DNA of 64,000 bases. It comes from Mobula hypostoma. Taxonomy: Eukaryota. Where the stretch lies: the NCBI RefSeq assembly GCF_963921235.1, contig NC_086097.1, positions 37,016,001 to 37,080,000 on the forward strand, in the 5' to 3' direction. The notes beneath the pieces were generated by a model. It was not told the origin of the DNA and ran no database searches. It worked only from the letters and a program-made list of their open reading frames with translations. This document shows, piece by piece, positions 1 through 64,000 of this stretch. Each line of letters opens with the position of its first letter. Within the stretch, counting starts at the first letter, position 1. The position numbers and the translations under genes are program-made.

Positions 1-741
1 ATATATTTGTAAAATAAATATAAACGTGAAGCTTTATCAACTGAGCATGCCATTTTCCCAATGCTTCATAGCATTCTGCTTTTGAGTGGCGAACAAGTAC
101 CTCAGCCCCTCTCCAATCAATAAGAGACAGAAGAGATTGCAGATCCTGTAACCTGGAACAAAATCAAACTGCTGGAGGAACTCAATACAGTTGAACTACT
201 GGGTTACTCCAGCTGATTTTTTGCTCCGACCAACAAGAACCCGGCTGAATATCCTCTTAAGGGTGCATTTGCAGTCAAGCTCCAGTGTCAGAAGACTAGA
301 GTGAAAGACTGGAGCCCTTCAATTAAAACGAGACAGGCAATCTGATAAATTTAAAGAAAAAGTGGTAGATAATTGTATAATGCACTGAAATAATTTTCAT
401 TGCTGGTAAATTTTACACTCAGCTGCATTGAATTCTGAGTATTGCTGTATCTATACGCACAAATATATGCTCTCTCACATAGACAGGCAATTAAGATAGA
501 ACGTCTAGAGATTCAAGTTACTTGAAACCAGGCAAATCAGGTTGCTCTTTGGCAGAGTTGATATAAATTAATTTCCACGTCTCAAAGTGAACTTAGAAGT
601 GAATTGTACTCAGTCCATCCTTTTAGTGTACCCTAATTCCCCCAATCTCATTCCCTATAAGAAAAACCTTAATCTGTTTCACATGCTACCACTGATAATT
701 CAGTTGGCATTACAAGGCACAGGCAATGAAAACTGTATGTA

Positions 742-1231
742 CACTCAGTGGCCACTTTATCAGGTACTCACTGTGCCCAATAAAGTAGCTACTGAGTGTT
801 TGTTCATGGCTCTCTGCAGCCATAGCCCGTCTACTTTAAGGTTCAGCACACTGTGCATTCAGAAATGCTTTTCTGCACACCACTGCTGTAACACATGGTT
901 ACTTGAGTTATTGTCACCTTGCATTTTTGTACACAGAACTGCTGCTCACAGGATTTTTTTTGTTAGTTTTCACACCATTCTCTGTAAACTCTACAGACTG
1001 GTATGTGTGAACATCCCAGGAGATCAGCAGTTTTTGAGATACTCAAACCACTGTGTGTGGCAAATTCCACAGTCAAAGTCACATAGATCACGTTTCTCCC
1101 CAAGTCTGAGCAACAACTGAACCTCGTGATATGTCTTCGAGCTTTTATGCATTGAGATGCTACCTTGTGATTGGCTGATTCAATATTTGCATTAATGAGC
1201 AGATGAACAGATGTGAAGTGGCCATCCAGTG
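742..1231. mobile_element. Tc1/mariner-type non-autonomous element
   Basis: TIR CACTCAGTGGCCACTT at 742 and degenerate inverse AAGTGGCCATCCAGTG ending 1231; TA on both flanks; extra inverse TIR copy at ~773-798. Confidence 0.7.
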
Positions 1232-2407
1232 TATACTCTGTTCAGGCCAGAAAACATATGTACATTTATAAGACATCTTCATTCAAATGATTCCACATGA
1301 AGCAGGATATATTTCAGTCTCAAGCAGTCTGTTCTGAAGGGAAGAAATCTACTTGTAAACTTCCGTTGAAGTACATGTATGCTGAAAATAGCAGGTGGCA
1401 GAATGATGTCTAATGGAGCGTACATAGGTGTGTCTTTCATGTTAACAGAATGCAAACTGTTGTCAGCAAGGTACCAAAAAGATAAATCTGAAACTCCCCG
1501 GAGGTGACAACAGGTCAAAAGCATTTTCTAGATTGTTCTCTGCAAGCAGGTAAAGGGCACATTAAAACACCAACACAATTTTTAAGTGAATTCCATTTTT
1601 AGAATGTCATATTGTTCCTTGCTCCTCTTTACAGTGAAATGCTGAGGACGGATAAAATAACATGCTGAACTATTGCTTTCCACCATTAATCCCTTGGGAC
1701 ATTGCAGGGCAGCGATGAAGTTACTGGTGTCATTGACCTCAGTCATATTACATGCAGTAATTTCCTTCACATCATAATCAAACTAATTTGAGAAACAATT
1801 CTGAGTCTGCATATGTTGATCTTCGAATGTTCCATGAAATGTAAATCACATTTTCAGAGAATCCTGTGGAATTATCTATCTTCTATTCCAGTGACTTTCG
1901 TTGTGTAAATATTATCAAACTCCTGAAGGTCTCTGAGAAAACACTTACACACACTGACTGGGACCCAGGAAAACTAAGGATATCAAGAAATATGTGATTA
2001 GTGCAGAAAGGAGGCACTGAGGTGAAAAAAAAGCCAAAATCTTGTTGCAAAAATACAAGCTTGAAAGGCCTGCTCCCGATTCTATTTCCTATGCATTGAT
2101 TTCCTCACAGGTTCTATTTATGCATCACAAGGTGTCAGCAGACCAAAGGAAAGCCGTCATTTTGTGGCAACAAAAATAATCTGGTAGTCAATTAACAAAT
2201 ACAGTAAAAACTAATCAACAATGTTACAACACTAGAAAAGAATCAAACAACCTCAGAGATTTACTTACAAGCTTTCTTTAAAATCCAAACTCTTCTTTCA
2301 TTGGAAATACAGTATAGGAAGTATTCCTTTGTTGACAAAATAGCATAGGTTGTGTTTCAGGATAACATCTCAGTCCAAAAATATAACTATAAATTTGAAC
2401 TGATGGA

Positions 2408-2657
2408 GGGGCGGCAAGGTAGCACAACACTTTACAGTTTAGTTGACCCAGGTTTAGTTCCCGCCGTTGCCTGTAAGGAGTTTATATGTTCTCCCCGTGA
2501 CCATGTGGGTTTTCTCTGGGTGCTCCAGTTTCCTCCCACAGTCCAAAGACGTACCAGTTGATTGGTCATTGTAAAACATCCTGTGATTAGGCTAGGGTTA
2601 AATCAGGAGTTGCTAGGCAGCACGGCTAGAAGGGCCGGAACGCTCTATCTCAATAAA
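2408..2657 (+). mobile_element. tRNA-derived V-core SINE
   Basis: Pol III-like head and gggtgctccagtttcctcccac core. Confidence 0.72.
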
Positions 2658-2729
2658 AATTTTTTTAAAGAACCTAGAAACTGGAGTGGCATGATAGTTA
2701 TTGCAATAAGTACCAATAGATCATATTTC

Positions 2730-3186
2730 ACTATCTTTCCACATATGTTCAGCCCCAATACTCTGAGCCAACCGCGATTCCCCAGCACAGCCCATCCCAT
2801 CTGCATTTGACCTGTCTCCCTCCCCTCTCACTCCTGCCATCAGGAGGAAGGAGTAGGAGTCTTGTCCACCTTCGGGTGCAATTGCTGCCCTGCAGCCACT
2901 GGACCCCCGGATGGTTTCACTTGCCTCAGCGCTGGACTGACACCGCAGCCTGTGCATTCACTTTCGGGGATTCTGCAGCTCGTGGTCAATGCATTACTAG
3001 TTTACTTTTTTTATTATTTGCACAACTTGTCCTTTTTTGCACATTGGATGTTTGTCAGTCCTTGTCGTGCGTGTTTTTTGGTGGGTTCTGTTGTATTTCT
3101 TTGACTCCTGTGGGTGCATGCAAGAAAGTGAATCTCAAGGTTGTATAAGGTATATATATTTAGAGAATAAATTTACTTTGAACTTA
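2730..3186 (+). mobile_element. Rex1-like LINE 3' fragment
   Basis: SLLPSGGR motif; gaatctcaaggttgta..aataaa..actttgaactt tail. Confidence 0.65.
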
Positions 3187-3663
3187 AGTTTCTAACATTT
3201 ATGTTCTTGGTACCTTACATAAGTGACATCTGTTTGATAGTAACATTTTAACATAAGGCCACAGAAGGATTTTTTTTAATGCCTGATTTTGGAAATAAAC
3301 GACTGAAGTGCAGTTTCACCTTTGACAAGCCCCCCAGATCTGTATAGATGAACTCTACAGCACTAGCTGGCGGTCAAGAATAGAAAACAGAAAAACAAAA
3401 TATTTTGTAGGCTTTGTTCAATAGATGGGCAGTGAATGCAAAGGGATGAATTACTGATGGGTGAAAGACTTGTTGTCACTTTGAGTCTGTGTGCATGTAT
3501 ACTTGAGATGATTGATCCGAAACCAGACTGGGAGTATATTACACACACAACAGCAAATCTCTTACGGCGTTACCAATGCCAAGATCAATATTAATAAGAA
3601 ATAGCATCATCACTGATTTACTAGCATTGAGGGAGCTGGCAATAATGTCAAAGGATTTGACAG

Positions 3664-3980
3664 AAGTCTTCTTTGTTTGGGCAACCCTTCAAGATCAAAT
3701 ATGACTTCCTTCCACTCCAGGTTTGAGAGTTGCAATGTTTCTGATGAGATCAGTGTTGGAGCTACACTCCTGTCAGCCATTTACACAGAGCTTCTTTGTG
3801 CTCACAATGCACGGACTTCATCCAAATTCTCCTTCTCCATTCTCAGCCATCGCAAGCCGAAGATTCCCAAGAGTCAGTTCTTCAAGGAGGCGTGGAGAAC
3901 TTCCTTGAATCTCTTCCCACGACAGATTTTGGAACAGAATGCCTGCTTCAGGAAGCTGGTATCAGGCATGTGAATGATAT
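3664..3980 (-). mobile_element. RTE LINE 3' fragment
   Basis: Minus strand reads MPDTSFLKQAF..GKRFKEVLHASLK, an RTE C-terminal motif. Confidence 0.65.
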
Positions 3981-4004
3981 TGCCTATTCCAGTGGAACCA
4001 TTGG

Positions 4005-4700
4005 AAGCACAACGGTTAGCACTGCTGCCTCACAGTGCCAGGGACCCAGGTTCAATCCTTACCTCAGACACTGTCTTAAGAAGCTCCCATGCTTCTCCAT
4101 AAACTTGCAAATAACACCACAGAAGTGGGCACGACTCTCCCCACCATCGAGGACATCTTCAAGAGCCAGCGCATCAAGAAGGCAGCAAGCAGCATCAAGG
4201 GACCACCATCCCATCTGGGACATGCCTTCTTCTCATCACTACCATCAGGGAGAAGGCACGGGAGTCTGACGGACTACGGTCAATGATTCAGGAGGAGCTT
4301 CTCTCCCTCTGCCATCAAATTTGTGAATGGTCCATGAACCTCATTATTCCGGTGTTTTGCTCTATTTGTTCATTTAGCTTTGTAATTTATAGACTTTTAT
4401 GTCTTTGCATTGTATTGCTGCTGCAAAACAAGAAATGTCATGTCATATGTCAGTGATATTAAATCTGATTCTGACTGTGTGGGTTCTCACTGGCTGCTCT
4501 TTTTCCTTTGCACGTCCTAAAAACGTGCTGGTAGGTCAATTAGCTGTGATGAATTACCCCTCAGAGTGCCAAAAAAAACGAAGAGGGAGTTGATGTGCAT
4601 GTTGCTCAGAACACATACCATCACAATAGGGAAATAAGGGGAATGGGGGAATTGGGGAATGGGACTGATGGGATTGTTCTGTTGCCAGCCTGTATCGATC
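4005..4700 (+). mobile_element. V-core SINE split by a Rex1 3' fragment (~4102-4472)
   Basis: SINE head 4005-4100; LPTIEDIF..LPSGRR insert; SINE core resumes at gactgtgtgggtt. Confidence 0.65.
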
Positions 4701-7635
4701 TGATTGCCTGAATATTTTCTTTATTTTTCTAAAGAAGTTACTAGGGCCTCAATACTAGTGAGGTGGGGCCTGAAAGAAGTTCGATCAAGTATCCAAACTG
4801 AGTCCTGGGATCTGAGAACCGATTTTGCCGCAGCATAGGAGTGTAGTGTTGTCCTTCCTTAATTTGGAAGTACTTTACAGGGCATTCTGACAACTATTTG
4901 AGGCCGATCTTGAAATCAGCTCTCATTGATTGAGTGAATCATCCCAAGCAATAGATAACTGTACAGACAAACTAAGAACAACTCTGATTTGCAATTAGTT
5001 ATGTCAATATCACTTTGGTTTTATTGATTAATTTTAGCAAAAATTGATGTTTACTCATAATGTAGGCGAATGTATTACATGTATATTTCTCCTTCTAAGA
5101 TATAACCCCATTCAGTAACCAACTTAGTCAGGTAATTACAACTTGAGAATGCATTTCAGAAATTGATATTGTTTTTACCATTTTCCCAATATAGTTAAAG
5201 TAAACTTCTATATTATTTTTGTGAATAGATACTGAGAAGATCTAGTCAATATTATTACCAATTGCAAATGGGTGATTGTAATAAACAGAAATATATATGC
5301 AGCACCAAACCTTAAGGTATAAAAATCTGGAAGAAATTTTTATATAAAATGCGAATCTGGAGGTGATTTTTCAGTAAATTCCAAATTGTGCAAATCTGGA
5401 TACGATTTTTGTTCATAGAATATTAATCCCGGATTTTAATATAAAATTGCCTCCTCATGTAGCTCATCAAAGCCAGAGATTCAAAGGTGATTCATCTAAG
5501 TGGAGGTATTTCCATAACTTTAGTGGAAGATGATTAAAACCCTGGCGAAGTGGTGTTAGTCATGCTTTTAAGTTTTCCTGCTATTTGTCTGAGGTCTCTG
5601 GCTCCATTCCTCTGCCTGACAACCATCTGAAGCTGAGCCAGACTATTTGCAACCTTGACCCCGAGGCAAACTTCTGACCACTGCTACGCATCCTCACTAA
5701 AGTCATCTAATTGCTCCCGTGTTTAAAAGCATTCAACTCCACTCCTGCTTCAGACCACCTAATAATGAAAGCCTTTAACTATACCCATTACCTCTAGACT
5801 TGATTAGTTTTAAAAAAAACAGTCCTATTCTTCCACCATCCATTATCTTGAGTCTGCTGGAACCTTGTATCTTAACTTTGCTGTGTATCTTAAAATAGAA
5901 CATCGAACATTTCAGCTGAGTACAGGCCCTCGGCCCATGATGCAATGTCAACCTTTTAAACTACTCTATGATCAATTTAACACTTCCTTCCTACCTCACT
6001 CTTCTTTGTCTATCATCTATGTGCCTAGCTAAGAGTTTCTTAAATTCCCAGATGTATCATGTTTTGTTCTTTTCAACCAATACTTCTATGATGCCATCTT
6101 GCAATAACTTCAAAATTAAGCAATATTTCAATTTTAAAACTCTCATTCTTAAATCTCTTCATAACTTTGTCTTGTAATTCCCTCCAACATAAATTTGTTT
6201 CTTTCAGTCAATCACCTATTGGCAGCTACAAATTGTCCCTACTGTTTTCCTCATCTTTAGGACCTCCATCATATGACCTCAGATCATACCTTGCAGTTTA
6301 ATGTAAAATAGTATTGGACAGCATGCGAAGATAGCTTTCAAATGAAGCTGAGGATGCAATATGACTGTTAAGCCAATCTTCCTCAGGAAGCCAATGCAAT
6401 AAATTCCTACTGTTCACCCACCTGCTTCCCTTTCAGATATGCATAGATTTTTTACTTTGAGTGAAAGCAAAAAAATCAGCCATACTTATTCAAAATTTTC
6501 TGAAAATAGATTATTGTTAGGAACAAAGTTGACCTGCGCGAGCTCACATTTTGTGCGTGTTTTATTGGAAATGTGCACTCGGAAATGCGGCAGCTCCTTA
6601 TTTTGATATGCCTCATTTCAACATAGACTTAATTATTGTACTGGCAACGCTATCATAAATGTGCTTGAAAAAAATTACAAGAAAACGGCCCTTTACTTTC
6701 AAAAGATCCTTCGCTCCCCTAATAACATCATCATAGAACAATATAAATTTACCCCAGGGGTCCAAACTGTCATAGAGTTGACAGCAATCTACCTAATCCC
6801 AGAAAATTGCAATTTGCTGCCACATTCTTGACCTCAGCAACAAAAATCTCTTCAACCATGCATAGACAGACACCAATTCATACAGGATTCTGGTGTTCAA
6901 AAGAAGCATAATTTAGTAATTATCATATATTTATTTTATGGTTACATTTAGCCATTGATTTCTTTCATCAATCATATAATGGTAATGACTTTTGACAAAA
7001 TAAATGAACTAGCTTGTGAAAATTACGTTTTAATTAACAACACTAAACAAAATTCAGAAGCAGATCCTCTTGAATTCTACTTTTTCTAATCTGTTGGTTA
7101 TAGAATTGTGCTGTTCCCTCTTCACAATAATGCAAAGTTGACAGATAAACTCCCTTGTTAATAACCGTACCCCTTTTTGAATATTTGTTATATCTTAACA
7201 TATGCATGAAGATTTGACAAATTGACAAAGGAGTTCAGTTTTCCTTCAAGATTCTTGAAGGACACAAAACATATGTTTATGTTTACCTCCCGCACCCATT
7301 TCCACTTTCCACAGGGATCGGTCCCTCCACAATTCCGTTGTCCATTCATCCCTCCCCACTAATCGCCCTCCGAGTGCTTATCTCTGCACGTGGGCTATGT
7401 GCTACGGCTGCCCATACACCTCCTGCCTCACCTCCAAACAGCCCTTCCCGGTGAGGTAATTCTTCACCTGCGAAGCTGCCAGGGCGTCTGTTGTGCCCCC
7501 GTGCTCCCGGTGCAGCCTCCTCTACATTGGTGAGACCCGTTATAAATTGGGGGATGGCTCCGTACGCCACAAGCAGAACAAAATGAGACCACCCCCAAGG
7601 CGGAGGGGCAACACCCTACATCCCATCTGGCTAAG

Positions 7636-7866
7636 CACAGCTCCAAAGCCATATTGAAGTCTGCTGGCAACACCACTGCTGTTGGCTGAATAACAGATGG
7701 CGATGAATGGGCACATAAGAGGGAGATTGAAAATCTGGTCGAATGGTGCCACAACCACAACCTCTCACTCAACATCTGCAAAACCAATATTATCGATAAG
7801 AGGAGGAGGAAACTGGAGGTCCACGAGCCGGTCCTCATGAGGGGAATCAGAGATCAGAGGGTGAGG
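7636..7866 (+). mobile_element. Internal Rex1-type RT fragment fused to the FREM exon
   Basis: Translates as ..[21 protein letters not shown].. with a decayed KFADDTT motif. Confidence 0.75.
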
Positions 7867-8067
7867 GTGAGTGCTCCAACAGGTCCAGGTGGAGTGACAA
7901 GCCCTACGACAAACACCTTCTCCACCTCCTCCAAGATGATTACTCTAGACTCAGTCTACTTCCAAGCTGGCTCCCGGGTGCAGTGTGCTGCTCAAGCTGT
8001 TAATTCCAATGGGGATGAAGGGCTCGAGTTAATAAGCCCTATCGTATCAGTCAGCACTGAGGAAGGT
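7867..8067 (+). pseudogene. Orphan exon fragment of a FREM2/FREM3 (FRAS1-related ECM protein) gene with its GT donor
   Basis: [64 protein letters not shown] closely matches the FREM2 C-terminal region as I recall it; ends GAAG|gtaata; no neighbouring FREM exons found. Confidence 0.8.
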
Positions 8068-9564
8068 AATACATAAAAGTGTGCTGTTGGTTCTTCAAAC
8101 AATATACTATGCTCAATTGTACGTTGAAAAATTATCAGCAAGGACGGTGGTACAAGTTCTCATAAGATAATAAAAGCGATTTATATTTTACAGTAAATAT
8201 TTTGAAATTTAACTTATTACTTTCTGATTAATACATTTACAACCTGATTTCTCCTTCTAGTAAACAAATTCCCCCGAACCATTTATTCCCTACTCTGACC
8301 TTACACTTCTTTTCACCTGCCTATCACCTCCCCCTGAGTCTCCACCTCCTTCCCTTTCTCCTATGGTCCACTCTTCTCTCCTATCAGATTCCTAAAAAAG
8401 CTCTCCAGCCCTTGACCTTTCCCTCCTGGCTTCTCCTATCACCTTTCAGCAAGGCTTCCTTCCACATTTTGATCTGGCGTCATCCCCCTTCCTTCTCAGT
8501 CCTGAAGAAGGGTCTCGGCCCAAAGCATTAACAGTTTATTCATGTCCATGGATGCTGCCTGACCTGCTGAGTTTCCCTAGCATTTTGTGTGTGTGTTGCT
8601 TTGAAGGACATTGTTTACCATCATGGCAAATTTTAGACAATTTTGTAGCCTCAGGGCTGATTTTGGATACTGACTACTTGCATAGATTCTTGCTTAAAGT
8701 CTCAGTACATACAGATAGGCAGATATTACATGATATCAATGAACAACAGCATTGACTTGACCTGGACAATGGCATTAATTACATTATCTGCTAATCAGGA
8801 GCAGAACCACATGTCTGCCTCTTCCCAATTGGCGACATCAGAGTGTTTGCTTCTTAAATTTCCTACCAAAGTATAACATTTTACATTTCTCAGCACTGAA
8901 CTTCATCTGTCACACATCGATCTATTCTAACAAACTGTTTCATCTTTCTCACAGTTCACCTTTCTCTGGGCTGTATCATTTGTTAATTTAGAAATAGTGC
9001 CATATACTCCAATATCCAAATCACTAATTTATGAAGAAAAACAGTGACCTTGAAGTTCCCTTGGTGGACCTAACAGGACCCCTAGGGAGCTTCAGTTCAA
9101 TTTCCTCCCATGTAAAGCAATCCTTTATTACTTCACTTGCTTTCCATTCCTTCAGCTGAATCAGAATCAAGTTTAATATCATTGACCTATGTCATGAAAT
9201 TTGTTGTTTTGCAGCAGTAGTACAACACAATACATAATATTAAACTATAGATTAAGATATAAATATAAAATTAAACACTATAGCAAAAAGAGAGCAAAAA
9301 AGGGGAAATAGTGAGAGTACATTCAGAAATCTGATGGCAGAGTGGCCATTTATTACATGGCACGTTATCAAATGTGTTTTAGCCATATAAACTGCATTTT
9401 AATAATAGCCATATTCATTGTATTTTCTTTGTCCTCCCTATTATTTCTTCAACTATGGACTATGCTGAGTGTCCTTTGGTTCGTAGTACTGGGAGTGAAA
9501 AGCAAAAGGGCTTGGACTGGTGACATGGACATAAAGAGTATAAACAAGACGTAGTAGGACAAGA

Positions 9565-9800
9565 GGGTAGGTAGGAGGTAGGTAGGCAGAGAGTGGTGAG
9601 TGTGTGGAATGAGCTGCCGGCAGCAGTGGTGGAGGCGGATATGATAGGGTCTTTTAAGAGCCTCCTGGATAGGTACATAGAGCTTAGAAAAATAGAGGGC
9701 TATGGGTAAGCCTAGGTAGTTCTAAGGTAAGGACATGTTCAGCACAGCTCTATGGGATAAAGGGCCTGCATGGTGCTGTAGGATTTCTATGTTTCTAAGG
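9565..9800 (+). mobile_element. CR1 LINE 3' end
   Basis: RVVSVWNELP remnant and aagggcctg..gtgctgtag..ttctatgtttcta tail. Confidence 0.75.
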
Positions 9801-10621
9801 CATATTTATTGACTATTTAATGGGTGGTCAGTAAAATTCTGCAGCAAATTTACAGGATTCAAGCTAGTTTATTTTCATCTGTCTGTACAGAAGTGTAATG
9901 GAGAACAAAATGATTGCTAGTCTGGATCTGATGCAGCATAAAATAACCACAATAAGCATAAGAACACAATACAGAGAAAACAACAAATATAAGTACAAGA
10001 GATTAGCCTATATACATAGAATAATAGTGTATACAATGCTTAAGCTTTATTGTTATATATAGCAACAAGAAAAATACAGCATAGGAGAAGTCCTTGTCTG
10101 ATGTGTATTTTGATATTTGCATAATGGTTGAATTGCAAGACCTTCCCTGCCAGTCCCAAATAAGTGCATTGTTCACTAAGCAAGATAATTCCCGGAGATA
10201 CCGTGCCAGGATTCCAGCAGACTTGATTGAGAGAGCTGCAGCTGTTCAGGTCAAACCATCACAGTGTAATGGCTGCAGAGTACACGTACAAAAAAAACTT
10301 TGAACTAAATTGGTTAAAATAAGGGAAAATTATGAATTGGGGGCCAGACCGAATACATTTCTGGATTGAGAGAGGATATTGTAAACTTCCTGAAAATACC
10401 TCAGGGTTGCAGTGAGCATGACTGTGAGCCGAAGGACTGGACAGCAGCCAATGTAATATCCATTCTTAAAATAAAACACAACTACATGGAACAATTATGG
10501 GCCAGTTGGCTTGACATCTCCGGTACAGAATGTTAGAGAATCTTTCCTTATATTTGAGTTAAAGAGAAAATAGAAGCAGCCCGCAAAGATTTTAAAGCAA
10601 CCTTTTTGGAGGATTAGCTTA

Positions 10622-12075
10622 TTAGAATCATATTTATTATCTTTGGTTTATATGATGTGAAATGTGCTACTTCATAGCAGCAGTACAGTGAAAGACATAA
10701 AATTGCTATAAATTACAAATCAACAGAAGAAAAGAATAATGAGGTACTGCTCATGGACTATCCAATGGCAGAGGGGATAAAGCTGTTTCTGAATCATTCA
10801 GCTTGGCTGTTCAGGTTCCCGCACCTCCTCCCTGATGGTAATAATGAGAAGACTGAATGTCCCCAGTGACGAGTGTCCTTAAAGGTGGATGCTACATCCT
10901 TGGGATACCACCTCTTCAAGATGCCCTCGATGGTGGAGAGGGTGTGACTGTGATGAAGCTGGCTAAATTTACAACCGTCTGCAGCCTCTTGCAATCCTAT
11001 GCATTGAAGTTTCCACACTAGGCTATGATAAAAATTACCAGAATGCTCTTTGGTGGCCGTATATTTGTATGACTTCTCAAGAGTCCTTGTTGACATACCA
11101 AATCTCAAACTCCTAATGAAGTAGAGCCACTGGCGTGCCTTCTCCATGATTGCGTCAATGTGTTGGGCCCAGAACAGATCCTCAAAGATGTTGATAGTTG
11201 GAACTTGAAGCTGCTCACTCTTTCCACTGATGACCCCTCAGTGAGAAGTGGTGTGTGTCCCCTCAATTCCCTCCTTCCTGAAGTGGTTAACAATCAATTA
11301 CTTGTTTTTGCTGACGTTGAGTGTGAGGTTGTTGTTGGATCACTGCTCAGACAGCCGATCTACCGCAGTCCTGTCACCAGAAAGTGGTGTCATCGGCAAA
11401 ATTATCGCTGCCATTTGGGCTGAGCATGGCACACACACAGTCATGATGTAGGGGGAGTAGAGCAGTGGGATAAGCACACACCTTTGTGGACTGTCAGTAA
11501 GGAGATGTTATTACTGTTTGCACTGACTGTGGTCTCCCAGTGAAGAATTCAGGGATCTGGTTGCAGAGGGAGGTCCAGTAGCATAGGTTTGAACACGTGC
11601 TGATTGATATTGAGGAGATGGTGGTGTTGAACACTGAATTATAATTGATAAATAACAGCCTGTCTAGGTGCCCTAGAGCAGAGTGGGGAGCCAGTGATAT
11701 TGCTTTCACCGCAGACCTGTGTGGGGGCAGGCACATTGCAGCTGGTCTGGCTCCTTGTTTCAGGGTGGAGATAATTCTAGATGTAATAACCCTCTTAATA
11801 CACTTCATAATTGTAGATGTGAGTGCTACAGGTAGACAACTCACCCTGATCTTCTCGGGCACCGGTTTGATTGCTGCCTTTTTGAAGCAGCTGCGAGCCT
11901 CAAACCACGGCAGTGAGAGTTTGAAAGTGTCCTCGAACACTCCCGCTTGTTAATCACCACAGTTTTTGAGTACCCTGCCAGGCAGACCATCGCGATGCTT
12001 ATGAGGATTGACCCTCATTGAAGGATGTTCTGATATCAGCTTCAAAGATAAAGATCACAAGGTCACCAGCTACTA
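10622..12075 (-). mobile_element. Degenerate Rex1/Babar LINE
   Basis: CFKKAAIxPVP, PVALTS, LLFINYNSVFNT, KARQxLYF, LLPSGRR fragments. Confidence 0.85.
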
Positions 12076-13101
12076 TGGGGGTTCACAAGACATTGGTCTC
12101 GTTTGAAATCATAATGACACTTGACAGTACAGAGCTGTCAGCCTCAAATACATGTCCAAACTCCATCTTAAGGTGGGGGCAAAGCAACTCTTTGATAATA
12201 TTGGGAAAGCACAAAATGTTTAAAGTGATTAATAATTTATATGGTCATTTGCTTCCCAGCTTTAAATTTGTTGATATTCAAAATCAAAAACTGCCAGAAA
12301 GATTGCAGATGCCATTCAGAAAAAAGGTCATCATTTAAAATAGTTTACTGCATAAATGCTGCCTCCCTGCCGAATATTTAATTTTAATTGCCAGTTTTTT
12401 TTTCTTCTCCCATTCCTGTTCCTGTGTTGAGAATGTTGACTCCTCCCAAATCCACAGCTGCATCACCCTCTGGAGCCTCAAACAAGTGCCCATTAGTTCA
12501 TGTGCATTTTGACAGCAAGTAGCAAGAGGCTGTGAGGCTAATCACAGCCAACCCCTAATCCTGACATCATTCCAATGTTGTTGCACACACACTTCCAGCC
12601 AGAGTGCCTGGTTAATAATCAGGAAGAACTGCAGCCAATTTAAACCTCTGTAATCCAAATCTGTTGCAGGCTATTGTACCATAGTTGCTGCCGCCCTGCT
12701 TCTAATTACATAACTAGATACACATGAGCAATCAAACATGGAACTTTTCAGGTCAGTGTGGTTTGCCATCTGACTGGATAAACTTGCTCAACCTTCATTG
12801 GAGGGATTTTGAATTAAAAATTGCAGTGAATTTCAAGTCTCAGAGAGATATTTTTTGACTAATAGGTTGCCTTTCTTATCTAGAAAGTATGAGAACGGAT
12901 CAGTGTCTACTGTGTTACCAATGACTGTACATCACGCCTGTGTTTATAGTTCAAGTAAATACATTCTTCAGGGAATATTTCCAGATAAAGCATGCAACCT
13001 CAACCACTAAAATCACATCTCTTTCAAAATACTACAAATGCTCCTGGCATATTTTATAAAGTCATAGTCATAGAACACTACAGCACAGCACAGGCCCTTT
13101 G

Positions 13102-13325
13102 ACACACACCAAAGTGCTGGAGGAACTCAGCAGGCCAGGCAGCATCTACAGAAAAGAGTAAACAGTCGACATTTTGGGCCGAGGACCCTTCTTCAGTCCT
13201 GATGAAAGATCTTGGCCTGAGACATTGACTGTTTACACTTTTCCATAGATGCAGCCTGGCCTGCTGAGTTCCTCCAGTGTTTTGGTGTGTGTGGCTTTCG
13301 ATTTCCAGCATCTGCAGATTTTCTC
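13102..13325. repeat. Inverted (fold-back) pair of Penelope terminal repeats
   Basis: 13102-13196 is the reverse complement of ~13199-13292 with a few mismatches. Confidence 0.88.
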
Positions 13326-15664
13326 GATTTCGTGATTCTAGTTGGTGCCAGCTGGTTTTCTGCCCATTCCCATCTACCTGCATCCATACCCTCCATACCA
13401 TCTGATCGATACTCCTATCCAAACTTCTCTTAAATTAAACCTGTATCTACCACTTCTGCTGAGGCTTGCCCTGTGGAATAAATCAATGCACAAAATACGA
13501 ATAGTTTCTGTATTTCATAAAATCTAGAAAATGAGATTTAGTTGTTTTGTTAGCTTGAATTTTCATTTAAGTAATGCTGTAACAGACCCTTGAGGAACAG
13601 GAGGTAGGATACAGCTGAATAAGCTGACAATTATGCTCTGAGCCTCTGGAGTACAGAGAGCTCCAAAATAAACCCACATATTTTGTTGATTATTTTGTAT
13701 TCCCAAATCTAAATCCATGCAACTCCCTGTAAATAACTGATAGCACTGCCACTGAGGTGTGGGAGAATTTGTATCATGCTTCTAGTACTAGGTGCTGTCA
13801 CATTCTACTGTGATCAAGGTGGATGTGTGCCTCTAACATGCTAACACTAGACTCAAATGCTTGTCCTGCCTGATGCCTTATAGAGAGCTGAATAAAACTC
13901 AGGGCAAACAAAACACTATTCACCAATTTAGCCAGAAGCACATTCGGTGTGTTCAAATCGCTGAAGCGTATTAAAATATGGATTCCATTTGATGCAAACT
14001 TATTGTGCAGTGCAGCCATCACATGAGGAACTCAGTAACAGGCAGAACTGTAACTTATATTCAACTTGTCAAGCAAACTACAGTGCTGACAGCTTCTAAA
14101 AAAAAATAAATAAATACCTCTTTCATTTCAGGTTAAATTATACATTTTTTGTTTTTGGAGTACTATCTACTTTTGTACCCTATAGAGATATGTCTAGATT
14201 CACCATTGTAAACATTTAGTGGAAGGACTAGTTCAGACAAACTTTTTTTTAAGGCTTCTGCATAAATATTTTATAGCATTCCCGTCTTATAACTTTTTAA
14301 TGGTTGGTTCAGATATATCCTCTATAGGGTGAAATGTTTTATAGCAGTTCTCTGCATTCCTCTTACTTACCAAGTTCACTGTTCCCAGGGGTAGATGTCA
14401 CAGTTTCAGGTTACACATGTGGTCAAACTGTGCCGGGGGAGGTTGACTGGTTACAGCAGTTTATAATTAAACATTTTAGAGACTGTCTGATCAAAACATT
14501 GCAGAAAACACTGAATCAGAAGTCAATTGCATTCAACTGCCAAGCTCTAGATAGATTACTGGTGCAAATGAAGTCAAATGCCCATGAAACACACAAAATA
14601 GTATTAAAAATTACGCTTTTGATTTGGAGCGATGTGACTCAGCCCCACTCTGATAGGTTAGCCACCCACCCCCGCCCCCCCATACACCCACAGGTAATGG
14701 AGAACTCTTTCATCTTAATGTCCCTTTCAGTACTTTGCTTTCAACCAATGCCTTCTGAATAATATGAAATGTAAGCTGAAACCTACATCAGTTTACTTAA
14801 CCACCAAAATAGTTGATATTCGTTCCATTTGTGCCCTTCCCCATTTTCATGGCAATGCAAGGGCCATCTTTTGGAAAGTAAGTGCAGAACAAAAAGTAAA
14901 CTGCTGGAGTTGGTCAGGCAGCATCTGTGGAGGGAAATGGATAGTCGACATGTCGGGTTGAGATCTTTCATCTCGGTTTCTCCAGCTGTTTATTTTGTGC
15001 TCCAAGTCCCAGTGTCTGCAGTCTCTTGTGTCTCCGTGGATAAACAGAGCTTTATTTGAGCGAAACTAAGAGGGTGAGGTGACACTATTTCATTTTAACA
15101 ACTAAACCATATTACTTGTTCAAGTTATTGAAAGGTCAACCAACATTTTTGTTCACCAGACAGAACTACATGGAAGACCAAGTAGAATGCCAAGAAAGGA
15201 GCACCTCTGCTTCCTCAAGAGGCCAAATAAACTTGACCAGGCTCCTTTGAACCTCACCGGTTTTCTTTTTTTAAATCAATGTACTCTAGAAAGTGTTTTA
15301 TCTAATTGCATCATAGTTTGGAACAGCAACTGTTCTGCCTGTGGCCACAAGAAACTGCAGAGTTGAGGACACAGCTTAGCGCATCACAGCCTTCCTTCCA
15401 TGGACTCTGTCTACATTTGGTAATGTAGTTAGCATATTCAAAAATCCCACCCATTTCAAAGATTCTCTCTTCTTCTCTCGGGCGTAAGATGCTAAAGCCT
15501 GAACGCACTCACCAGCAGGCTTCTATCCCACTTGTAAAACTTTTGAATGGCCCTTTGGTACTGTAAACTAGACTCTTGACCTCACAATCTACCTTGTTAT
15601 GGTTTCCTCCTTATTGCCTGCCTGCACTGCACTCTCTCTGTAATTGTGACACCTTATACCACAT

Positions 15665-16435
15665 GGCAACACTCACAAAATGCTGGAGGAACTCAGCAGG
15701 GCAGGCAGCATCTATGGAAAAGACAGTCGACATTTCAGGCCGAGACCCTTCTTCAGGACTGAGAAGAAAGCGGGAAGAAGCCAGAATAAAAAGGTGTGGG
15801 GGGTGGGGAGGGGAAGAAGGTTAGCTGGAAGGTGATAGGTGAAGCCTGGTAGGTGGGAAAGGACAAGGGCTGGAGAGGAAGGAATCCGATAGGGGAGGGG
15901 AGTGGGCCGTAGGAGAACGAGAAGGAGGAGGGGGCCGGAGGAAGTAATAGACAAGGTGAGAAGAGATAGAAGGCCAGAGTGGGGAACAGAAGAGGAGGGG
16001 GGTGAGGAAATTTTTTAACACTAGAATGAGAAATCAATATTCTTATACCAACAGCTTGGAGGCTACCCAGATGGAATACAAGGTGTTGCTCCTCCACCCT
16101 GAGATTGAGAATGCCATCGTCTTGGTTCAAGGAATCTGATAGGAGAGGAGAGTGGGCCGTAGGAGAAATGGGAGGAGAAGGGGGTCCCAAGGGGAAGTAT
16201 TCGGCAGGTAAGAAGTAAGAGGTCAGAGTGCGGAAGGTGGAGGGGAGGGGGAGGAGTTTGTTTACTGGAAGGAGAAATTGATGTTCTTGCCTTCAGGTTG
16301 GAGGGTACCCAGGTGGAATGGTATTGCTCCTCCATCCTGAGGGTGACCTCATCTTGGCACAAGAGGAGGCCATGGACCGACACGTTGAAATGGGAATGGG
16401 AATTGAAATTTAAAATGTTCGGCCACCTGGAAGTA
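15665..16435 (-). mobile_element. Penelope 3' fragment with partial tandem duplication
   Basis: LRxEEQHL.FHLGSLQ occurs twice; ggaatc(c/t)gatagg(g/a)gagg(g/a)gagtgggccgtaggaga at 15881 and 16131. Confidence 0.82.
15724..15761 (-). ncRNA. Minimal hammerhead ribozyme motif in Penelope pLTR
   Basis: CAGUC-CUGAAGA-AGGGUCUCGGCCU-GAAA-UGUC-GACUG, with perfect stem I. Confidence 0.7.
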
Positions 16436-17829
16436 AATTATTCTGCATTCTATTATTGTTTTCCCTTATACTAAATCAAAGTAGGCTGTAATGAAATTAT
16501 CTGTATGGATGACCCTCAAAACACAGTTTTTCAGTACACGTGACAATAACAAACAAAGTAATCATTTCAAATCAAGTAACCATTTGTTGTTTTAGTCTAG
16601 TGAGGCTTACATCAGTTAAGTACCACCACAATCTAAAAGTATTTCATCCTGATTTGTTAACTGAATATTGGCCGCAAACTCTACTAACTGATTTTGTAAA
16701 TGTTTAACTTAGTCAGACATGGCAAAATATTTCAACCATTCCTGTTAAATATTAAAAAGAAATGGAAACTACCAGAATTGGAATAAGATGCATCAGATAC
16801 AAGTGCATTACAGGTTAAAAATGAGAAAGGAAGGCACCTAGGCAGAAATTTTAAAATTCTTTTAAAAAAATTTGATACAAAATCACAGGAATGAAGTGCT
16901 GAAACCATTAATTATAGTGTACGAGTTTATAGCCCCCTTCTCCAACAATAAACGATGAAGAATTCTAGAAATGAGAAGCCTTTCCTACAATGAAAGTTGC
17001 ATTGACCTTTAGGGTGCTGACAATAGTATTCTGACATTACGTAAAACAACCTTTAAATTTAAACAAGGTGCAGATAGTTTGCTGGCGTCTTGTGGCTGCC
17101 ATTCTGTCCGCATATTCATGGACAGAGTGCTAAAAGGTACCTAGTGTAAATTCACAGAGATGCCATACACAGCCAGGGCTGTGAGGTACTGCTGACACAA
17201 TTGATGCCATGAAGACATATTTACATTCGAAGCAATAGAGCTAAATTATTCCCTGTAAAGTCCCTGCCTTTGCATTCTACAGCACTTCAACTGGCCAAGT
17301 CTGGAAAAAGTATAGCTTAGATTTTGTTTTGAAAGTTAGATTAGCAACACAACCTATAGTTCCTCATTATTCTTTTTATGCAGTGTTTATTAATTTTTTA
17401 ATTTATGGTAATTTTATACCTTTGCTCTGTATTGCTGCTGTAAAACAAATTTCACATCACATAAAACAGCTATAGTAAACCTGTACTGATAGAACAATTT
17501 CAGAAAGTAATGCCGAATCAAGTCTGCCATCACAAATATGATGTAAAAAGTTCAACCAAAAATAACATTTGCCACTGGCAGTGTAAAGTTCACATGAAGT
17601 TTCTATTTATTAAGGGGAAATAAAGTATTTATAGGCAACAGTCATTCAAATAACCACATTCTTTTGAATAAACAGACAAAATTTGCCCAATTAAAATACT
17701 TCATAACTTTTGACTGAAATCAAGTAGACTTATTAAATAGTTCAGTGACCAAATTTTAAAGCCTAAAAGAAAATGTAGCAATGGATTTTTTGGACAGAGG
17801 GATTAAGTCAATAATCTTTAAAAATTGAA

Positions 17830-19135
17830 AATTTGTAACTGCAGGAAATCTGAAATAAAAACAAAAATGCTGAAAAAACTTAGGTTCAGGCAGCCATCTG
17901 TTGAACATGTTGATAATCTTACATCAGAACTGGACAAGAAGCAAGAGAAGTGGGACAGGGGAAGGGATGGGAAAAAGGAAATTTCTCCAAAGGCGGAATG
18001 AGCTAATGCAGCAGTTAAAATCAAATTAATTTTTTTCTGCTCTCTATAATGTATTGTTAGCACTAAAGCCACAAGACACAAAATGCCCAGATTATACAAA
18101 GAAAGAAAAAGCTGAGCCAAAATAATGACAACAAGAATAGCCAGTTCTCATAACAACTAAAAGAAACAGCAAGTTATCTAAAGCTGGATTCACAATCAAG
18201 TCCCGCAGACTGCAGCGTGCCTGGACGAAAGATGAGGTGTTCCTCTTCAAGTTTGCATTGGGCCTCATTGGAACAATCCAGATCTGCACGTTTGGAATGG
18301 TCAGAGTGCTGAATTAGTGGTAAGCAACTGAAAGCTCAGGGTCACTCCTACAGACCTCGAGCAGGTTCTGCAAAACTATTGTTCAGTGTGTGTTTGGTCT
18401 CTCCAATGTACAGGGGAGCAGATTGGGAACACTGAATGCAGTGCACCACATTGAAGGAAGTGCAATTGTTGCTTCAGAAGGAAAATTGCTGGAGGAGCTC
18501 AGTGGTGTGAGTAGTACCTGGGAGTAGGGAGTGGAGGGGTGAGAGGAATTATTGACGTCTCTGGCTGAGACATTGCATCAGGTCTGTGAGAGGAGAAGGA
18601 TGTAAGAGAGGGAGAAGGGCAAAATACAACACAGTAGAAGACAGCACACACAAAATGCTGGAAGAACTCATCATTTCAGACAACGTCTATAGAAAGAAAT
18701 AAACAGTCAACATTTTGGGCCGAGACCTTCATCAGGATGGAAAGGAAGAGGGCAGAAGGGATAATAAGGAGAACAGAAGGAGTGAAAGGGTAGCCAAAAT
18801 GGGGAATAGAAAAAGATAGAGGGCGGGGGGTGGGGGGGAGAAAAGACTATCTGAAGTTGAAGATCGATGTTCATGCCATCAGGTTGGAGGCCATCCAGGC
18901 AGAATTTGAAGTGTTGCTCCTCCAACCTGAGTTTAGCCTCAAGATGGCAATAGAAGAACCAATGGATAGACCTGTCAGCATGGGAATGTGAAGTTAAATT
19001 GAAATGGGTGACAGGTGATGGGTGGAGGAGGGCGAGGTTGAGGGGGTGGGGGAAAAGGAGGACGAAACTGGAGAATAGTGGATGATAAATGGTACACAAA
19101 GGTTCCAAGGGACTGGAATCTGATAAAGGGATAAT
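17830..19135 (-). mobile_element. Cluster of older Penelope endonuclease/pLTR fragments
   Basis: AKLRLEEQH..LQPDGMNID in ORF 18707-19195; repeated ctggaggaactca-type pLTR motifs. Confidence 0.75.
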
Positions 19136-19595
19136 GGAACCATAAGATATAGGAGCAGAATTAGGCCATTTAGCCCGTTGAGTCTGCTCCACCATTTCAT
19201 CATAGCAGATCCAATTTTTCTCTCAGTTGCGATCTCCTGCCTTCTCCCCATATCCCTTCATGCCCTGACCAATCAAGAAGCTGACAATCTCTGCCTTAAA
19301 TATACATGCACACTTGGCTTCTACAGCTGCTTGTGGTAAAGAATTCCACAGATTCACCACTCTATGGCTAAAGAAATTCCTCCTCATCTCCATTCTAAAA
19401 GGACACCCCTCTATTCTGACGCTGTGTCCTCTGGTCTTAGAACACTATAGGAAACATCCTCTCCACATCCACTCTGTCAAGGCCTTTCACCATTTGATAG
19501 GTTTCAATGAGATTTCCCCCTTATTCTTCTGAATTCTGGTGAATACAGGAACAGAGTTATCGGACACTCTTCAGATAACAAGCCATTTAATCCCA
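19136..19595 (-). mobile_element. CR1 LINE 3' end
   Basis: RNFFSQRVVNLW-type region and cataagatataggagcagaattaggcc tail. Confidence 0.85.
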
Positions 19596-20665
19596 GGATG
19601 TGGCTTTCCTTTTCAGAACATAGATAACTTCTTTCTTCAAAGAACAGGGTTTCTTTTCCTCCACTATTGATGCCACACTCATTCAAATCTCCTCCATTTC
19701 CCTAACATCCGTGCTCACCCCACATTCCTGTCACCTTAACAGTGATAAGAGTTCCTCTCATCCTTACCTACCGCCCCATGACCTTCCACACACATCATCC
19801 TCTGCAACTTCTAACATTTCCAAAGGGATCTTACCACTAAACATACCTTTACCTTCTCTCTCCCAACCCCCGGTTTCCACAGGGATTGCTCCATCTGCGA
19901 TTTCCTTGTCCGTTTGTCCCTTCCCACACTTACACCTGCCCATTCACCTCCTCCCTCAACCCCCTTCAGGGCCCCAAACAGTCCTTCCAGGGGAGGCAAC
20001 ACTTCAAATGCCGATCTATTATGTCCGCTGCTCCCAATACAGCCTGCTCTACATTGGTGAGACCTGTCATAAATTGAAGAACCACTCCTTTGAATACCTC
20101 TGCTCCATCCGCCAAAAACTGAACTTACCCGTGGCCATTTTAAATCTGATTCCCATTCCGATATGTCAATGGCACCTTCTAGTACCAACAGGCCATCCTC
20201 AGGGTGGCAGAGCAACTTATATTCCATCTGGGTAGCCTCCAACCTGATGGTATTGCTCCTTCTAGTAAAAAAATTCCCTCCCCCTTCCCTCATTCCCCAC
20301 TTTGGCCTTTTTCCCCTGTTCACCTATCACTTCCCCCTCTCTCCCCTCCTCCCTCCCTTTCCCTTCCTCCTATGGTCCACTCTCCTCTCCTATCAGATTC
20401 CTCTTCCTTCTCCAGCCCTTTAGCTTACCCACCACTTAGTTAAACCTATCACCTTTTAGCTAGCCTCCTTCCCCTCCCAACCCCCACCGTGCCCAGTTTT
20501 TATTCTGGAGTCTTCCCCCTTCCTTTTCAGTCCTGAAGAAGGGTCTCGGCCCAAAATGTTGACTGTCTATTCATTTCCATAGATGCTGCCTGATCTACTA
20601 GTTCTCCCAGCATTGTGTGCGTGTGTTGCTTTGGATTTCCAGCATCTGCAGACTTTCTCATGTTT
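19596..20665 (+). mobile_element. Penelope RT-thumb/GIY-YIG/pLTR fragment
   Basis: YVRCSQYSLLYIGET; hammerhead remnant at 20528-20565. Confidence 0.85.
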
Positions 20666-20827
20666 AGAATTTTAAACGCACTCTGAAAGAATACTACTGA
20701 GACAATTGAGGATGGACAAACATCAGCCATAAGACATTGGAGTTGAATTGGGCCATTCAGCCTATCGCCTGCTCTGCCATTTGATCCTAGTTGTCAAAAA
20801 AGCATTGTTAAGTCTGACGTTACAAAT

Positions 20828-21453
20828 GATTGAGTGAGGGCCTCCGTTGGTCAGAGTCGACCATGGATATTGAGTCCTAGCTGTCGATATACTCAAGCCT
20901 GGGCAGTACGATATGCAGAACAAGCTATTACTCATGCAGCAAGCTCCCTCCTCCAAGCAGCTGATGAAGCCAAAGGAACGGTACAGACCGATACAGTTTG
21001 GTACCAGCAGCATCGCATGAGTTGCCAGTCAGCATTGAACTCAATGTAGGACTGCCTTAGGGGCTTCAGCTCCAGATTTTTTCCCTTGGGGTTTACTCCC
21101 AAAGTCTTCCCCACGAGTGGAGGTTTGAGATCAGAGTTGTCCTTCTTCTAGATGAGCTGCCAACCACAACTGGTGAGCCCCATCTGCCCAAAGCGACTGG
21201 TTTTAAGGTGCCAGTAACCCACCTTTGGTCCTTCTCCTGTCAGTAGAAATGGTTCCACCATGCTTAGTAGCTAAGCTACACATAAAGGCGAGGAGCTGGA
21301 CTTGGTTGTCAGGGGCTATTTGAGGTTCATACCATTGGGAGCATGGGAGCATTTAATAAGTAGTTAGAGCTTGTCCCCACTGCACCACTACCCCTTCACC
21401 CGCCTCCCCCCTCCCCCAAGCCCCAACCCCCTGGCTATAACAACCTTAAGGAA
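20828..21453 (-). mobile_element. Non-autonomous RTE-derived element (5' UTR joined to 3' tail)
   Basis: Resembles RTE 5' UTR and gaccaacggaggccc 3' terminus from memory; no RT coding sequence. Confidence 0.55.
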
Positions 21454-22149
21454 CAAATAAAGAGTTAGTAAATGGCAAATAAATTAAATTGGGATAAATC
21501 AAGTTGCCAGTGGCAGGCAGTTTATAAGTTTGTTCAACTAAGTAAAGAATTTGGGTCATAGTAGCCTGTTCTTTTGTTCATGTATAGAGGAGTGGAGTTA
21601 ACAACAAATAATAATTTTAGCTGATGAAATGTGACAGCCCAATCTTTGTTTGTTTTTTTAGTTTAGTTTTCTTTAGTTTAGGGTTTTTTTCTCTCTTTAC
21701 AAAATATCTCTTTCATGGTTAGTTTCATGGTTAAGAGATTGAGAGGCTAAACTACATTTGTTACTTGGAATCTGTGCTTATACATGTTAACCATTATTAA
21801 TGTAATCCCAGTCTCTTTGTATCATTATTATTATTGTTATGTTTATTAATTCTGAAACAATAAAAAGATTGAAAAAGAAAGAAAGTAGCCAGTTCTTTGG
21901 TTTTGATTTCAAATGGGAGTAGATCTGGGATTTGAGTTCAGTTACTATGCCCACCACACAAACTCATCAAGATTCACAGTGCAAGGGTCATTTGGGACAA
22001 AGTGCTGATGCTCATATTGGCCAGCCTTTATGAAAGGATGTCCTTAGAGCAAAATTCTATTTAAATTGAAAAAGAGGGGCAATGAAAAAATTGTGATCGT
22101 ATTAAAATATTGGTGCCTCAGAACAAGCTGATCCCCATGGAAATCACCA

Positions 22150-24303
22150 ATGACACAAACAGCACAAGACAACTGAGACTAGAGAGCTGCATACAAATTT
22201 AATGTTACAATCCAATTGTTCAACCACATTACAGAGATCACTTTTATTTATGAAAATGTACAGCTGGAATATAAACCTACACGTACCAGGAGATGTCCCT
22301 TTTTTGGAAAAAGCATAAAAGGCTATACAATACTTTTTGCAAAAGTAAACTGCTGTTCTACAAAGACAGCTGACAGGTTGCATATTTTACTGACAGAACA
22401 GTGATAGTGCTATGAACAGAACTCTTAATTTCAGGCTGAGGTGAGAAGATATGACTACTTCAAGTGAATTATTTGTAGTGCACCAGAAAATCTTAAACCT
22501 TTCAGATAAATTCAGAACCAACATCTTTTGAGAATTTAATATACCTCATGCAAATTCTGGAAACACAGATCAATACCAATAAAATAACTTTTGGCAATGG
22601 TTTCAAAAGTGTACAAAATACCACAATTATAGTAGCTACAAAGAGAAGTAGAACAGGCAATATATGAACAGGCAAAAAATATTGAAAATATTGCAGTGTA
22701 AAATTTCACAATAAGAGCATTTCATTTGCTAAAGAAGATGAGGTATTTTCTTCTGTGCTAGTACAGTCCATCAATGGAATGAGCTGAACTGTACAAGCTT
22801 CTCAAAATCTTATAATAAAGCTAGACACAGATCACATACAAGATTCCAGGAAGCTCCAACATCATAAATACATTAGCCTTCAGAGTGGGGCTTCATTATG
22901 CCACAAAAGTAATCATTTGCAACTATATGTATGGAGATAATCGGGATCAAAAGCAATTTAGATTTTACATCATTTTAAATATGATGGAGGCAAATAAACA
23001 TTTCAATTCCTAGAAATTTCACTGTTCCATTTACACTGCCAAGTTTTTTTTCTGATTTTGCACAGCTTCCAGTTTGTGAACTTCACTACTATCTTAAAAC
23101 AGTTAATAGGCAAAAATGACATAAAACATAAATATAAAACATTACTCCGTAGACAGAGGTAAATAGATATTAATGCACCTTATCTGTCAGCAAGGTTTAC
23201 CTTGTATAACTTGAGGTATTAGAATATATATAAATAACAAGCATGTGATAAAGAACAGCTATCATTCAAAAAGTTCCATTTAAAACAGATTAATTTCAAA
23301 AACATGTTAACAAATATAATTGTGAAGAAGCCTGGTACACAAGCACCACATAGTATAGGCATCTATTTTCACCAGTGTGAAAATCTGCAAATAGATTGTG
23401 TGAAATCAGTATTTCTTTAAATGACGCTAATCAAAATTATACAAGTAATTCAAATTATTCAAAATTACTAAATTAAACAAGAAACAAGCACTTTAAATAA
23501 TCTGTACATCAATGCCTAATATCCAAAAATATTGGGACAAAAATTAATATTAACATGAACAAGAATAACCTTTCTATTGGCATTCATTCATAATTATTAT
23601 TGTTTGTACTTAGACAAATCTGATGTGTTTTGCACAAAATTTTAACCCATATTTACTATTCAAGGTCAAAAAAATTAGTTGAATATTAAATCATAATAAT
23701 AGATAAACAGGTGATATACACAGTTCAAAGTGAATTTGATTAGGAACATTTGATCCACAATATCCAATAATTTCATTTGATTTCCACCCATGAACATTAT
23801 GTTCATAATACATGTACATAATGTTCATAACAATGAAAATTATGTTAATTAGTATACATTAAATATTTAAAAACAGACTAATTCCAGCAATTTCAAAAAT
23901 AAAATACTCTGAAATAGGCTTGATATCATAATTCCCAATACTTCCAATTTTATTAAATACACATTACAAAATATTGCACACATCATAGAAATATTCCAAA
24001 GGGCTCTGCTGAGTTGTATTTTTAGACATTTTCTTTTGGATTAAAATCTCTGCATGGTACTATGGCTTTAAGTTAGTTGATATTGACTGTTCCCTAAATC
24101 AGAACAAAGTTACAAAAACAAAATATACTGAGAAAAGCATTCTTCAAGCTTCCATTGAGAGATTTAGAATTTCTGACCCAGTGTCTATCTTTTCTTCCTG
24201 CTGCTAAAGTGATGCCAGTGGATCCGGAACTCGTGTATGGCTGCAGAGATCATGACTTCGCTGCAGAGCTGATGATTCCCTGTGTTTGTACAAATTCTGC
24301 TGC
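22150..24303 (-). other. Probable long AU-rich 3' UTR of SLC38A6
   Basis: ~2.1 kb without recognisable TE directly after the stop; candidate polyA signals at 23949-23954, 22243-22248 and 22198-22203. Confidence 0.55.
22198..22248 (-). terminator. Candidate distal polyadenylation signals (AATAAA 22243-22248, ATTAAA 22198-22203)
   Basis: Followed on the minus strand by a GU/U-rich tract (gttgtcttgtgctgtttgtgt). Confidence 0.5.
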
Positions 24304-24399
24304 TTATACTGAACTTTCAGCTCTATGAACCCAGTTTAAAATGATGAGGATTAAACTACTGACACCCATCAAGAAGCCCAAAATAATTAATGCCAGAGC
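24304..24399 (-). CDS. SLC38A6: SLC38A6-like terminal coding exon (ALALIILGFLMGVSSLILIILNWVHRAESSV*)
   Basis: Poly-T/gacag acceptor; last transmembrane helix ending xNW; TAA at 24306-24304. Confidence 0.93.
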   Translation of the reverse strand, partial: ALALIILGFLMGVSSLILIILNWVHRAESSV

Positions 24400-25866
24400 C
24401 TGTCAAGACAAAAAAAAACAAACATATAGCATAAAATAAACCAAATATAACACAATCTAAACATAAATTAAGTTTCTTTTTAAAGTCTTTTTACTTTCAG
24501 CTTTTAATTCAGTAGTTTGAACACTGGTGTACCACCACCAGGTACCTGTTTGAATACACTGGGCCAAACCACCCTGCCTGACACTGGGCCAAACTACCCT
24601 GCTAGTAGTTTTAAACCAAAGTACCAGATATCAGCTATTTGCATCTTGGCCTTGCATATAATCAGAATGGCTATTCTATTATTAAATTCACTCTCCATTT
24701 CAGGAACAAAATTGTGATGTGCTGCACAAGGAAACAGATGAACTTTAAAAAAAAACACAACTTTATGACAACAATGACTCTATGGAAAAGAATGCAAGTT
24801 ATTTTTCCATATTCTAATATTTTTTAATTCTTATAATATGGGATTTAGTTTTTTTCTAAGTGTCCTGAATTTTATTTATTTTACTCAGCATCATTTAAAC
24901 TAAGTTGGAAGTTTTTGGCAGCCAGTGAGCTGGCAATGGTTGCCAGGGCTTTTCTAAGCAGGCCTGATGGATTGTCCAGGGCAAACTCCCCACCCAGAGA
25001 CTATTCCTGCTGCTAGATGCACAGGGTCAGTTCATACAGCTATCAACACCTGGGAGCAGTAATTCTGGGCATGTGGCAAGTCTAGACAATAGACTGAGTG
25101 CAGGATGTTCCAGCCCATTGCACTCTACTATTTTAAGTGGGGTTCACCAACTGGTTGGAATGAGGAGAGTTTTAGGTGAATAAACTTAAAATTCATACGA
25201 CACCAATGGCACTAGCCACCCTACCTTTAGCCAGCAGGGTTTCATCAGCAGTCAAATTTGTTTGTATACCCAATTTCGTTTGAAACTGGAGACATGACTG
25301 TACACAGCTGTGCAGTATCAATCTAGGTTTTTAGAGAAAACTGACACCTTCTGCTTCCAGAGATGTACCATCACTTTTCTACACACTCTCGGCAGGAAAG
25401 AGATGGTACTGTTTAACATCACTTCTCTCACACAATGCCTGTTATCCTGTAAAAGCGGTGGAAACAATGGGAAGGAGAATAGAGTAACAGATTAAAAGGG
25501 CAAGTGTCTTTAAAGCATTCCACATGGCAATGCTGGTTTCAATCTGTTATTCGTGTTTTGATACTTAGGGAACATGGCTATGTAGGCAAACATGGCAATC
25601 GACTAAGTGAGATAATCTGGTTGATTCTGACCATGTCCATTTATTCTGAAAGGAAACAAGTGGCTGTGACAGAGAGAACCGTTATGGACTGGTTAAAGAT
25701 CTAAAACATTTTTAAATTAATGAAGTGACATTAGGGGATACAGACAGCACTTTGACAAATTATCCTCACCCCATTCTAATGATGGAGGAAGACTGATTTA
25801 CAACCAAGTTATTAAACTGCTAAGATTAATGACAGCCAAGGTAACTGAAAGCCAGCTGTAGTTTTA

Positions 25867-25995
<129 letters not shown>

Positions 25996-26763
25996 TCAGA
26001 CTAAGTTATAGTTCACACAATAGAAAAGGATCTCTGCCATTAAAGTTATCAAAAAGCTGAAATAGCTTTTAACTACATGTGCCTGTTGCATTTTTACGCA
26101 TGGCATACAAACAGACCATTTGGCCTATTTCATGTCTATATTCCAAGCCCTCACATCGCTCAGGCTATCATACTCATTTCTTCCTCATTCATGCACCTTA
26201 TTTGCTACAAAACATCAAGGTATTAGATGAAAGACTAAAAAAACCTCAAGTTTTTATTAATGCAGCCCAAGTAGAACTTCTTGTAAATGCAGAGATTCCT
26301 CAAACTCCCCACTGCCAATTTTTTTTAAATGTGAAGATTAAGATAATGCTCAACATTGGAACACAAAAGGAAACTTTAATCATGAAACCAGGAAATTGCA
26401 GTCTTTAGCTTTTATGGCTGTTAGTTTGATGGCAAATCTTTCAGCAGTTTCTCACAAATGGGGCAAGATAGGAGCATTATGCAGACCACAGCCTCCCTAA
26501 AAAGATTTCAACATGCTCCACATAGTCCCTGGTACTCATCATTCACACAATTAAAAATCACAGGTGCCCCAACAAAGCTTTTCACCAACATGTTTGCTGT
26601 GTTGTATTTCATTAAATACAGATGATAAATTGATTATTGGTGCTAAAGATAACTCTATTCAACCCTTTTTATAGTTTGCATGGCTCCCTAATTCTATCTT
26701 TAAAAGAATACAATGACACTTTATTTCTATTTTGATCAAAGATCACAAAATAAATTAACTTAC

Positions 26764-26908
26764 CAACCACACCAAAGATATTTTGAATATTTGGCACGTA
26801 CATTGCCAGCAGCACAATCAAAATTTGAATAACAAGCGTGACAACAATATGATGGATGTAGGAAAAGGGGCGGTTTGAAAAACACAACAACATTAGCGAT
26901 TTCCTTGC
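26764..26908 (-). CDS. SLC38A6: SLC38A6-like coding exon (ARKSLMLLCFSNRPFSYIHH...VPNIQNIFGVV)
   Basis: 145 nt, ttgcag/gtaagt; lies inside ORF 26669..26929. Confidence 0.95.
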
Positions 26909-27765
26909 CTGCAAATAAATGAAATTCAAAGATAATGAAACAAGTTTTAGAATAATTCTCCTTACTTGGTATAACTTATTTTTTTAAAAACTAGTTAAGC
27001 ATTGCCTCTGAAAGAAACAGCAATAACATTTACACAATTATGTATTTCTGAACCAATCAGAAAATGAACCTTTTCTGACCAGTTCCTTGAATTTGTTTAG
27101 TTTTGGTTTTCAAGCCAGTTCACTTATTATTTATTGAGTGCTTTTAACAACTTAGAAATTGTATTTTACGCCCCACTTCCCACTGCAATTTAGGGGGACT
27201 GTAATTTACTTTTAATTTTTTCAAATCCCCATTTGTATTTATAGTGATTTTTTATCCTTATACTTTTTTGTGGATTTTGACTGAAATTGTTTCAAGCAGT
27301 ACCAGTGAATTTTCCCATTGGGTCTGCAATGATCAGCACTCCAGACAGGTGATTATTCACCAACCTAAACTCTGTCCTCAGAGCAGGGCAAAGTATCAGT
27401 GCTTCCAGGGACACAAGAAACAAAAAAAAAAATCATATCCTTAAATTCTATCAACACAAATTGTTGTTTTGTGTGCTAATTGGAATTAACAGACACAAAG
27501 ATGTGGAATGAGAGGGAAAGAATGAAAAGAAAACAATAAGGGAACGGGAATGTGCCTTGGAAAGGTGCAATGTTATCCACTGAGAGTCCAAGACTTGCAA
27601 AGGTGTAAAAATGGTTCTGAGATAAAGGCAACATTTAAAGGTGATCCTCAGTGGCAAAGTCCATAGATGCAAATTTTAATTCCAGCACTTCTGAAAGATC
27701 GAAAGATATTGTTTCAAATGTCATGAAAATTAAAAGCTGTACCAAAGTACACAAGTTATTTTTTA

Positions 27766-27921
<156 letters not shown>

Positions 27922-27989
27922 TCAGCAAAAATAAATAAATAAATTGGAAGGTTTACAGAAAGATTTCAGAAATGAAATTGTATGCATTA

Positions 27990-28145
<156 letters not shown>

Positions 28146-28194
28146 TTACACTTGGTTGCAAGTATAGCACCCACTTTAGTCCAAAAGGCAAAAA

Positions 28195-28310
28195 AGAGAA
28201 ATTCTGCAGATGTTGGAAATCCAAGCAACACACACGAGATGCTGGAGGAACTCAGCAGGCCAGACAACATCTATGCAAAGGAGTACAGTCGACACTTCAG
28301 GCCAAGGGAT
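28195..28310 (-). mobile_element. Truncated Penelope terminal repeat
   Basis: tctgcagatgttggaaatcc..gctggaggaactcagcaggcc..cagtcgac. Confidence 0.8.
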
Positions 28311-28657
28311 CAAATAATAACAATTTGAATGGCATCTTAGAAACTTGCATTTTTTTTTTGTATCTTGAATATTCTGTGCAAGTTTATATAGCTAGTGGGA
28401 AATTGGATGTGGAAAACATATTTTCCAAGTCAAATGCTCACCAACTTCATAAAAGAAATTAATTGCAAACTTGTATTCATTATTTTAATACTTTAGGCAT
28501 CCACATCAATTTAAAACAGCTTTTTAGCTAGATTAAGTTAATATAATATACTATTTCCCTCATAATGATACTGGAGACTAGCCAGCGAGTCAGCAGCTAT
28601 AATGTATTTCATTCTTTGTTATTAAGGATGACCTAATAAGGATGAAAAAAATATATG

Positions 28658-28659
<2 letters not shown>

Positions 28660-28725
<66 letters not shown>
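28660..28725. repeat. Compound microsatellite (TG)7(TA)20(CA)6
   Basis: Read directly from the sequence. Confidence 0.97.
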
Positions 28726-28901
28726 TGCTATTGGGAGGAAGAGTGAATTAAAATTACACTTGGACAATACAGGAATATTTTGAAGAGCAAAATTTAGAAC
28801 TCAGGTGGACTGATTTCTACAGGGTAACAGGTATACAATAAACTATCAGCCAGCTTAAATAATATGTATTACTTTGTTTAGTAGGTCCTTCCACCCACTT
28901 A

Positions 28902-29096
<195 letters not shown>

Positions 29097-30148
29097 CTAA
29101 CCAGCCAAATATTTTGTAACCATGAGGCCTGTTGATGTTTTGTAAGAAGAGTTTCTGTTCATCAGGTATCATCCCTCTCCTGTTGCAACATGTAGGATTA
29201 ATGCAGCATCTTTAAAGTACAACGAATCAAAGCACCTTACAGGAAGGTTATCAAAGAGAACAGAACACACAAGGTGCTTGGAGAGCTGAATAAGAACATG
29301 GTCATCATGGCAGATTTTAAGAAATGACTTGAAAGTAAGAGGCAGTCTAGAGTCAGAGTTGTACAACACAGAATGGGTCCTTGAGCTCACCATGTCAAAG
29401 GTAACATTTTTGCCTATCTGGACCAATTCCATTTTGTCTCAATTCTGTCTATATCCCCCTTAAAAGGTAGCAATTCTATGAGATTCCACTGTTACGTTCC
29501 AGATATCAACCACTCTGTTTAAGAAAAAAAACATTGCTCAGATAAATGAAGGGAGTCACAGCGATTTTAATCGATTACTTTTTGTTCTTTTAGAGCTGTC
29601 TGAAATAAGCACTGCCTGATTAACTGATGACCCAATTAACCAGAATTCACGGTACTTCTATTGGAGAGTTCCATGGGAAGGAACTTGAGCTGAACACCCA
29701 TTCATTTGAAGAATGATTTGGAATGCACAAGCCAGATTTGGAAGAACACAGATTTAAAGGCTGCAAGTGCTTAATCCCAGTCATTATGGCATTTATTTGT
29801 TCCTGGAAGATTCCATTCAGATCAGTGCTGTGACTGGACATGTTCACATCACTAAAACTGGATTAGAGTTGGATCATTTTGTGAATAGCAGTACATCTCA
29901 GTTTAAGTTAAATCTAAATCTTTAGGAGTTAGAAAACACTTTTACATCTTTTCAGATTATGCATAATACATAATTATGAAATTTCCTTTATAAAAAGCCA
30001 CCATACATGGCTTAAAGTGATCAAAAGCTGTTAGATGCAAATATGAATGTTACTGGGAGGCAAACTGTTACTGATCAGTGCAGCTTGCACCAGTGACGTG
30101 CTCCACAATTGTATTCACTTTATGCATACCATAAGAAAGAATACAAAC

Positions 30149-30199
30149 CTTGTATGAAATTTGAAAAAACTTTGGCTTACACTCATCGGAACTTAAATT
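30149..30199 (-). CDS. SLC38A6: SLC38A6-like coding exon (NLSSDECKPKFFQISYK)
   Basis: 51 nt, tttag/gtttgt; CKPKxF loop motif; phase 0-0. Confidence 0.88.
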
Positions 30200-30512
30200 C
30201 TAAACAAGAAACAGAAGTTTATTATAATTCTGTTAAGATGCACATCACCCGTCTCTTCAGCTGTTTAATCATGCACAGTCTACATTAACCAACTTGCATA
30301 TTACTACTTGTATTACTCATTAAAGTCACCAACACTTAAATATGAAAAAAAAATCCTTCCTACTTATTATCATACTTATTGGCATGCAACAAATTGGGGT
30401 TGGGTACTAATTTTTCAGCAGATAACAATAATCACAGCTAAGTCTGATTCTGACATTCATATATTTCACAAGAGACTATAAGGTGCTGATTAGGTATAGA
30501 TTAATATTAATA

Positions 30513-31209
30513 AGCACAGCAGCGTCTCTACTCTCTGCGAAGGCTGAGAAAAGTCCATCTCCCACCCCCCCATCCTCACCACATCCTACAGAGGATGTAT
30601 CGAGAGCATCCTGAGCAGCTGCATCACTGCCTGGTTCAGGAATTGCACCGTCTCAGATCGCAAGACCCTGCAGCAGATGGTGAGGTCAGCTGAGAAGATC
30701 ATCAGGGTCATTACAGACATTTACACTACCTGCTGCACCCGTCAAGCCAACAGCCCACACACCCCTCATACAAACTCTTTTCCCTCCTGCCATGTGGCAA
30801 AAGGAACCGAAGCATTCAGGCTCTCACGACCAGACTGTGCAACAGTTTCTTCCCCCAAGCCATCAGACTCCTTAATACCCAGAGACTAGTCTGACATCTA
30901 CATCATTTATTATTATATTGTAATTTGTCCTCTACTGTCTATTGTCCTATTTATTATTTATTGTACTGCCCTGCACAGTTTTGTGCACTTTATATAGTCT
31001 TGTGTAGGTCTGTAGTCTAGTGTAGTTTTTGTGTTGTCTCACGTAGTCTAGTGTAGCCATGTGTTGTTTCACTTAGTCTCGTGTAGTTTTGTGTTGTTTC
31101 ATGTAGCACCACGGTCCTGGAGGAACGTTGTTTCGTCTTTACTGTGTACTGTACCAGCAGTTAATGGTCGAAATGATAATAAAAAGCGACTTGACTTGAC
31201 TTGACTTGA
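30513..31209 (+). mobile_element. Rex1-like LINE 3' end with ~30-bp tandem repeats and (GACTT)n tail
   Basis: ESILSSCITAW and DRKTLQ..VRSAEKII remnants; repeated gtagtctagtgtag..gtgttgt units at ~31010-31105; gacttgacttgacttgactt. Confidence 0.8.
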
Positions 31210-31750
31210 GATACACTTGAAGTCTAGAGCAATTATAAAAGACTGGACACACTATCAAGTACAAATTTAAGTTGGAGGAAACCCATTACAAAGCATATAC
31301 GTATTTTATAAAATTGGAATGCACCTGAAAACACATGTTAAAGTAATTAATTCTATTAAATAAAATGTTTTGAGTCAATTCATTTTTGTTCACCAATTCA
31401 ATTTAAACCAAATTCAATAGTTATTTTTTAACCAGTTCTAAAATTGTAAACAACAAGCAAACTTTTGGAACACGGATTCAAAAGTTGTGAGAGGCTAAAA
31501 AATTTTGTTGCCTATAATCACAAGATCCTCATGAATATGAGTATCCCAACCCAATACCAATGAGATGGTCTTTTCATGGGTCTAGTACCAGCTCTTTTTA
31601 GAAGCAAGTGGATTAGCTTACAAAAAAAAGGGTACTGTTAAAAAGATCACTCTGGGTGAGGCTACAATGATGCTGGGATGGAATACAAGGCAAGTTATAT
31701 TATATCCAATCATGAAATACATATACAAAAGAGTATCATAAGTAACTTAC

Positions 31751-31813
31751 GTGAACATAATCTACAGTGCCATTAAACAACGGGCAAGGAATGAACCATT
31801 TTTTAACAATGAC
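31751..31813 (-). CDS. SLC38A6: SLC38A6-like coding exon (VIVKKWFIPCPLFNGTVDYVH)
   Basis: 63 nt, tgtag/gtaagt; KKWxIPCPL motif. Confidence 0.92.
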
Positions 31814-32282
31814 CTACAAAAGAAAGTATACAGTGTGTTTGACAAGATTTTGTTGAAATAATTCCATTTGTTTGCAGAGCCAGAACTAACGAGAACTTTC
31901 AGCAATTGAATGAATTATTTTTCCAATGATAGGGGTCACTGTTGAGCTTAATCCTACATATTGCACATTTCCAACATGGGTCTTAGATTACTAGTCATGA
32001 GTCGAATTTTTGTCATTTTACATACCCATTGCCCCAGAATCTGAACCCAGAGACGAACTGACAAATCCCTGATTGTGTATGCTGACCGAGTTAAAATCTC
32101 TAACTTTTCTAGTACATCTGTTTCAGTGACATTGCATTTACCAATGAACCATCAGAAGGAATTTGACTCCACTGCTTTAATTTTTTTTAGTTCAAATATT
32201 TGCTTGGAAACTCAGCAACCTGGAGAAACAAAATATGGCACTAATAAAGATGACTAGAAAAAAAAATTTAAAAATCTACACT

Positions 32283-34980
32283 AGTAGTTTCCAAACATTT
32301 TTTGGGTTACCACCTCCTTGGCTCCCAGACCACATTCCCTTTCTGGCCATTACATAAAAATTATAAAGAATTTTGAGTTATGATGCACAGTGAAAGAAAA
32401 CAGAAACTGCCAATTTAATGCAGGGACAAATAATTGCAAAATGTTTTTCAAATCAATTAAAAGTTACAAATAAAATGTCTTTAATTACAGTAAAAACAAT
32501 TTTCATCAATTTTAGAGAGTATGTTAGTCCAACTTTTCACTACTTCAGTGCTTTTTCACTCCTCACTGAGATGGATGGACTTGGTGCAGTATATCTGCTT
32601 CTCATATCAGGTTGAATATCTATCATTCAGAAAGAGTCTCCCATTCCCTCATTGCTTTGAATGAAGTTGGGTGACTGCACTGAAATTGCACTCCACTAAA
32701 TGTGATGTTGCAAAGGCAATAAGAAACCAACTTTATATTTTTCCCACAGTGCAGGATACTGTTCAGAGATTTCATTCTGCATTCAAAAGCCTTGATATGA
32801 TTTGTTGAACCTCGGCTTCAGCTCAAAGTCATTTTGTAGTGAGATCCGTACTTCCTCCATCTTTCCTGTTAATTCCTCATTACAAGTGTTCAAGAATGGA
32901 TTTATTACCGAATCTGGAATTTGGATCAAGAGAAGATTCTGAAATTGTCAGACATGTCCTTATGCAGCTCACCCAGGTGGGCACAATATATTTGAATATC
33001 ATCTGGTATTCCTTCTTTCTCTTCCAACTCAGAGATGCTCTGAAATTGGAAAAGGTCGCAATGGCCAATGATGCACTTAAATAGGGTTAACTTGGACAGA
33101 AATGTGGAGACGACTGATTTGACTTTGATAAGATTCACATAATTTCTTTGCAATTGAAGATTGATTTCACTAAGTTTCGCAAATAATTCTGACAAATAAG
33201 CAACATCATGCCTAATATTCCAGGGTTGATCATTTCCGAGCATCTCAAGTCTTCATAAAAAATGTTATCACAGTTTCAAATATTGCATAAAACCATCTCA
33301 AGGAGTTTCCTTTTGAGAGCCATCTGGCTTCAATGTGCAACAGCAAACTTTCAAGCTGTTGATCGTTCTCAATACAGTCCTCAAAAGAGTTGAGAACTAA
33401 GAGCATGAAACTTTATTTTATTTACCACTGTGATAACACTATATAATGACTTGTGCAGCTGATCTCTTGGGTTTTTTGCAACAAGTTGCTGCCTGTGAAC
33501 TACATGGTGAATGGTAAATATGCTAGGGTCAGTTTTTTTTCCCCAATACAGTTATAACCCCACAGTGGTGTCCTGTCATTGATAGTGCCTCATCTGCTGT
33601 ATAAGCAAGAATATTGGTGAGCAGAATGTCCTTCTCTTTGAAAAAGTGCTCAACAAACCGAAACACTGACTTCTGTGTTGTATCTGTTTCTAGACCCCTT
33701 GTAAGTAACAATTCTTGAACTATGCTTTCATCTTTTATGAAACAAATATAACCAAGAAGCAAAGATTTATTGTCTAGCAAAGATGACTCATCCAATTGCA
33801 GAGCAAATTCTGTTGTCTTATGTATGTAACACAATGTGTTCTTCTGCATTCTCAGACATTTCATCTATTCATCTTTGAACAGAGTTGTCGCTGAGCACAA
33901 TCGCTTTAATTACTTGGTCTGGTGAATCAAGCAAAATTAATTCCTCTGTTGACTTATGCAAAACTATTCTCAGAACCACCCTTACGGCTGGCAGAATCAG
34001 TTCTTGTTCAATTGTATGGGGCTTTCCAGATTTAGCAATGAACAATGAAATGTTGTGTGAAGCACACAAACCATCACTGTGTTGCTGTGAAGTGCTAGCA
34101 AACATGTTTTGAAGTGTTTTCTATTTCTGAAAGTTCTTACAAAGTGACTGAAAATAAGCCAAGTTCTTGTTTGCTTTATCAAATGTACTCTTCAAATGTT
34201 CAAGGAGCCTGGATGACTTCATTGCCTCATTTGAAAAAAAAACTTTTTCATACAAGCATTGACTGCTGTTGGTTGCTCGGTGCTGGTATAAATCCATATT
34301 TCAGATACACCACACTGTAGTGTTTAATTTCTTTTTCATTTGGTCTGCTTCTGCCATTTTCATTATGGATTAACGACCACAACCACCTACTGTTTAAGCC
34401 TAACCTCAAGCACTGTGATCAGTAAAGGTAGAGTTACATCATCATAGCTCAGGCAAAACCAGACACTCTGCCTGAAGGTAAATAAGGTGGGGCAGCAATA
34501 TCTCCATTGGACCGTAGACTACAGAAATGCCGTCAAGAACAGGCAGATTTAGAACTTTACTCCATTGAACGCCATACCCTAATTCGCAGGCATTGCTTTT
34601 GCTGCGTGATTAGAATATAGGAATCGTACTATCACTGTATTACATATTGGTAACAATGCATACCAAGCCTGGAAATAACATGATTTCTCCAGTCCAGATT
34701 TCTCATGATATGCCAAATAGAAAAGAGCCATCTTGCTTTTCAACACACTTTGAGCAAAGTCTAAGAGAGCAGTGGATTAGCAAGAGATGAGGTGATTATG
34801 TGATTTTTGTAATTAATTATCAGACACTGAGGATCAAATGCTTATAATAACTAATTAATTTCTTAAATTAAGCCTGTAGTGTCTCAGGTGCTCCCCTTTC
34901 CACCAAGCACCCCTCCCCCCACTGCCCCCTCTTAGAAACTCCCACCACCTCCCCCCCCACCCTGGGGGGGATAGGGCAAT
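32283..34980 (-). mobile_element. Decayed hAT (Buster/Charlie-type) DNA transposon; transposase remnant ~34357-32563
   Basis: YLKYGF, KPHTIxQELILPA, LSDNSVQR, FALQLDES, RWLSKG, AYLSELFAKLxEINLQLQ, terminal HQVHPSQ*; many stops and frameshifts; TIR-like tagtagtttccaaac at the left end only. Confidence 0.88.
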
Positions 34981-36681
34981 TTTAGTTTTTACAGCAAAGA
35001 GTCATCTGTTTATCTTATTTTAGTATTTTCTGAGAAGATAGCAAAAGTGAAACCAGAATGCTGAATGGTAAAATTGCCATTATTCCCGTGTTGCTAACAA
35101 AATATTTTGCAAAAATAATGTACTTAGCCTGCTATGCTTATACTTAGAAAAAAGTGGCAAAATTAATTCTCTTTGCATTCTAATTTCATTCTTGTATACA
35201 AATATGAAGAAAATGTTTTTTCAGCTCAGTAATATTTAGTTCCATATTTATATTGGAGTAAACATCACTGGATCTGATTTGTATGCTACTATTTAAGTAA
35301 ATTATGCTGTAAAGTTCTGGCTGGTCTCCAGAAGGGTGTATGCAGTTATATTTCCTCGGAGAAAAACACCTTGGAGCAACAGCACAGAAATACACCAGGG
35401 AGTAGATTGAAAAGAACATAATTATTAAAGTACTTCCAGAAATTAAAATGCTGCAGAATTGTAGATTATAACATTTTAATTTAATAGTTAAAAATGAAAA
35501 AAAGGTTTGTAACTTAAAACAGAATTCAACAGTCTTTCCTAGGCACATTGAGTCATGCTTTCAACATTATTGGCATCAATCAAGTTTTATCATCAATCGG
35601 CTATCAATGAATTTTCAACCTGATTATCCTATTCTTATTAGCAAAGGAGAAGTATGTTGGATATACAAGGCCAGGGATCAGATCATCCTCACTTTACAGT
35701 TGCAATATTGAAAATCACTCATTATTTTGGTGCAAACTCTACATTGAAAAATAGCACATTGGCATATTAACAACCAACTTATCAGAAACTACCAAACAGA
35801 AAATAATTCCACAGATAAGCTCCTGAATAGGATTGGAAGAAATTATCCCAATTTAAAAAATCAAGTTTAATTTAACTGAAACTGCCAGTTCATTTACCTG
35901 TCACTTGTGTACTTGTTGATTCCCAAACAAGAAAAACATTTTAAAGTTCTCCTGCTGTTTTTAGATCACCTCTAAAAGTTAGTGGGAAGATGAAGGATTG
36001 GGAAGTTTTTAAAAACCTACAGAGAGCAACTTAAAAAAAAATCATTAGAAGGGAAAACATGAAATACAAAAGCAAGCTAGCAAATAATATCAAAGAAGAT
36101 AGTTAAAGTTTTTTCAAGAATATTAAAAATAAAAGAGAGATGAGAGTGGATATAGGACCACAAGAAAATGAGGCAGGAGAAATAATAACGAGGGACAAGG
36201 AGATGGCTGACGAATTAAGTAAGTATTTTGCATCAGTCTTCACTGTGGAAGACATTAGCAGTATGCCTGATGTTGCAGTGTGTGAAGTAAGTGAAGTGGG
36301 TGCAGTTACTGTTACAAGAGAGAAGATGGTCAAAAAGCTGAAAGACCTAAAGCTACTTAAGTCACCCGGATCAGAAGATCTGCACCCTAGGGTTCTGAAA
36401 GAGGTAGCATTAAAGACTGTGGTGGCATTAGAAATGGTCTTTCAAAAATCACTGGACTCTGGCACAGTGCCAGATGTCTAGAAAATTGCAAATGTTACTC
36501 CACTCTTTAAGAAATGAGGAAGGCAGCAGAAAGGAAATTACAGACCAGTTAGCCTGACCTCAGTGGTTGGGAAGATGTTGGAGTCAGTTAACACAAAATA
36601 ATCTGCAGATGCTGGGGTCAAAGCAACACTCACAACACGCTAGAGGAACTCAGCAGGCCAGGCAGCATCCGTGGAAAAGAT

Positions 36682-36719
36682 CGGTCAACGTTTCGGGCCG
36701 GAAACCTTCGTCAGGACTG
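36682..36719 (-). ncRNA. Minimal type I hammerhead ribozyme motif in Penelope 3' terminal repeat
   Basis: CAGUC-CUGACGA-AGGUUUCCGGCCC-GAAA-CGUU-GACCG: stem I, catalytic core and palindromic AACGUU in place of helix III. Confidence 0.75.
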
Positions 36720-38490
36720 TAAGGGGAAGGGGCAGAGGCCCTATAAAGAAGGTGGGGGGAGGGTGGGAAGGAGAAGGCTGGTAGGTTCCAGGTAAAGAAC
36801 CAGTAAGGGGAAAGATAAAGAGGTGGGGGAAGGGAGGCAGGGAAGTGATAGGCAGGAAAGGTGAAGAAAGAATAGGGGAAAACACAATGGGTAGTAGAAG
36901 GAGGCAGGACCAAGAGGGAGGAGGTAGGCAGCTGGGGGAGGGGGCAGAGTGACATAGGGATAGGGGAAGGGAGGGGGAGGGAATTACCGGAAGTTGGAGA
37001 ATTCTATGTTCATATCAAGGGGCTGGAGACTACCTAGACGGTATATGAGGTGTTGCTCCTCCAACCTGAGTTTAGCCTCATCATGGCAGTAGAGGAGGCC
37101 ATGTATGGACATATCTGAATGGGAGTGGGAACTAGAGTTGAAGTGGGTGGCTACCGGGAGATCCTGTCTGTTTTGGCGGACGGAGCGGAGGTGCTCGACG
37201 AAGCGGTCCCCCAATCTGCATTGGGTTTCACTGCTGTAGAGGAGGCCACACCGGGAGCACCGGATGCAATGGATGACCCCAACAGACTCACAAGTGAAGT
37301 GTTGCCTCACTTGGAAGTACTGTTTGGGGCCCTGAATGGTGGCAAGAGAGGAAGTGTAGGGACAGGTGTAGCACTTGCGCTTACAGGGATAAGTGCCAGG
37401 TGGGAGATCCGTGGGGAGGGACATGTGGACCAGGGAGTCGTGGAGGGACCGATCCCTGCGGAAGGCGGAGAGGGGTGGAGAGGGAAAGATATGCTTAGTG
37501 GTGGGGTCCTGTTGAAGGTGGCAGAAGTTGTGGAGGATAATGTGCTGGATCCGGAGGCTGGTGGGGTGGTAGGTGAGGACAAGGGGAACTCTGTTCCTGT
37601 TGTGGTGGCGGGAGGATGGGGTGAGAGCCAAAGTGCGGGAAATGGAGGAGATGTCACCATTGATGACAGCAGAAAGGAAACCACGATCCTTAAAGAAGGA
37701 GGACATTTGAGATGTCCTGGAATGGAAAACCTCATCCTTGGAGCAGACGGAGGAACTGGGAATAGGGAATGGCATTTTTGCATGTAGCGGGGTGGGAAGA
37801 GGTATAGTTGAGGTAGTTATGAGAGTCAGTGGGCTTGTAGAAGATGTCAGTGGACAGTCTGTCTCCAGAGATGGAGACCGAGAGATCGAGAAGGGGGAGA
37901 GAAGTGTCCGAGATAGACCAGGTGAATTTGAGGGCTGGGTGGAAGTTAGAAGTAAAGTCGATGAAATTGATGCGCTCAGCATGGGTGCAGGAAGCAGCAC
38001 CAATGTAGTCGTCAATGTACCGAAGGAAAAGTTGGGGAGCAGTACCAGAATAGGTTTGGAGCACCGACTGTTCCACATAACCAACGAAGAGGCAGGCATA
38101 GCTAGGGCCCATGCGAGTTCCCATAGCTACACCCTTGGTCTGAAGAAAGTGGGAAGAGCCAAAAGAGAAGTTATTGAGTGCAAGAACCAGTTCCGCCAAC
38201 CGGAGGGTAGTGGTGGTGGGGAACTGGTGAGGTCTATTATCCAGAAAGTAGCGGAGGGCTTTGAGGCCTTCTTCATGGGGAATGGAGGTGTATAGGGATT
38301 GGCCATCCATAGTGAAAATGAAGCAGTTGGGACCGGGGAACTGTAAGTTATTGAAGAGGTGGAGGGCATGGGATGTATCCCAGATGTAGGTGGGGAGAGA
38401 CTGAACTATGGGTGACAAAATGGAGTCCAGGTAGGCAGATACAAGTTCGGTGGGACAGGAGCAGGCAGAAACTATGGGTCAGCCGGGACA

Positions 38491-38579
38491 AGCAACACAC
38501 ATCAAAGTTGCTGGTGAACGCAGCAGGCCAAGCAGCATCTATAGGAAGAGGCGCAGTCGACGTTTCAGGCCGAGACCCT
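38491..38579 (-). mobile_element. 89-bp Penelope terminal-repeat fragment nested in the Penelope RT
   Basis: 13-bp TSD GTCAGCCGGGACA at 38478-38490 and 38580-38592; sequence matches the other pLTR copies. Confidence 0.88.
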
Positions 38580-41500
38580 GTCAGCCGGGACAGTCAGGCT
38601 TGTGGATCTTGGGGAGGAGGTAAAACCGAGCGGTACGGGGTGTGGGAATTATGAGTTTAGTGGCTGAGGATGGAAGGTCTCCAGAGTTGATAAGGGCAGT
38701 GATGGTACGGGAGACAATGGTTTGATGTTTTTTGGTGGGGTCCTGTTCCAGGGGTAAGTAAGAGGAGGTGTCAGAGAGCTGCCGTTTGGCCTCAGTGAGG
38801 TAGTGGTCCATCCGCCAGACTACTACAGCACCACCTTTGTCAGCGGGTTTGATGGTGAGGTTGGGATTAGTGCGGAGAGTGGAGGGCAGTGCGTTCAGAG
38901 GAAATTTAGAAACTGAATGGCCTGAAGGTGGGGCTTTCGAAATACCATGATCTGAAGTTGGGATCTTTGATACCAAACGATTTGAGGGTGATGTTTTTGT
39001 CAACAACCAGCCTGAGGCACCAACATCATTATTAGACTCTAATATATTTACAACTGCCTGATCAGCTTCAGGCTGTAATGCACCTGAGGGTGTAGGGAGC
39101 ACCATCTGATCTTCAGAGATGCCTGCCACAGTTTGGTTGGAACAGAAGAGAGGAGTGGTAAAGTTGAGACGGTTGATGTCTCGGCGACAGTTGGAGATAA
39201 AAAGATCGAGTGCAGGTAGAAGGCCCGGGTGGGGTGTCCAGGAGGAGGAGAAGGGTTGAAGACAGGAGAAGGGGTCATCAGTAGGGGGACGGGAATTTCT
39301 GCCAATGAAGTAGGCTCGGAGACGTAGGCGACGGAAGAAGAGTTCAGTGTCATGGCGGGCACGGAACTCACTGAGGTGTAGACGGAGGGGGACAAAGGTG
39401 AGGCCCTTGCTCAGCACAGAACGTTCTGCCTCAGAGAGGGGAAGGTCAGAGGGGATTGTGAAGACACAGCAAGGGTTGGGGCTGGGGTCGGAGGAGGGTG
39501 AAGAGTGGGAGGTCTCAGGAGGGAGAGTGGGGTTGGGATGTTCAGGGAGAGCGGGGTTAGGGGAGGATGAGGGATCAGAGGAATGGAGGGGTGATGAGGG
39601 ATAGAGGGAAGGTTGGGAGTCGCGGGGAGGAAAGAGGGCAATGGGAGAATAAGACGGGTGGTAGGACCCAGCGGCAGTAAGAGCGGTCCCAGTCCGGAGA
39701 GAGTCGGGACCTCGGTCCGAGCTGGATCCGGAGCTGGGGGTGGCGGAACCTGTAGCCTGCAGGGCCCCAGAGCTGAGGTCGGAGACGGAGGCAAGTGAGT
39801 CTATGGCCCGCCGGGGGCTGGTGCCCATGTCCAGGAGGCCGTAGTTCCAGTCGGGGTCAGAGTCAGAGGCGGATGGGTCTTCAGCCTGCCGAAGGGCTGA
39901 GAAGTCGAGGTCTGAGGGGTCGGGGTCCGGGCTGGAGCCGGTTGTCATCGTGGGAGTCAGTTGTTAAGGATGAGGTGATGGAGTACTTGGTGACACAGGA
40001 CAAGATAGTACAAGGTCAACATGGTTTCCTTCAGGGAAAATCCTGCCTGACGAACCTGTTGGAATTCTTTGAGGAGTTTACATGTAGGATAGGTTAAGGG
40101 GATGCAGTGGATGTTATATATTTGGACTTTCAGAAGGCCTTTGACAAGGTGCCACACATGAGGTAGCTTACCAAGTTAAGAGCCCATGGTGTTACAGGAA
40201 AGTTACTAACATGGTTATAGCATTGGCTGATAGGTAGGAGGCAGTGAGTGGGAATAAAAGGATCTTTTTCTGGTTGGCTGCCGGTGACTAGTGGTGTTCC
40301 TCAGGGATTGGTGTTGGGACCACTTCCTTTTATGCTATATTTCAATGATTTAGATGATGGAATAGATGGCTTTGTTGCCAGGTTTGCAGATGATATGAAG
40401 ATTGGTGGAGGGACAGGTAGTGTTTTGGAAACAGGTAGGATACAGAAGGGCTTATACAGATTAGGAGAATGGGCAAGAAAGTGGCAAATGAAATACAATG
40501 TTGGAAAATGTATGGTCCTGCACTTTGGTGATAGAAATAAATGTGTGGACTATTTTCTAAATGGGGAGAAAATTCAGGAATCTGAGATGTAGAGGGACTT
40601 GGGGGTCTTTGTGAAGAACACCCTGAAGGTTAACTTATAGGTTGAGTCAGTGGTGAGGAAGGCAAATGCCATGTTAGCATTCATTTCAAGAGGCCTAGAA
40701 TACAAGAGCAGGGATGTGATGCTGAGGCTTTATAAGGCACTGGTGAGGCAGCACCTTGAGTATTGTGAACAGTTTTGGGCTCCTCATCTTAGAAAAGATG
40801 TGCTGGCATTGGAGAGAGTTCAGAGAAGGTTCACAAGTGTGATTCCAGGAATGAAAAGGTTATCATACGAGGAATGTTTGATGGCTCTGGGTCTGTATTT
40901 GCTGGAATTCAGAAGAATGAGGAGAGGGGGATCTCACTGAAACCTTTCAAATATTGAAAGGCTGAAACAGAATAGATGTGGAATTGATGAGAGAGTCTAG
41001 GACAAGAGGGCACTGCCTCAGGATAGAGCGGCGCCCTTTCAAAAAAAAAGAGATGTGGAGAAATTTCTTTAGCCGAAGAGTGGTGAATCTGTGGAACTTG
41101 TTGCCACGTGCAGCTGTGGAGACCAGATTGCTGGGTGTACTTAAGGCAGAGATTGATAGGTTCTTGATTGGACATGGCATCAAAGGTTACAGGGAGAAAG
41201 CGGGAAATCGGGTTGAGAAGGGGAGAAAGGATCAGCCATGATTGAATTACGGAGCAGACTCGATGGGCTAAATGGCCTAATTCTGCTCCTGTGTCTTATG
41301 CCCTCTTCAGCTCCTGCCTTTGTTCCTCTAAAAAGCTGCTGCTTTAACGGAGCATTATCACTAGCCCCATTTGAGGCACAGTACAAAATTTCATTTAATA
41401 AAGTTACTCGGGATTTTATATGTTAAAAGCTCTTTTAAAATAGAAACCATTGTTTATACCTAAAGGCTTAACTTCCATTCTAGCACATCTTTTAAAAAAT

Positions 41501-41734
41501 CTGTATGATGAGTGAAATTAAGTTGCTCTTTAGGCTTAGTTGTTAACATTTACCCCTGCCAGAAAAAGCGCGTGATTAAAAGGTAACAGAAATGGAAGCC
41601 AAAGCATTTCTCCTTCAACCCCACCCAACAAACTGGCAGCAAACTTGCCAGTCTGCCACTTCTGACAGCAATTTCTTAAAAGATATGTGCATGACAGCTG
41701 GAGAATGAATGAATTTGTTTCTTCTCCTGACTTA

Positions 41735-43270
41735 CATAAATACCTTATTGATCCCAAACAAAATTTCCGTGTCACAGTAGCATTACAAGTGCACAGATAC
41801 AAATATTAGAAGAGGAGGAGAAAGAATAAAAAATAAATTATCACCAAGAGTCTAACAGGAGGGGGTCAACACTTCCCATCTATAGGTTGACTCAATATAG
41901 GGCCTAATGGCCGAGGATAAGAATGACCACATATAGCGGCCCATGGAGCAGCACAGTTGTATTAGTCTATTACTAAAAGTGCTCCTCTGTTCAGCCAAGG
42001 TGGCATGCAGAGGGTGGGAAATATTTTATAGAATTGCCAGATTTTCCATAGGGTCCTTTGTTCTACCACAGCCTCCAGTGTGTCCAGTTTGATTCCTGTA
42101 ACAGAGCCAACCTTTCTAATCAGTTTATGTTGGCATCACCTGTGTTGAATGCTATTGGCCAGCACACCACTGCATAAAAGATTCTACTGGCGACAACAGA
42201 CTGGTAGAACATGTGAAGGAGAGGCCTGCCTACTCCAAAGGACCTCAGTCTCCTCAGGAAGTAGAGGCGACTCTGGCCCTTCTTGTACACAGCTTCTGTG
42301 TTAGTCCTCCACTCAAGTCTGCCATCTAGGTGCACCCTCAGGTACTTGTAGGTCCTCACCATCAGTGGTAGTAACAGGGAACAATGCAGGCTTAGTCTTC
42401 CTAAAGTCCATCACTATCTCCTTTGTCTTACTAATGTTGAGATGCAGATAATTCAGCTTGCATTTGACAAAGTCCTCCACCCAGGGCCCTGTATTCATCC
42501 TCCCATCCACCCCTTATACACCTAATTATTGCTGAGTCATCAGAGGATTTCTGCAGACGACATGACTCAATATTGTATTTAAAGTCCCAAGTGTACAGGG
42601 CAAACAGGAAGGGAGCTGTATCCGACACACAGCTCTGAAGCAACACATACTGTGATCTGCCAGTCAGGTAGTCCATTATCCAGGATATAATGGAAGTGCC
42701 AATCTATACTGAACAGAGCTTCTCTCCCAGCAATGAGGACTGTATGGTATTGAAGGCACTTAAGAAATCAAAAAAAAAAAGACCCTCGCAGTGTTGCCCA
42801 GCTTATCCAAATGAGAGCAGGTTCTTTTCAGCAAGTAGATGACAGCATCATCGACTCCAATGTGCTCCTGGTAGACAATGTGCAGGGGATCAAGGGCTGA
42901 TCTGCCCAGGGGTCTGAGGTGAGCCAGGACCAGCCTTTCTATGGTCTTCATGATGTATGAGGTCAGGGCCACTGGACGGTAGTCACTCAAGACTTTCGGG
43001 TTGGCGCTTCTTGCGTACTGGGATCACATGATGTTTTCCACACAGTCGGAACCCCTTCCAGGCTAAGACTCAGTTGAAAATGCACTGGAGAACTCCACAC
43101 AGCTGCTCAGCACACTCTTTCAGATCCTTGAGGTTCACACCATCTAGTCCCAATGCTTTGCTGTGTCAAAGTTTTCACAGAGTTATTCTCTCCTGCGCAG
43201 TAGTGAAGGCCAGTCCATGATGACTGGGGAGTTGTTGGAAGGCGGGGGCTGAGGGAAGTGAAGATTAGGA
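41735..43270 (-). mobile_element. Degenerate Rex1/Babar-like LINE (different subfamily)
   Basis: DYRPVALTS, GVDDAVIYLL, YKYLxVHLD, SRLYFLRRLRSF fragments. Confidence 0.85.
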
Positions 43271-44707
43271 TGACCTGAGAAACTCTTAGCCATCACTCAG
43301 TACCTCTATCAGTGGAACACAAATTTAAGATCCTTTTCCCCACTGAATAGAATTAAGAACAGGTTACTAAAAGTGCCACTGTCCTGTCGGAAATAAATTT
43401 CTTCTCAAAGCTTGACACTAAAGGAACTTCTGTGCAAATGTTAAGATGCTTAACTGACATGGTTAGTCACTGACACCAAGTATGACTAAAAGAGGGTAAC
43501 GTTAAAAAAAAATGGTGGGGGTGGAAAAGGGACATGTAATTCAGCTTAGTAATACACGGGTAGTTTGATGAAAGCCTAAATGTAAGTAAACAATGAATTT
43601 TTTGCCCTTCAGATAGCTCTCAATTTATAACCAGCCTGAGGAAATGACATTTTACCATCTAAATAAAGTTTGAACCATTTCTGATAGTGTTTGACGTTGG
43701 TTTATAAATGTTGATACTGACCAAGAATTTCTCAGTCGTAGAACAAAAATATTTTTCCAGCGGATCATTAAATACAAATGCTTTCCTGCAGTTTCCACTG
43801 AGACATTACGTCATATAAAGAAAGAACCAAATAAATATTTCAAAAGGAAAATCATTACAAGAAGGTAAATAATATTAAAATGGACAGCAATGAAAGTAGC
43901 AATTCTAGTACAGGTATATTGATCGATCTCCCTTTACATTGCAAATTCAATCGATTATGAGAAGCAATGATCACATAACTGGAAGTCATGAATGTGATTC
44001 TAAACAAATCACTCGAGAATGCCTTTCTAAAGGGAATAAGGTGGAACATGAAAAAAAATCCATCAGTAATCAGAAGTAAGGTGCTTTGAATATCACTGTA
44101 GAGTCTTGATAGATCACAGATCAAAAGCATCTATTATTCAGGAATTTTGGAAAATTCACATCCCAAATGTTAAATGAAAGCAGATCTATTGGAAGATACA
44201 GCACTTTAAAATCATAGAATACGTGGAAAGCAGAATTCCAAAGCAAAATGAGGACTCTCTTTAAAAAGAAAATGTGGATGAGATGGTGCGGGTGGGGTTA
44301 AGTGTACAAGCAATGAATTTTATTTTTTTAAGCTTACAAATTTGAGCTCATATCACAATCTGTACTTGAAGTATGCAAATACTTCCAAGATTTCTCTTTC
44401 CAGATGGAAAAATCCAGTTACAATAGAGTGACCTATAGAGTTAAACATGTCTTCACAATATTATGAGATCTACACAACACCTGGAAGTAGTACATTTCCA
44501 TTTCTGCTCCCTTTAATTCATCTATTATTATAAATGTGAATTTATATAGCTATTTTATTCAATAAAATATCCTAGTTAATGAAGAAAGCGTAGTACTTGC
44601 ATTCAAAATTGCAATCTTTAACTCTATTTGAAATACCAGACAAATGTTAGAAAAGTCCAATGTCTTAAACTGTTAACAAAAGTACAATCTATGCCTTGTT
44701 AATTTAA

Positions 44708-45847
44708 ACTTTATACTTTATTGTCGCCAAACAACTGATACTATAACGTACAATCATCACAGCAATATTTGATTCTGCGCTTCCCGCTCCCTGAATTACA
44801 AAGATTAAATATTAAAAATAGTAAAAATTAGTAATATTAAAATTTTTAATTATAAATCATAAATAGAAAATAGAAAAATGGAAAGTAAGGTAGTGCAAAA
44901 AAACTGAGAGGCAGGTCCGGATATTTGGAGGGTATGGCCCAGATCCAGGTCAGGATCCATTCAGCAGTCTTATCACAGTAGGAAAGAAGCTGTTCTCAAA
45001 TCTGGCCGTACGAGTCTTCAAGCTCCTGAGCCTTCTCCCGGAGGGAAGAGGGACGAAAAGTCTGTTGGCTGGGTGAGTCGTGTCCTTGATTATCCTGGCA
45101 GCACTGCTCTGACAACGTGCGGTGTAAAGAGAGTCCAAGAACGGAAGATTGGTTTGTGTGATATGCTGCGCCGTGTTCACGATCTTCTGCAGCTTCTTTC
45201 GGTCTTGGACAGGACAATTTCCATACCAGGTTGTGATGCACCTTAGAAGAATGCTTTCTACGGTGCATCTATAAAAATTAGTGAGGGTTTTAGGGGACAG
45301 GCCAAATTTCTTTAGTTTTCTCAGGAAGTAAAGGCGCTGGTGGGCCTTCTTGGCAGTGAACTCTGCTTGGTTGGACCAAGTCAGGTCATTTGTGATATTG
45401 ACCCCAAGGAACTTAAAGCTTTTGACTTGTTCCACTTGCGCATCACCGATGTAAATTGGGTCGTGTGGTCCGCTACTCCTTCTAAAGTCAATAACCAATT
45501 CCTTTGTCTTGCTGACGTTGAGGGATAGGTTATTGTCGGCCTACAATTGTTGTGTCATCAGCAAACTTATATATTGAGTTTGATGGAAACTTGGCTACAC
45601 AATCATGAGTGTACAGTGAGTACAGAAGGGGGCTGAGTATACAGCCTTGTGGGGCACCGGTGCTCAGAGTGATTGTAGAGGAGAGCTTGTCCCCTATTTT
45701 TACAGCCTGGGTCCTGTCTGTGAGGAAGTTGAAGATCCAGCTGCAGATCTGAGTGCTAAGGCCCAGGTTCCAGAGCTTAGGAATCAGTTTATTTGGAATG
45801 ATGCTGTTAAAGGCAAAGCTGTAGTCAATGAAAAGGAGCCTTACGTA
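44708..45847 (-). mobile_element. Rex1/Babar LINE, same subfamily as 52234-54754, 5'-truncated with small internal deletion
   Basis: ORFs 44950-45498 and 45530-45931 are near-identical to the C-terminal part of the 465-aa ORF; shared 3' UTR. Confidence 0.92.
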
Positions 45848-47514
45848 TTCTCCAAATATTAATAATATCATTAATAGCAAAGTAAAATACAACACTTGAC
45901 AAATAGATAACAGCTGTTCTTTGCAATTCAAATGAAAATATTCAATGATAATGACAGTTGTTGCAAACGTTCTATATCTTTAAGACATTTCACTGTTAAG
46001 AGTTTTTTTTTCTGTGTGTGGTTTCATTTGTCAGCCATAGACCAAGGTAGATCAGCAGCAGCACAGTGGTGCTCTGATGAAGATTCTATAGGATGTATAA
46101 TCACTTTGTTACTTCCTCCTATGTTTAATTACACAGAGCTTCTCAAATTTGTTGGAGCAAGTGCATTCGTCCTACTCAAAAGAAAATATTTTGATTCAAA
46201 GAAATCTAGATAAAGACACTCCATGGAAACAATATTAATAACAAACAAAAATACTCTGTTATAAATATCCACTTCCTCAACTGCAACCTACTCACAGAAT
46301 CAGCCTATGCTAATGAAACTGCCTACAAAGATGTTCTAGTCAAGCATTCACCCATTATCATGTGCCAGCTATGCTATTTTTGAAGAATGATTAGACAATA
46401 GTAATAACCAAGTAGGAACTGTGGAAGAATTTGTATATGGCATCACTGGAGCGTACTAAAACTCCAGAAGAGATATTCCAGAAATGCTCAGGAACTCAAT
46501 TTTTAACATATTTAATAGATAAAGAATCCCACATTGTTTCACTGGAATGTCAAAGAAAGACATTTACCTACAACAATGAATATTAGTACAGACAGTCATC
46601 AAAAAGTATCAGAGCAGATTTTCAGCAAGTTTTCAAGGAGAAAGGAGATATGGAGGGGCGTATGGAGGAAGCTTCAGAATTTTAAGGTTCTTGCAGCTGA
46701 ACTGGAGTCAGGAATGAACAAGAATCCAAAACAGGAGAACCACAGGTAATCCAGTAGTGGGACTCAAGGCAGTTTCTAAGGAAAAAAAAGTAAATTTTCA
46801 AAGTGCTGCTTAAATGGAAATCAATGTGGAGCAGCAGGTGCTGGGCTAATAGTGAAAAGGACTTGGTGCATGGAAATAGGCAATCACCTCAGAATAATAG
46901 ATCTTAAATTTATACGGTCAGAAGCTTGCAAGGAAGACATTGAAATAGTCTCCCAGAAGTTACAAACACAAAAATTGAGGGTTGTAGCAAAGGAGGTGAG
47001 AGACAATGTGCAGCTGAAACTACGGAATTCGGTCAGACGTGAGTCTGTGTCGGAGGCCCATCCTAGAGTTAAATCCAATCTATGGACTGAATTATCTTCT
47101 TTTACTTTGGCCAACTGTTATAGAGAGGGATGGAGTTTGCATTGTGGATTGGCTGGAGCAAATTCAGCCCATTCAATATTAGAATTCAGCCAAATACTTA
47201 TAGACAGTGAAAGCATCAAGGAGGGGTAGAAGCAAGGTAAAGCTGCATGCTATTTACATTAGTATCAAAACTGATACTATATTTTCTAGATGATGCTCAT
47301 GAAATCCCACACACGATGGTACACAAGCTCAAAGGTGAATACCAGATAGGATCAAGAGAGGTAAAAACTTGAACTGAGAACAGATGTACCCGTAGACAAT
47401 GGGTAGATACAAATATAACCAGCAGGTGCAATCCAGTGAAAAAGACAATAGTGAAACAACACAGGTGGGTGCAGTCAACTATGTCAAGGATAACAAATAA
47501 GCATGTTTGGCTTA

Positions 47515-47945
47515 CAAGACCATAAGCTATAGGAGCAGAATTAGTCCATTTGGACATTGTGTCTGCACCACCATTTCATCATGGCTGAACCATTTTCTCC
47601 CTCAGCCCCAATCTCCTGCCTTCTCACTGTATCCCTTCCTGCCCTGACTAGACAAAAATCTATCAACCTCTGCCTTAAATTTACTGAATGACTTGGCCCT
47701 CACGGCCACCTGTGGCAATGAATTCCACAAATTCACCACTCTCTGGCTAAAGAAATTCCTAATCATCTCTGGCCTAAAAGGACACCCCTCTATTCTGAGG
47801 CTGCATCCTCTGGTCTTTGACATCCCTACCATTGGAAACATTCTCTCCATATCCACTCTATCGAGGCCTTTCAACATTCAATAGGTTTCAATGATGTCAC
47901 CCCTCATTCTTCTGAATTCCAGTGAGTTGAGGCCCAGAGCCATGG
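47515..47945 (-). mobile_element. CR1 LINE 3' end
   Basis: ORF 47602-47877 LKGLDRVD..RNFFSQRVVNLWNSLP. Confidence 0.85.
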
Positions 47946-48161
47946 CTTGCTCCTTTCAGTGTTCAAATATGTCTGCCCATCTTATTCCAGTATTGACCTT
48001 GTTATTAAAATCTGGAGGTACCAGTGGACATTTAAGTACGTGCGTTGAGGAACTCTGAGGTATTTAATGTATTGGTACATATTAGTCTGCTTCTTATCAA
48101 TCGTTTTAAAATGAGTCCCTTGGGATGGATTTAAAGGCAATAGATATGAAACAAAACTCAC

Positions 48162-48220
48162 CACTGCAGTAAAATAGACCATGAACAATATGGACAAGCC
48201 ACTTGTGTAACCAAGAAACT
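48162..48220 (-). CDS. SLC38A6: SLC38A6-like coding exon (EFLGYTSGLSILFMVYFTAV)
   Basis: 59 nt, tgtag/gtgagt; LGYTSG motif. Confidence 0.93.
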
Positions 48221-48954
48221 CTACAAAAACAATTAAATACAAATATTACAAAATCTCAAATAAACATTGTATTGTAAAGGAATAAAAGTCAGTAATTGTT
48301 TGCATGACAAGAATGATTTGTTTTGTCCACCATAAACCACAAACTGTAAAAATAAAAATAATGCTCAAGTCTTCCACCTCTAAGATAGCACAGTAAAACA
48401 TGGATAGTTATCAACTAATGATTAATTAACACATTAGTAGCTCTTTACAAGAACTACACAGCACCAGAAATCGAAAGCACCAAAGGACTATAAACAAAGT
48501 TTACATGCGTCTTATACCATTCACATTTCTGAAAGGAATTAGGTGAGAACACAACCTGAGCTTAGATGTATTACATTATTTCAGCTAAGAGGCAGTGCTT
48601 AGTTATGTGGGAGAGATCAGAGAAACTGGTAAGGTTCTTCTTGGAGAACAGAAAATTTAGGGGAGATTCGAGAGGTTTAAAGAATAAAAGACTTTTTTAA
48701 AAAATAAGAATAAATGAGAATTTATTTCCCCCTAACGGAAGGAGGTGCAGTAACCAGAAGACTGATGGGCCCTTGTGATGTAAAATAAATAAATGGAGGC
48801 TGGGAGAGCAGGTTGTGAAACAGGTGTGACCATGGGGAACCAGCAACGAGGTAAGAGGAACGAGGCAAGAGGTTTCTATAACTACTGTAAATTGTAATAC
48901 TCTGCCTGAATGGCTAGAAGAAGCAAGTGCAATATTAACTTTCAAAACAATTTC

Positions 48955-49545
48955 ACAGTGGTGCAGCTAACAAAGATGCCGCCTCATAGCTCCAGTGACC
49001 CAGGGTCAAAGCTGCCCAAGCGGAGTCTGCACGTTCACCCTGTGGACTTCTTCCATGTGGTCAGATTCACTGCAACACCCTAAAGACATGCAGATTAATT
49101 GGTTACTTGGTGACTATAAGTTCCCCTGACGATGTAGATAACTAGTGGAATTTAGAGGGGTGTGTTGACAGTGGGGTAAAGTTAAAATGGGTGAGGTTAG
49201 AATCAGTATAAAATGGTACTTAATAGTCATCCCTGCTACATCTCCCCTTGACAAGAAACTATTTGCAGAATCAATGAGAAGCAGCAGAAGCTGGTGATTA
49301 ATAAGAAATCCAGCATTGACATGATGGGACAAATGTTGTTTCAATGTTTTGCCAAACAACATGGTAACAGACCATGCCAGCCCAATATTAATAATAAAAC
49401 CCATGTGACCTGTATGCCTTTGGAAAGTAGGAGGAATCCAGAGCACCCAGAGGAAACCCATGCAGTCACAAGGAGAACACACAACTCCTATAGACAGCAG
49501 CTGAATTGAACCCAGGTCAATGATGCTATAATAGTGTTACACTGC
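48955..49545. mobile_element. Two V-core SINEs in opposite orientation (48955-49200 plus; 49340-49545 minus)
   Basis: tRNA-like heads and gagcacccagaggaaaccca core. Confidence 0.6.
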
Positions 49546-51434
49546 TTTCATCTGCATCATTTGTTTACTCTCCTTATTTCTGATCTTGCAAAGTTTGAGG
49601 ATAAAAATTGCCTTAAAAATTTTAATTATCTAAATGAACTTAAACCATTCTGGGTCAGTACATTAGCAACCAGTAACCTCACTGCTGAAAGCTAAAATAC
49701 AGGGTTCAAAAGTTTGCAATCTCAGCTCTTTGTAGTACAATAGAAAAGTACCAAAAAGGATGCAATTGCTCTAGCCTCTTTGTCTGGTTCTCAGAACAGA
49801 ATGATGCACGACCGGGAGTCACAGGGAGAGTTAGAAATTCAGCAATTTGGAAAAGCGATTTAAACGCTGGGCCAGATGGATTGAAAAGGCAGGGTATCAG
49901 GACTGGAGGCAAGGGTCAGGTTGGATCTGCTCACTGCTCCACGACGTATACTGCGCTCTTTGGTGCGCTGGAGCTGAGGCCGTGGGGTAGCTCAGGGCTT
50001 TGTGTCTGCTGTCTCTACAATGCTTTTCTCCGCTACCTGATAATCTGAGGCTGAGGCTGAGGGCGAGGGCCTGCTCCAGCTGCTCCGGGCTTTGTGCCTG
50101 AGTACTCACTTTCATTCAAAATGCTGTTTGCTTACTTCCATTGTTTGCACAATTTGTGTTTTTTCCCCCTCTCTGCATATTGGGTGTTTGTTGGTCTTTT
50201 TTTAAAATGGGTTCTTTTTGCGTTTCTTGTTTTGTGGCTACCTGTAAGGAGATGAATCTCAAGGTTGTAAAGTGTATACATACTTTTATAATAAATGTAC
50301 TTTGAAGCCACACTTCAGAAGTGGCCATCCAGAAAACAGAAAAGAAACATCTGGAGCCATTGATTCAAATCATTAACAATAATCTATTAAGACAACCCAA
50401 CAATTTCATCCAGAGTACACTTTTAACATCAAAGATTAGATTGCAAACAAGCAATCCAAGAACTTTGACATTTGAATTATTCAAGTTATTGTTCTGCTTG
50501 AAAATCCTCTTTATTATGGTCAAAGTTTACACGAAAAGTTAAGGCAGTTTATCATCTTCCATATTTGTGTTCCTGGAGATTATAATTGTCCTGCAATGGC
50601 TGAGATATTCCATGAATGGGCAACAATCCTGGCCATTGCTTCTGACTAGCAAATTAAATTTTACTCTCATGCCAATGACGTGTTTCAAGCAGAGTTAACA
50701 TTGCAGGTCAATGACTCAAAAAATAAATTGAATTTTCTTTAAACAAAATTTTCTGTCTGACCTGTTGAATATTTCTAATATTTTATGTTTATATTTCAGA
50801 TTTTAGGCATTCATTATTTTGACAGGTGAAGTTTCATAAAATCCATGCTTTCCCAAGAGTGTTAGGTTAGTGCTGGCACATACAAGCAGCTGCCATAATA
50901 GAACATCCAAGGGTAAATCACCAACAAAATTAAAATTAACATATTAATTTAAGCAAAATAATATAATTCCAGAAACATTCAAAAATGTCAGTCGCTACAG
51001 ATTAAAATATTATGCAATTATTCACTTCAACATAATGCGTTGTTATTTGGCAAATCCTAAAACTACTTGCAGTAGGATAACTGGACACGAGAAATGAAAC
51101 ACAAGGACAGTTATTGATCTCTCATAACATACTGGCAAGAAAGTGCAAAATCAAATCAACACTTACTCACAGTAATGGCTGCTCTACTAAGACAAAAGAG
51201 ATGTTATTATCAAAACAAATGCATTAGATAAATGTCTACCTACACACATCATGTGACAGCTTAACCTAATAATTGAGAACTTAACTATCAAATTTTAAAG
51301 TTAGTACAGTAACTTCTCCTTTCCCATCTACTTGTTTTGTTGACTAAAGAGATTTTGGAAAATAGATTTGCAATTAAAAACTCTTTTTGTGCCAGTGTCT
51401 ACGAACATGTGAATAATAGTTGTAAAATGGTTAC

Positions 51435-51520
51435 CTATTTTACGCAGAAGAGCAAGAGGGAGAATGATACAGATGACGATAATGATGAGGAGGATTTGTC
51501 CATTGAGATACCATGGTGTC
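51435..51520 (-). CDS. SLC38A6: SLC38A6-like coding exon (TPWYLNGQILLIIIVICIILPLALLRKI)
   Basis: 86 nt, cacag/gtaacc; WYLxG..LPLxLL motif, frame-compatible on both sides. Confidence 0.93.
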
Positions 51521-51739
51521 CTGTGATGTTAAGAAAGATATTCAGATTAAACACCAACAGTGCTGGTAAAGGATTGCAGGGAGAAGAACAAGAATATTTA
51601 GGATGGCTGACACTATTTGCTGCGAGTGTAAACTGTATGGTTGGAAAACTTCTGACCACTGTTACAAATCATTTCACAGAGAGACATTTATGCTAAATAT
51701 GTTTTCAAAAACTACTTCTATAATGGGTTTTTGTTTTTT

Positions 51740-52040
51740 GATTGCGAGGTACAGTGCAGATTAGGCTCTTCCAGCCCTTCAAACCATGCCACCCAGTGGC
51801 GCCCAGCAAACTCGATTTAACCCTCGCCTAATCGTGGGACAACTTAGAATGACCAGTTAATCTACCCAGCACATCTTTGGACTGTTTGAGGAAACTGGAG
51901 CACCCAGAGGAAACCGGAGCACCCAGAGGAAACCCACGCATTCCACTGGGGAGGACGTACAGAGGATGCTAAGGTTGAACTCTGACACCACGAGCTGTAA
52001 TAGCGTCACATTAACCGCAGCGCTAATGCAGCACCCAGGT
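51740..52040 (-). mobile_element. V-core SINE with duplicated core
   Basis: ggagcacccagaggaaacc repeated in tandem at ~51897-51934. Confidence 0.7.
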
Positions 52041-52233
52041 TACTGAAATTCATTTGTATTGCAGAGAGCTGAGTAGTACATGTTACTAGAAAATATTTCT
52101 CATCACTCAGAGCAGTCGTGGAAAAAAACCCAAAATGTTTAATAGCATCATCAAAATGACAACATTCATCTCAACTTTTGATTTTGCCAATTAGCTTACC
52201 AATACTTTCTTATTTAAATTGCATTATTTACTT

Positions 52234-54754
52234 TGATGAAGTGTCGTTCCTACTACCTGCCACAGGAATTCACCTCGGTCATACTGACAGCGGTCTACGT
52301 TCCCCCCAGGCGGACGTGGAGTGTGCTCTGAACATACTGTATGCCAACATCAGTGAACTTGAGACCAGGATCCAGAGGCTTTGCTCATTACAGCCCGGGA
52401 CTTTAACCAGGCCAACCTCAGAAAGGCGCTGCCAAAGTTATACCAACATGTCTCCTGCCCCACTAGAGGCCCGAATATACTTGCCCACTGCTACACAGCA
52501 GTCAAGGATGCCTACCGTTCCGTCTCACGACCTTACTTCGGAAAATTGGACCATCAGGCCGTACTCCTCCTCCCGGCTTACAAACAGAAACTGAAGTGGG
52601 AGGTCACGGTGTCAAAAGTGTTGTCGCGTTGGACGGAGGAAGTGGATGAGGTCCTCCGTGACTGCTTTGAATCAGTGAACTGGTTAGCATTCAAGGACTC
52701 GGCAGCTAACCTCAATGAGTATGCCTCAGCTGTCACGAACTTTACTTGGAAATGCACAGAGGACTGTGTGTCTCGCAAGACGATCCGGGTATTCCCTAAC
52801 CGGAAACCTTGGATGAATTATGAGGTCAAGTCCCTTGTGAAGGCTAGAGCTGCAGCTTTTAGGTCTGGAGATACCAGTCGCTACACGGAATCCAGGCGTG
52901 AACTCCGGAAAGCCAATAAGGGCACCAAGAGGCAATATTGAGCCAAGCTGGAAGCCCAGGCTAACCAGAGGGATGCCAGTAGACTATGGCAGGGTCTAAA
53001 TGAGATCACTGGGCGGAAAGAAAAGGCTGGGAATATCAATAACTGTGGTGCTTCTCTTCCAGACGAACCTAACATATTCTACACAAGATTCGAACAGAAG
53101 AGGAGCGTCCCGCTCCCTCCGGATGAACCAGACCTGGTGGCATCGAGATTCATCGTCACCAAGAATGATGTTAGAAGGGTATTCCTGAAGATAAATCCAA
53201 GGAAGGCGACGGGCCCAGATGGCGTCCCGGGATGGGTTCTCCAGGCCTGTGCAAGCAAGCTAGTTGGAGTGTTTGCTGACATCTTCAACTGCTCTTTGCT
53301 TCAGTCTAAGATCCCCTCGTGTTTTAAGAAGGCAACGATAATCCCAGTACCGAAGAAGAGCAAGGTGACATGCCTGAATGACTATCGACCTGTGGCTCTG
53401 ACATCAATTGCTATGAAGTGCTTAGAGCGATTGGTTATGGCACACATCAACCACAGCCTAGCGGTCAACCTCGACACTTTGCAATTCGCCTACCGGAGCA
53501 ACAGGTCAATAGCAGATGCCATCTCTCTGGCCCTACATTCCTCCTTAGAACACCTGGAGAATAAAGACGCATACGTAAGGCTCCTTTTCATTGACTACAG
53601 CTCTGCCTTTAATACCATCATTCCAAATAAACTGATTACTAAGATCCGGAACCTGGGCCTTAGCACTCAGATCTGCAGCTGGATCTTCAACTTCCTCACA
53701 GACAGGACCCAGGCTATAAAAATAGGGGACAAGCTCTCCTCTACAATCACTCTGAGCACCGGTGCCCCACAAGGCTGTGTACTCAGCCCCCTGCTGTACT
53801 CACTGTATACCCATGATTGTGTAGCCAAGTTTCCACCAAACTCAATATTTAAGTTTGCTGATGACACAACAATTGCAGGCCATATCTCGGGTAATGATGA
53901 GCTTGAGTACAGAGGGGAAATTAGGAACCTGGTGGCATGGTGCAAAGACAATAACCTATCCCTCAACGTCAGCAAGACGAAGGAATTGGTTGTTGACTTC
54001 GGAAGGAGTAGCAGACCGCACGACCCCATTTATATTGGTGGTGCGCAAATGGAACAGGTCAAAAGCTTTAAGTTCCTCGGGGTCAATATCACAAATGACT
54101 TGACTTGGTCCAACCAAGCAGAGTCCACTGCCAAGAAGGCCCACCAGCACCTTCACTTTCTGAGAAAGCTAAGGAAATTTGGCCCGTCCCCTAAAACCCT
54201 CACTAATTTTTACAGATGCACCATAGAAAGCATTCTTCTAGGGTGCATCACAACCTGGTATGGAAGTTGTCCTGTCCAAGACCGGAAGAAGCTGCAGAAG
54301 ATCGTGAACACAGCCCAGCACATCACACAAACCAATCTTCCGTCCTTGGACTCACTTTACACCACACGCTGTCAGAGCAGTGCTGCCACAATAATCCAGG
54401 ACACGACCCACCCAGCCAACACACTTTTCGTCCCTCTTCCCTCCGGGAGAAGGCTCAGGAGCTTGAAGACTCGTACGGCCAGGTTTGGGAACAGTTTCTT
54501 TCCAACTGTGACAAGACTGCTGAACGGATCCTGACCCGGATCTGGGCCATACCCTCCAAATATCTGGACCTGCCTCTCGTTTTTTTTTGCACTACCTTAC
54601 TTTACTTTTTCTATTTTCTAATTATGATTTATAATTTAAATTTTTAATATTTACTATCGATTTGTAATCCAGGGAGCGCGAAGCGCAGAATCAAATATCG
54701 CTGTGATGATTGTACGCTCTAGTATCAATTGCTTGGTGACAATAAAGTAATAAA
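52234..54754 (+). mobile_element. Rex1/Babar-type LINE, 5'-truncated, lightly decayed (endonuclease remnant plus RT)
   Basis: 465-aa ORF 53137-54534 with LNDYRPVALTS, QFAY, GAPQGCVLSPLLY, KFADD; same frame as ORF 52381-52941 across one TGA; aataaag tail. Confidence 0.93.
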
Positions 54755-54792
54755 TTTGCACACAGTAGGCGATTAGTATTGTTGTCACTTAC

Positions 54793-54868
54793 CCATGGTG
54801 GTTGTGTAGAAAACCTGCAATTGCAGCAGGCAGCTCAGATCTTACGATGAACAGATAAGATGACATTG
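54793..54868 (-). CDS. SLC38A6: SLC38A6-like coding exon (AMSSYLFIVRSELPAAIAGFLHNHHG)
   Basis: 76 nt, catcag/gtaagt; AMSSYLxIVxxELP motif. Confidence 0.94.
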
Positions 54869-56049
54869 CTGATGGCAAAATAATAATAAAGTCAAGGAAT
54901 CATAACTTTTTTTTTTAGTTAATTTTATCAAGCATTATATTCATCTCTGTTAATGATTCAAAGAGTAAAATGACTGCTTAACCTGCTACTGACCAAAGAG
55001 ATTTCATAAGGCAATTAACATGAAAGAATTTGTATTTTTCACTAAACTATACTAAACAACAAATAAAATATTTTTATGACAATTTTATCTTAGCTTTACT
55101 ATCTTAAGCAAAATCGTCAGATTTCAAATTACAAACCAGTGAACGCAAATGTAATGAATTCATAAATAACATATGAATAAATTTGAAGCTATCAGCAAAT
55201 TGCAATTCCTTCAAAATAGTAACAAACGAGTGGCTGCCCCAGTTAACCAGAACCCACTGTATATATCATAGGGTGAAACCAAATGCACAATTTAGTGCAG
55301 GGGCAAGCACATTATGCTTGTCAGTGTTAATTATGGGGCTGGGCACACCCCAGCAGGCACCTCCTGTCCTGTTGGTGGAAACATCTTAAGTTTCCACATT
55401 GGCCTTGCTCAGTCACCTCAGAACCCAAAGTACTAGAGTGGATGCTCCATTTTATTCCAATCCTAGACAGCAATGGTTTTGTTTCTGTTTCAGTTAACAT
55501 TAGGGCAATTGAAAACCCCATAATTACTCCGGTATTACAGATTACAGAACAGAACAGCACAGCACAGGAACAGGCACTTTGGCTCACGAGGTCTGCCCCA
55601 ACCATGATGACAATCGAAACTGTATACAGTACCTGGCTGTGCATGTACTAAATCCCTCCATCCCCTAACTGTTCATGTGTCTAAATTCCTTGAACTAGAG
55701 GCCATCATATCTGCTTCCACCATTCCTCTGGTAGCATGCTCCAGACAACCGCTATTGTGCGTAAATATAAAATTGCCAGATAAATGTTATTTAAATTTTC
55801 CCTCACATCTTTAAAATCTATTCCCTTTAAGATCTGACCTTTCAACCCTAGGAACAAGACCATCTATGCCTCTCAATTTTATATACTTTTATCAAGTTAA
55901 TCCTCAATCTGCGCTTCTCCAGAGAAAATTATCCAAGTTTGTCCAACCTCTCCTTACAGCTAATATTCTCTACATCCTCAAGAACCTCCCTGCACTCTCT
56001 CCAGGGTCTCCACATAATCCTTGTAATACTGTGATTGGAGCTGCACAAC

Positions 56050-57387
56050 AGCTTCGTGTCTTCTCCAGCCACAAGCAACGGTCTGGACGATTGGCAAGTA
56101 GCTAATGTTGTTGCATTATTCAAGAAAGGAACCAGAGATAACCCAGGAAACTAGACTAGGGAAGCTCCATCAGTGGTAGGGAAGTTACTGGAGAGAATTC
56201 TTAGGGATAGGATTTATGAGCATTTGAAGAACCATGGCCTAATTAGAGAAAGCCTGCATGGCGCTGTGCGGGGCAAGTCATGTCTTGCTAACTTGATTGA
56301 ATTTTTTTGATGAGGCGATGAGGGTGATTGATGAAGGCAGAGCTGTGGATGCCATCTACATGGCTCATCCAGAAGATTAAGATGCATGGGATCAATGGTG
56401 AATTGGCCATTTGGATTCAACTGGTCTGCCCGTAGAAGGCAGAGGGTAGTGGTTGAAGGAACTTATTCTAACTGGAGGTGTGTGATCAGTGATGTTCTGC
56501 AGGGACCTGTACTAGGACCTCTGCTGTTTGTGATGTACATGAATTACCTGGATGAAAATGTAGATGGGTGAGTTAGTAAGTTTGCAGATGATATGAGATT
56601 GATGGTGTTGTGGATAGTGTAGAATACTGGCAAAGCATACAGTGGGATATAGATGAATTGCTGATATGGGCAGAGAAATGGCAGATGGGAGTTTAACCCC
56701 GTCAAATGTGAAATGTTGCAGCCTGGTAAGTCAAATATAAAGAGACAATACTCTGTTAAGTGCAAGACCCTCAACAGTGTTGATGAGTAGAGAGATTCTA
56801 TGTTCTAGTGAGGCCACATCTAGAATATTGCATACAGTTCCGGTCACCACATTATTGGAAGGACATCGAAGCTTTGGAGAGGGTGCAGAAGAGGTTTACC
56901 AGGACGTTGCCTGGATTAGAGCGCATGTGCTATACTGAGAGGTTGGACAAACTTGGGTTGTTTTCTTTGGAGCCGCAGAAACTTAGGGAAGATCTGATTG
57001 AGATTAATAACATCATGAGAAGCATAGATAGAGCAGACAGTGAGCATCTTTTTCCCAGGGTTGAAATGTCTAATACCAGAGGGCATGCAATTAAGATGAG
57101 AGGGGGTCCATTTCAAGGGAGATGAGAGGCACAAGTTTCTTTAAATATATGCACAGAGAGTGGTGGGTATCTGGAATGCGCTGCCTGGGGTGATGGTAAG
57201 GCAGAAATATTAGAACTTTTAAGAGACATTTAGATAGGCACGTGAAGTGAGGAAAATGGAAGGATATGGACATTGTGTAGGCTGAAGTGATTAGTTTAGC
57301 TAACTATTTGATTACCAATTTAACCAGCTCAGCACAAGATTGTGGGCTGAAGGGTCGGCTCCTGTGCTGTACTCTTCAATATTCTAG
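56050..57387 (+). mobile_element. CR1 LINE nested within an older antisense CR1 (55545-56048 and 57388-57850)
   Basis: DWQVANV..FKKG, GKSCL.NL, VLQGPVLGPLLF, FADD, RPHLEYC; flanks are consecutive parts of a minus-strand CR1. Confidence 0.82.
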
Positions 57388-60300
57388 TACTCCAAATATG
57401 ACCTAACCAAAGGTGTACACTTCCGTAATATAACTTACCAACTTTTCCATTCAACGTTCTGACCAGTGAAGACAAGAATATCCTTCATTGGTCAGGATGT
57501 TGAATATAAATGTGGAATGTGCCTTCATTATCACTATCTACTGGGGAGCTGGGGATTCGCACCTCAACATCCCTCTGTACATCAGTGCCCCCCCAAGGGT
57601 CTTGCCATTTCCTGTATCCTTTTCTTTCATTTGACCTCCTAAAATGCACTTATCCAGATTAAACTCCATACGCCATTTCTCAGCCCACATTTCCAAATAG
57701 AAACACACATTTTCATATCCTGTTGATTCATTTGACAACCTTAACTATTCAAAGCTCTCTAATTTTTGTGTCATCTAGAAACTTACCAAAACAGCTCACC
57801 TACATTTTTATTCAAATCATTAATAACATAAACATCTTTGCATCATTCAAAAACATATTTCCTCACCATCTGACAGTTTGAGGGACTACAATGTTCTCCT
57901 AGCAAGGTAAGTTGCCCTTTACTTATTTCTTAATATGAATACTTATGGTTTTATTTGTTGATTTTTCCTCACACACAAACTCCCCTCACAACTATAATTG
58001 TTTCCTTAATGTGATACTGTGCAGCCCTTCTGATGAACCCCCGCCCTACCTCACCTGACAATTTGGTAATCACGAAGGCTTTGTTTCCATTCCTGTCTAT
58101 CTTAAAATCGATTTCAGTGTGTTATAAATCCAACCTTTGTTTCTTCATTAATAAGACCTTAATCTTCCACATTCAATTTTGCTGAAAATGCTGTCAGGTA
58201 CTCACATCCCTCCTAAACCAAGTTAAATAGTCTCCAATAGTATGAGTGAATCTCCCCATGAGGATATTGAATACAGCCCTATTAAGATATAATGCAGTAT
58301 GATTGCACAAATGTACTTTGTTCCCTAAACTAAGCTTAATGCCTCATTCATCTGAAGCTCTCACCCCTGTACCATCTCTTTAATCACACATTCATATGCA
58401 TGATCCTGCCTGGAGTTCCCCATCTTGTGCGAGAGGCTGTGAGAGTGTTACATCTTCAAGAGGCTGTGCCTCAAGGCGGCAGCATCCATCACTAAGGCCC
58501 CACACCATCCAAGCTATGCTCTCTTCTTGCTCCTGCCTTCAGGAAGGAGTCACAGGAGCCTGAAGACCCACGGTCAAATAACTCAGGAATAGCTTCTTCC
58601 CTTCCGCTGTCAGATGCACCGTAGCTTACCCCGTGATCATTTGGTTCCTTTCTACCGGTATAATCGTAAAGCATGGACAAGAGTTTTTCAGCATATAAAG
58701 TCCATGCTGACCATCTAGCACCCAACCCACTACACAAGTCCCATTTTATTCTCTTCACATTTGCTCAATTCCACCAAGATTCTGCCACTCACTTACATAC
58801 TAAGGTCAATTTACATCAGTCAATGAACAACACATTTTTGCAATGAGAGAAAACAAACACTTCAGGAAAACCTACACAGTCACAGGAGAACCTGGCAATA
58901 TCCCTTTCCCATATGCAGAGAATTCCCACACTAACTAAATTCCTGACATTGGTTACTCTGTTCTAGCAATATTTAAACTGCATTCTGGATGGCTACTCAT
59001 GTGTTGAACAGGATCCATTTGATCTTTGACTAGTACTCCTCACTTGGAGTACATGGCCCTATATTGTCTCTATCACACCATCAGAATAGATTAACTGGTT
59101 ATCATTATGTGATTTATGGACCTTGCAATCTAAAAATTGACTGCATGTCCCCCAGATTAGAACAGTGAATGCACTTCAAAAATAACAGATACAAGTTGAT
59201 TTAGAATGTTCTATTCAACCATGCTGAAGGAATGCAGGTTCATTCATGCTTCTTTCAAAATCCACAATGTTTCCCTTTGCATTTTAATAATTTGGAAAAA
59301 CAATCCATCAAATACAGGATAATTCAATCAAGACACATTTAGATGTGCTTGTGTAGACAAAACCTCACCTTGTCACCAAAAGCTATCTGCAAATCTATCA
59401 AGACAGTTTAATTCAACATTCTGCATTTCTATTGAAATTTGCATCAATGAAATCTCTTCTGATCTTTAAGATTAAGAAATGTGATCTGGCAATCTGGAGG
59501 TCACTTAAACATTATAATTACTTCTATTCAGCTTCCTGTCTGAACACCATATGGTAAAATAGCCATTTATTGTTGCATCTGTACGAATAAGTCTCAAATG
59601 ATAGATCAATAAAATCTGTCAATCTATAAATTGCTTTGCTTTAACACAAAATATTAATATTTGATTTGGAAAATTATGTTTGCCTCAAAAATCAGCTGGT
59701 AATCTATGGTACATATCAAATACTAGGACACCCTGGAGACCTCATTTACCGTCAAATTTAAACTTCTTGCAAGTTGCACTTCCATTGATGAAAAATAGAA
59801 ATGAATATGTCATGACAGAAGTGAGTAGATTTAAATACTTAACAGTCCTACACAAGGACGGAATGCGTAGGGTATTTATCATTTTAAAATAAATTTCAGT
59901 AACATTATATTTTGTCTGCAATATTGTTGAGATAATTTTCTAGTGATCAAGTACAGAAATTTAATTATTGTTAAAAATAGACAGACACATTCATACATAT
60001 ATCATCTTTAATGTTCTAAATTTTCAAACAAAATATTCTGCAGCTCTACCAGGAATTTTCCATTGTCACTTTAATTTGCAAAATGTCTTCTACCAATAAA
60101 AGAAAATTTCTAACATCAGTACAAATCATGTGGCACAACTTGAAATTAAAAACCAAATGCTGCTGAATCTAATAGTTCAACCAGTTAATCCTGATGCTTT
60201 AGGTTAACCTCTAATTATAAATTGCAGCTGGATTTGAACCACTCTATTTTCATGTATAGCTTTAAATTCAGCAAGGCACCAAATGAATACAAAAAACAGT

Positions 60301-61319
60301 GCTTTTTTGTTTTCAATATGCCCATGACTTTTACCAGTTTCTGCTAGAATTTTCAAGGATAGATAACAACTAAACTGGCATCTATTTGATTTGGGAACAT
60401 TAAAATACCAGAAGCTAATGAATCTGAGCAATCATCCAGAGTCCTCAATCCTGGGAGGCCAATTCCTTTATTCTACTTACAGCACTTTCTGCAGCAGCAC
60501 ATCTAAAAAGCTCTCGCCATTTCGGTCTCTCAACACATCTGATTCTGGGTAACCAAGGAAACTGACAAAATATTACTACAATTACATTGACTACAACTTA
60601 TTTGGTGGAAGTTACACAAGCTACACATAGCAAAGTTATGAATTGACAGGGTTGTTTGATCAAGCTGAAGGATCAGCCAATTATAAAGTTAAAATCTCCA
60701 TAAAAACAAAAATAAGCACTTGAAGTCTTCATAATAATGAAAATTTGTAGTTCCATATATAATTTATGTTCAATTCTTGAGAAAGGACACGACAATGTTT
60801 TTGATAGAAAAACTGATTTTATGCATTATTACCTTTACAATAGCCTTGATGGTTGTTATAGCATTGGACACAGGAGATTTAAACAAAAAGGCAAAGCTGG
60901 GTCACAGTTTTATACTATGAAAGGTTACAAAATAGGTTATCTTAATTGGTCTAGTGCCAATCAATCAATTATAAACTTTAACAGGAGTACAAAATCTTCC
61001 TCAGTGATGCATATTGACGCTAGTACTTTCTTAAACTTTCATTGACCCTGCATGAGGAATCAAGTAATTTACGTGCATTCTGCGAGCTAATTCAGATGTA
61101 ATATGTTTAATATTACTTCAATTAAAACCTTGAATAGAACTATTTATAAAAATCTGGTCTATTGATTTAAATTTTAAAAATTCAACATAATTTTGACAAC
61201 TATAAAATTGATTTTCCATGTGATTTACTCAAATTCTTTTTTAAAAAAAAAGACAGTACAAAACCACTAAATGCACAAGGCTTTGAAAGATGATATATCA
61301 CTGGACATTTTATAAAATT

Positions 61320-62305
61320 CAGACTCTGATGCCAATTAGTGAAGGAAAATGCTAGAATCCATTATTAAGAAAAATTTTGGAAAATCATGTCAAGGAGAGT
61401 GAAAGTGACTTTGTGAGAGCAAAATTAGGTTTGCTAGAGTTCTTTGAGGATGTAACAAATGGGGTGACTAAAGGGGAACCAGCAGCCATTCAATCAAACG
61501 CGACATAAAAGGGTAAGACACGAACGTAGAGAGTTGAAGGCAATATCAAGGCATAGATGGGAAAATGGCTAGTGGAAGACAAAGAAATGGCATAAACGTA
61601 TGATTTTCAGATTGGCAAGCAGTGAGGTGCCACAGGCATCAATGCTGGGACCTTAACTTATTATAATCTATGTTAATGACTTGGAGGAAGAGACTAGATG
61701 TAGTCAAATTTGTGAGTGATACAAAGACAGGCAGGTTAGCAAATTGTAAAGAGTCTTCAAAAAGAACTTGCAAAAGGGACAGTGATGGTTTAAGTGAGCA
61801 AGAATTGATTAAGAGAATATATAGTGAAAATGTGACATTATCCACCTTCAATTAAAAAAAACAAATTATTAATTAAATTATAGGAGACAATACGATCTGG
61901 GATTCCTAACAAATTAAACAAAAAATTGGCAGGATAGCCAGTGGAACATTAGCATTCATCACAAGGGCTATGAAGCTTTGATGCAACTTTAAGGCCACTG
62001 TTAAGTCCACACTGAGTACAGCACTGGCCTCCATATTTAAAAAAGAATATATCTGCATTGGAGGCATTCAAAGATTTACTAGGCTGATGCATGAGATGAA
62101 GGTTGGGCAGATTAAGATGATACCCATTGCAGTTTTGAGGAATGAAGACTGATTTCATTGATCCTTATAAAGTTCTCCCAGACACTGACGGGGCAGATGT
62201 GGGGAGAGTGTTTCCCTTATTTGGTGAATAGAACTGGGCTCAGAATCTCAGAATAAGCATGGGCCAATTAAGACAGAGATGAGGATTTTTTTCACTCAGA
62301 CATTG
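61320..62305 (+). mobile_element. Highly degenerate CR1 LINE
   Basis: LEFFEDVT, VPQASMLGP and RPLLSPH remnants. Confidence 0.7.
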
Positions 62306-62820
62306 ACAAAACAGAATTTCAAAACTGAGAATTGTCTAGCTATTGCCACATTCCCTCATTTCTTTATAGTTCAAAAACCATCTCTATTTTGAACATGCTC
62401 ATTAAGTGAGCCTTCACAACCCTCTGGAAATCCATTCCAAATGACCAATCTATATATTGAATCTACAATTCTAACTCTAAACAACCAACCCTAGAAAAGG
62501 TTTTACAGTATAGATGCTAAAACCTTTATATTTTAAATGAAATTATTTTTCATCATTCTAAATACTGACTATGGGTGTATTCCAATCGATTAGTCCTTAC
62601 GTGATAACTTTTCATGCAGTAATCAAATACATCTTTTCTGCAACACCTCCAAGTGACTTTTTTCCTGAGTAAGGATGTCAACATTATACACTGACACAAA
62701 CTATTTTAAAAAAATGGAATAACCCCCTTGCAACTTTGTCATTGTTTGAATTTTAGGATGGAAATCCAGTTAGACAACATGTTTTGGTCAAAAAGTTTCT
62801 TTCTAGAAAGAAAAGATTAC

Positions 62821-62860
62821 CTCCGATGTTCTGTATCAATATTGCAACAGCAACCAAAAC
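62821..62860 (-). CDS. SLC38A6: SLC38A6-like coding exon (VLVAVAILIQNIG)
   Basis: 40 nt, ttcag/gtaatc; QNIG motif continuing as AMSSYL in the next exon. Confidence 0.93.
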
Positions 62861-63586
62861 CTGAAGAAAACAGAACAAACCTCAGTTTGTATCTAACTGA
62901 TGTCCTGAATAACAAATACAACCAATTAGTCATGTCGCGAAGAATATTTTGTGTTTTTTTTTGCACAGTAAAATCTCAAAAGCAACTGAGGTATCTATTA
63001 AGCTCTAACATCGATGCAGGAAAGACTATTGCCCAGAATGCTTTGGAATTCCCCAAGGGCATCTCAGTCTAATGCTACATCTAAAAGATTTTTCCAACAA
63101 CAAAGAAATCCTTAAGTGCTATAATGAAATATCAACCCAGATTATGAGCTCAAGTTCTGCAAATGAGTTTAAGATCGTAACTTTCGAATCAGAGGCAGGA
63201 ACACTGAGTGTTTAGTGATCATTATATCATGCAGGAATGTAATAGTCTATCTGCAGTGTGAAGGTACCCAACATTGCTGATTATTCTGGCTCTACAGTTT
63301 TAATCCCTTTCCCCGCGGCAAATAAAGCATCACCCTAAGCAAGCAAATATTTTATTACTTGAAGCAATTCTTAACTTTAAATTTTGTACACAGGGTGATC
63401 GTGTGAACGTGTTGACAGACTGGTCGACATAAAAGAAATGAGCAAAGGAAAATAGCTTGCTTTCAATGAATGAGATTATTTACAGTGCTCTGCTGATATG
63501 CATGGCTTATTACCAGGGAAAGATAACAAGGGCTTGTCAGTGAATGTAATAAACCTGGATGAAGCACAACAAACATCTTTTATTAC

Positions 63587-63639
63587 CTTTCCAGTTGTTT
63601 TAAAGGCCTGAAACCCCAGGTCTTCATAGGATGTTAGCG
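63587..63639 (-). CDS. SLC38A6: SLC38A6-like coding exon (ALTSYEDLGFQAFKTTGK)
   Basis: 53 nt, tatag/gtaata; SYExLGxxAFxxxGK motif of SLC38. Confidence 0.93.
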
Positions 63640-63889
63640 CTATAAATATACAAAGCAGATATAGTTAACAGAACTGGGCTTATTGTTTACTGTGTAGCTT
63701 CAAGATTTCATGAATGTAATTCAAGACTTTTTATTTAAAATAGCAGCTCCATAAATACCTAATTAAATGGAATAGTGAGTATTATTAATACAATAACTAT
63801 GTCATTAGATAATTCAAACTGAACTCTAAATTAAACACTTCTGAGACAACTTCCACAGGGAGGGTAGAAGAGCTTGGTCCTGCACTCAC

Positions 63890-63963
63890 CAGTCTGTTGA
63901 CATAACTCCAGCAGCAGATGAACTGAGTACGCAGCCAAGAAAGCAACTATCAGCAAGAGAATG
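63890..63963 (-). CDS. SLC38A6: SLC38A6-like transporter, first coding exon in window (ILLLIVAFLAAYSVHLLLELCQQT)
   Basis: 74 nt, ttgcag acceptor and gtgagt donor; SLC38 YSxHLLL motif; phase joins the next exon. Upstream exons lie outside the window. Confidence 0.92.
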
Positions 63964-64000
63964 CTGCAAATACAAAACATTAAGTACACAGTTACTGACA

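Follow-up and report, generated by a model that had tools for sequence, protein, structure and literature searches.

The closest described counterparts of the structures reported here are the class 2 templated insertions (class 2 TSI/TSIP) of Onozawa and Aplan, which, in the available part of that account, lack a TSD and poly(A) and show a microdeletion and microhomology (PMC5110952). Induced inserts of this class measure 73–414 bp, their donors are often transcribed sequences, including introns and LINE pieces, and an RNA template has been demonstrated for the induced events. A related class is that of the non-classical, endonuclease-independent insertions (NCLI) of human L1, for which the available part of the source describes patches that combine a retroelement with other DNA at one break, without TSD, with microhomology and with a target deletion at 18 of 21 loci (PMC1920257). 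Within Penelope elements themselves, the accessible sections on the rotifer Adineta vaga describe N-rich segments internalised in Penelope ORFs, which are attributed to template jumps, as well as an intron-containing NRPS gene mobilised between pLTRs; the inserts there span 460–554 codons, keep the frame, recur at fixed positions and are shared by several copies, or else the whole interior is replaced (PMC3846280).

In the window, the 64-kb stretch of Mobula hypostoma DNA analysed as a whole, two Penelope copies each contain host coding DNA. This had been proposed in the initial annotation and was confirmed by FREM matches for the first insert, and by source contigs and reading frame for the second. 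The inserts resemble class 2 events, as far as PMC5110952 describes them in its available part, in being short copies with a microdeletion and microhomology, without TSD or poly(A), and with an intact donor. The donor types, with intron and LINE pieces, are also similar, and insert 2 (233 bases) falls inside the size range of the induced events. However, the insertions described here are fixed or old, come from a cartilaginous fish and lie inside retroelements, and insert 1 is composite and 609 bases long. The NCLI loci are alike in the features listed above, but there L1 copied from active-type RNA dominates, according to the same part of PMC1920257, whereas here the LINE piece is decayed, the host exon is the main cargo, and insert 2 has no LINE part. 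As in the A. vaga sections cited above, foreign coding sequence is found in a Penelope ORF, and unspliced host sequence shares one TSD with Penelope; unlike in A. vaga, the pieces here are short, unique and replace 6–8 bases, and one of them is probably younger than its element.

The two Penelope copies

Penelope copy 1 is a 3′ fragment on the forward strand (7265–8600), enclosed by a 10-bp TSD whose left (7255–7264) and right (8601–8610) copies are identical. Its 5′ part (7265–7630, forward), comprising the linker and the GIY-YIG region, is old and decayed, carries deletions as well as a stop, and shares 69% identity with both copy 2 and a further copy at 19.6 kb; the YIG motif is still legible. 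Alignment of the junctions shows that the element is interrupted after 7630 and continues at 8240. The 3′ part (8240–8600, forward), which shows 75–77% identity to three members of its subfamily within the window, restarts 8 bases past the left break, and these 8 bases, absent from copy 1, are present in two other copies in the window.

Penelope copy 2 (36590–39952, reverse strand) is near-complete and young. It is flanked by a 10-bp TSD (reverse strand; 3′ copy at 36580–36589, within a CR1-like LINE, and 5′ copy at 39953–39962). A match to the RVT_1 domain and 621 homologous matches were obtained, of which the closest named ones are from rays and sharks, at up to 90%. The copy has no stops in 866 element codons and is dead as a result of a frameshift near 37745 and a nested insertion. 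A nested, 5′-truncated Penelope tail of 89 bases (38491–38579, reverse strand), flanked by a 13-bp TSD (38478–38490 and 38580–38592), served as a control for ordinary insertion.

The motifs of copy 2, which include a CX3CxxC linker and a CxxC between GVI and YSS, are of the Neptune type. In the available part of PMC8557442, the Neptune clade shares with it a single layout of RT followed by GIY-YIG, a linker of the form CX2-5CxxC, and cysteines located between GIY and YIG; the linker motif is common to Nematis, and the YIG of copy 2 is mutated. A metagenome scan for related Penelope loci returned 32 distant loci (25–56% identity), none of them usable.

Origin of the inserted sequences

Insert 1 (7631–8239, 609 bases) is a composite of three parts. 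The first (7631–7865, forward, 235 bases) is a decayed reverse transcriptase piece of a LINE that we take to be of the Rex1 type, recognised by tblastx and by alignment to the Rex1-like copies of the window; its catalytic aspartates are gone, and it has one stop and a 9-base deletion. A long Rex1-like copy matched only RVT_1 and ALKBH8_N in Pfam. The second part (7866–8065, forward) corresponds, by homology matches and alignment, to two thirds, on the 3′ side, of a single coding exon of FREM2-like type (FREM2/FREM3 family), with a 12-base in-frame loss, and stops at the conserved exon end. It has 120 matches, the top one at 80% identity (E 7e-26), and those that are named are FREM2; since it combines a minor-type motif with a major-type motif, the piece may derive from either FREM2 or FREM3. 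A comparison of six long FREM proteins with the window found no other FREM match, and a resident gene was ruled out, the piece being a single truncated and damaged exon. The third part (8066–8239, forward) consists of 174 AT-rich bases (27% G+C) that open with GT right after the exon, at the point where homologous genomic ORFs diverge, and we infer that it is the start of the intron of the source FREM2-like gene. Insert 1 contains stops and crosses no splice junction. Its description as host coding DNA thus holds for 200 of the 609 bases, and not for the Rex1-like piece or the bases behind the GT donor.

Insert 2 (38902–39134, reverse strand), 233 bases long, stands in place of 6 element bases: other copies have six letters between 38901 and 39135 in three of the four read runs examined. 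Source contigs and reading frame mark it as an internal part of a long host coding transcript. Two contigs of 8,693 and 11,252 bases match 38900–39135 with 5 and 11 differences, respectively, and then diverge; 2 and 1 bases at the ends of this match are common with the element. Both contigs come from runs guessed to be RNA (X8 and X19), and no listed run with insert 2 is recorded as RNA. The source is also present in related species. The assigned frame is the only one that is stop-free in both source versions, and it continues open into both flanks. All five source-side third-position changes are silent, while both listed changes on the copy side are CpG transitions that alter residues. The translation is rich in Ser, Pro and Thr and contains 10-residue repeats. 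A chance open frame was rejected, given a frequency of 1.1% per frame by shuffling and the existence of a donor.

A gene search with insert 2 gave no match among 17 candidates of 138–2000 residues, and none was found among 1.84 billion representatives or in PDB; no Pfam family and no usable Atlas match were obtained. The length of the source contigs (8.7–11.3 kb) suggests that the source protein is possibly longer than the range searched. Although insert 2 has no stops and joins the element in frame at its 5′ end, by itself it shifts the frame of the element (net +227). A separate 2-base loss in a TC run (38873–38876, reverse strand), 26 bases downstream, arithmetically brings the element frame back; in each of the four runs, other copies have two additional letters after 38874.

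An assembly artefact is extremely improbable as the source of these chimeras. Assemblies do fail at repeats, read support covers insert 2 only, and the source sample may itself be run X1. However, a read-derived contig of 327 bases crosses both junctions of insert 2 with zero differences, and the CpG mutations peculiar to the copy 2 chimera recur in a contig assembled from a second organism. In addition, both chimeras are bounded by matching TSDs, and the damage in the FREM piece is incompatible with a functional exon.

Junctions, timing and mode of entry

As the initial annotation had noted, both inserts entered with the loss of a few bases (8 for insert 1 and 6 for insert 2) and without TSD, and ordinary nested insertions in the window do show TSDs, of 10 and 13 bp. 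The TSDs of the Penelope insertions measure 10, 10 and 13 bp. No flanking repeat longer than 5 bases was found at insert 1, and the longest match flanking insert 2 (6 bases) lies away from the junction. The one or two bases shared at insert 2 are near chance level. A six-base word is doubled at the joint between the Rex1-like and FREM pieces. No poly(A) tract was found at the junctions of either insert, and no poly(A) or signal lies 10–30 bases before a 3′ junction; the lone AATAAA of insert 1, at 8169, is ∼65 bases ahead of its junction. A class 1, LINE-type insertion was rejected in the absence of TSD and poly(A). An intact donor is evident for insert 2: run X1 has another DNA contig with a source allele, and a long contig from the same organism has one as well. 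For insert 1, the donor is recognised by homology as a FREM2-like gene, and the window has no other FREM exon.

We consider it reasonably probable that the two inserts represent class 2 templated insertions into Penelope copies that were already resident. A double-strand break, itself postulated, would have occurred in the germline within a resident copy and been sealed with a short stretch copied from another genomic site, at the cost of 6–8 target bases, leaving joints with 0–3 bases of microhomology and no TSD or poly(A). The element restarts no more than 8 and 6 bases past the exit point, as would be expected of a patched break. The template of insert 1 would have been unspliced, a FREM2-like gene copied either from genomic DNA or from pre-mRNA, and the FREM copy may have been fused to already decayed Rex1-like sequence across the common six-base word; since the latter piece is decayed, it was not RNA of an active element. 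The template of insert 2 would be the interior of a large coding region belonging to a different gene. The Penelope copies would be neutral landing places, with no spread of the cargo.

The relative decay of insert and element bears on this order of events. In the FREM piece, 4 of 44 conserved codons have changed, as measured without a true ray FREM sequence as reference. Penelope copy 1 has changed at 28 of 251 informative sites (11%), a figure that is raised by differences between subfamilies, by the edges of the alignments and by CpG content, as its reference is the copies in the window. By simulation, the probability of 4 or fewer changes at 11% is 0.024; in a codon-versus-codon comparison (4/44 in FREM, 18/50 in the element), Fisher's test gives p = 0.003. 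The FREM piece, with less decay than the element around it (p about 0.02), probably entered later, to judge by sequence divergence. The TSD of copy 1, identical at 10 of 10 positions, is slightly odd for 11% decay. For copy 2, 2–3 changes in 233 bases of the insert compare with 10 in 408 of the flanks (p = 0.23–0.39; non-CpG 0.05–0.27). The two dates are inseparable, and the stop-free 866 codons permit a copy as young as its insert.

The initial annotation had also suggested template jumping, in which the RT leaves the element RNA during integration, copies a fragment of host RNA and returns a few bases further on. This is unlikely as a general account: it remains plausible for copy 2, whose age is compatible with that of its insert, and is unlikely for copy 1, where the exon is probably younger than the element. 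All three captured pieces (Rex1-like, FREM and insert 2) are sense to the element (p = 1/8), an orientation that is predicted by template jumping but is no requirement of break repair; each chimera lies within a single TSD, and the rotifer provides a precedent in the available part of PMC3846280. However, two returns within 6–8 bases of the exit would require a broken element RNA to be kept in place, and the long, in-frame, multi-copy rotifer inserts contrast with the frame-shifting, unamplified insert 2.

The three-part structure of insert 1 might also have arisen in two steps, by an old Rex1-like insertion and a later break within it that was repaired with FREM sequence, with deletion of the remaining Rex1 sequence and its TSD, which would make the exon the cargo of Rex1 rather than of Penelope. 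The Rex1-like piece is indeed far more decayed than the FREM piece, to which it is directly joined. The counts obtained for it (29 of 91 against 26 of 94) give no date, as the Rex1-like copies of the window belong to other subfamilies. Such a history is very unlikely, since one end of the deletion would have to fall within 8 bases of the former Rex1 boundary, and no trace of a TSD is present.

Penelope as sink or carrier

Patching by templated repair agrees with that part of the initial annotation that regarded Penelope copies as sinks of host DNA. The further suggestion that they act as carriers mobilising exons is not supported by copy number. By contig depth, a rough measure of copy number, chimera 2 (5.93) is on a par with its source (5.7) in run X1, where the flanks total 10^3–10^5; in run X7, two versions have depths of 58 and 41.6, compared with 43–79 for single joints. 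A search across the 64-kb window found no recurrence of either insert. Multiple copies of the cargo are thus not seen for insert 2 by depth, and no open reading frame is kept: insert 2 shifts the frame, insert 1 has stops, and copy 2 is broken further on. Element and cargo do share one TSD, which is equally expected if the insert came later. A good sign of Penelope carrying or spreading host pieces is absent.

A Penelope-specific process, also proposed initially, is not supported either: given the element shares, two of two host inserts falling in Penelope has p = 0.12, and a Rex1-like piece directly adjoins the FREM exon. The reported lack of cargo in CR1 and Rex1 copies was borne out by 10 aligned copies (7 Rex1-like, 3 CR1-like), none of which has 20 or more extra bases. 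Penelope could nevertheless be a preferred sink if its GIY-YIG endonuclease cuts its own copies more often and the RT or host repair fills the cuts with nearby RNA. The occurrence of two events within 6.8 kb of Penelope sequence, against none in the aligned Rex1-like and CR1-like copies, points in this direction, as does the additional Penelope tail in copy 2. Relative to the whole window, two events in 64 kb, both in Penelope, give p = 0.011, although inserts outside recognisable elements would escape this count. As a control for further captured exons, 265 open frames lying outside the elements were compared with Pfam, and two matched, both to amino-acid transporter exons; the FREM frame itself scored nothing, which renders this control powerless. 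A Penelope-like protein cuts both strands, and its own pLTR is named as a possible target, in the available part of PMC11167929; according to the same text, the enzyme favours AT-rich sites, while both break sites here are C-rich. Both sites adjoin a CCAACC word, which was noticed afterwards; the offsets differ, and the word occurs five times in copy 2. Overall, a preferred sink is decidedly improbable.

Quite unlikely, too, is a specific form in which the Neptune-type element, very abundant in this ray lineage, re-cuts its own resident copies and its RT fills the cuts with host RNA, in sense orientation and with introns kept. If true, Penelope copies would gather host exon fragments well above the rate of other DNA, with an occasional open chimeric ORF, as from insert 2 and the frame-restoring 2-base loss. 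A literature search did not find an element-biased exon-capture route of this kind in vertebrates. An Rfam search gave no match.

The host-gene patches described here are most likely a known kind of accident, a one-off repair. They would imply that templated patches are frequent enough in the cartilaginous-fish germline for two to occur in 64 kb, and stray exon fragments within repeats may mislead annotation. If a Penelope excess and a sense bias were true genome-wide, they would represent an in-vivo trace of the target choice and template switching of Penelope-like elements, which are poorly known, and the excess would constitute a new source of exon shuffling.

Setting of the Penelope copies

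The window is vertebrate DNA rich in repeats, and its Penelope protein is closest, among named sequences, to proteins of rays and sharks (identity up to 90%). Two amino-acid transporter exons (Pfam Aa_trans; 26672–26983 and 27990–28145, minus strand), which we take to be SLC38A6, probably belong to a resident gene. The names Rex1, CR1 and hAT are used here presumptively, on the basis of protein motifs. Long open frames of 192 and 530 residues are present in a Rex1-like LINE at 52363–54534 (plus strand); a second copy, 89–95% identical to it and with a 65-base deletion, lies at 44676–45848 (minus strand). The broken frames at 32700–34200 (minus strand) presumably resemble a hAT-type transposase; a Pfam scan of them gave no match. 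The stretches 13102–13318 and 15660–16431 contain two Penelope tails in inverted arrangement and a partial tandem of two Penelope 3' ends. Small deletions of 9–60 bases are numerous in both old and young copies (7500–7590, 7908, 8247, 37745, 37655), several with 2–3 bases common to both ends, a pattern pointing to microhomology end joining as a frequent event in the lineage.

Host sequence within two copies

The initial annotation described host coding DNA in two Penelope copies, inserted with loss of a few bases and lacking the target-site duplications (TSDs) of ordinary nested insertions. This description is borne out, both cargoes being from host genes. Copy 1 (7265–8600, plus strand), which is 5'-truncated and lies inside a 10-bp TSD, breaks off at 7630 and resumes at 8240, with 8 bases absent that are present in two other copies in the window. 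The 609 intervening bases (insert 1) comprise three parts. The first (7631–7865) is a Rex1-like reverse transcriptase piece that has lost its catalytic aspartates and contains one stop and one deletion. The second (7866–8065) is the 3' part of a single FREM2-like exon: 120 of 360 candidates matched in the FREM search (best identity 80%), the named matches being FREM2. This piece is without ~30 starting codons, has 12 bases missing in frame, and ends where its genomic homologues end; GT and 174 AT-rich bases follow, which we infer to be intron. Since 7866–8065 is the only stretch of the window matched by six long FREM proteins, the piece is an orphan exon. At the Rex1/FREM joint (7860–7871), a six-base word that would be expected once stands as a tandem pair, as would result from slippage or duplication of a microhomology join. 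Neither TSD nor poly(A) was found at the junctions of insert 1.

Copy 2 (36590–39952, minus strand) is young and near-complete, and lies in a CR1-like LINE with a 10-bp TSD, upstream of both transporter exons and in the same sense. Its protein has cysteine motifs of the Neptune type, as defined in PMC8557442. It is interrupted by a nested Penelope tail, which does carry a TSD (13 bp), and by insert 2 (38902–39134), for which protein-database searches yielded no protein relative. Words of insert 2 occur in 20 of the 24 runs listed (seven coded organisms), and contigs of four of these runs were aligned to 38700–39340. In run X1, which is from organism A and may be the source sample, a 327-base contig covers both junctions with zero differences at a depth of 5.93, while a second contig carries the other alleles, those of the source, at 5.7. 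That the inserts are an artefact has only a minimal probability. Contigs of 8,693 bases from X8 (organism A) and 11,252 bases from X19 (organism F), both guessed to be RNA, match exactly 38900–39135, with 5 and 11 differences respectively, and continue beyond it unlike the Penelope element. Other Penelope copies have 6 letters between 38901 and 39135; this, together with the limits of the source match, indicates that 233 bases replaced 6. Two bases and one base, respectively, are common to donor and element at the junctions.

The donor codes for protein in the same direction as the element: the frame concerned is the sole stop-free one of six in both source versions, and it stays open for 10 and 9 further codons in the donor flanks. 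On the source side, the five listed changes at third positions all leave the residue unaltered (silent overall, 5 of 9, versus 29% expected; p = 0.08), and the two listed copy-side changes are both CpG transitions that alter residues; these counts refer to the listed differences, which comprise all but one of the five in X8 and all but two of the eleven in X19. Insert 2 by itself shifts the element frame, which is restored exactly, 26 bases further on, where a TC run (38873–38876) has lost 2 bases; 460 codons are thereby open as far as the nested insertion. Either chance or selection may account for this loss. The 3' half of insert 2 (38902–38990, minus strand) contains 10-residue repeats starting with Ser-Lys or Thr-Lys, whose register is kept in the donor flank, a handle for naming the gene.

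Copy number and order of arrival

The equal depths of chimera and source in X1 speak for a single copy of the insert-2 chimera, contig depth being a rough measure of copy number. Of the proposal that Penelope copies act as carriers or sinks of host exons, the sink therefore stands and the carrier is unsupported, as this cargo has not spread. In run X7, from organism B and covered to 84%, the alleles at both copy-specific sites of one contig are those of the copy. This contig is followed by two versions, with depths of 58 and 41.6, within the 43–79 of single joints, and the shared contig has an observed depth of 73.6, versus 70–76 predicted for a merged bubble of two loci. Thus, organism B probably has both the copy 2 insert and the source, once each; among the rows listed, no contig from B spans an insert-2 junction. 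At 39066 and 39083, A's source agrees with the copy and B's second version with F, even though B seems to carry the copy; old polymorphism would perhaps explain this.

Of 44 columns conserved in at least 90% of matches, 4 are changed in the FREM piece; in the element of copy 1, 28 changes (11%) were counted over 251 sites at which the other copies of its subfamily agree. By simulation, four or fewer changes have P = 0.024 at 11% decay and 0.14 at 8%. Codon versus codon, the figures are 4/44 for the piece and 18/50 for the element (p = 0.003; alignment edges and differences between subfamilies inflate this figure). This lower decay suggests, from sequence comparison, that the exon probably came after the element. 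Against this, the copy 1 TSD (7255–7264 and 8601–8610) is identical at 10 of 10 positions despite ~11% element decay. In copy 2, insert 2 has 2–3 changes in 233 bases versus 10 in 408 for its flanks (p = 0.23–0.39), compatible with either order of arrival; the 866 element codons of copy 2 contain no stops, which fits 1–4% decay. Template jumping at integration, for which PMC3846280 offers a precedent in rotifer Penelope ORFs, cannot give an exon later than its element, the probable order in copy 1; it is an unlikely origin, relevant mainly to copy 2.

Penelope specificity and mechanism

The reported lack of cargo in CR1 and Rex1 holds for the copies aligned, as none of seven Rex1-like and three CR1-like copies has 20 or more extra bases. 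Of the 19,417 bases attributed to Penelope, Rex1-like and CR1-like elements, 6,762 are Penelope, which gives p = 0.12 for both inserts falling there. Relative to the whole window p = 0.011, a comparison in which inserts outside known elements would escape notice. A Pfam control scan for other captured exons had no power. The tests made here lend no support to the idea that Penelope systematically moves exons: the copies are sinks, the cargo has not spread, one piece probably postdates its element, and the Penelope excess is not significant. In its favor, all three captured pieces are sense to the element (chance 1 in 8), and the word CCAACC, in the element's sense, adjoins both breaks (8240–8247 and 39135–39141), a post hoc observation with offsets that differ between the breaks and a word that occurs five times in copy 2. 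A search by title for reports of such inserts in cartilaginous fishes, mostly outside subscription papers, yielded nothing relevant.

The best supported reading, which we consider probable, is that both inserts are break-repair patches in resident copies, i.e. class 2 templated insertions as described in PMC5110952: a break in a resident Penelope copy would have been repaired with a templated patch. The composite insert 1 resembles non-classical L1 insertions described in PMC1920257; an origin of this insert in two steps is very improbable. Penelope-biased cutting followed by repair is improbable: two-strand cutting is documented in PMC11167929, but there at AT-rich sites.

The observation of host pieces in Penelope copies is real, and is now better founded than in the initial annotation. 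A genome-wide Penelope excess of such pieces with a sense bias is improbable.

Follow-up and report, generated by a model that had tools for sequence, protein, structure and literature searches.

The locus raises the question of how the reading frame of a retrotransposon can stay open across a piece of foreign DNA, and whether such an open chimera was kept by selection. Within the window, the 64,000-nucleotide stretch of Mobula hypostoma contig NC_086097.1 analysed here, the minus-strand frame 38581..39963 is open over 460 aa from stop to stop, or 455 aa if counted from its first Met (39948), and it runs, as the original prediction had described, straight through a 233-bp foreign insert. The prediction further took the insert for captured host coding sequence and proposed a cargo-bearing, still translatable Neptune lineage. 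The first of these proposals was borne out by a single donor in a SPEN-like giant open exon, in the same sense and frame; the second was not, as the insert was found at one locus only.

The frame belongs to a copy of a Penelope-like element (PLE; Table 1), nested in LINE-like reverse transcriptase sequence of the + strand with frames at 36107-36481 and 39777 onward. IKPADKGG is present both in the window (38830-38844) and in the family copy L035, and the DKG motif has been named as diagnostic for PLEs (PMC8557442). The RVT_1 match corresponds to residues 46-159 of the frame 37732-38478, which is broken in the window copy. The GIY-YIG-like core was recognised by eye, with two Cys between its halves (VIHCIRCSRCGLLYSSET, 37224-37277; RLGDRFVEHL, 37188-37217), and Pfam matched nothing in the endonuclease frame, even with E relaxed to 10. 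PLEs are described as having a C-terminal GIY-YIG endonuclease with a CCHH motif and two Cys between GIY and YIG, and a zinc-finger-like CX2-5CxxC linker upstream of GIY-YIG is given as present in Neptune and Nematis and absent from Penelope/Poseidon (PMC8557442). Taken by itself, the linker motif CKRKCYTC suggests a Neptune-type element. 5′ truncation to variable extents, partial copies in inverted or tandem arrangement and a short target-site duplication (TSD), as in PLEs, are seen in the family or in the window copy; the truncation points of the family are scattered, and in L010, L013, L015, L051, L056 and L060 an inverted 3′ part is attached upstream. PLEs have also been linked with hammerhead ribozymes (PMC4209133), the motif being expected in the terminal repeats. 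An Rfam search of 36000-40500 (E≤1), in which a divergent motif could be missed, returned no hammerhead and just one chance-level lncRNA match (E 0.23).

Table 1. Positions of the insert, of the element that carries it and of the lesions of this copy, in window coordinates.
Feature	Position	Strand	Basis or remark
Fragment of host SPEN-like giant exon, 233 nt	38902..39134	-	Sense orientation, SPEN's own frame
Full extent of PLE copy, 3365 nt with its two foreign inserts; ~3034 nt can be aligned to family copies	36590..39954	-	Ends ~39954 and 36590; BLAST against 28, then 8 family loci
TSD of element insertion, AGTCAGTT, 8 nt	39955..39962; second copy 36582-36589	.	Flanks inspected
N-terminal part of element ORF, Met to last base before insert, including KGLTFVP (39388-39408)	39135..39948	-	
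5′-junction base C, 1-nt microhomology with donor	39135	-	
3′-junction CC, 2-nt microhomology common to donor and element	38900..38901	-	Window compared with donor (L002) and family copies
Private 2-nt (CT) loss within CTCTCT run	38874..38879	-	~25 nt downstream of insert
DKG motif, back in frame	38833..38841 (ADKGG 38830-38844)	-	
Stop ending the 455-aa frame, private AGA>TGA	38581..38583	-	8/8 other copies read AGA
Later 102-nt insertion: 89-nt unit of young high-copy short repeat plus 13-nt TSD	38491..38592	.	GTCAGCCGGGACA at 38478-38490 and 38580-38592
Reverse transcriptase core, weak RVT_1 match	38002..38343	-	E 1.2e-06, 28.8 bits against cut-off 29.6
Private 11-nt frameshifting deletion, approximate site near 37748	37744..37752	-	Alignment with 8 copies; frame change between ORFs 37732-38478 and 36984-38126
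Endonuclease region: CX3CxxC linker CKRKCYTC (37362-37385) and GIY-YIG-like core	37188..37385	-	Motifs located by sequence

Comparison with the donor and the fetched family copies placed the limits of the insert at exactly the segment that matches the donor only. Its GC content is below that of the surrounding element, as predicted (43.3% against 55.4% for the rest of the element), and the donor exon piece has 41.9%. A search with the insert over the 3.48-Gb genome gave two candidates, both of which were scored: the window itself and one other place, C75:25012923-25013158, which is identical at 229 of 236 positions with the shared junction bases counted. This donor lies on contig C75, the recipient element on C1. 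It falls inside an 8.7-kb open frame or exon (C75:25007802-25016489), the frame of which (L002) matches MINT_MID (PF20809, 4.9e-53) and MINT_RID (PF20810, 2.1e-54); a SPOC match (PF07744, 55.6 bits) is found 9.4 kb downstream of the donor exon, at C75:25025916-25026395 on the same, + strand. The domains covered by the test, MINT_MID, MINT_RID and a C-terminal SPOC, are thus in order on one strand, and with the giant open exon these matches identify the donor as SPEN-like. By itself, the insert peptide gave a weak MINT_MID match under the cut-off (E 0.0031, 17.7 bits against 27). The donor is intact, its frame being open over the whole 8.7 kb, and a 10,942-nt contig with donor alleles and donor flanks occurs in a small run presumed to be RNA, which indicates at most that the donor region is transcribed. 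The counter-case that the prediction itself had named, a segment unique to this locus and derived from non-coding DNA, therefore describes the insert in its first half only: it is unique to the locus, and its source is coding DNA.

One of the six frames of the insert is free of stops, namely SPEN's own in sense, and the ORF stayed open because the fragment chanced to land in this orientation and frame. The insert replaces six nucleotides of the element (TCACTC in family copies). In agreement with the prediction no TSD surrounds it, six element bases being absent instead; there is no poly(A) tract or signal at the insert, whose end, ...AAATTTCC, lacks a run of A, and no extended homology was found at the junction flanks, 29% of donor 20-mers scoring as high as the true 5′ flank. 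At the insert site, the peptide of L035 reads CSN-LTPSERTALHS-LRTNPNLTIKPADKGG. The window peptide reads CSN, 78 foreign residues (Q..KF), P, LNALPST and then LRTNPNLTIKPADKGG. LTPSERTALHS, a conserved peptide of the element, is thus missing or out of frame here, SERTALHS lying in a shifted frame as had been predicted. Loss of one CT, also foreseen (~38875), puts the element frame back after eight shifted codons (LNALPSTL), with DKG in frame again; all 28 fetched family loci have the undeleted CTCTCT. The changes of +233, -6 and -2 add up to +225 nt, or 75 codons.

The family had 3854 first-look candidates in the genome, of which 28 loci were fetched. At the insert site, 26 of these 28 copies continue through with only six nucleotides there, and the other two break at the site. 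The 33-mer with the deletion has a single genomic place, the window, and the 35-mer without it matches exactly at 125 places. The alignment check for joint occurrence of insert and 2-nt deletion at multiple loci therefore came out against the prediction, both being private to the window. With both confined to one locus, selection had no lineage to act on.

The window copy is a decaying pseudogene. The private TGA that closes the 455-aa frame is present a second time at 38479-38481 because the TSD of the later insertion duplicated it, and the nonsense change is thus older than the 102-nt repeat insertion. In addition to the frameshifting deletion there are private in-frame deletions nearby (3 nt near 38202 and 9 nt near 37655). 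Private substitutions of the copy number 52-81 in 3034 columns (1.7-2.7%), and the insert has 2-5 changes of its own lineage in 233 nt (0.9-2.1%); the changes at 38926, 38948 and 39009 may belong to either lineage, 38926 not figuring among the differences listed for the run contigs. The two divergences overlap, so capture at retrotransposition is compatible with them. Both changes assigned firmly to the insert lineage are nonsynonymous, and both assigned firmly to the donor lineage are synonymous.

Contigs of sequencing runs provide a further view of the insert. A 327-nt contig of run X1, which is possibly the source sample, crosses both junctions with no difference. In run X5, labelled as another organism (organism B), contigs over 38905-39044 and 39015-39113 carry window alleles, including those at 39066 and 39083, and a second contig over 39015-39111 carries the SPEN alleles at the same two positions. 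Among the contigs listed for organism B none clearly bridges an element-insert junction; a contig with 38904 A>C ends 31 nt away on the insert side, its other end not being given. Judging by these alleles, an orthologous insert is likely present in organism B, in which case its origin may be old and common to two species. In organism C (run X10) the region is covered by a SPEN-type contig only, which is uninformative on absence of the insert. CpG decay in the insert lineage at 38948 and 39009 was considered and not adopted, organism B having only a single unbranched contig over 38905-39044. Regarding expression of the chimera, no RNA match was listed, and no listed contig of the presumed RNA run bridges a junction.

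The origin that we favour, with some reserve, is a single templated patch placed by end joining at a chromosome break in an integrated Neptune-type copy. According to this scenario the putative Neptune-type element, nested in the LINE, would have integrated first; a chromosome break within it would have cost six nucleotides at one point, and a 233-nt copy of the SPEN-like giant exon, from another chromosome-scale contig, would have filled the break by end joining. The ends of the element are six nucleotides apart, as is expected for the two sides of one break. A 2-nt slip in the CTCTCT run ~25 nt downstream would then have cancelled the +2 shift, either in the same repair or by later chance, with no selection involved and no cargo-bearing lineage formed. 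That the copy was already integrated when the break was repaired is what we infer from these features, and the template of the patch was possibly reverse-transcribed SPEN mRNA. Since the fragment lies within one exon and holds no splice junction, an RNA and a DNA template would be indistinguishable. A 2-nt loss ~25 nt from a junction, for its part, is not a textbook end-joining scar, and as a separate event it would be improbable (~3-5%, see below).

A patch of this kind has a described counterpart in the class-2 templated sequence insertions (TSI/TSIP) found at repaired double-strand breaks by Onozawa and Aplan, the marks of which are given as a distant transcribed source, no TSD or poly(A), a microdeletion and microhomology (review, PMC5110952). 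Like these, the SPEN insert reproduces a short part of a transcribed region far away; its donor is intact, TSD and poly(A) are absent, and a microdeletion occurs together with microhomology. Unlike the cases treated in that review, which come from human cells and human polymorphisms, the window event is old and lies in a non-human vertebrate genome; its recipient is a retrotransposon ORF in which the patch chances to be in frame, and an RNA or cDNA template for it is putative.

The main rival, which we regard as tentative, is a template jump during the retrotransposition that created the window copy, which would make the insert as old as the copy. Reverse transcriptase copying the element RNA from its 3′ end would have left at CC, copied 233 nt of SPEN mRNA and returned six nucleotides further, and the CT loss would be a slip within the same cDNA synthesis. 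The sense orientation is as an mRNA template requires, microhomology of 1-2 nt marks the junctions, which lack filler, the donor region is inside a long contig of the presumed RNA run, and the age of the insert overlaps that of the copy. Moreover, 5′ truncations joined to inverted parts are common in the family, and L010, L015 and L060 have theirs within ~10 nt of the site. However, a return six nucleotides from the point of departure, with one nucleotide of guiding homology, has a chance of ~1% on a 3-kb template by our estimate, the signal of a hot spot at the site is weak, and the eight other full-length copies are all free of alignment-visible insertions (3427 columns against the 3365-nt window copy). 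The complete course, in which a jump to host mRNA and back with a 2-nt slip gave an in-frame chimeric ORF in one step, appears slightly more doubtful still. As to orientation, sense is a one-in-two chance for a patch and obligatory for an RNA-to-RNA template jump.

Template jumps were proposed for the in-frame N-rich inserts in Penelope ORFs of the rotifer Adineta vaga, where capture of host DNA is also described (PMC3846280). These resemble the window case in that foreign coding-capable sequence lies in a PLE ORF with the frame open and a transcribed donor elsewhere; they are reported as 460-554 aa or 1.5 kb of low-complexity sequence, recurring between RT and EN or between RT core and thumb in whole families (PMC3846280). 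In contrast, the SPEN insert contributes 78 aa from a host gene that can be recognised, lies upstream of the DKG motif and occurs at one locus only. There are also other ways in which host sequence and mobile elements become joined, and they differ from the present case in different respects. Template switching by LINE-1 reverse transcriptase makes chimeric retrocopies such as U6-L1, in which sense host RNA is joined with little or no homology; these chimeras are end-to-end products of one jump, whereas the SPEN event would take two, with the return six nucleotides from the departure. Pack-MULEs, Helitrons and retroviral transduction bring host exon sequence into mobile elements and propagate the fragments with the element, unlike the SPEN-bearing copy, which is without a second copy in the genome.

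The sample for break points comprised 68 copies, the 28 fetched loci (two breaks) and the first 40 new ones from the 125 exact-pattern places (one break, L060). Breaks within ~10 nt of the site were thus seen in 3 of 68 copies, against about one expected, given that ~15 of these 40 copies break within 250 nt upstream of the site (~1/68 per 10-nt interval). A preferred family break point at the insert site was considered and rejected, three against about one being unconvincing and a tighter cluster lying at L035 772-777 (4 of 40). At most the count is a weak hint of a reverse transcriptase stalling point, which would sit less easily with a patch.

An insertion templated by DNA, copying the SPEN gene itself on the other chromosome by FoSTeS/MMBIR or synthesis-dependent annealing, is unlikely in our view. 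It would account for microhomology at both junctions, the small deletion and the intact donor with no RNA stage, in keeping with the absence of a splice junction from the fragment. The microhomology is, however, just 1-2 nt, with no extended homology in the flanks, and donor and recipient are on different contigs; the exonic, transcribed source agrees instead with the enrichment of transcribed sequences described for patch insertions (PMC5110952).

Far less probable is the reading in which selection for translatability preserved insert and CT loss, whether in a lineage of cargo-bearing elements or in a chimeric protein exapted by the host; it is largely refuted. The net change of exactly 75 codons with the DKG motif in frame, and the window-specific alleles of organism B, are what can be said for it. 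So is the low chance of an independent compensating deletion, ~3-5% for four private small indels spread over ~3 kb, one of which would have to fall, in the correct phase, within ~75 nt of permissive sequence, a figure of our own arithmetic in which the first stop of the unrestored frame was read by eye. Against it, insert and CT loss each occur at one locus in 3.48 Gb, the private nonsense change ended the frame before the later repeat arrived, the RT/EN part is frameshifted by the 11-nt deletion, and the conserved element peptide at the site is missing or out of frame. The pattern of firm changes (2/2 nonsynonymous on the insert lineage, 2/2 synonymous on that of the donor) points the same way, and an open frame of 457 aa is ordinary beside the longest frames of eight comparison copies (334-973 aa). 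A mis-join in the assembly that set SPEN reads inside a repeat is scarcely credible even at a site within so numerous a family, since insert and donor differ at 7 of 236 bases and the insert is therefore not made of the donor's reads, the X1 contig spans both junctions, and insert-specific alleles recur in contigs of a run from another study.

The event is a one-off stray DNA capture of a known kind in a dead copy, tidy but ordinary, and as a single private event it leaves existing knowledge unchanged. It offers a clean and fully resolved instance of the copying of part of a host exon into a retrotransposon ORF, in which donor, junctions, frame and later decay can all be read. A seemingly designed feature, a stop-free insert with a compensating frameshift, could arise here without selection in one dead copy, which is a warning to any scan that ranks chimeric frames for being open. 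If capture took place in retrotransposition, the locus would show, caught in the act in a vertebrate, the route by which foreign coding segments have been proposed to enter PLE ORFs, and more sense-oriented mRNA pieces in the family, if found, would bear on template jumping by Penelope-like reverse transcriptases in vivo.

The 30-nt periodic repeat that the original prediction had described within the insert was not confirmed as a DNA feature: Tandem Repeats Finder reported no array in 38500-39500, down to a score of 30, and the four decapeptides are similar, as judged by eye, at the peptide level only. The donor exon itself contains a 33-nt-period array (L002 1931-2078), 195 nt downstream of the captured part.

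The insert, whose coordinates in the original prediction proved exact, could be traced to one place in the genome. Bases 5-166 and 400-601 of a 601-nt query were matched by copies of the Penelope-like element family, with about 6 nt between both matches, and bases 166-401 had one other match in the 3.48-Gb assembly, on another chromosome-scale contig (C75). A genome search with the insert only gave two candidates, both scored, which were the window and this donor place. The donor frame is long and open (see the table), a 1078-residue piece around the donor place matches MINT_MID (4.9e-53) and MINT_RID (2.1e-54), and the same strand has a SPOC match 9.4 kb downstream; by these predicted domains the donor is identified as the giant exon of a SPEN-like (Msx2-interacting protein) gene. 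The insert peptide alone matches MINT_MID weakly (E 0.0031). The element carries the piece in sense orientation and reads it in the frame used by SPEN, which has no stops; each of the other five frames of the insert has 3 to 11. The direction of transfer, from host gene to element, is clear, because the segment belongs to a long conserved host exon and the recipient is one of very many element copies. The capture of host coding sequence was thus rightly predicted, as was the lower GC of the insert (43.3%, versus 55.4% in the remaining element; the donor exon piece has 41.9%). The proposed 30-nt periodicity could not be detected in the DNA, and the decapeptides are alike at the peptide level only. 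A 33-nt-period array encoding ...SVISKAP... units starts in the giant exon 195 nt downstream of the captured part (1931-2078 of the fetched donor locus, L002; 4.5 copies, 77% matches).

Coordinates of the element copy, its lesions and the donor (window positions unless C75 is given)
Feature	Position	Strand	Remark
Penelope-like retrotransposon copy	36590-39954	minus	nested in the LINE-like element below
Target-site duplication of the copy	36582-36589 and 39955-39962		8 nt, AGTCAGTT
LINE-like reverse-transcriptase element (host sequence around the copy)	36107-36481 and 39966-41000	plus	
SPEN-like insert	38902-39134	minus	233 nt
102-nt insertion, with both copies of its target-site duplication	38478-38592		13-nt duplication GTCAGCCGGGACA
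AGA>TGA stop	38581-38583 and 38479-38481		one in each copy of the 13-nt duplication
Donor place	C75:25012923-25013158		
Donor open frame	C75:25007802-25016489		about 8.7 kb

At the insertion site the family DNA reads ...CCAACC TCACTC CCTCTGAA..., and in the window TCACTC is gone and 233 nt stand in its place; the donor shares a single base (C) with the element at the 5′ junction and two (CC) at the 3′ junction. The family peptide CSN-LTPSERTALHS-LRTNPNLTIKPADKGG is replaced by CSN, 78 residues, P-LNALPST and LRTNPNLTIKPADKGG. Downstream of the insert, the CTCTCT run of the family is CTCT in the window. This predicted CT loss is real and private to the window: all 28 fetched family loci retain CTCTCT, and the undeleted 35-mer occurs at 125 places in the genome and the deleted 33-mer at one, the window. 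The net length change (+233 -6 -2) is 225 nt, or 75 codons.

The insert probably, though by no means surely, arose when end joining closed a break with a patch templated on the SPEN-like exon. The strongest single argument for this reading is that the element ends are 6 nt apart, which is automatic for both sides of one break. With its 6-nt microdeletion, microhomology of 1 nt and 2 nt, intact and probably transcribed donor on the other contig, and no duplication, poly(A) or extended homology at its junctions, the insert resembles the templated sequence insertions of class 2, explained in PMC5110952 by a proposed patch of reverse-transcribed RNA. The main rival, which we hold to be rather unlikely, is that the reverse transcriptase switched templates twice while the window copy was being retrotransposed. 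Such a double jump would suit the sense orientation, the overlap between the changes on the insert's lineage (2-5 of 233) and the private divergence of the copy, and the truncation and inversion junctions evidently habitual in the element family, and template jumps were proposed, in PMC3846280, as the cause of in-frame inserts in rotifer Penelope ORFs; however, a polymerase off its 3-kb RNA template would have to return with 1 nt of homology, which is improbable. DNA-templated switching, with which the absence of a splice junction in the fragment agrees, has little probability. A break hot spot at the insertion site was discarded, as breaks no more than about 10 nt away in 3 of 68 sampled family copies (about 1 expected) are too weak a signal to count.

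Mis-assembly of donor reads is ruled out by the 7 differences in 236 bases between insert and donor. Contigs from several sequencing runs were compared with the insert region. Run X1, possibly the sample behind the assembly, gave a 327-nt contig covering 38850-39176 with 0 differences and both junctions spanned, and X9, a small run and by guess RNA, gave a contig of 10,942 nt with the alleles and flanks of the donor. In X10, from another organism, a SPEN-type contig has the window's base at 38965 and 38986; at 38948, 39009, 39066 and 39083 it has that of the source species' SPEN. X5, from a third organism in another study, contributes one unbranched contig, spanning 38905-39044, whose alleles are those of the window, and two contigs over 39015-39113, which differ at 39066 and 39083: one agrees with the window there and the other with SPEN. 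Judged from these contigs, the changes at 39066 and 39083, both nonsynonymous, are firmly assigned to the insert's lineage and those at 38965 and 38986, both synonymous, to the source species' SPEN; 38948 and 39009, which are CpG sites, and 38926 are not firmly polarised. Because one X5 contig carries insert-specific alleles, that organism probably has the insert too, which would then be older than a species split; no contig listed for X5 bridges a junction.

The open frame requires no selection. A fragment has a 1-in-6 chance of being inserted in sense orientation and read in SPEN's frame, which as coding sequence is free of stops. At the 3′ joint the frame is shifted by +2, and the CT loss about 25 nt beyond the joint cancels this shift after 8 shifted codons; without this loss the next stop would lie, by eye, about 25 codons past the joint. 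If the CT was lost in the same event, for example by a slip in the CT run during fill-in or cDNA synthesis, the right phase would have a chance of about 1 in 3. For an independent loss, the 4 small indels private to the copy over about 3 kb put the chance of such a compensation at roughly 3-5%, a low figure, but the finding was chosen for its open frame. Under either origin the conserved element peptide LTPSERTALHS is destroyed. The suggestion of a cargo-bearing lineage that stayed translatable is not supported, since the insert sits at one locus and left no progeny, and the copy has a private stop and a frameshift. Templated insertions, or captures of gene fragments, within transposon copies are a kind of event already known, and the SPEN-like case is neatly resolved but of low general interest.

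The window copy is an ordinary decaying pseudogene. Its private changes, defined against eight other family copies, comprise the SPEN insertion with its 6-nt loss, the 2-nt loss, a 102-nt insertion and deletions of 3, 11 and 9 nt, the 11-nt one shifting the frame ahead of the endonuclease part. Over 3034 columns, private substitutions number 52 if all other copies must agree, or 81 by a 75% majority rule, and the resulting divergence of 1.7-2.7% is within the range of other copies. The 455-aa frame is terminated by a private AGA>TGA (AGA in all eight other copies), which is older than the 102-nt insertion because both copies of the 13-nt duplication contain it. That insertion brought in an 89-nt unit of a short repeat that is young and high in copy number. 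The repeat has at least 529 candidate genomic places, and the 40 scored are 94-100% identical; at other places two units are often arranged head to head. A frame of 457 aa is not remarkable, since the longest frames of the comparison copies (L035-L042) range from 334 to 973 aa.

The reading frame of the copy contains the motifs KGLTFVP and ADKGG, matches RVT_1 weakly (28.8 bits, cut-off 29.6), and has a CX3CxxC linker (CKRKCYTC) and a GIY-YIG-like core with two cysteines separating its halves; Rfam found no hammerhead in the copy. By the linker motif alone, under criteria from PMC8557442 that point to Neptune or Nematis and not Penelope/Poseidon, it fits a Neptune-type element. The family is abundant (3854 first-look candidates with the 601-nt query, 40 of them scored) and may have been active fairly recently. 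Pairwise identity among the eight near-full-length copies L035-L042 is about 90-96%. Six loci (L010, L013, L015, L051, L056 and L060) hold 5′-truncated copies fused directly to an inverted 3′ element part. In 4 of 40 copies sampled, the truncation falls at L035 positions 772-777, a cluster that possibly marks a stalling point of the reverse transcriptase. Another copy, L011, has an internal insertion of about 658 nt (about 1950-2606) at the equivalent of window 38353-38356.
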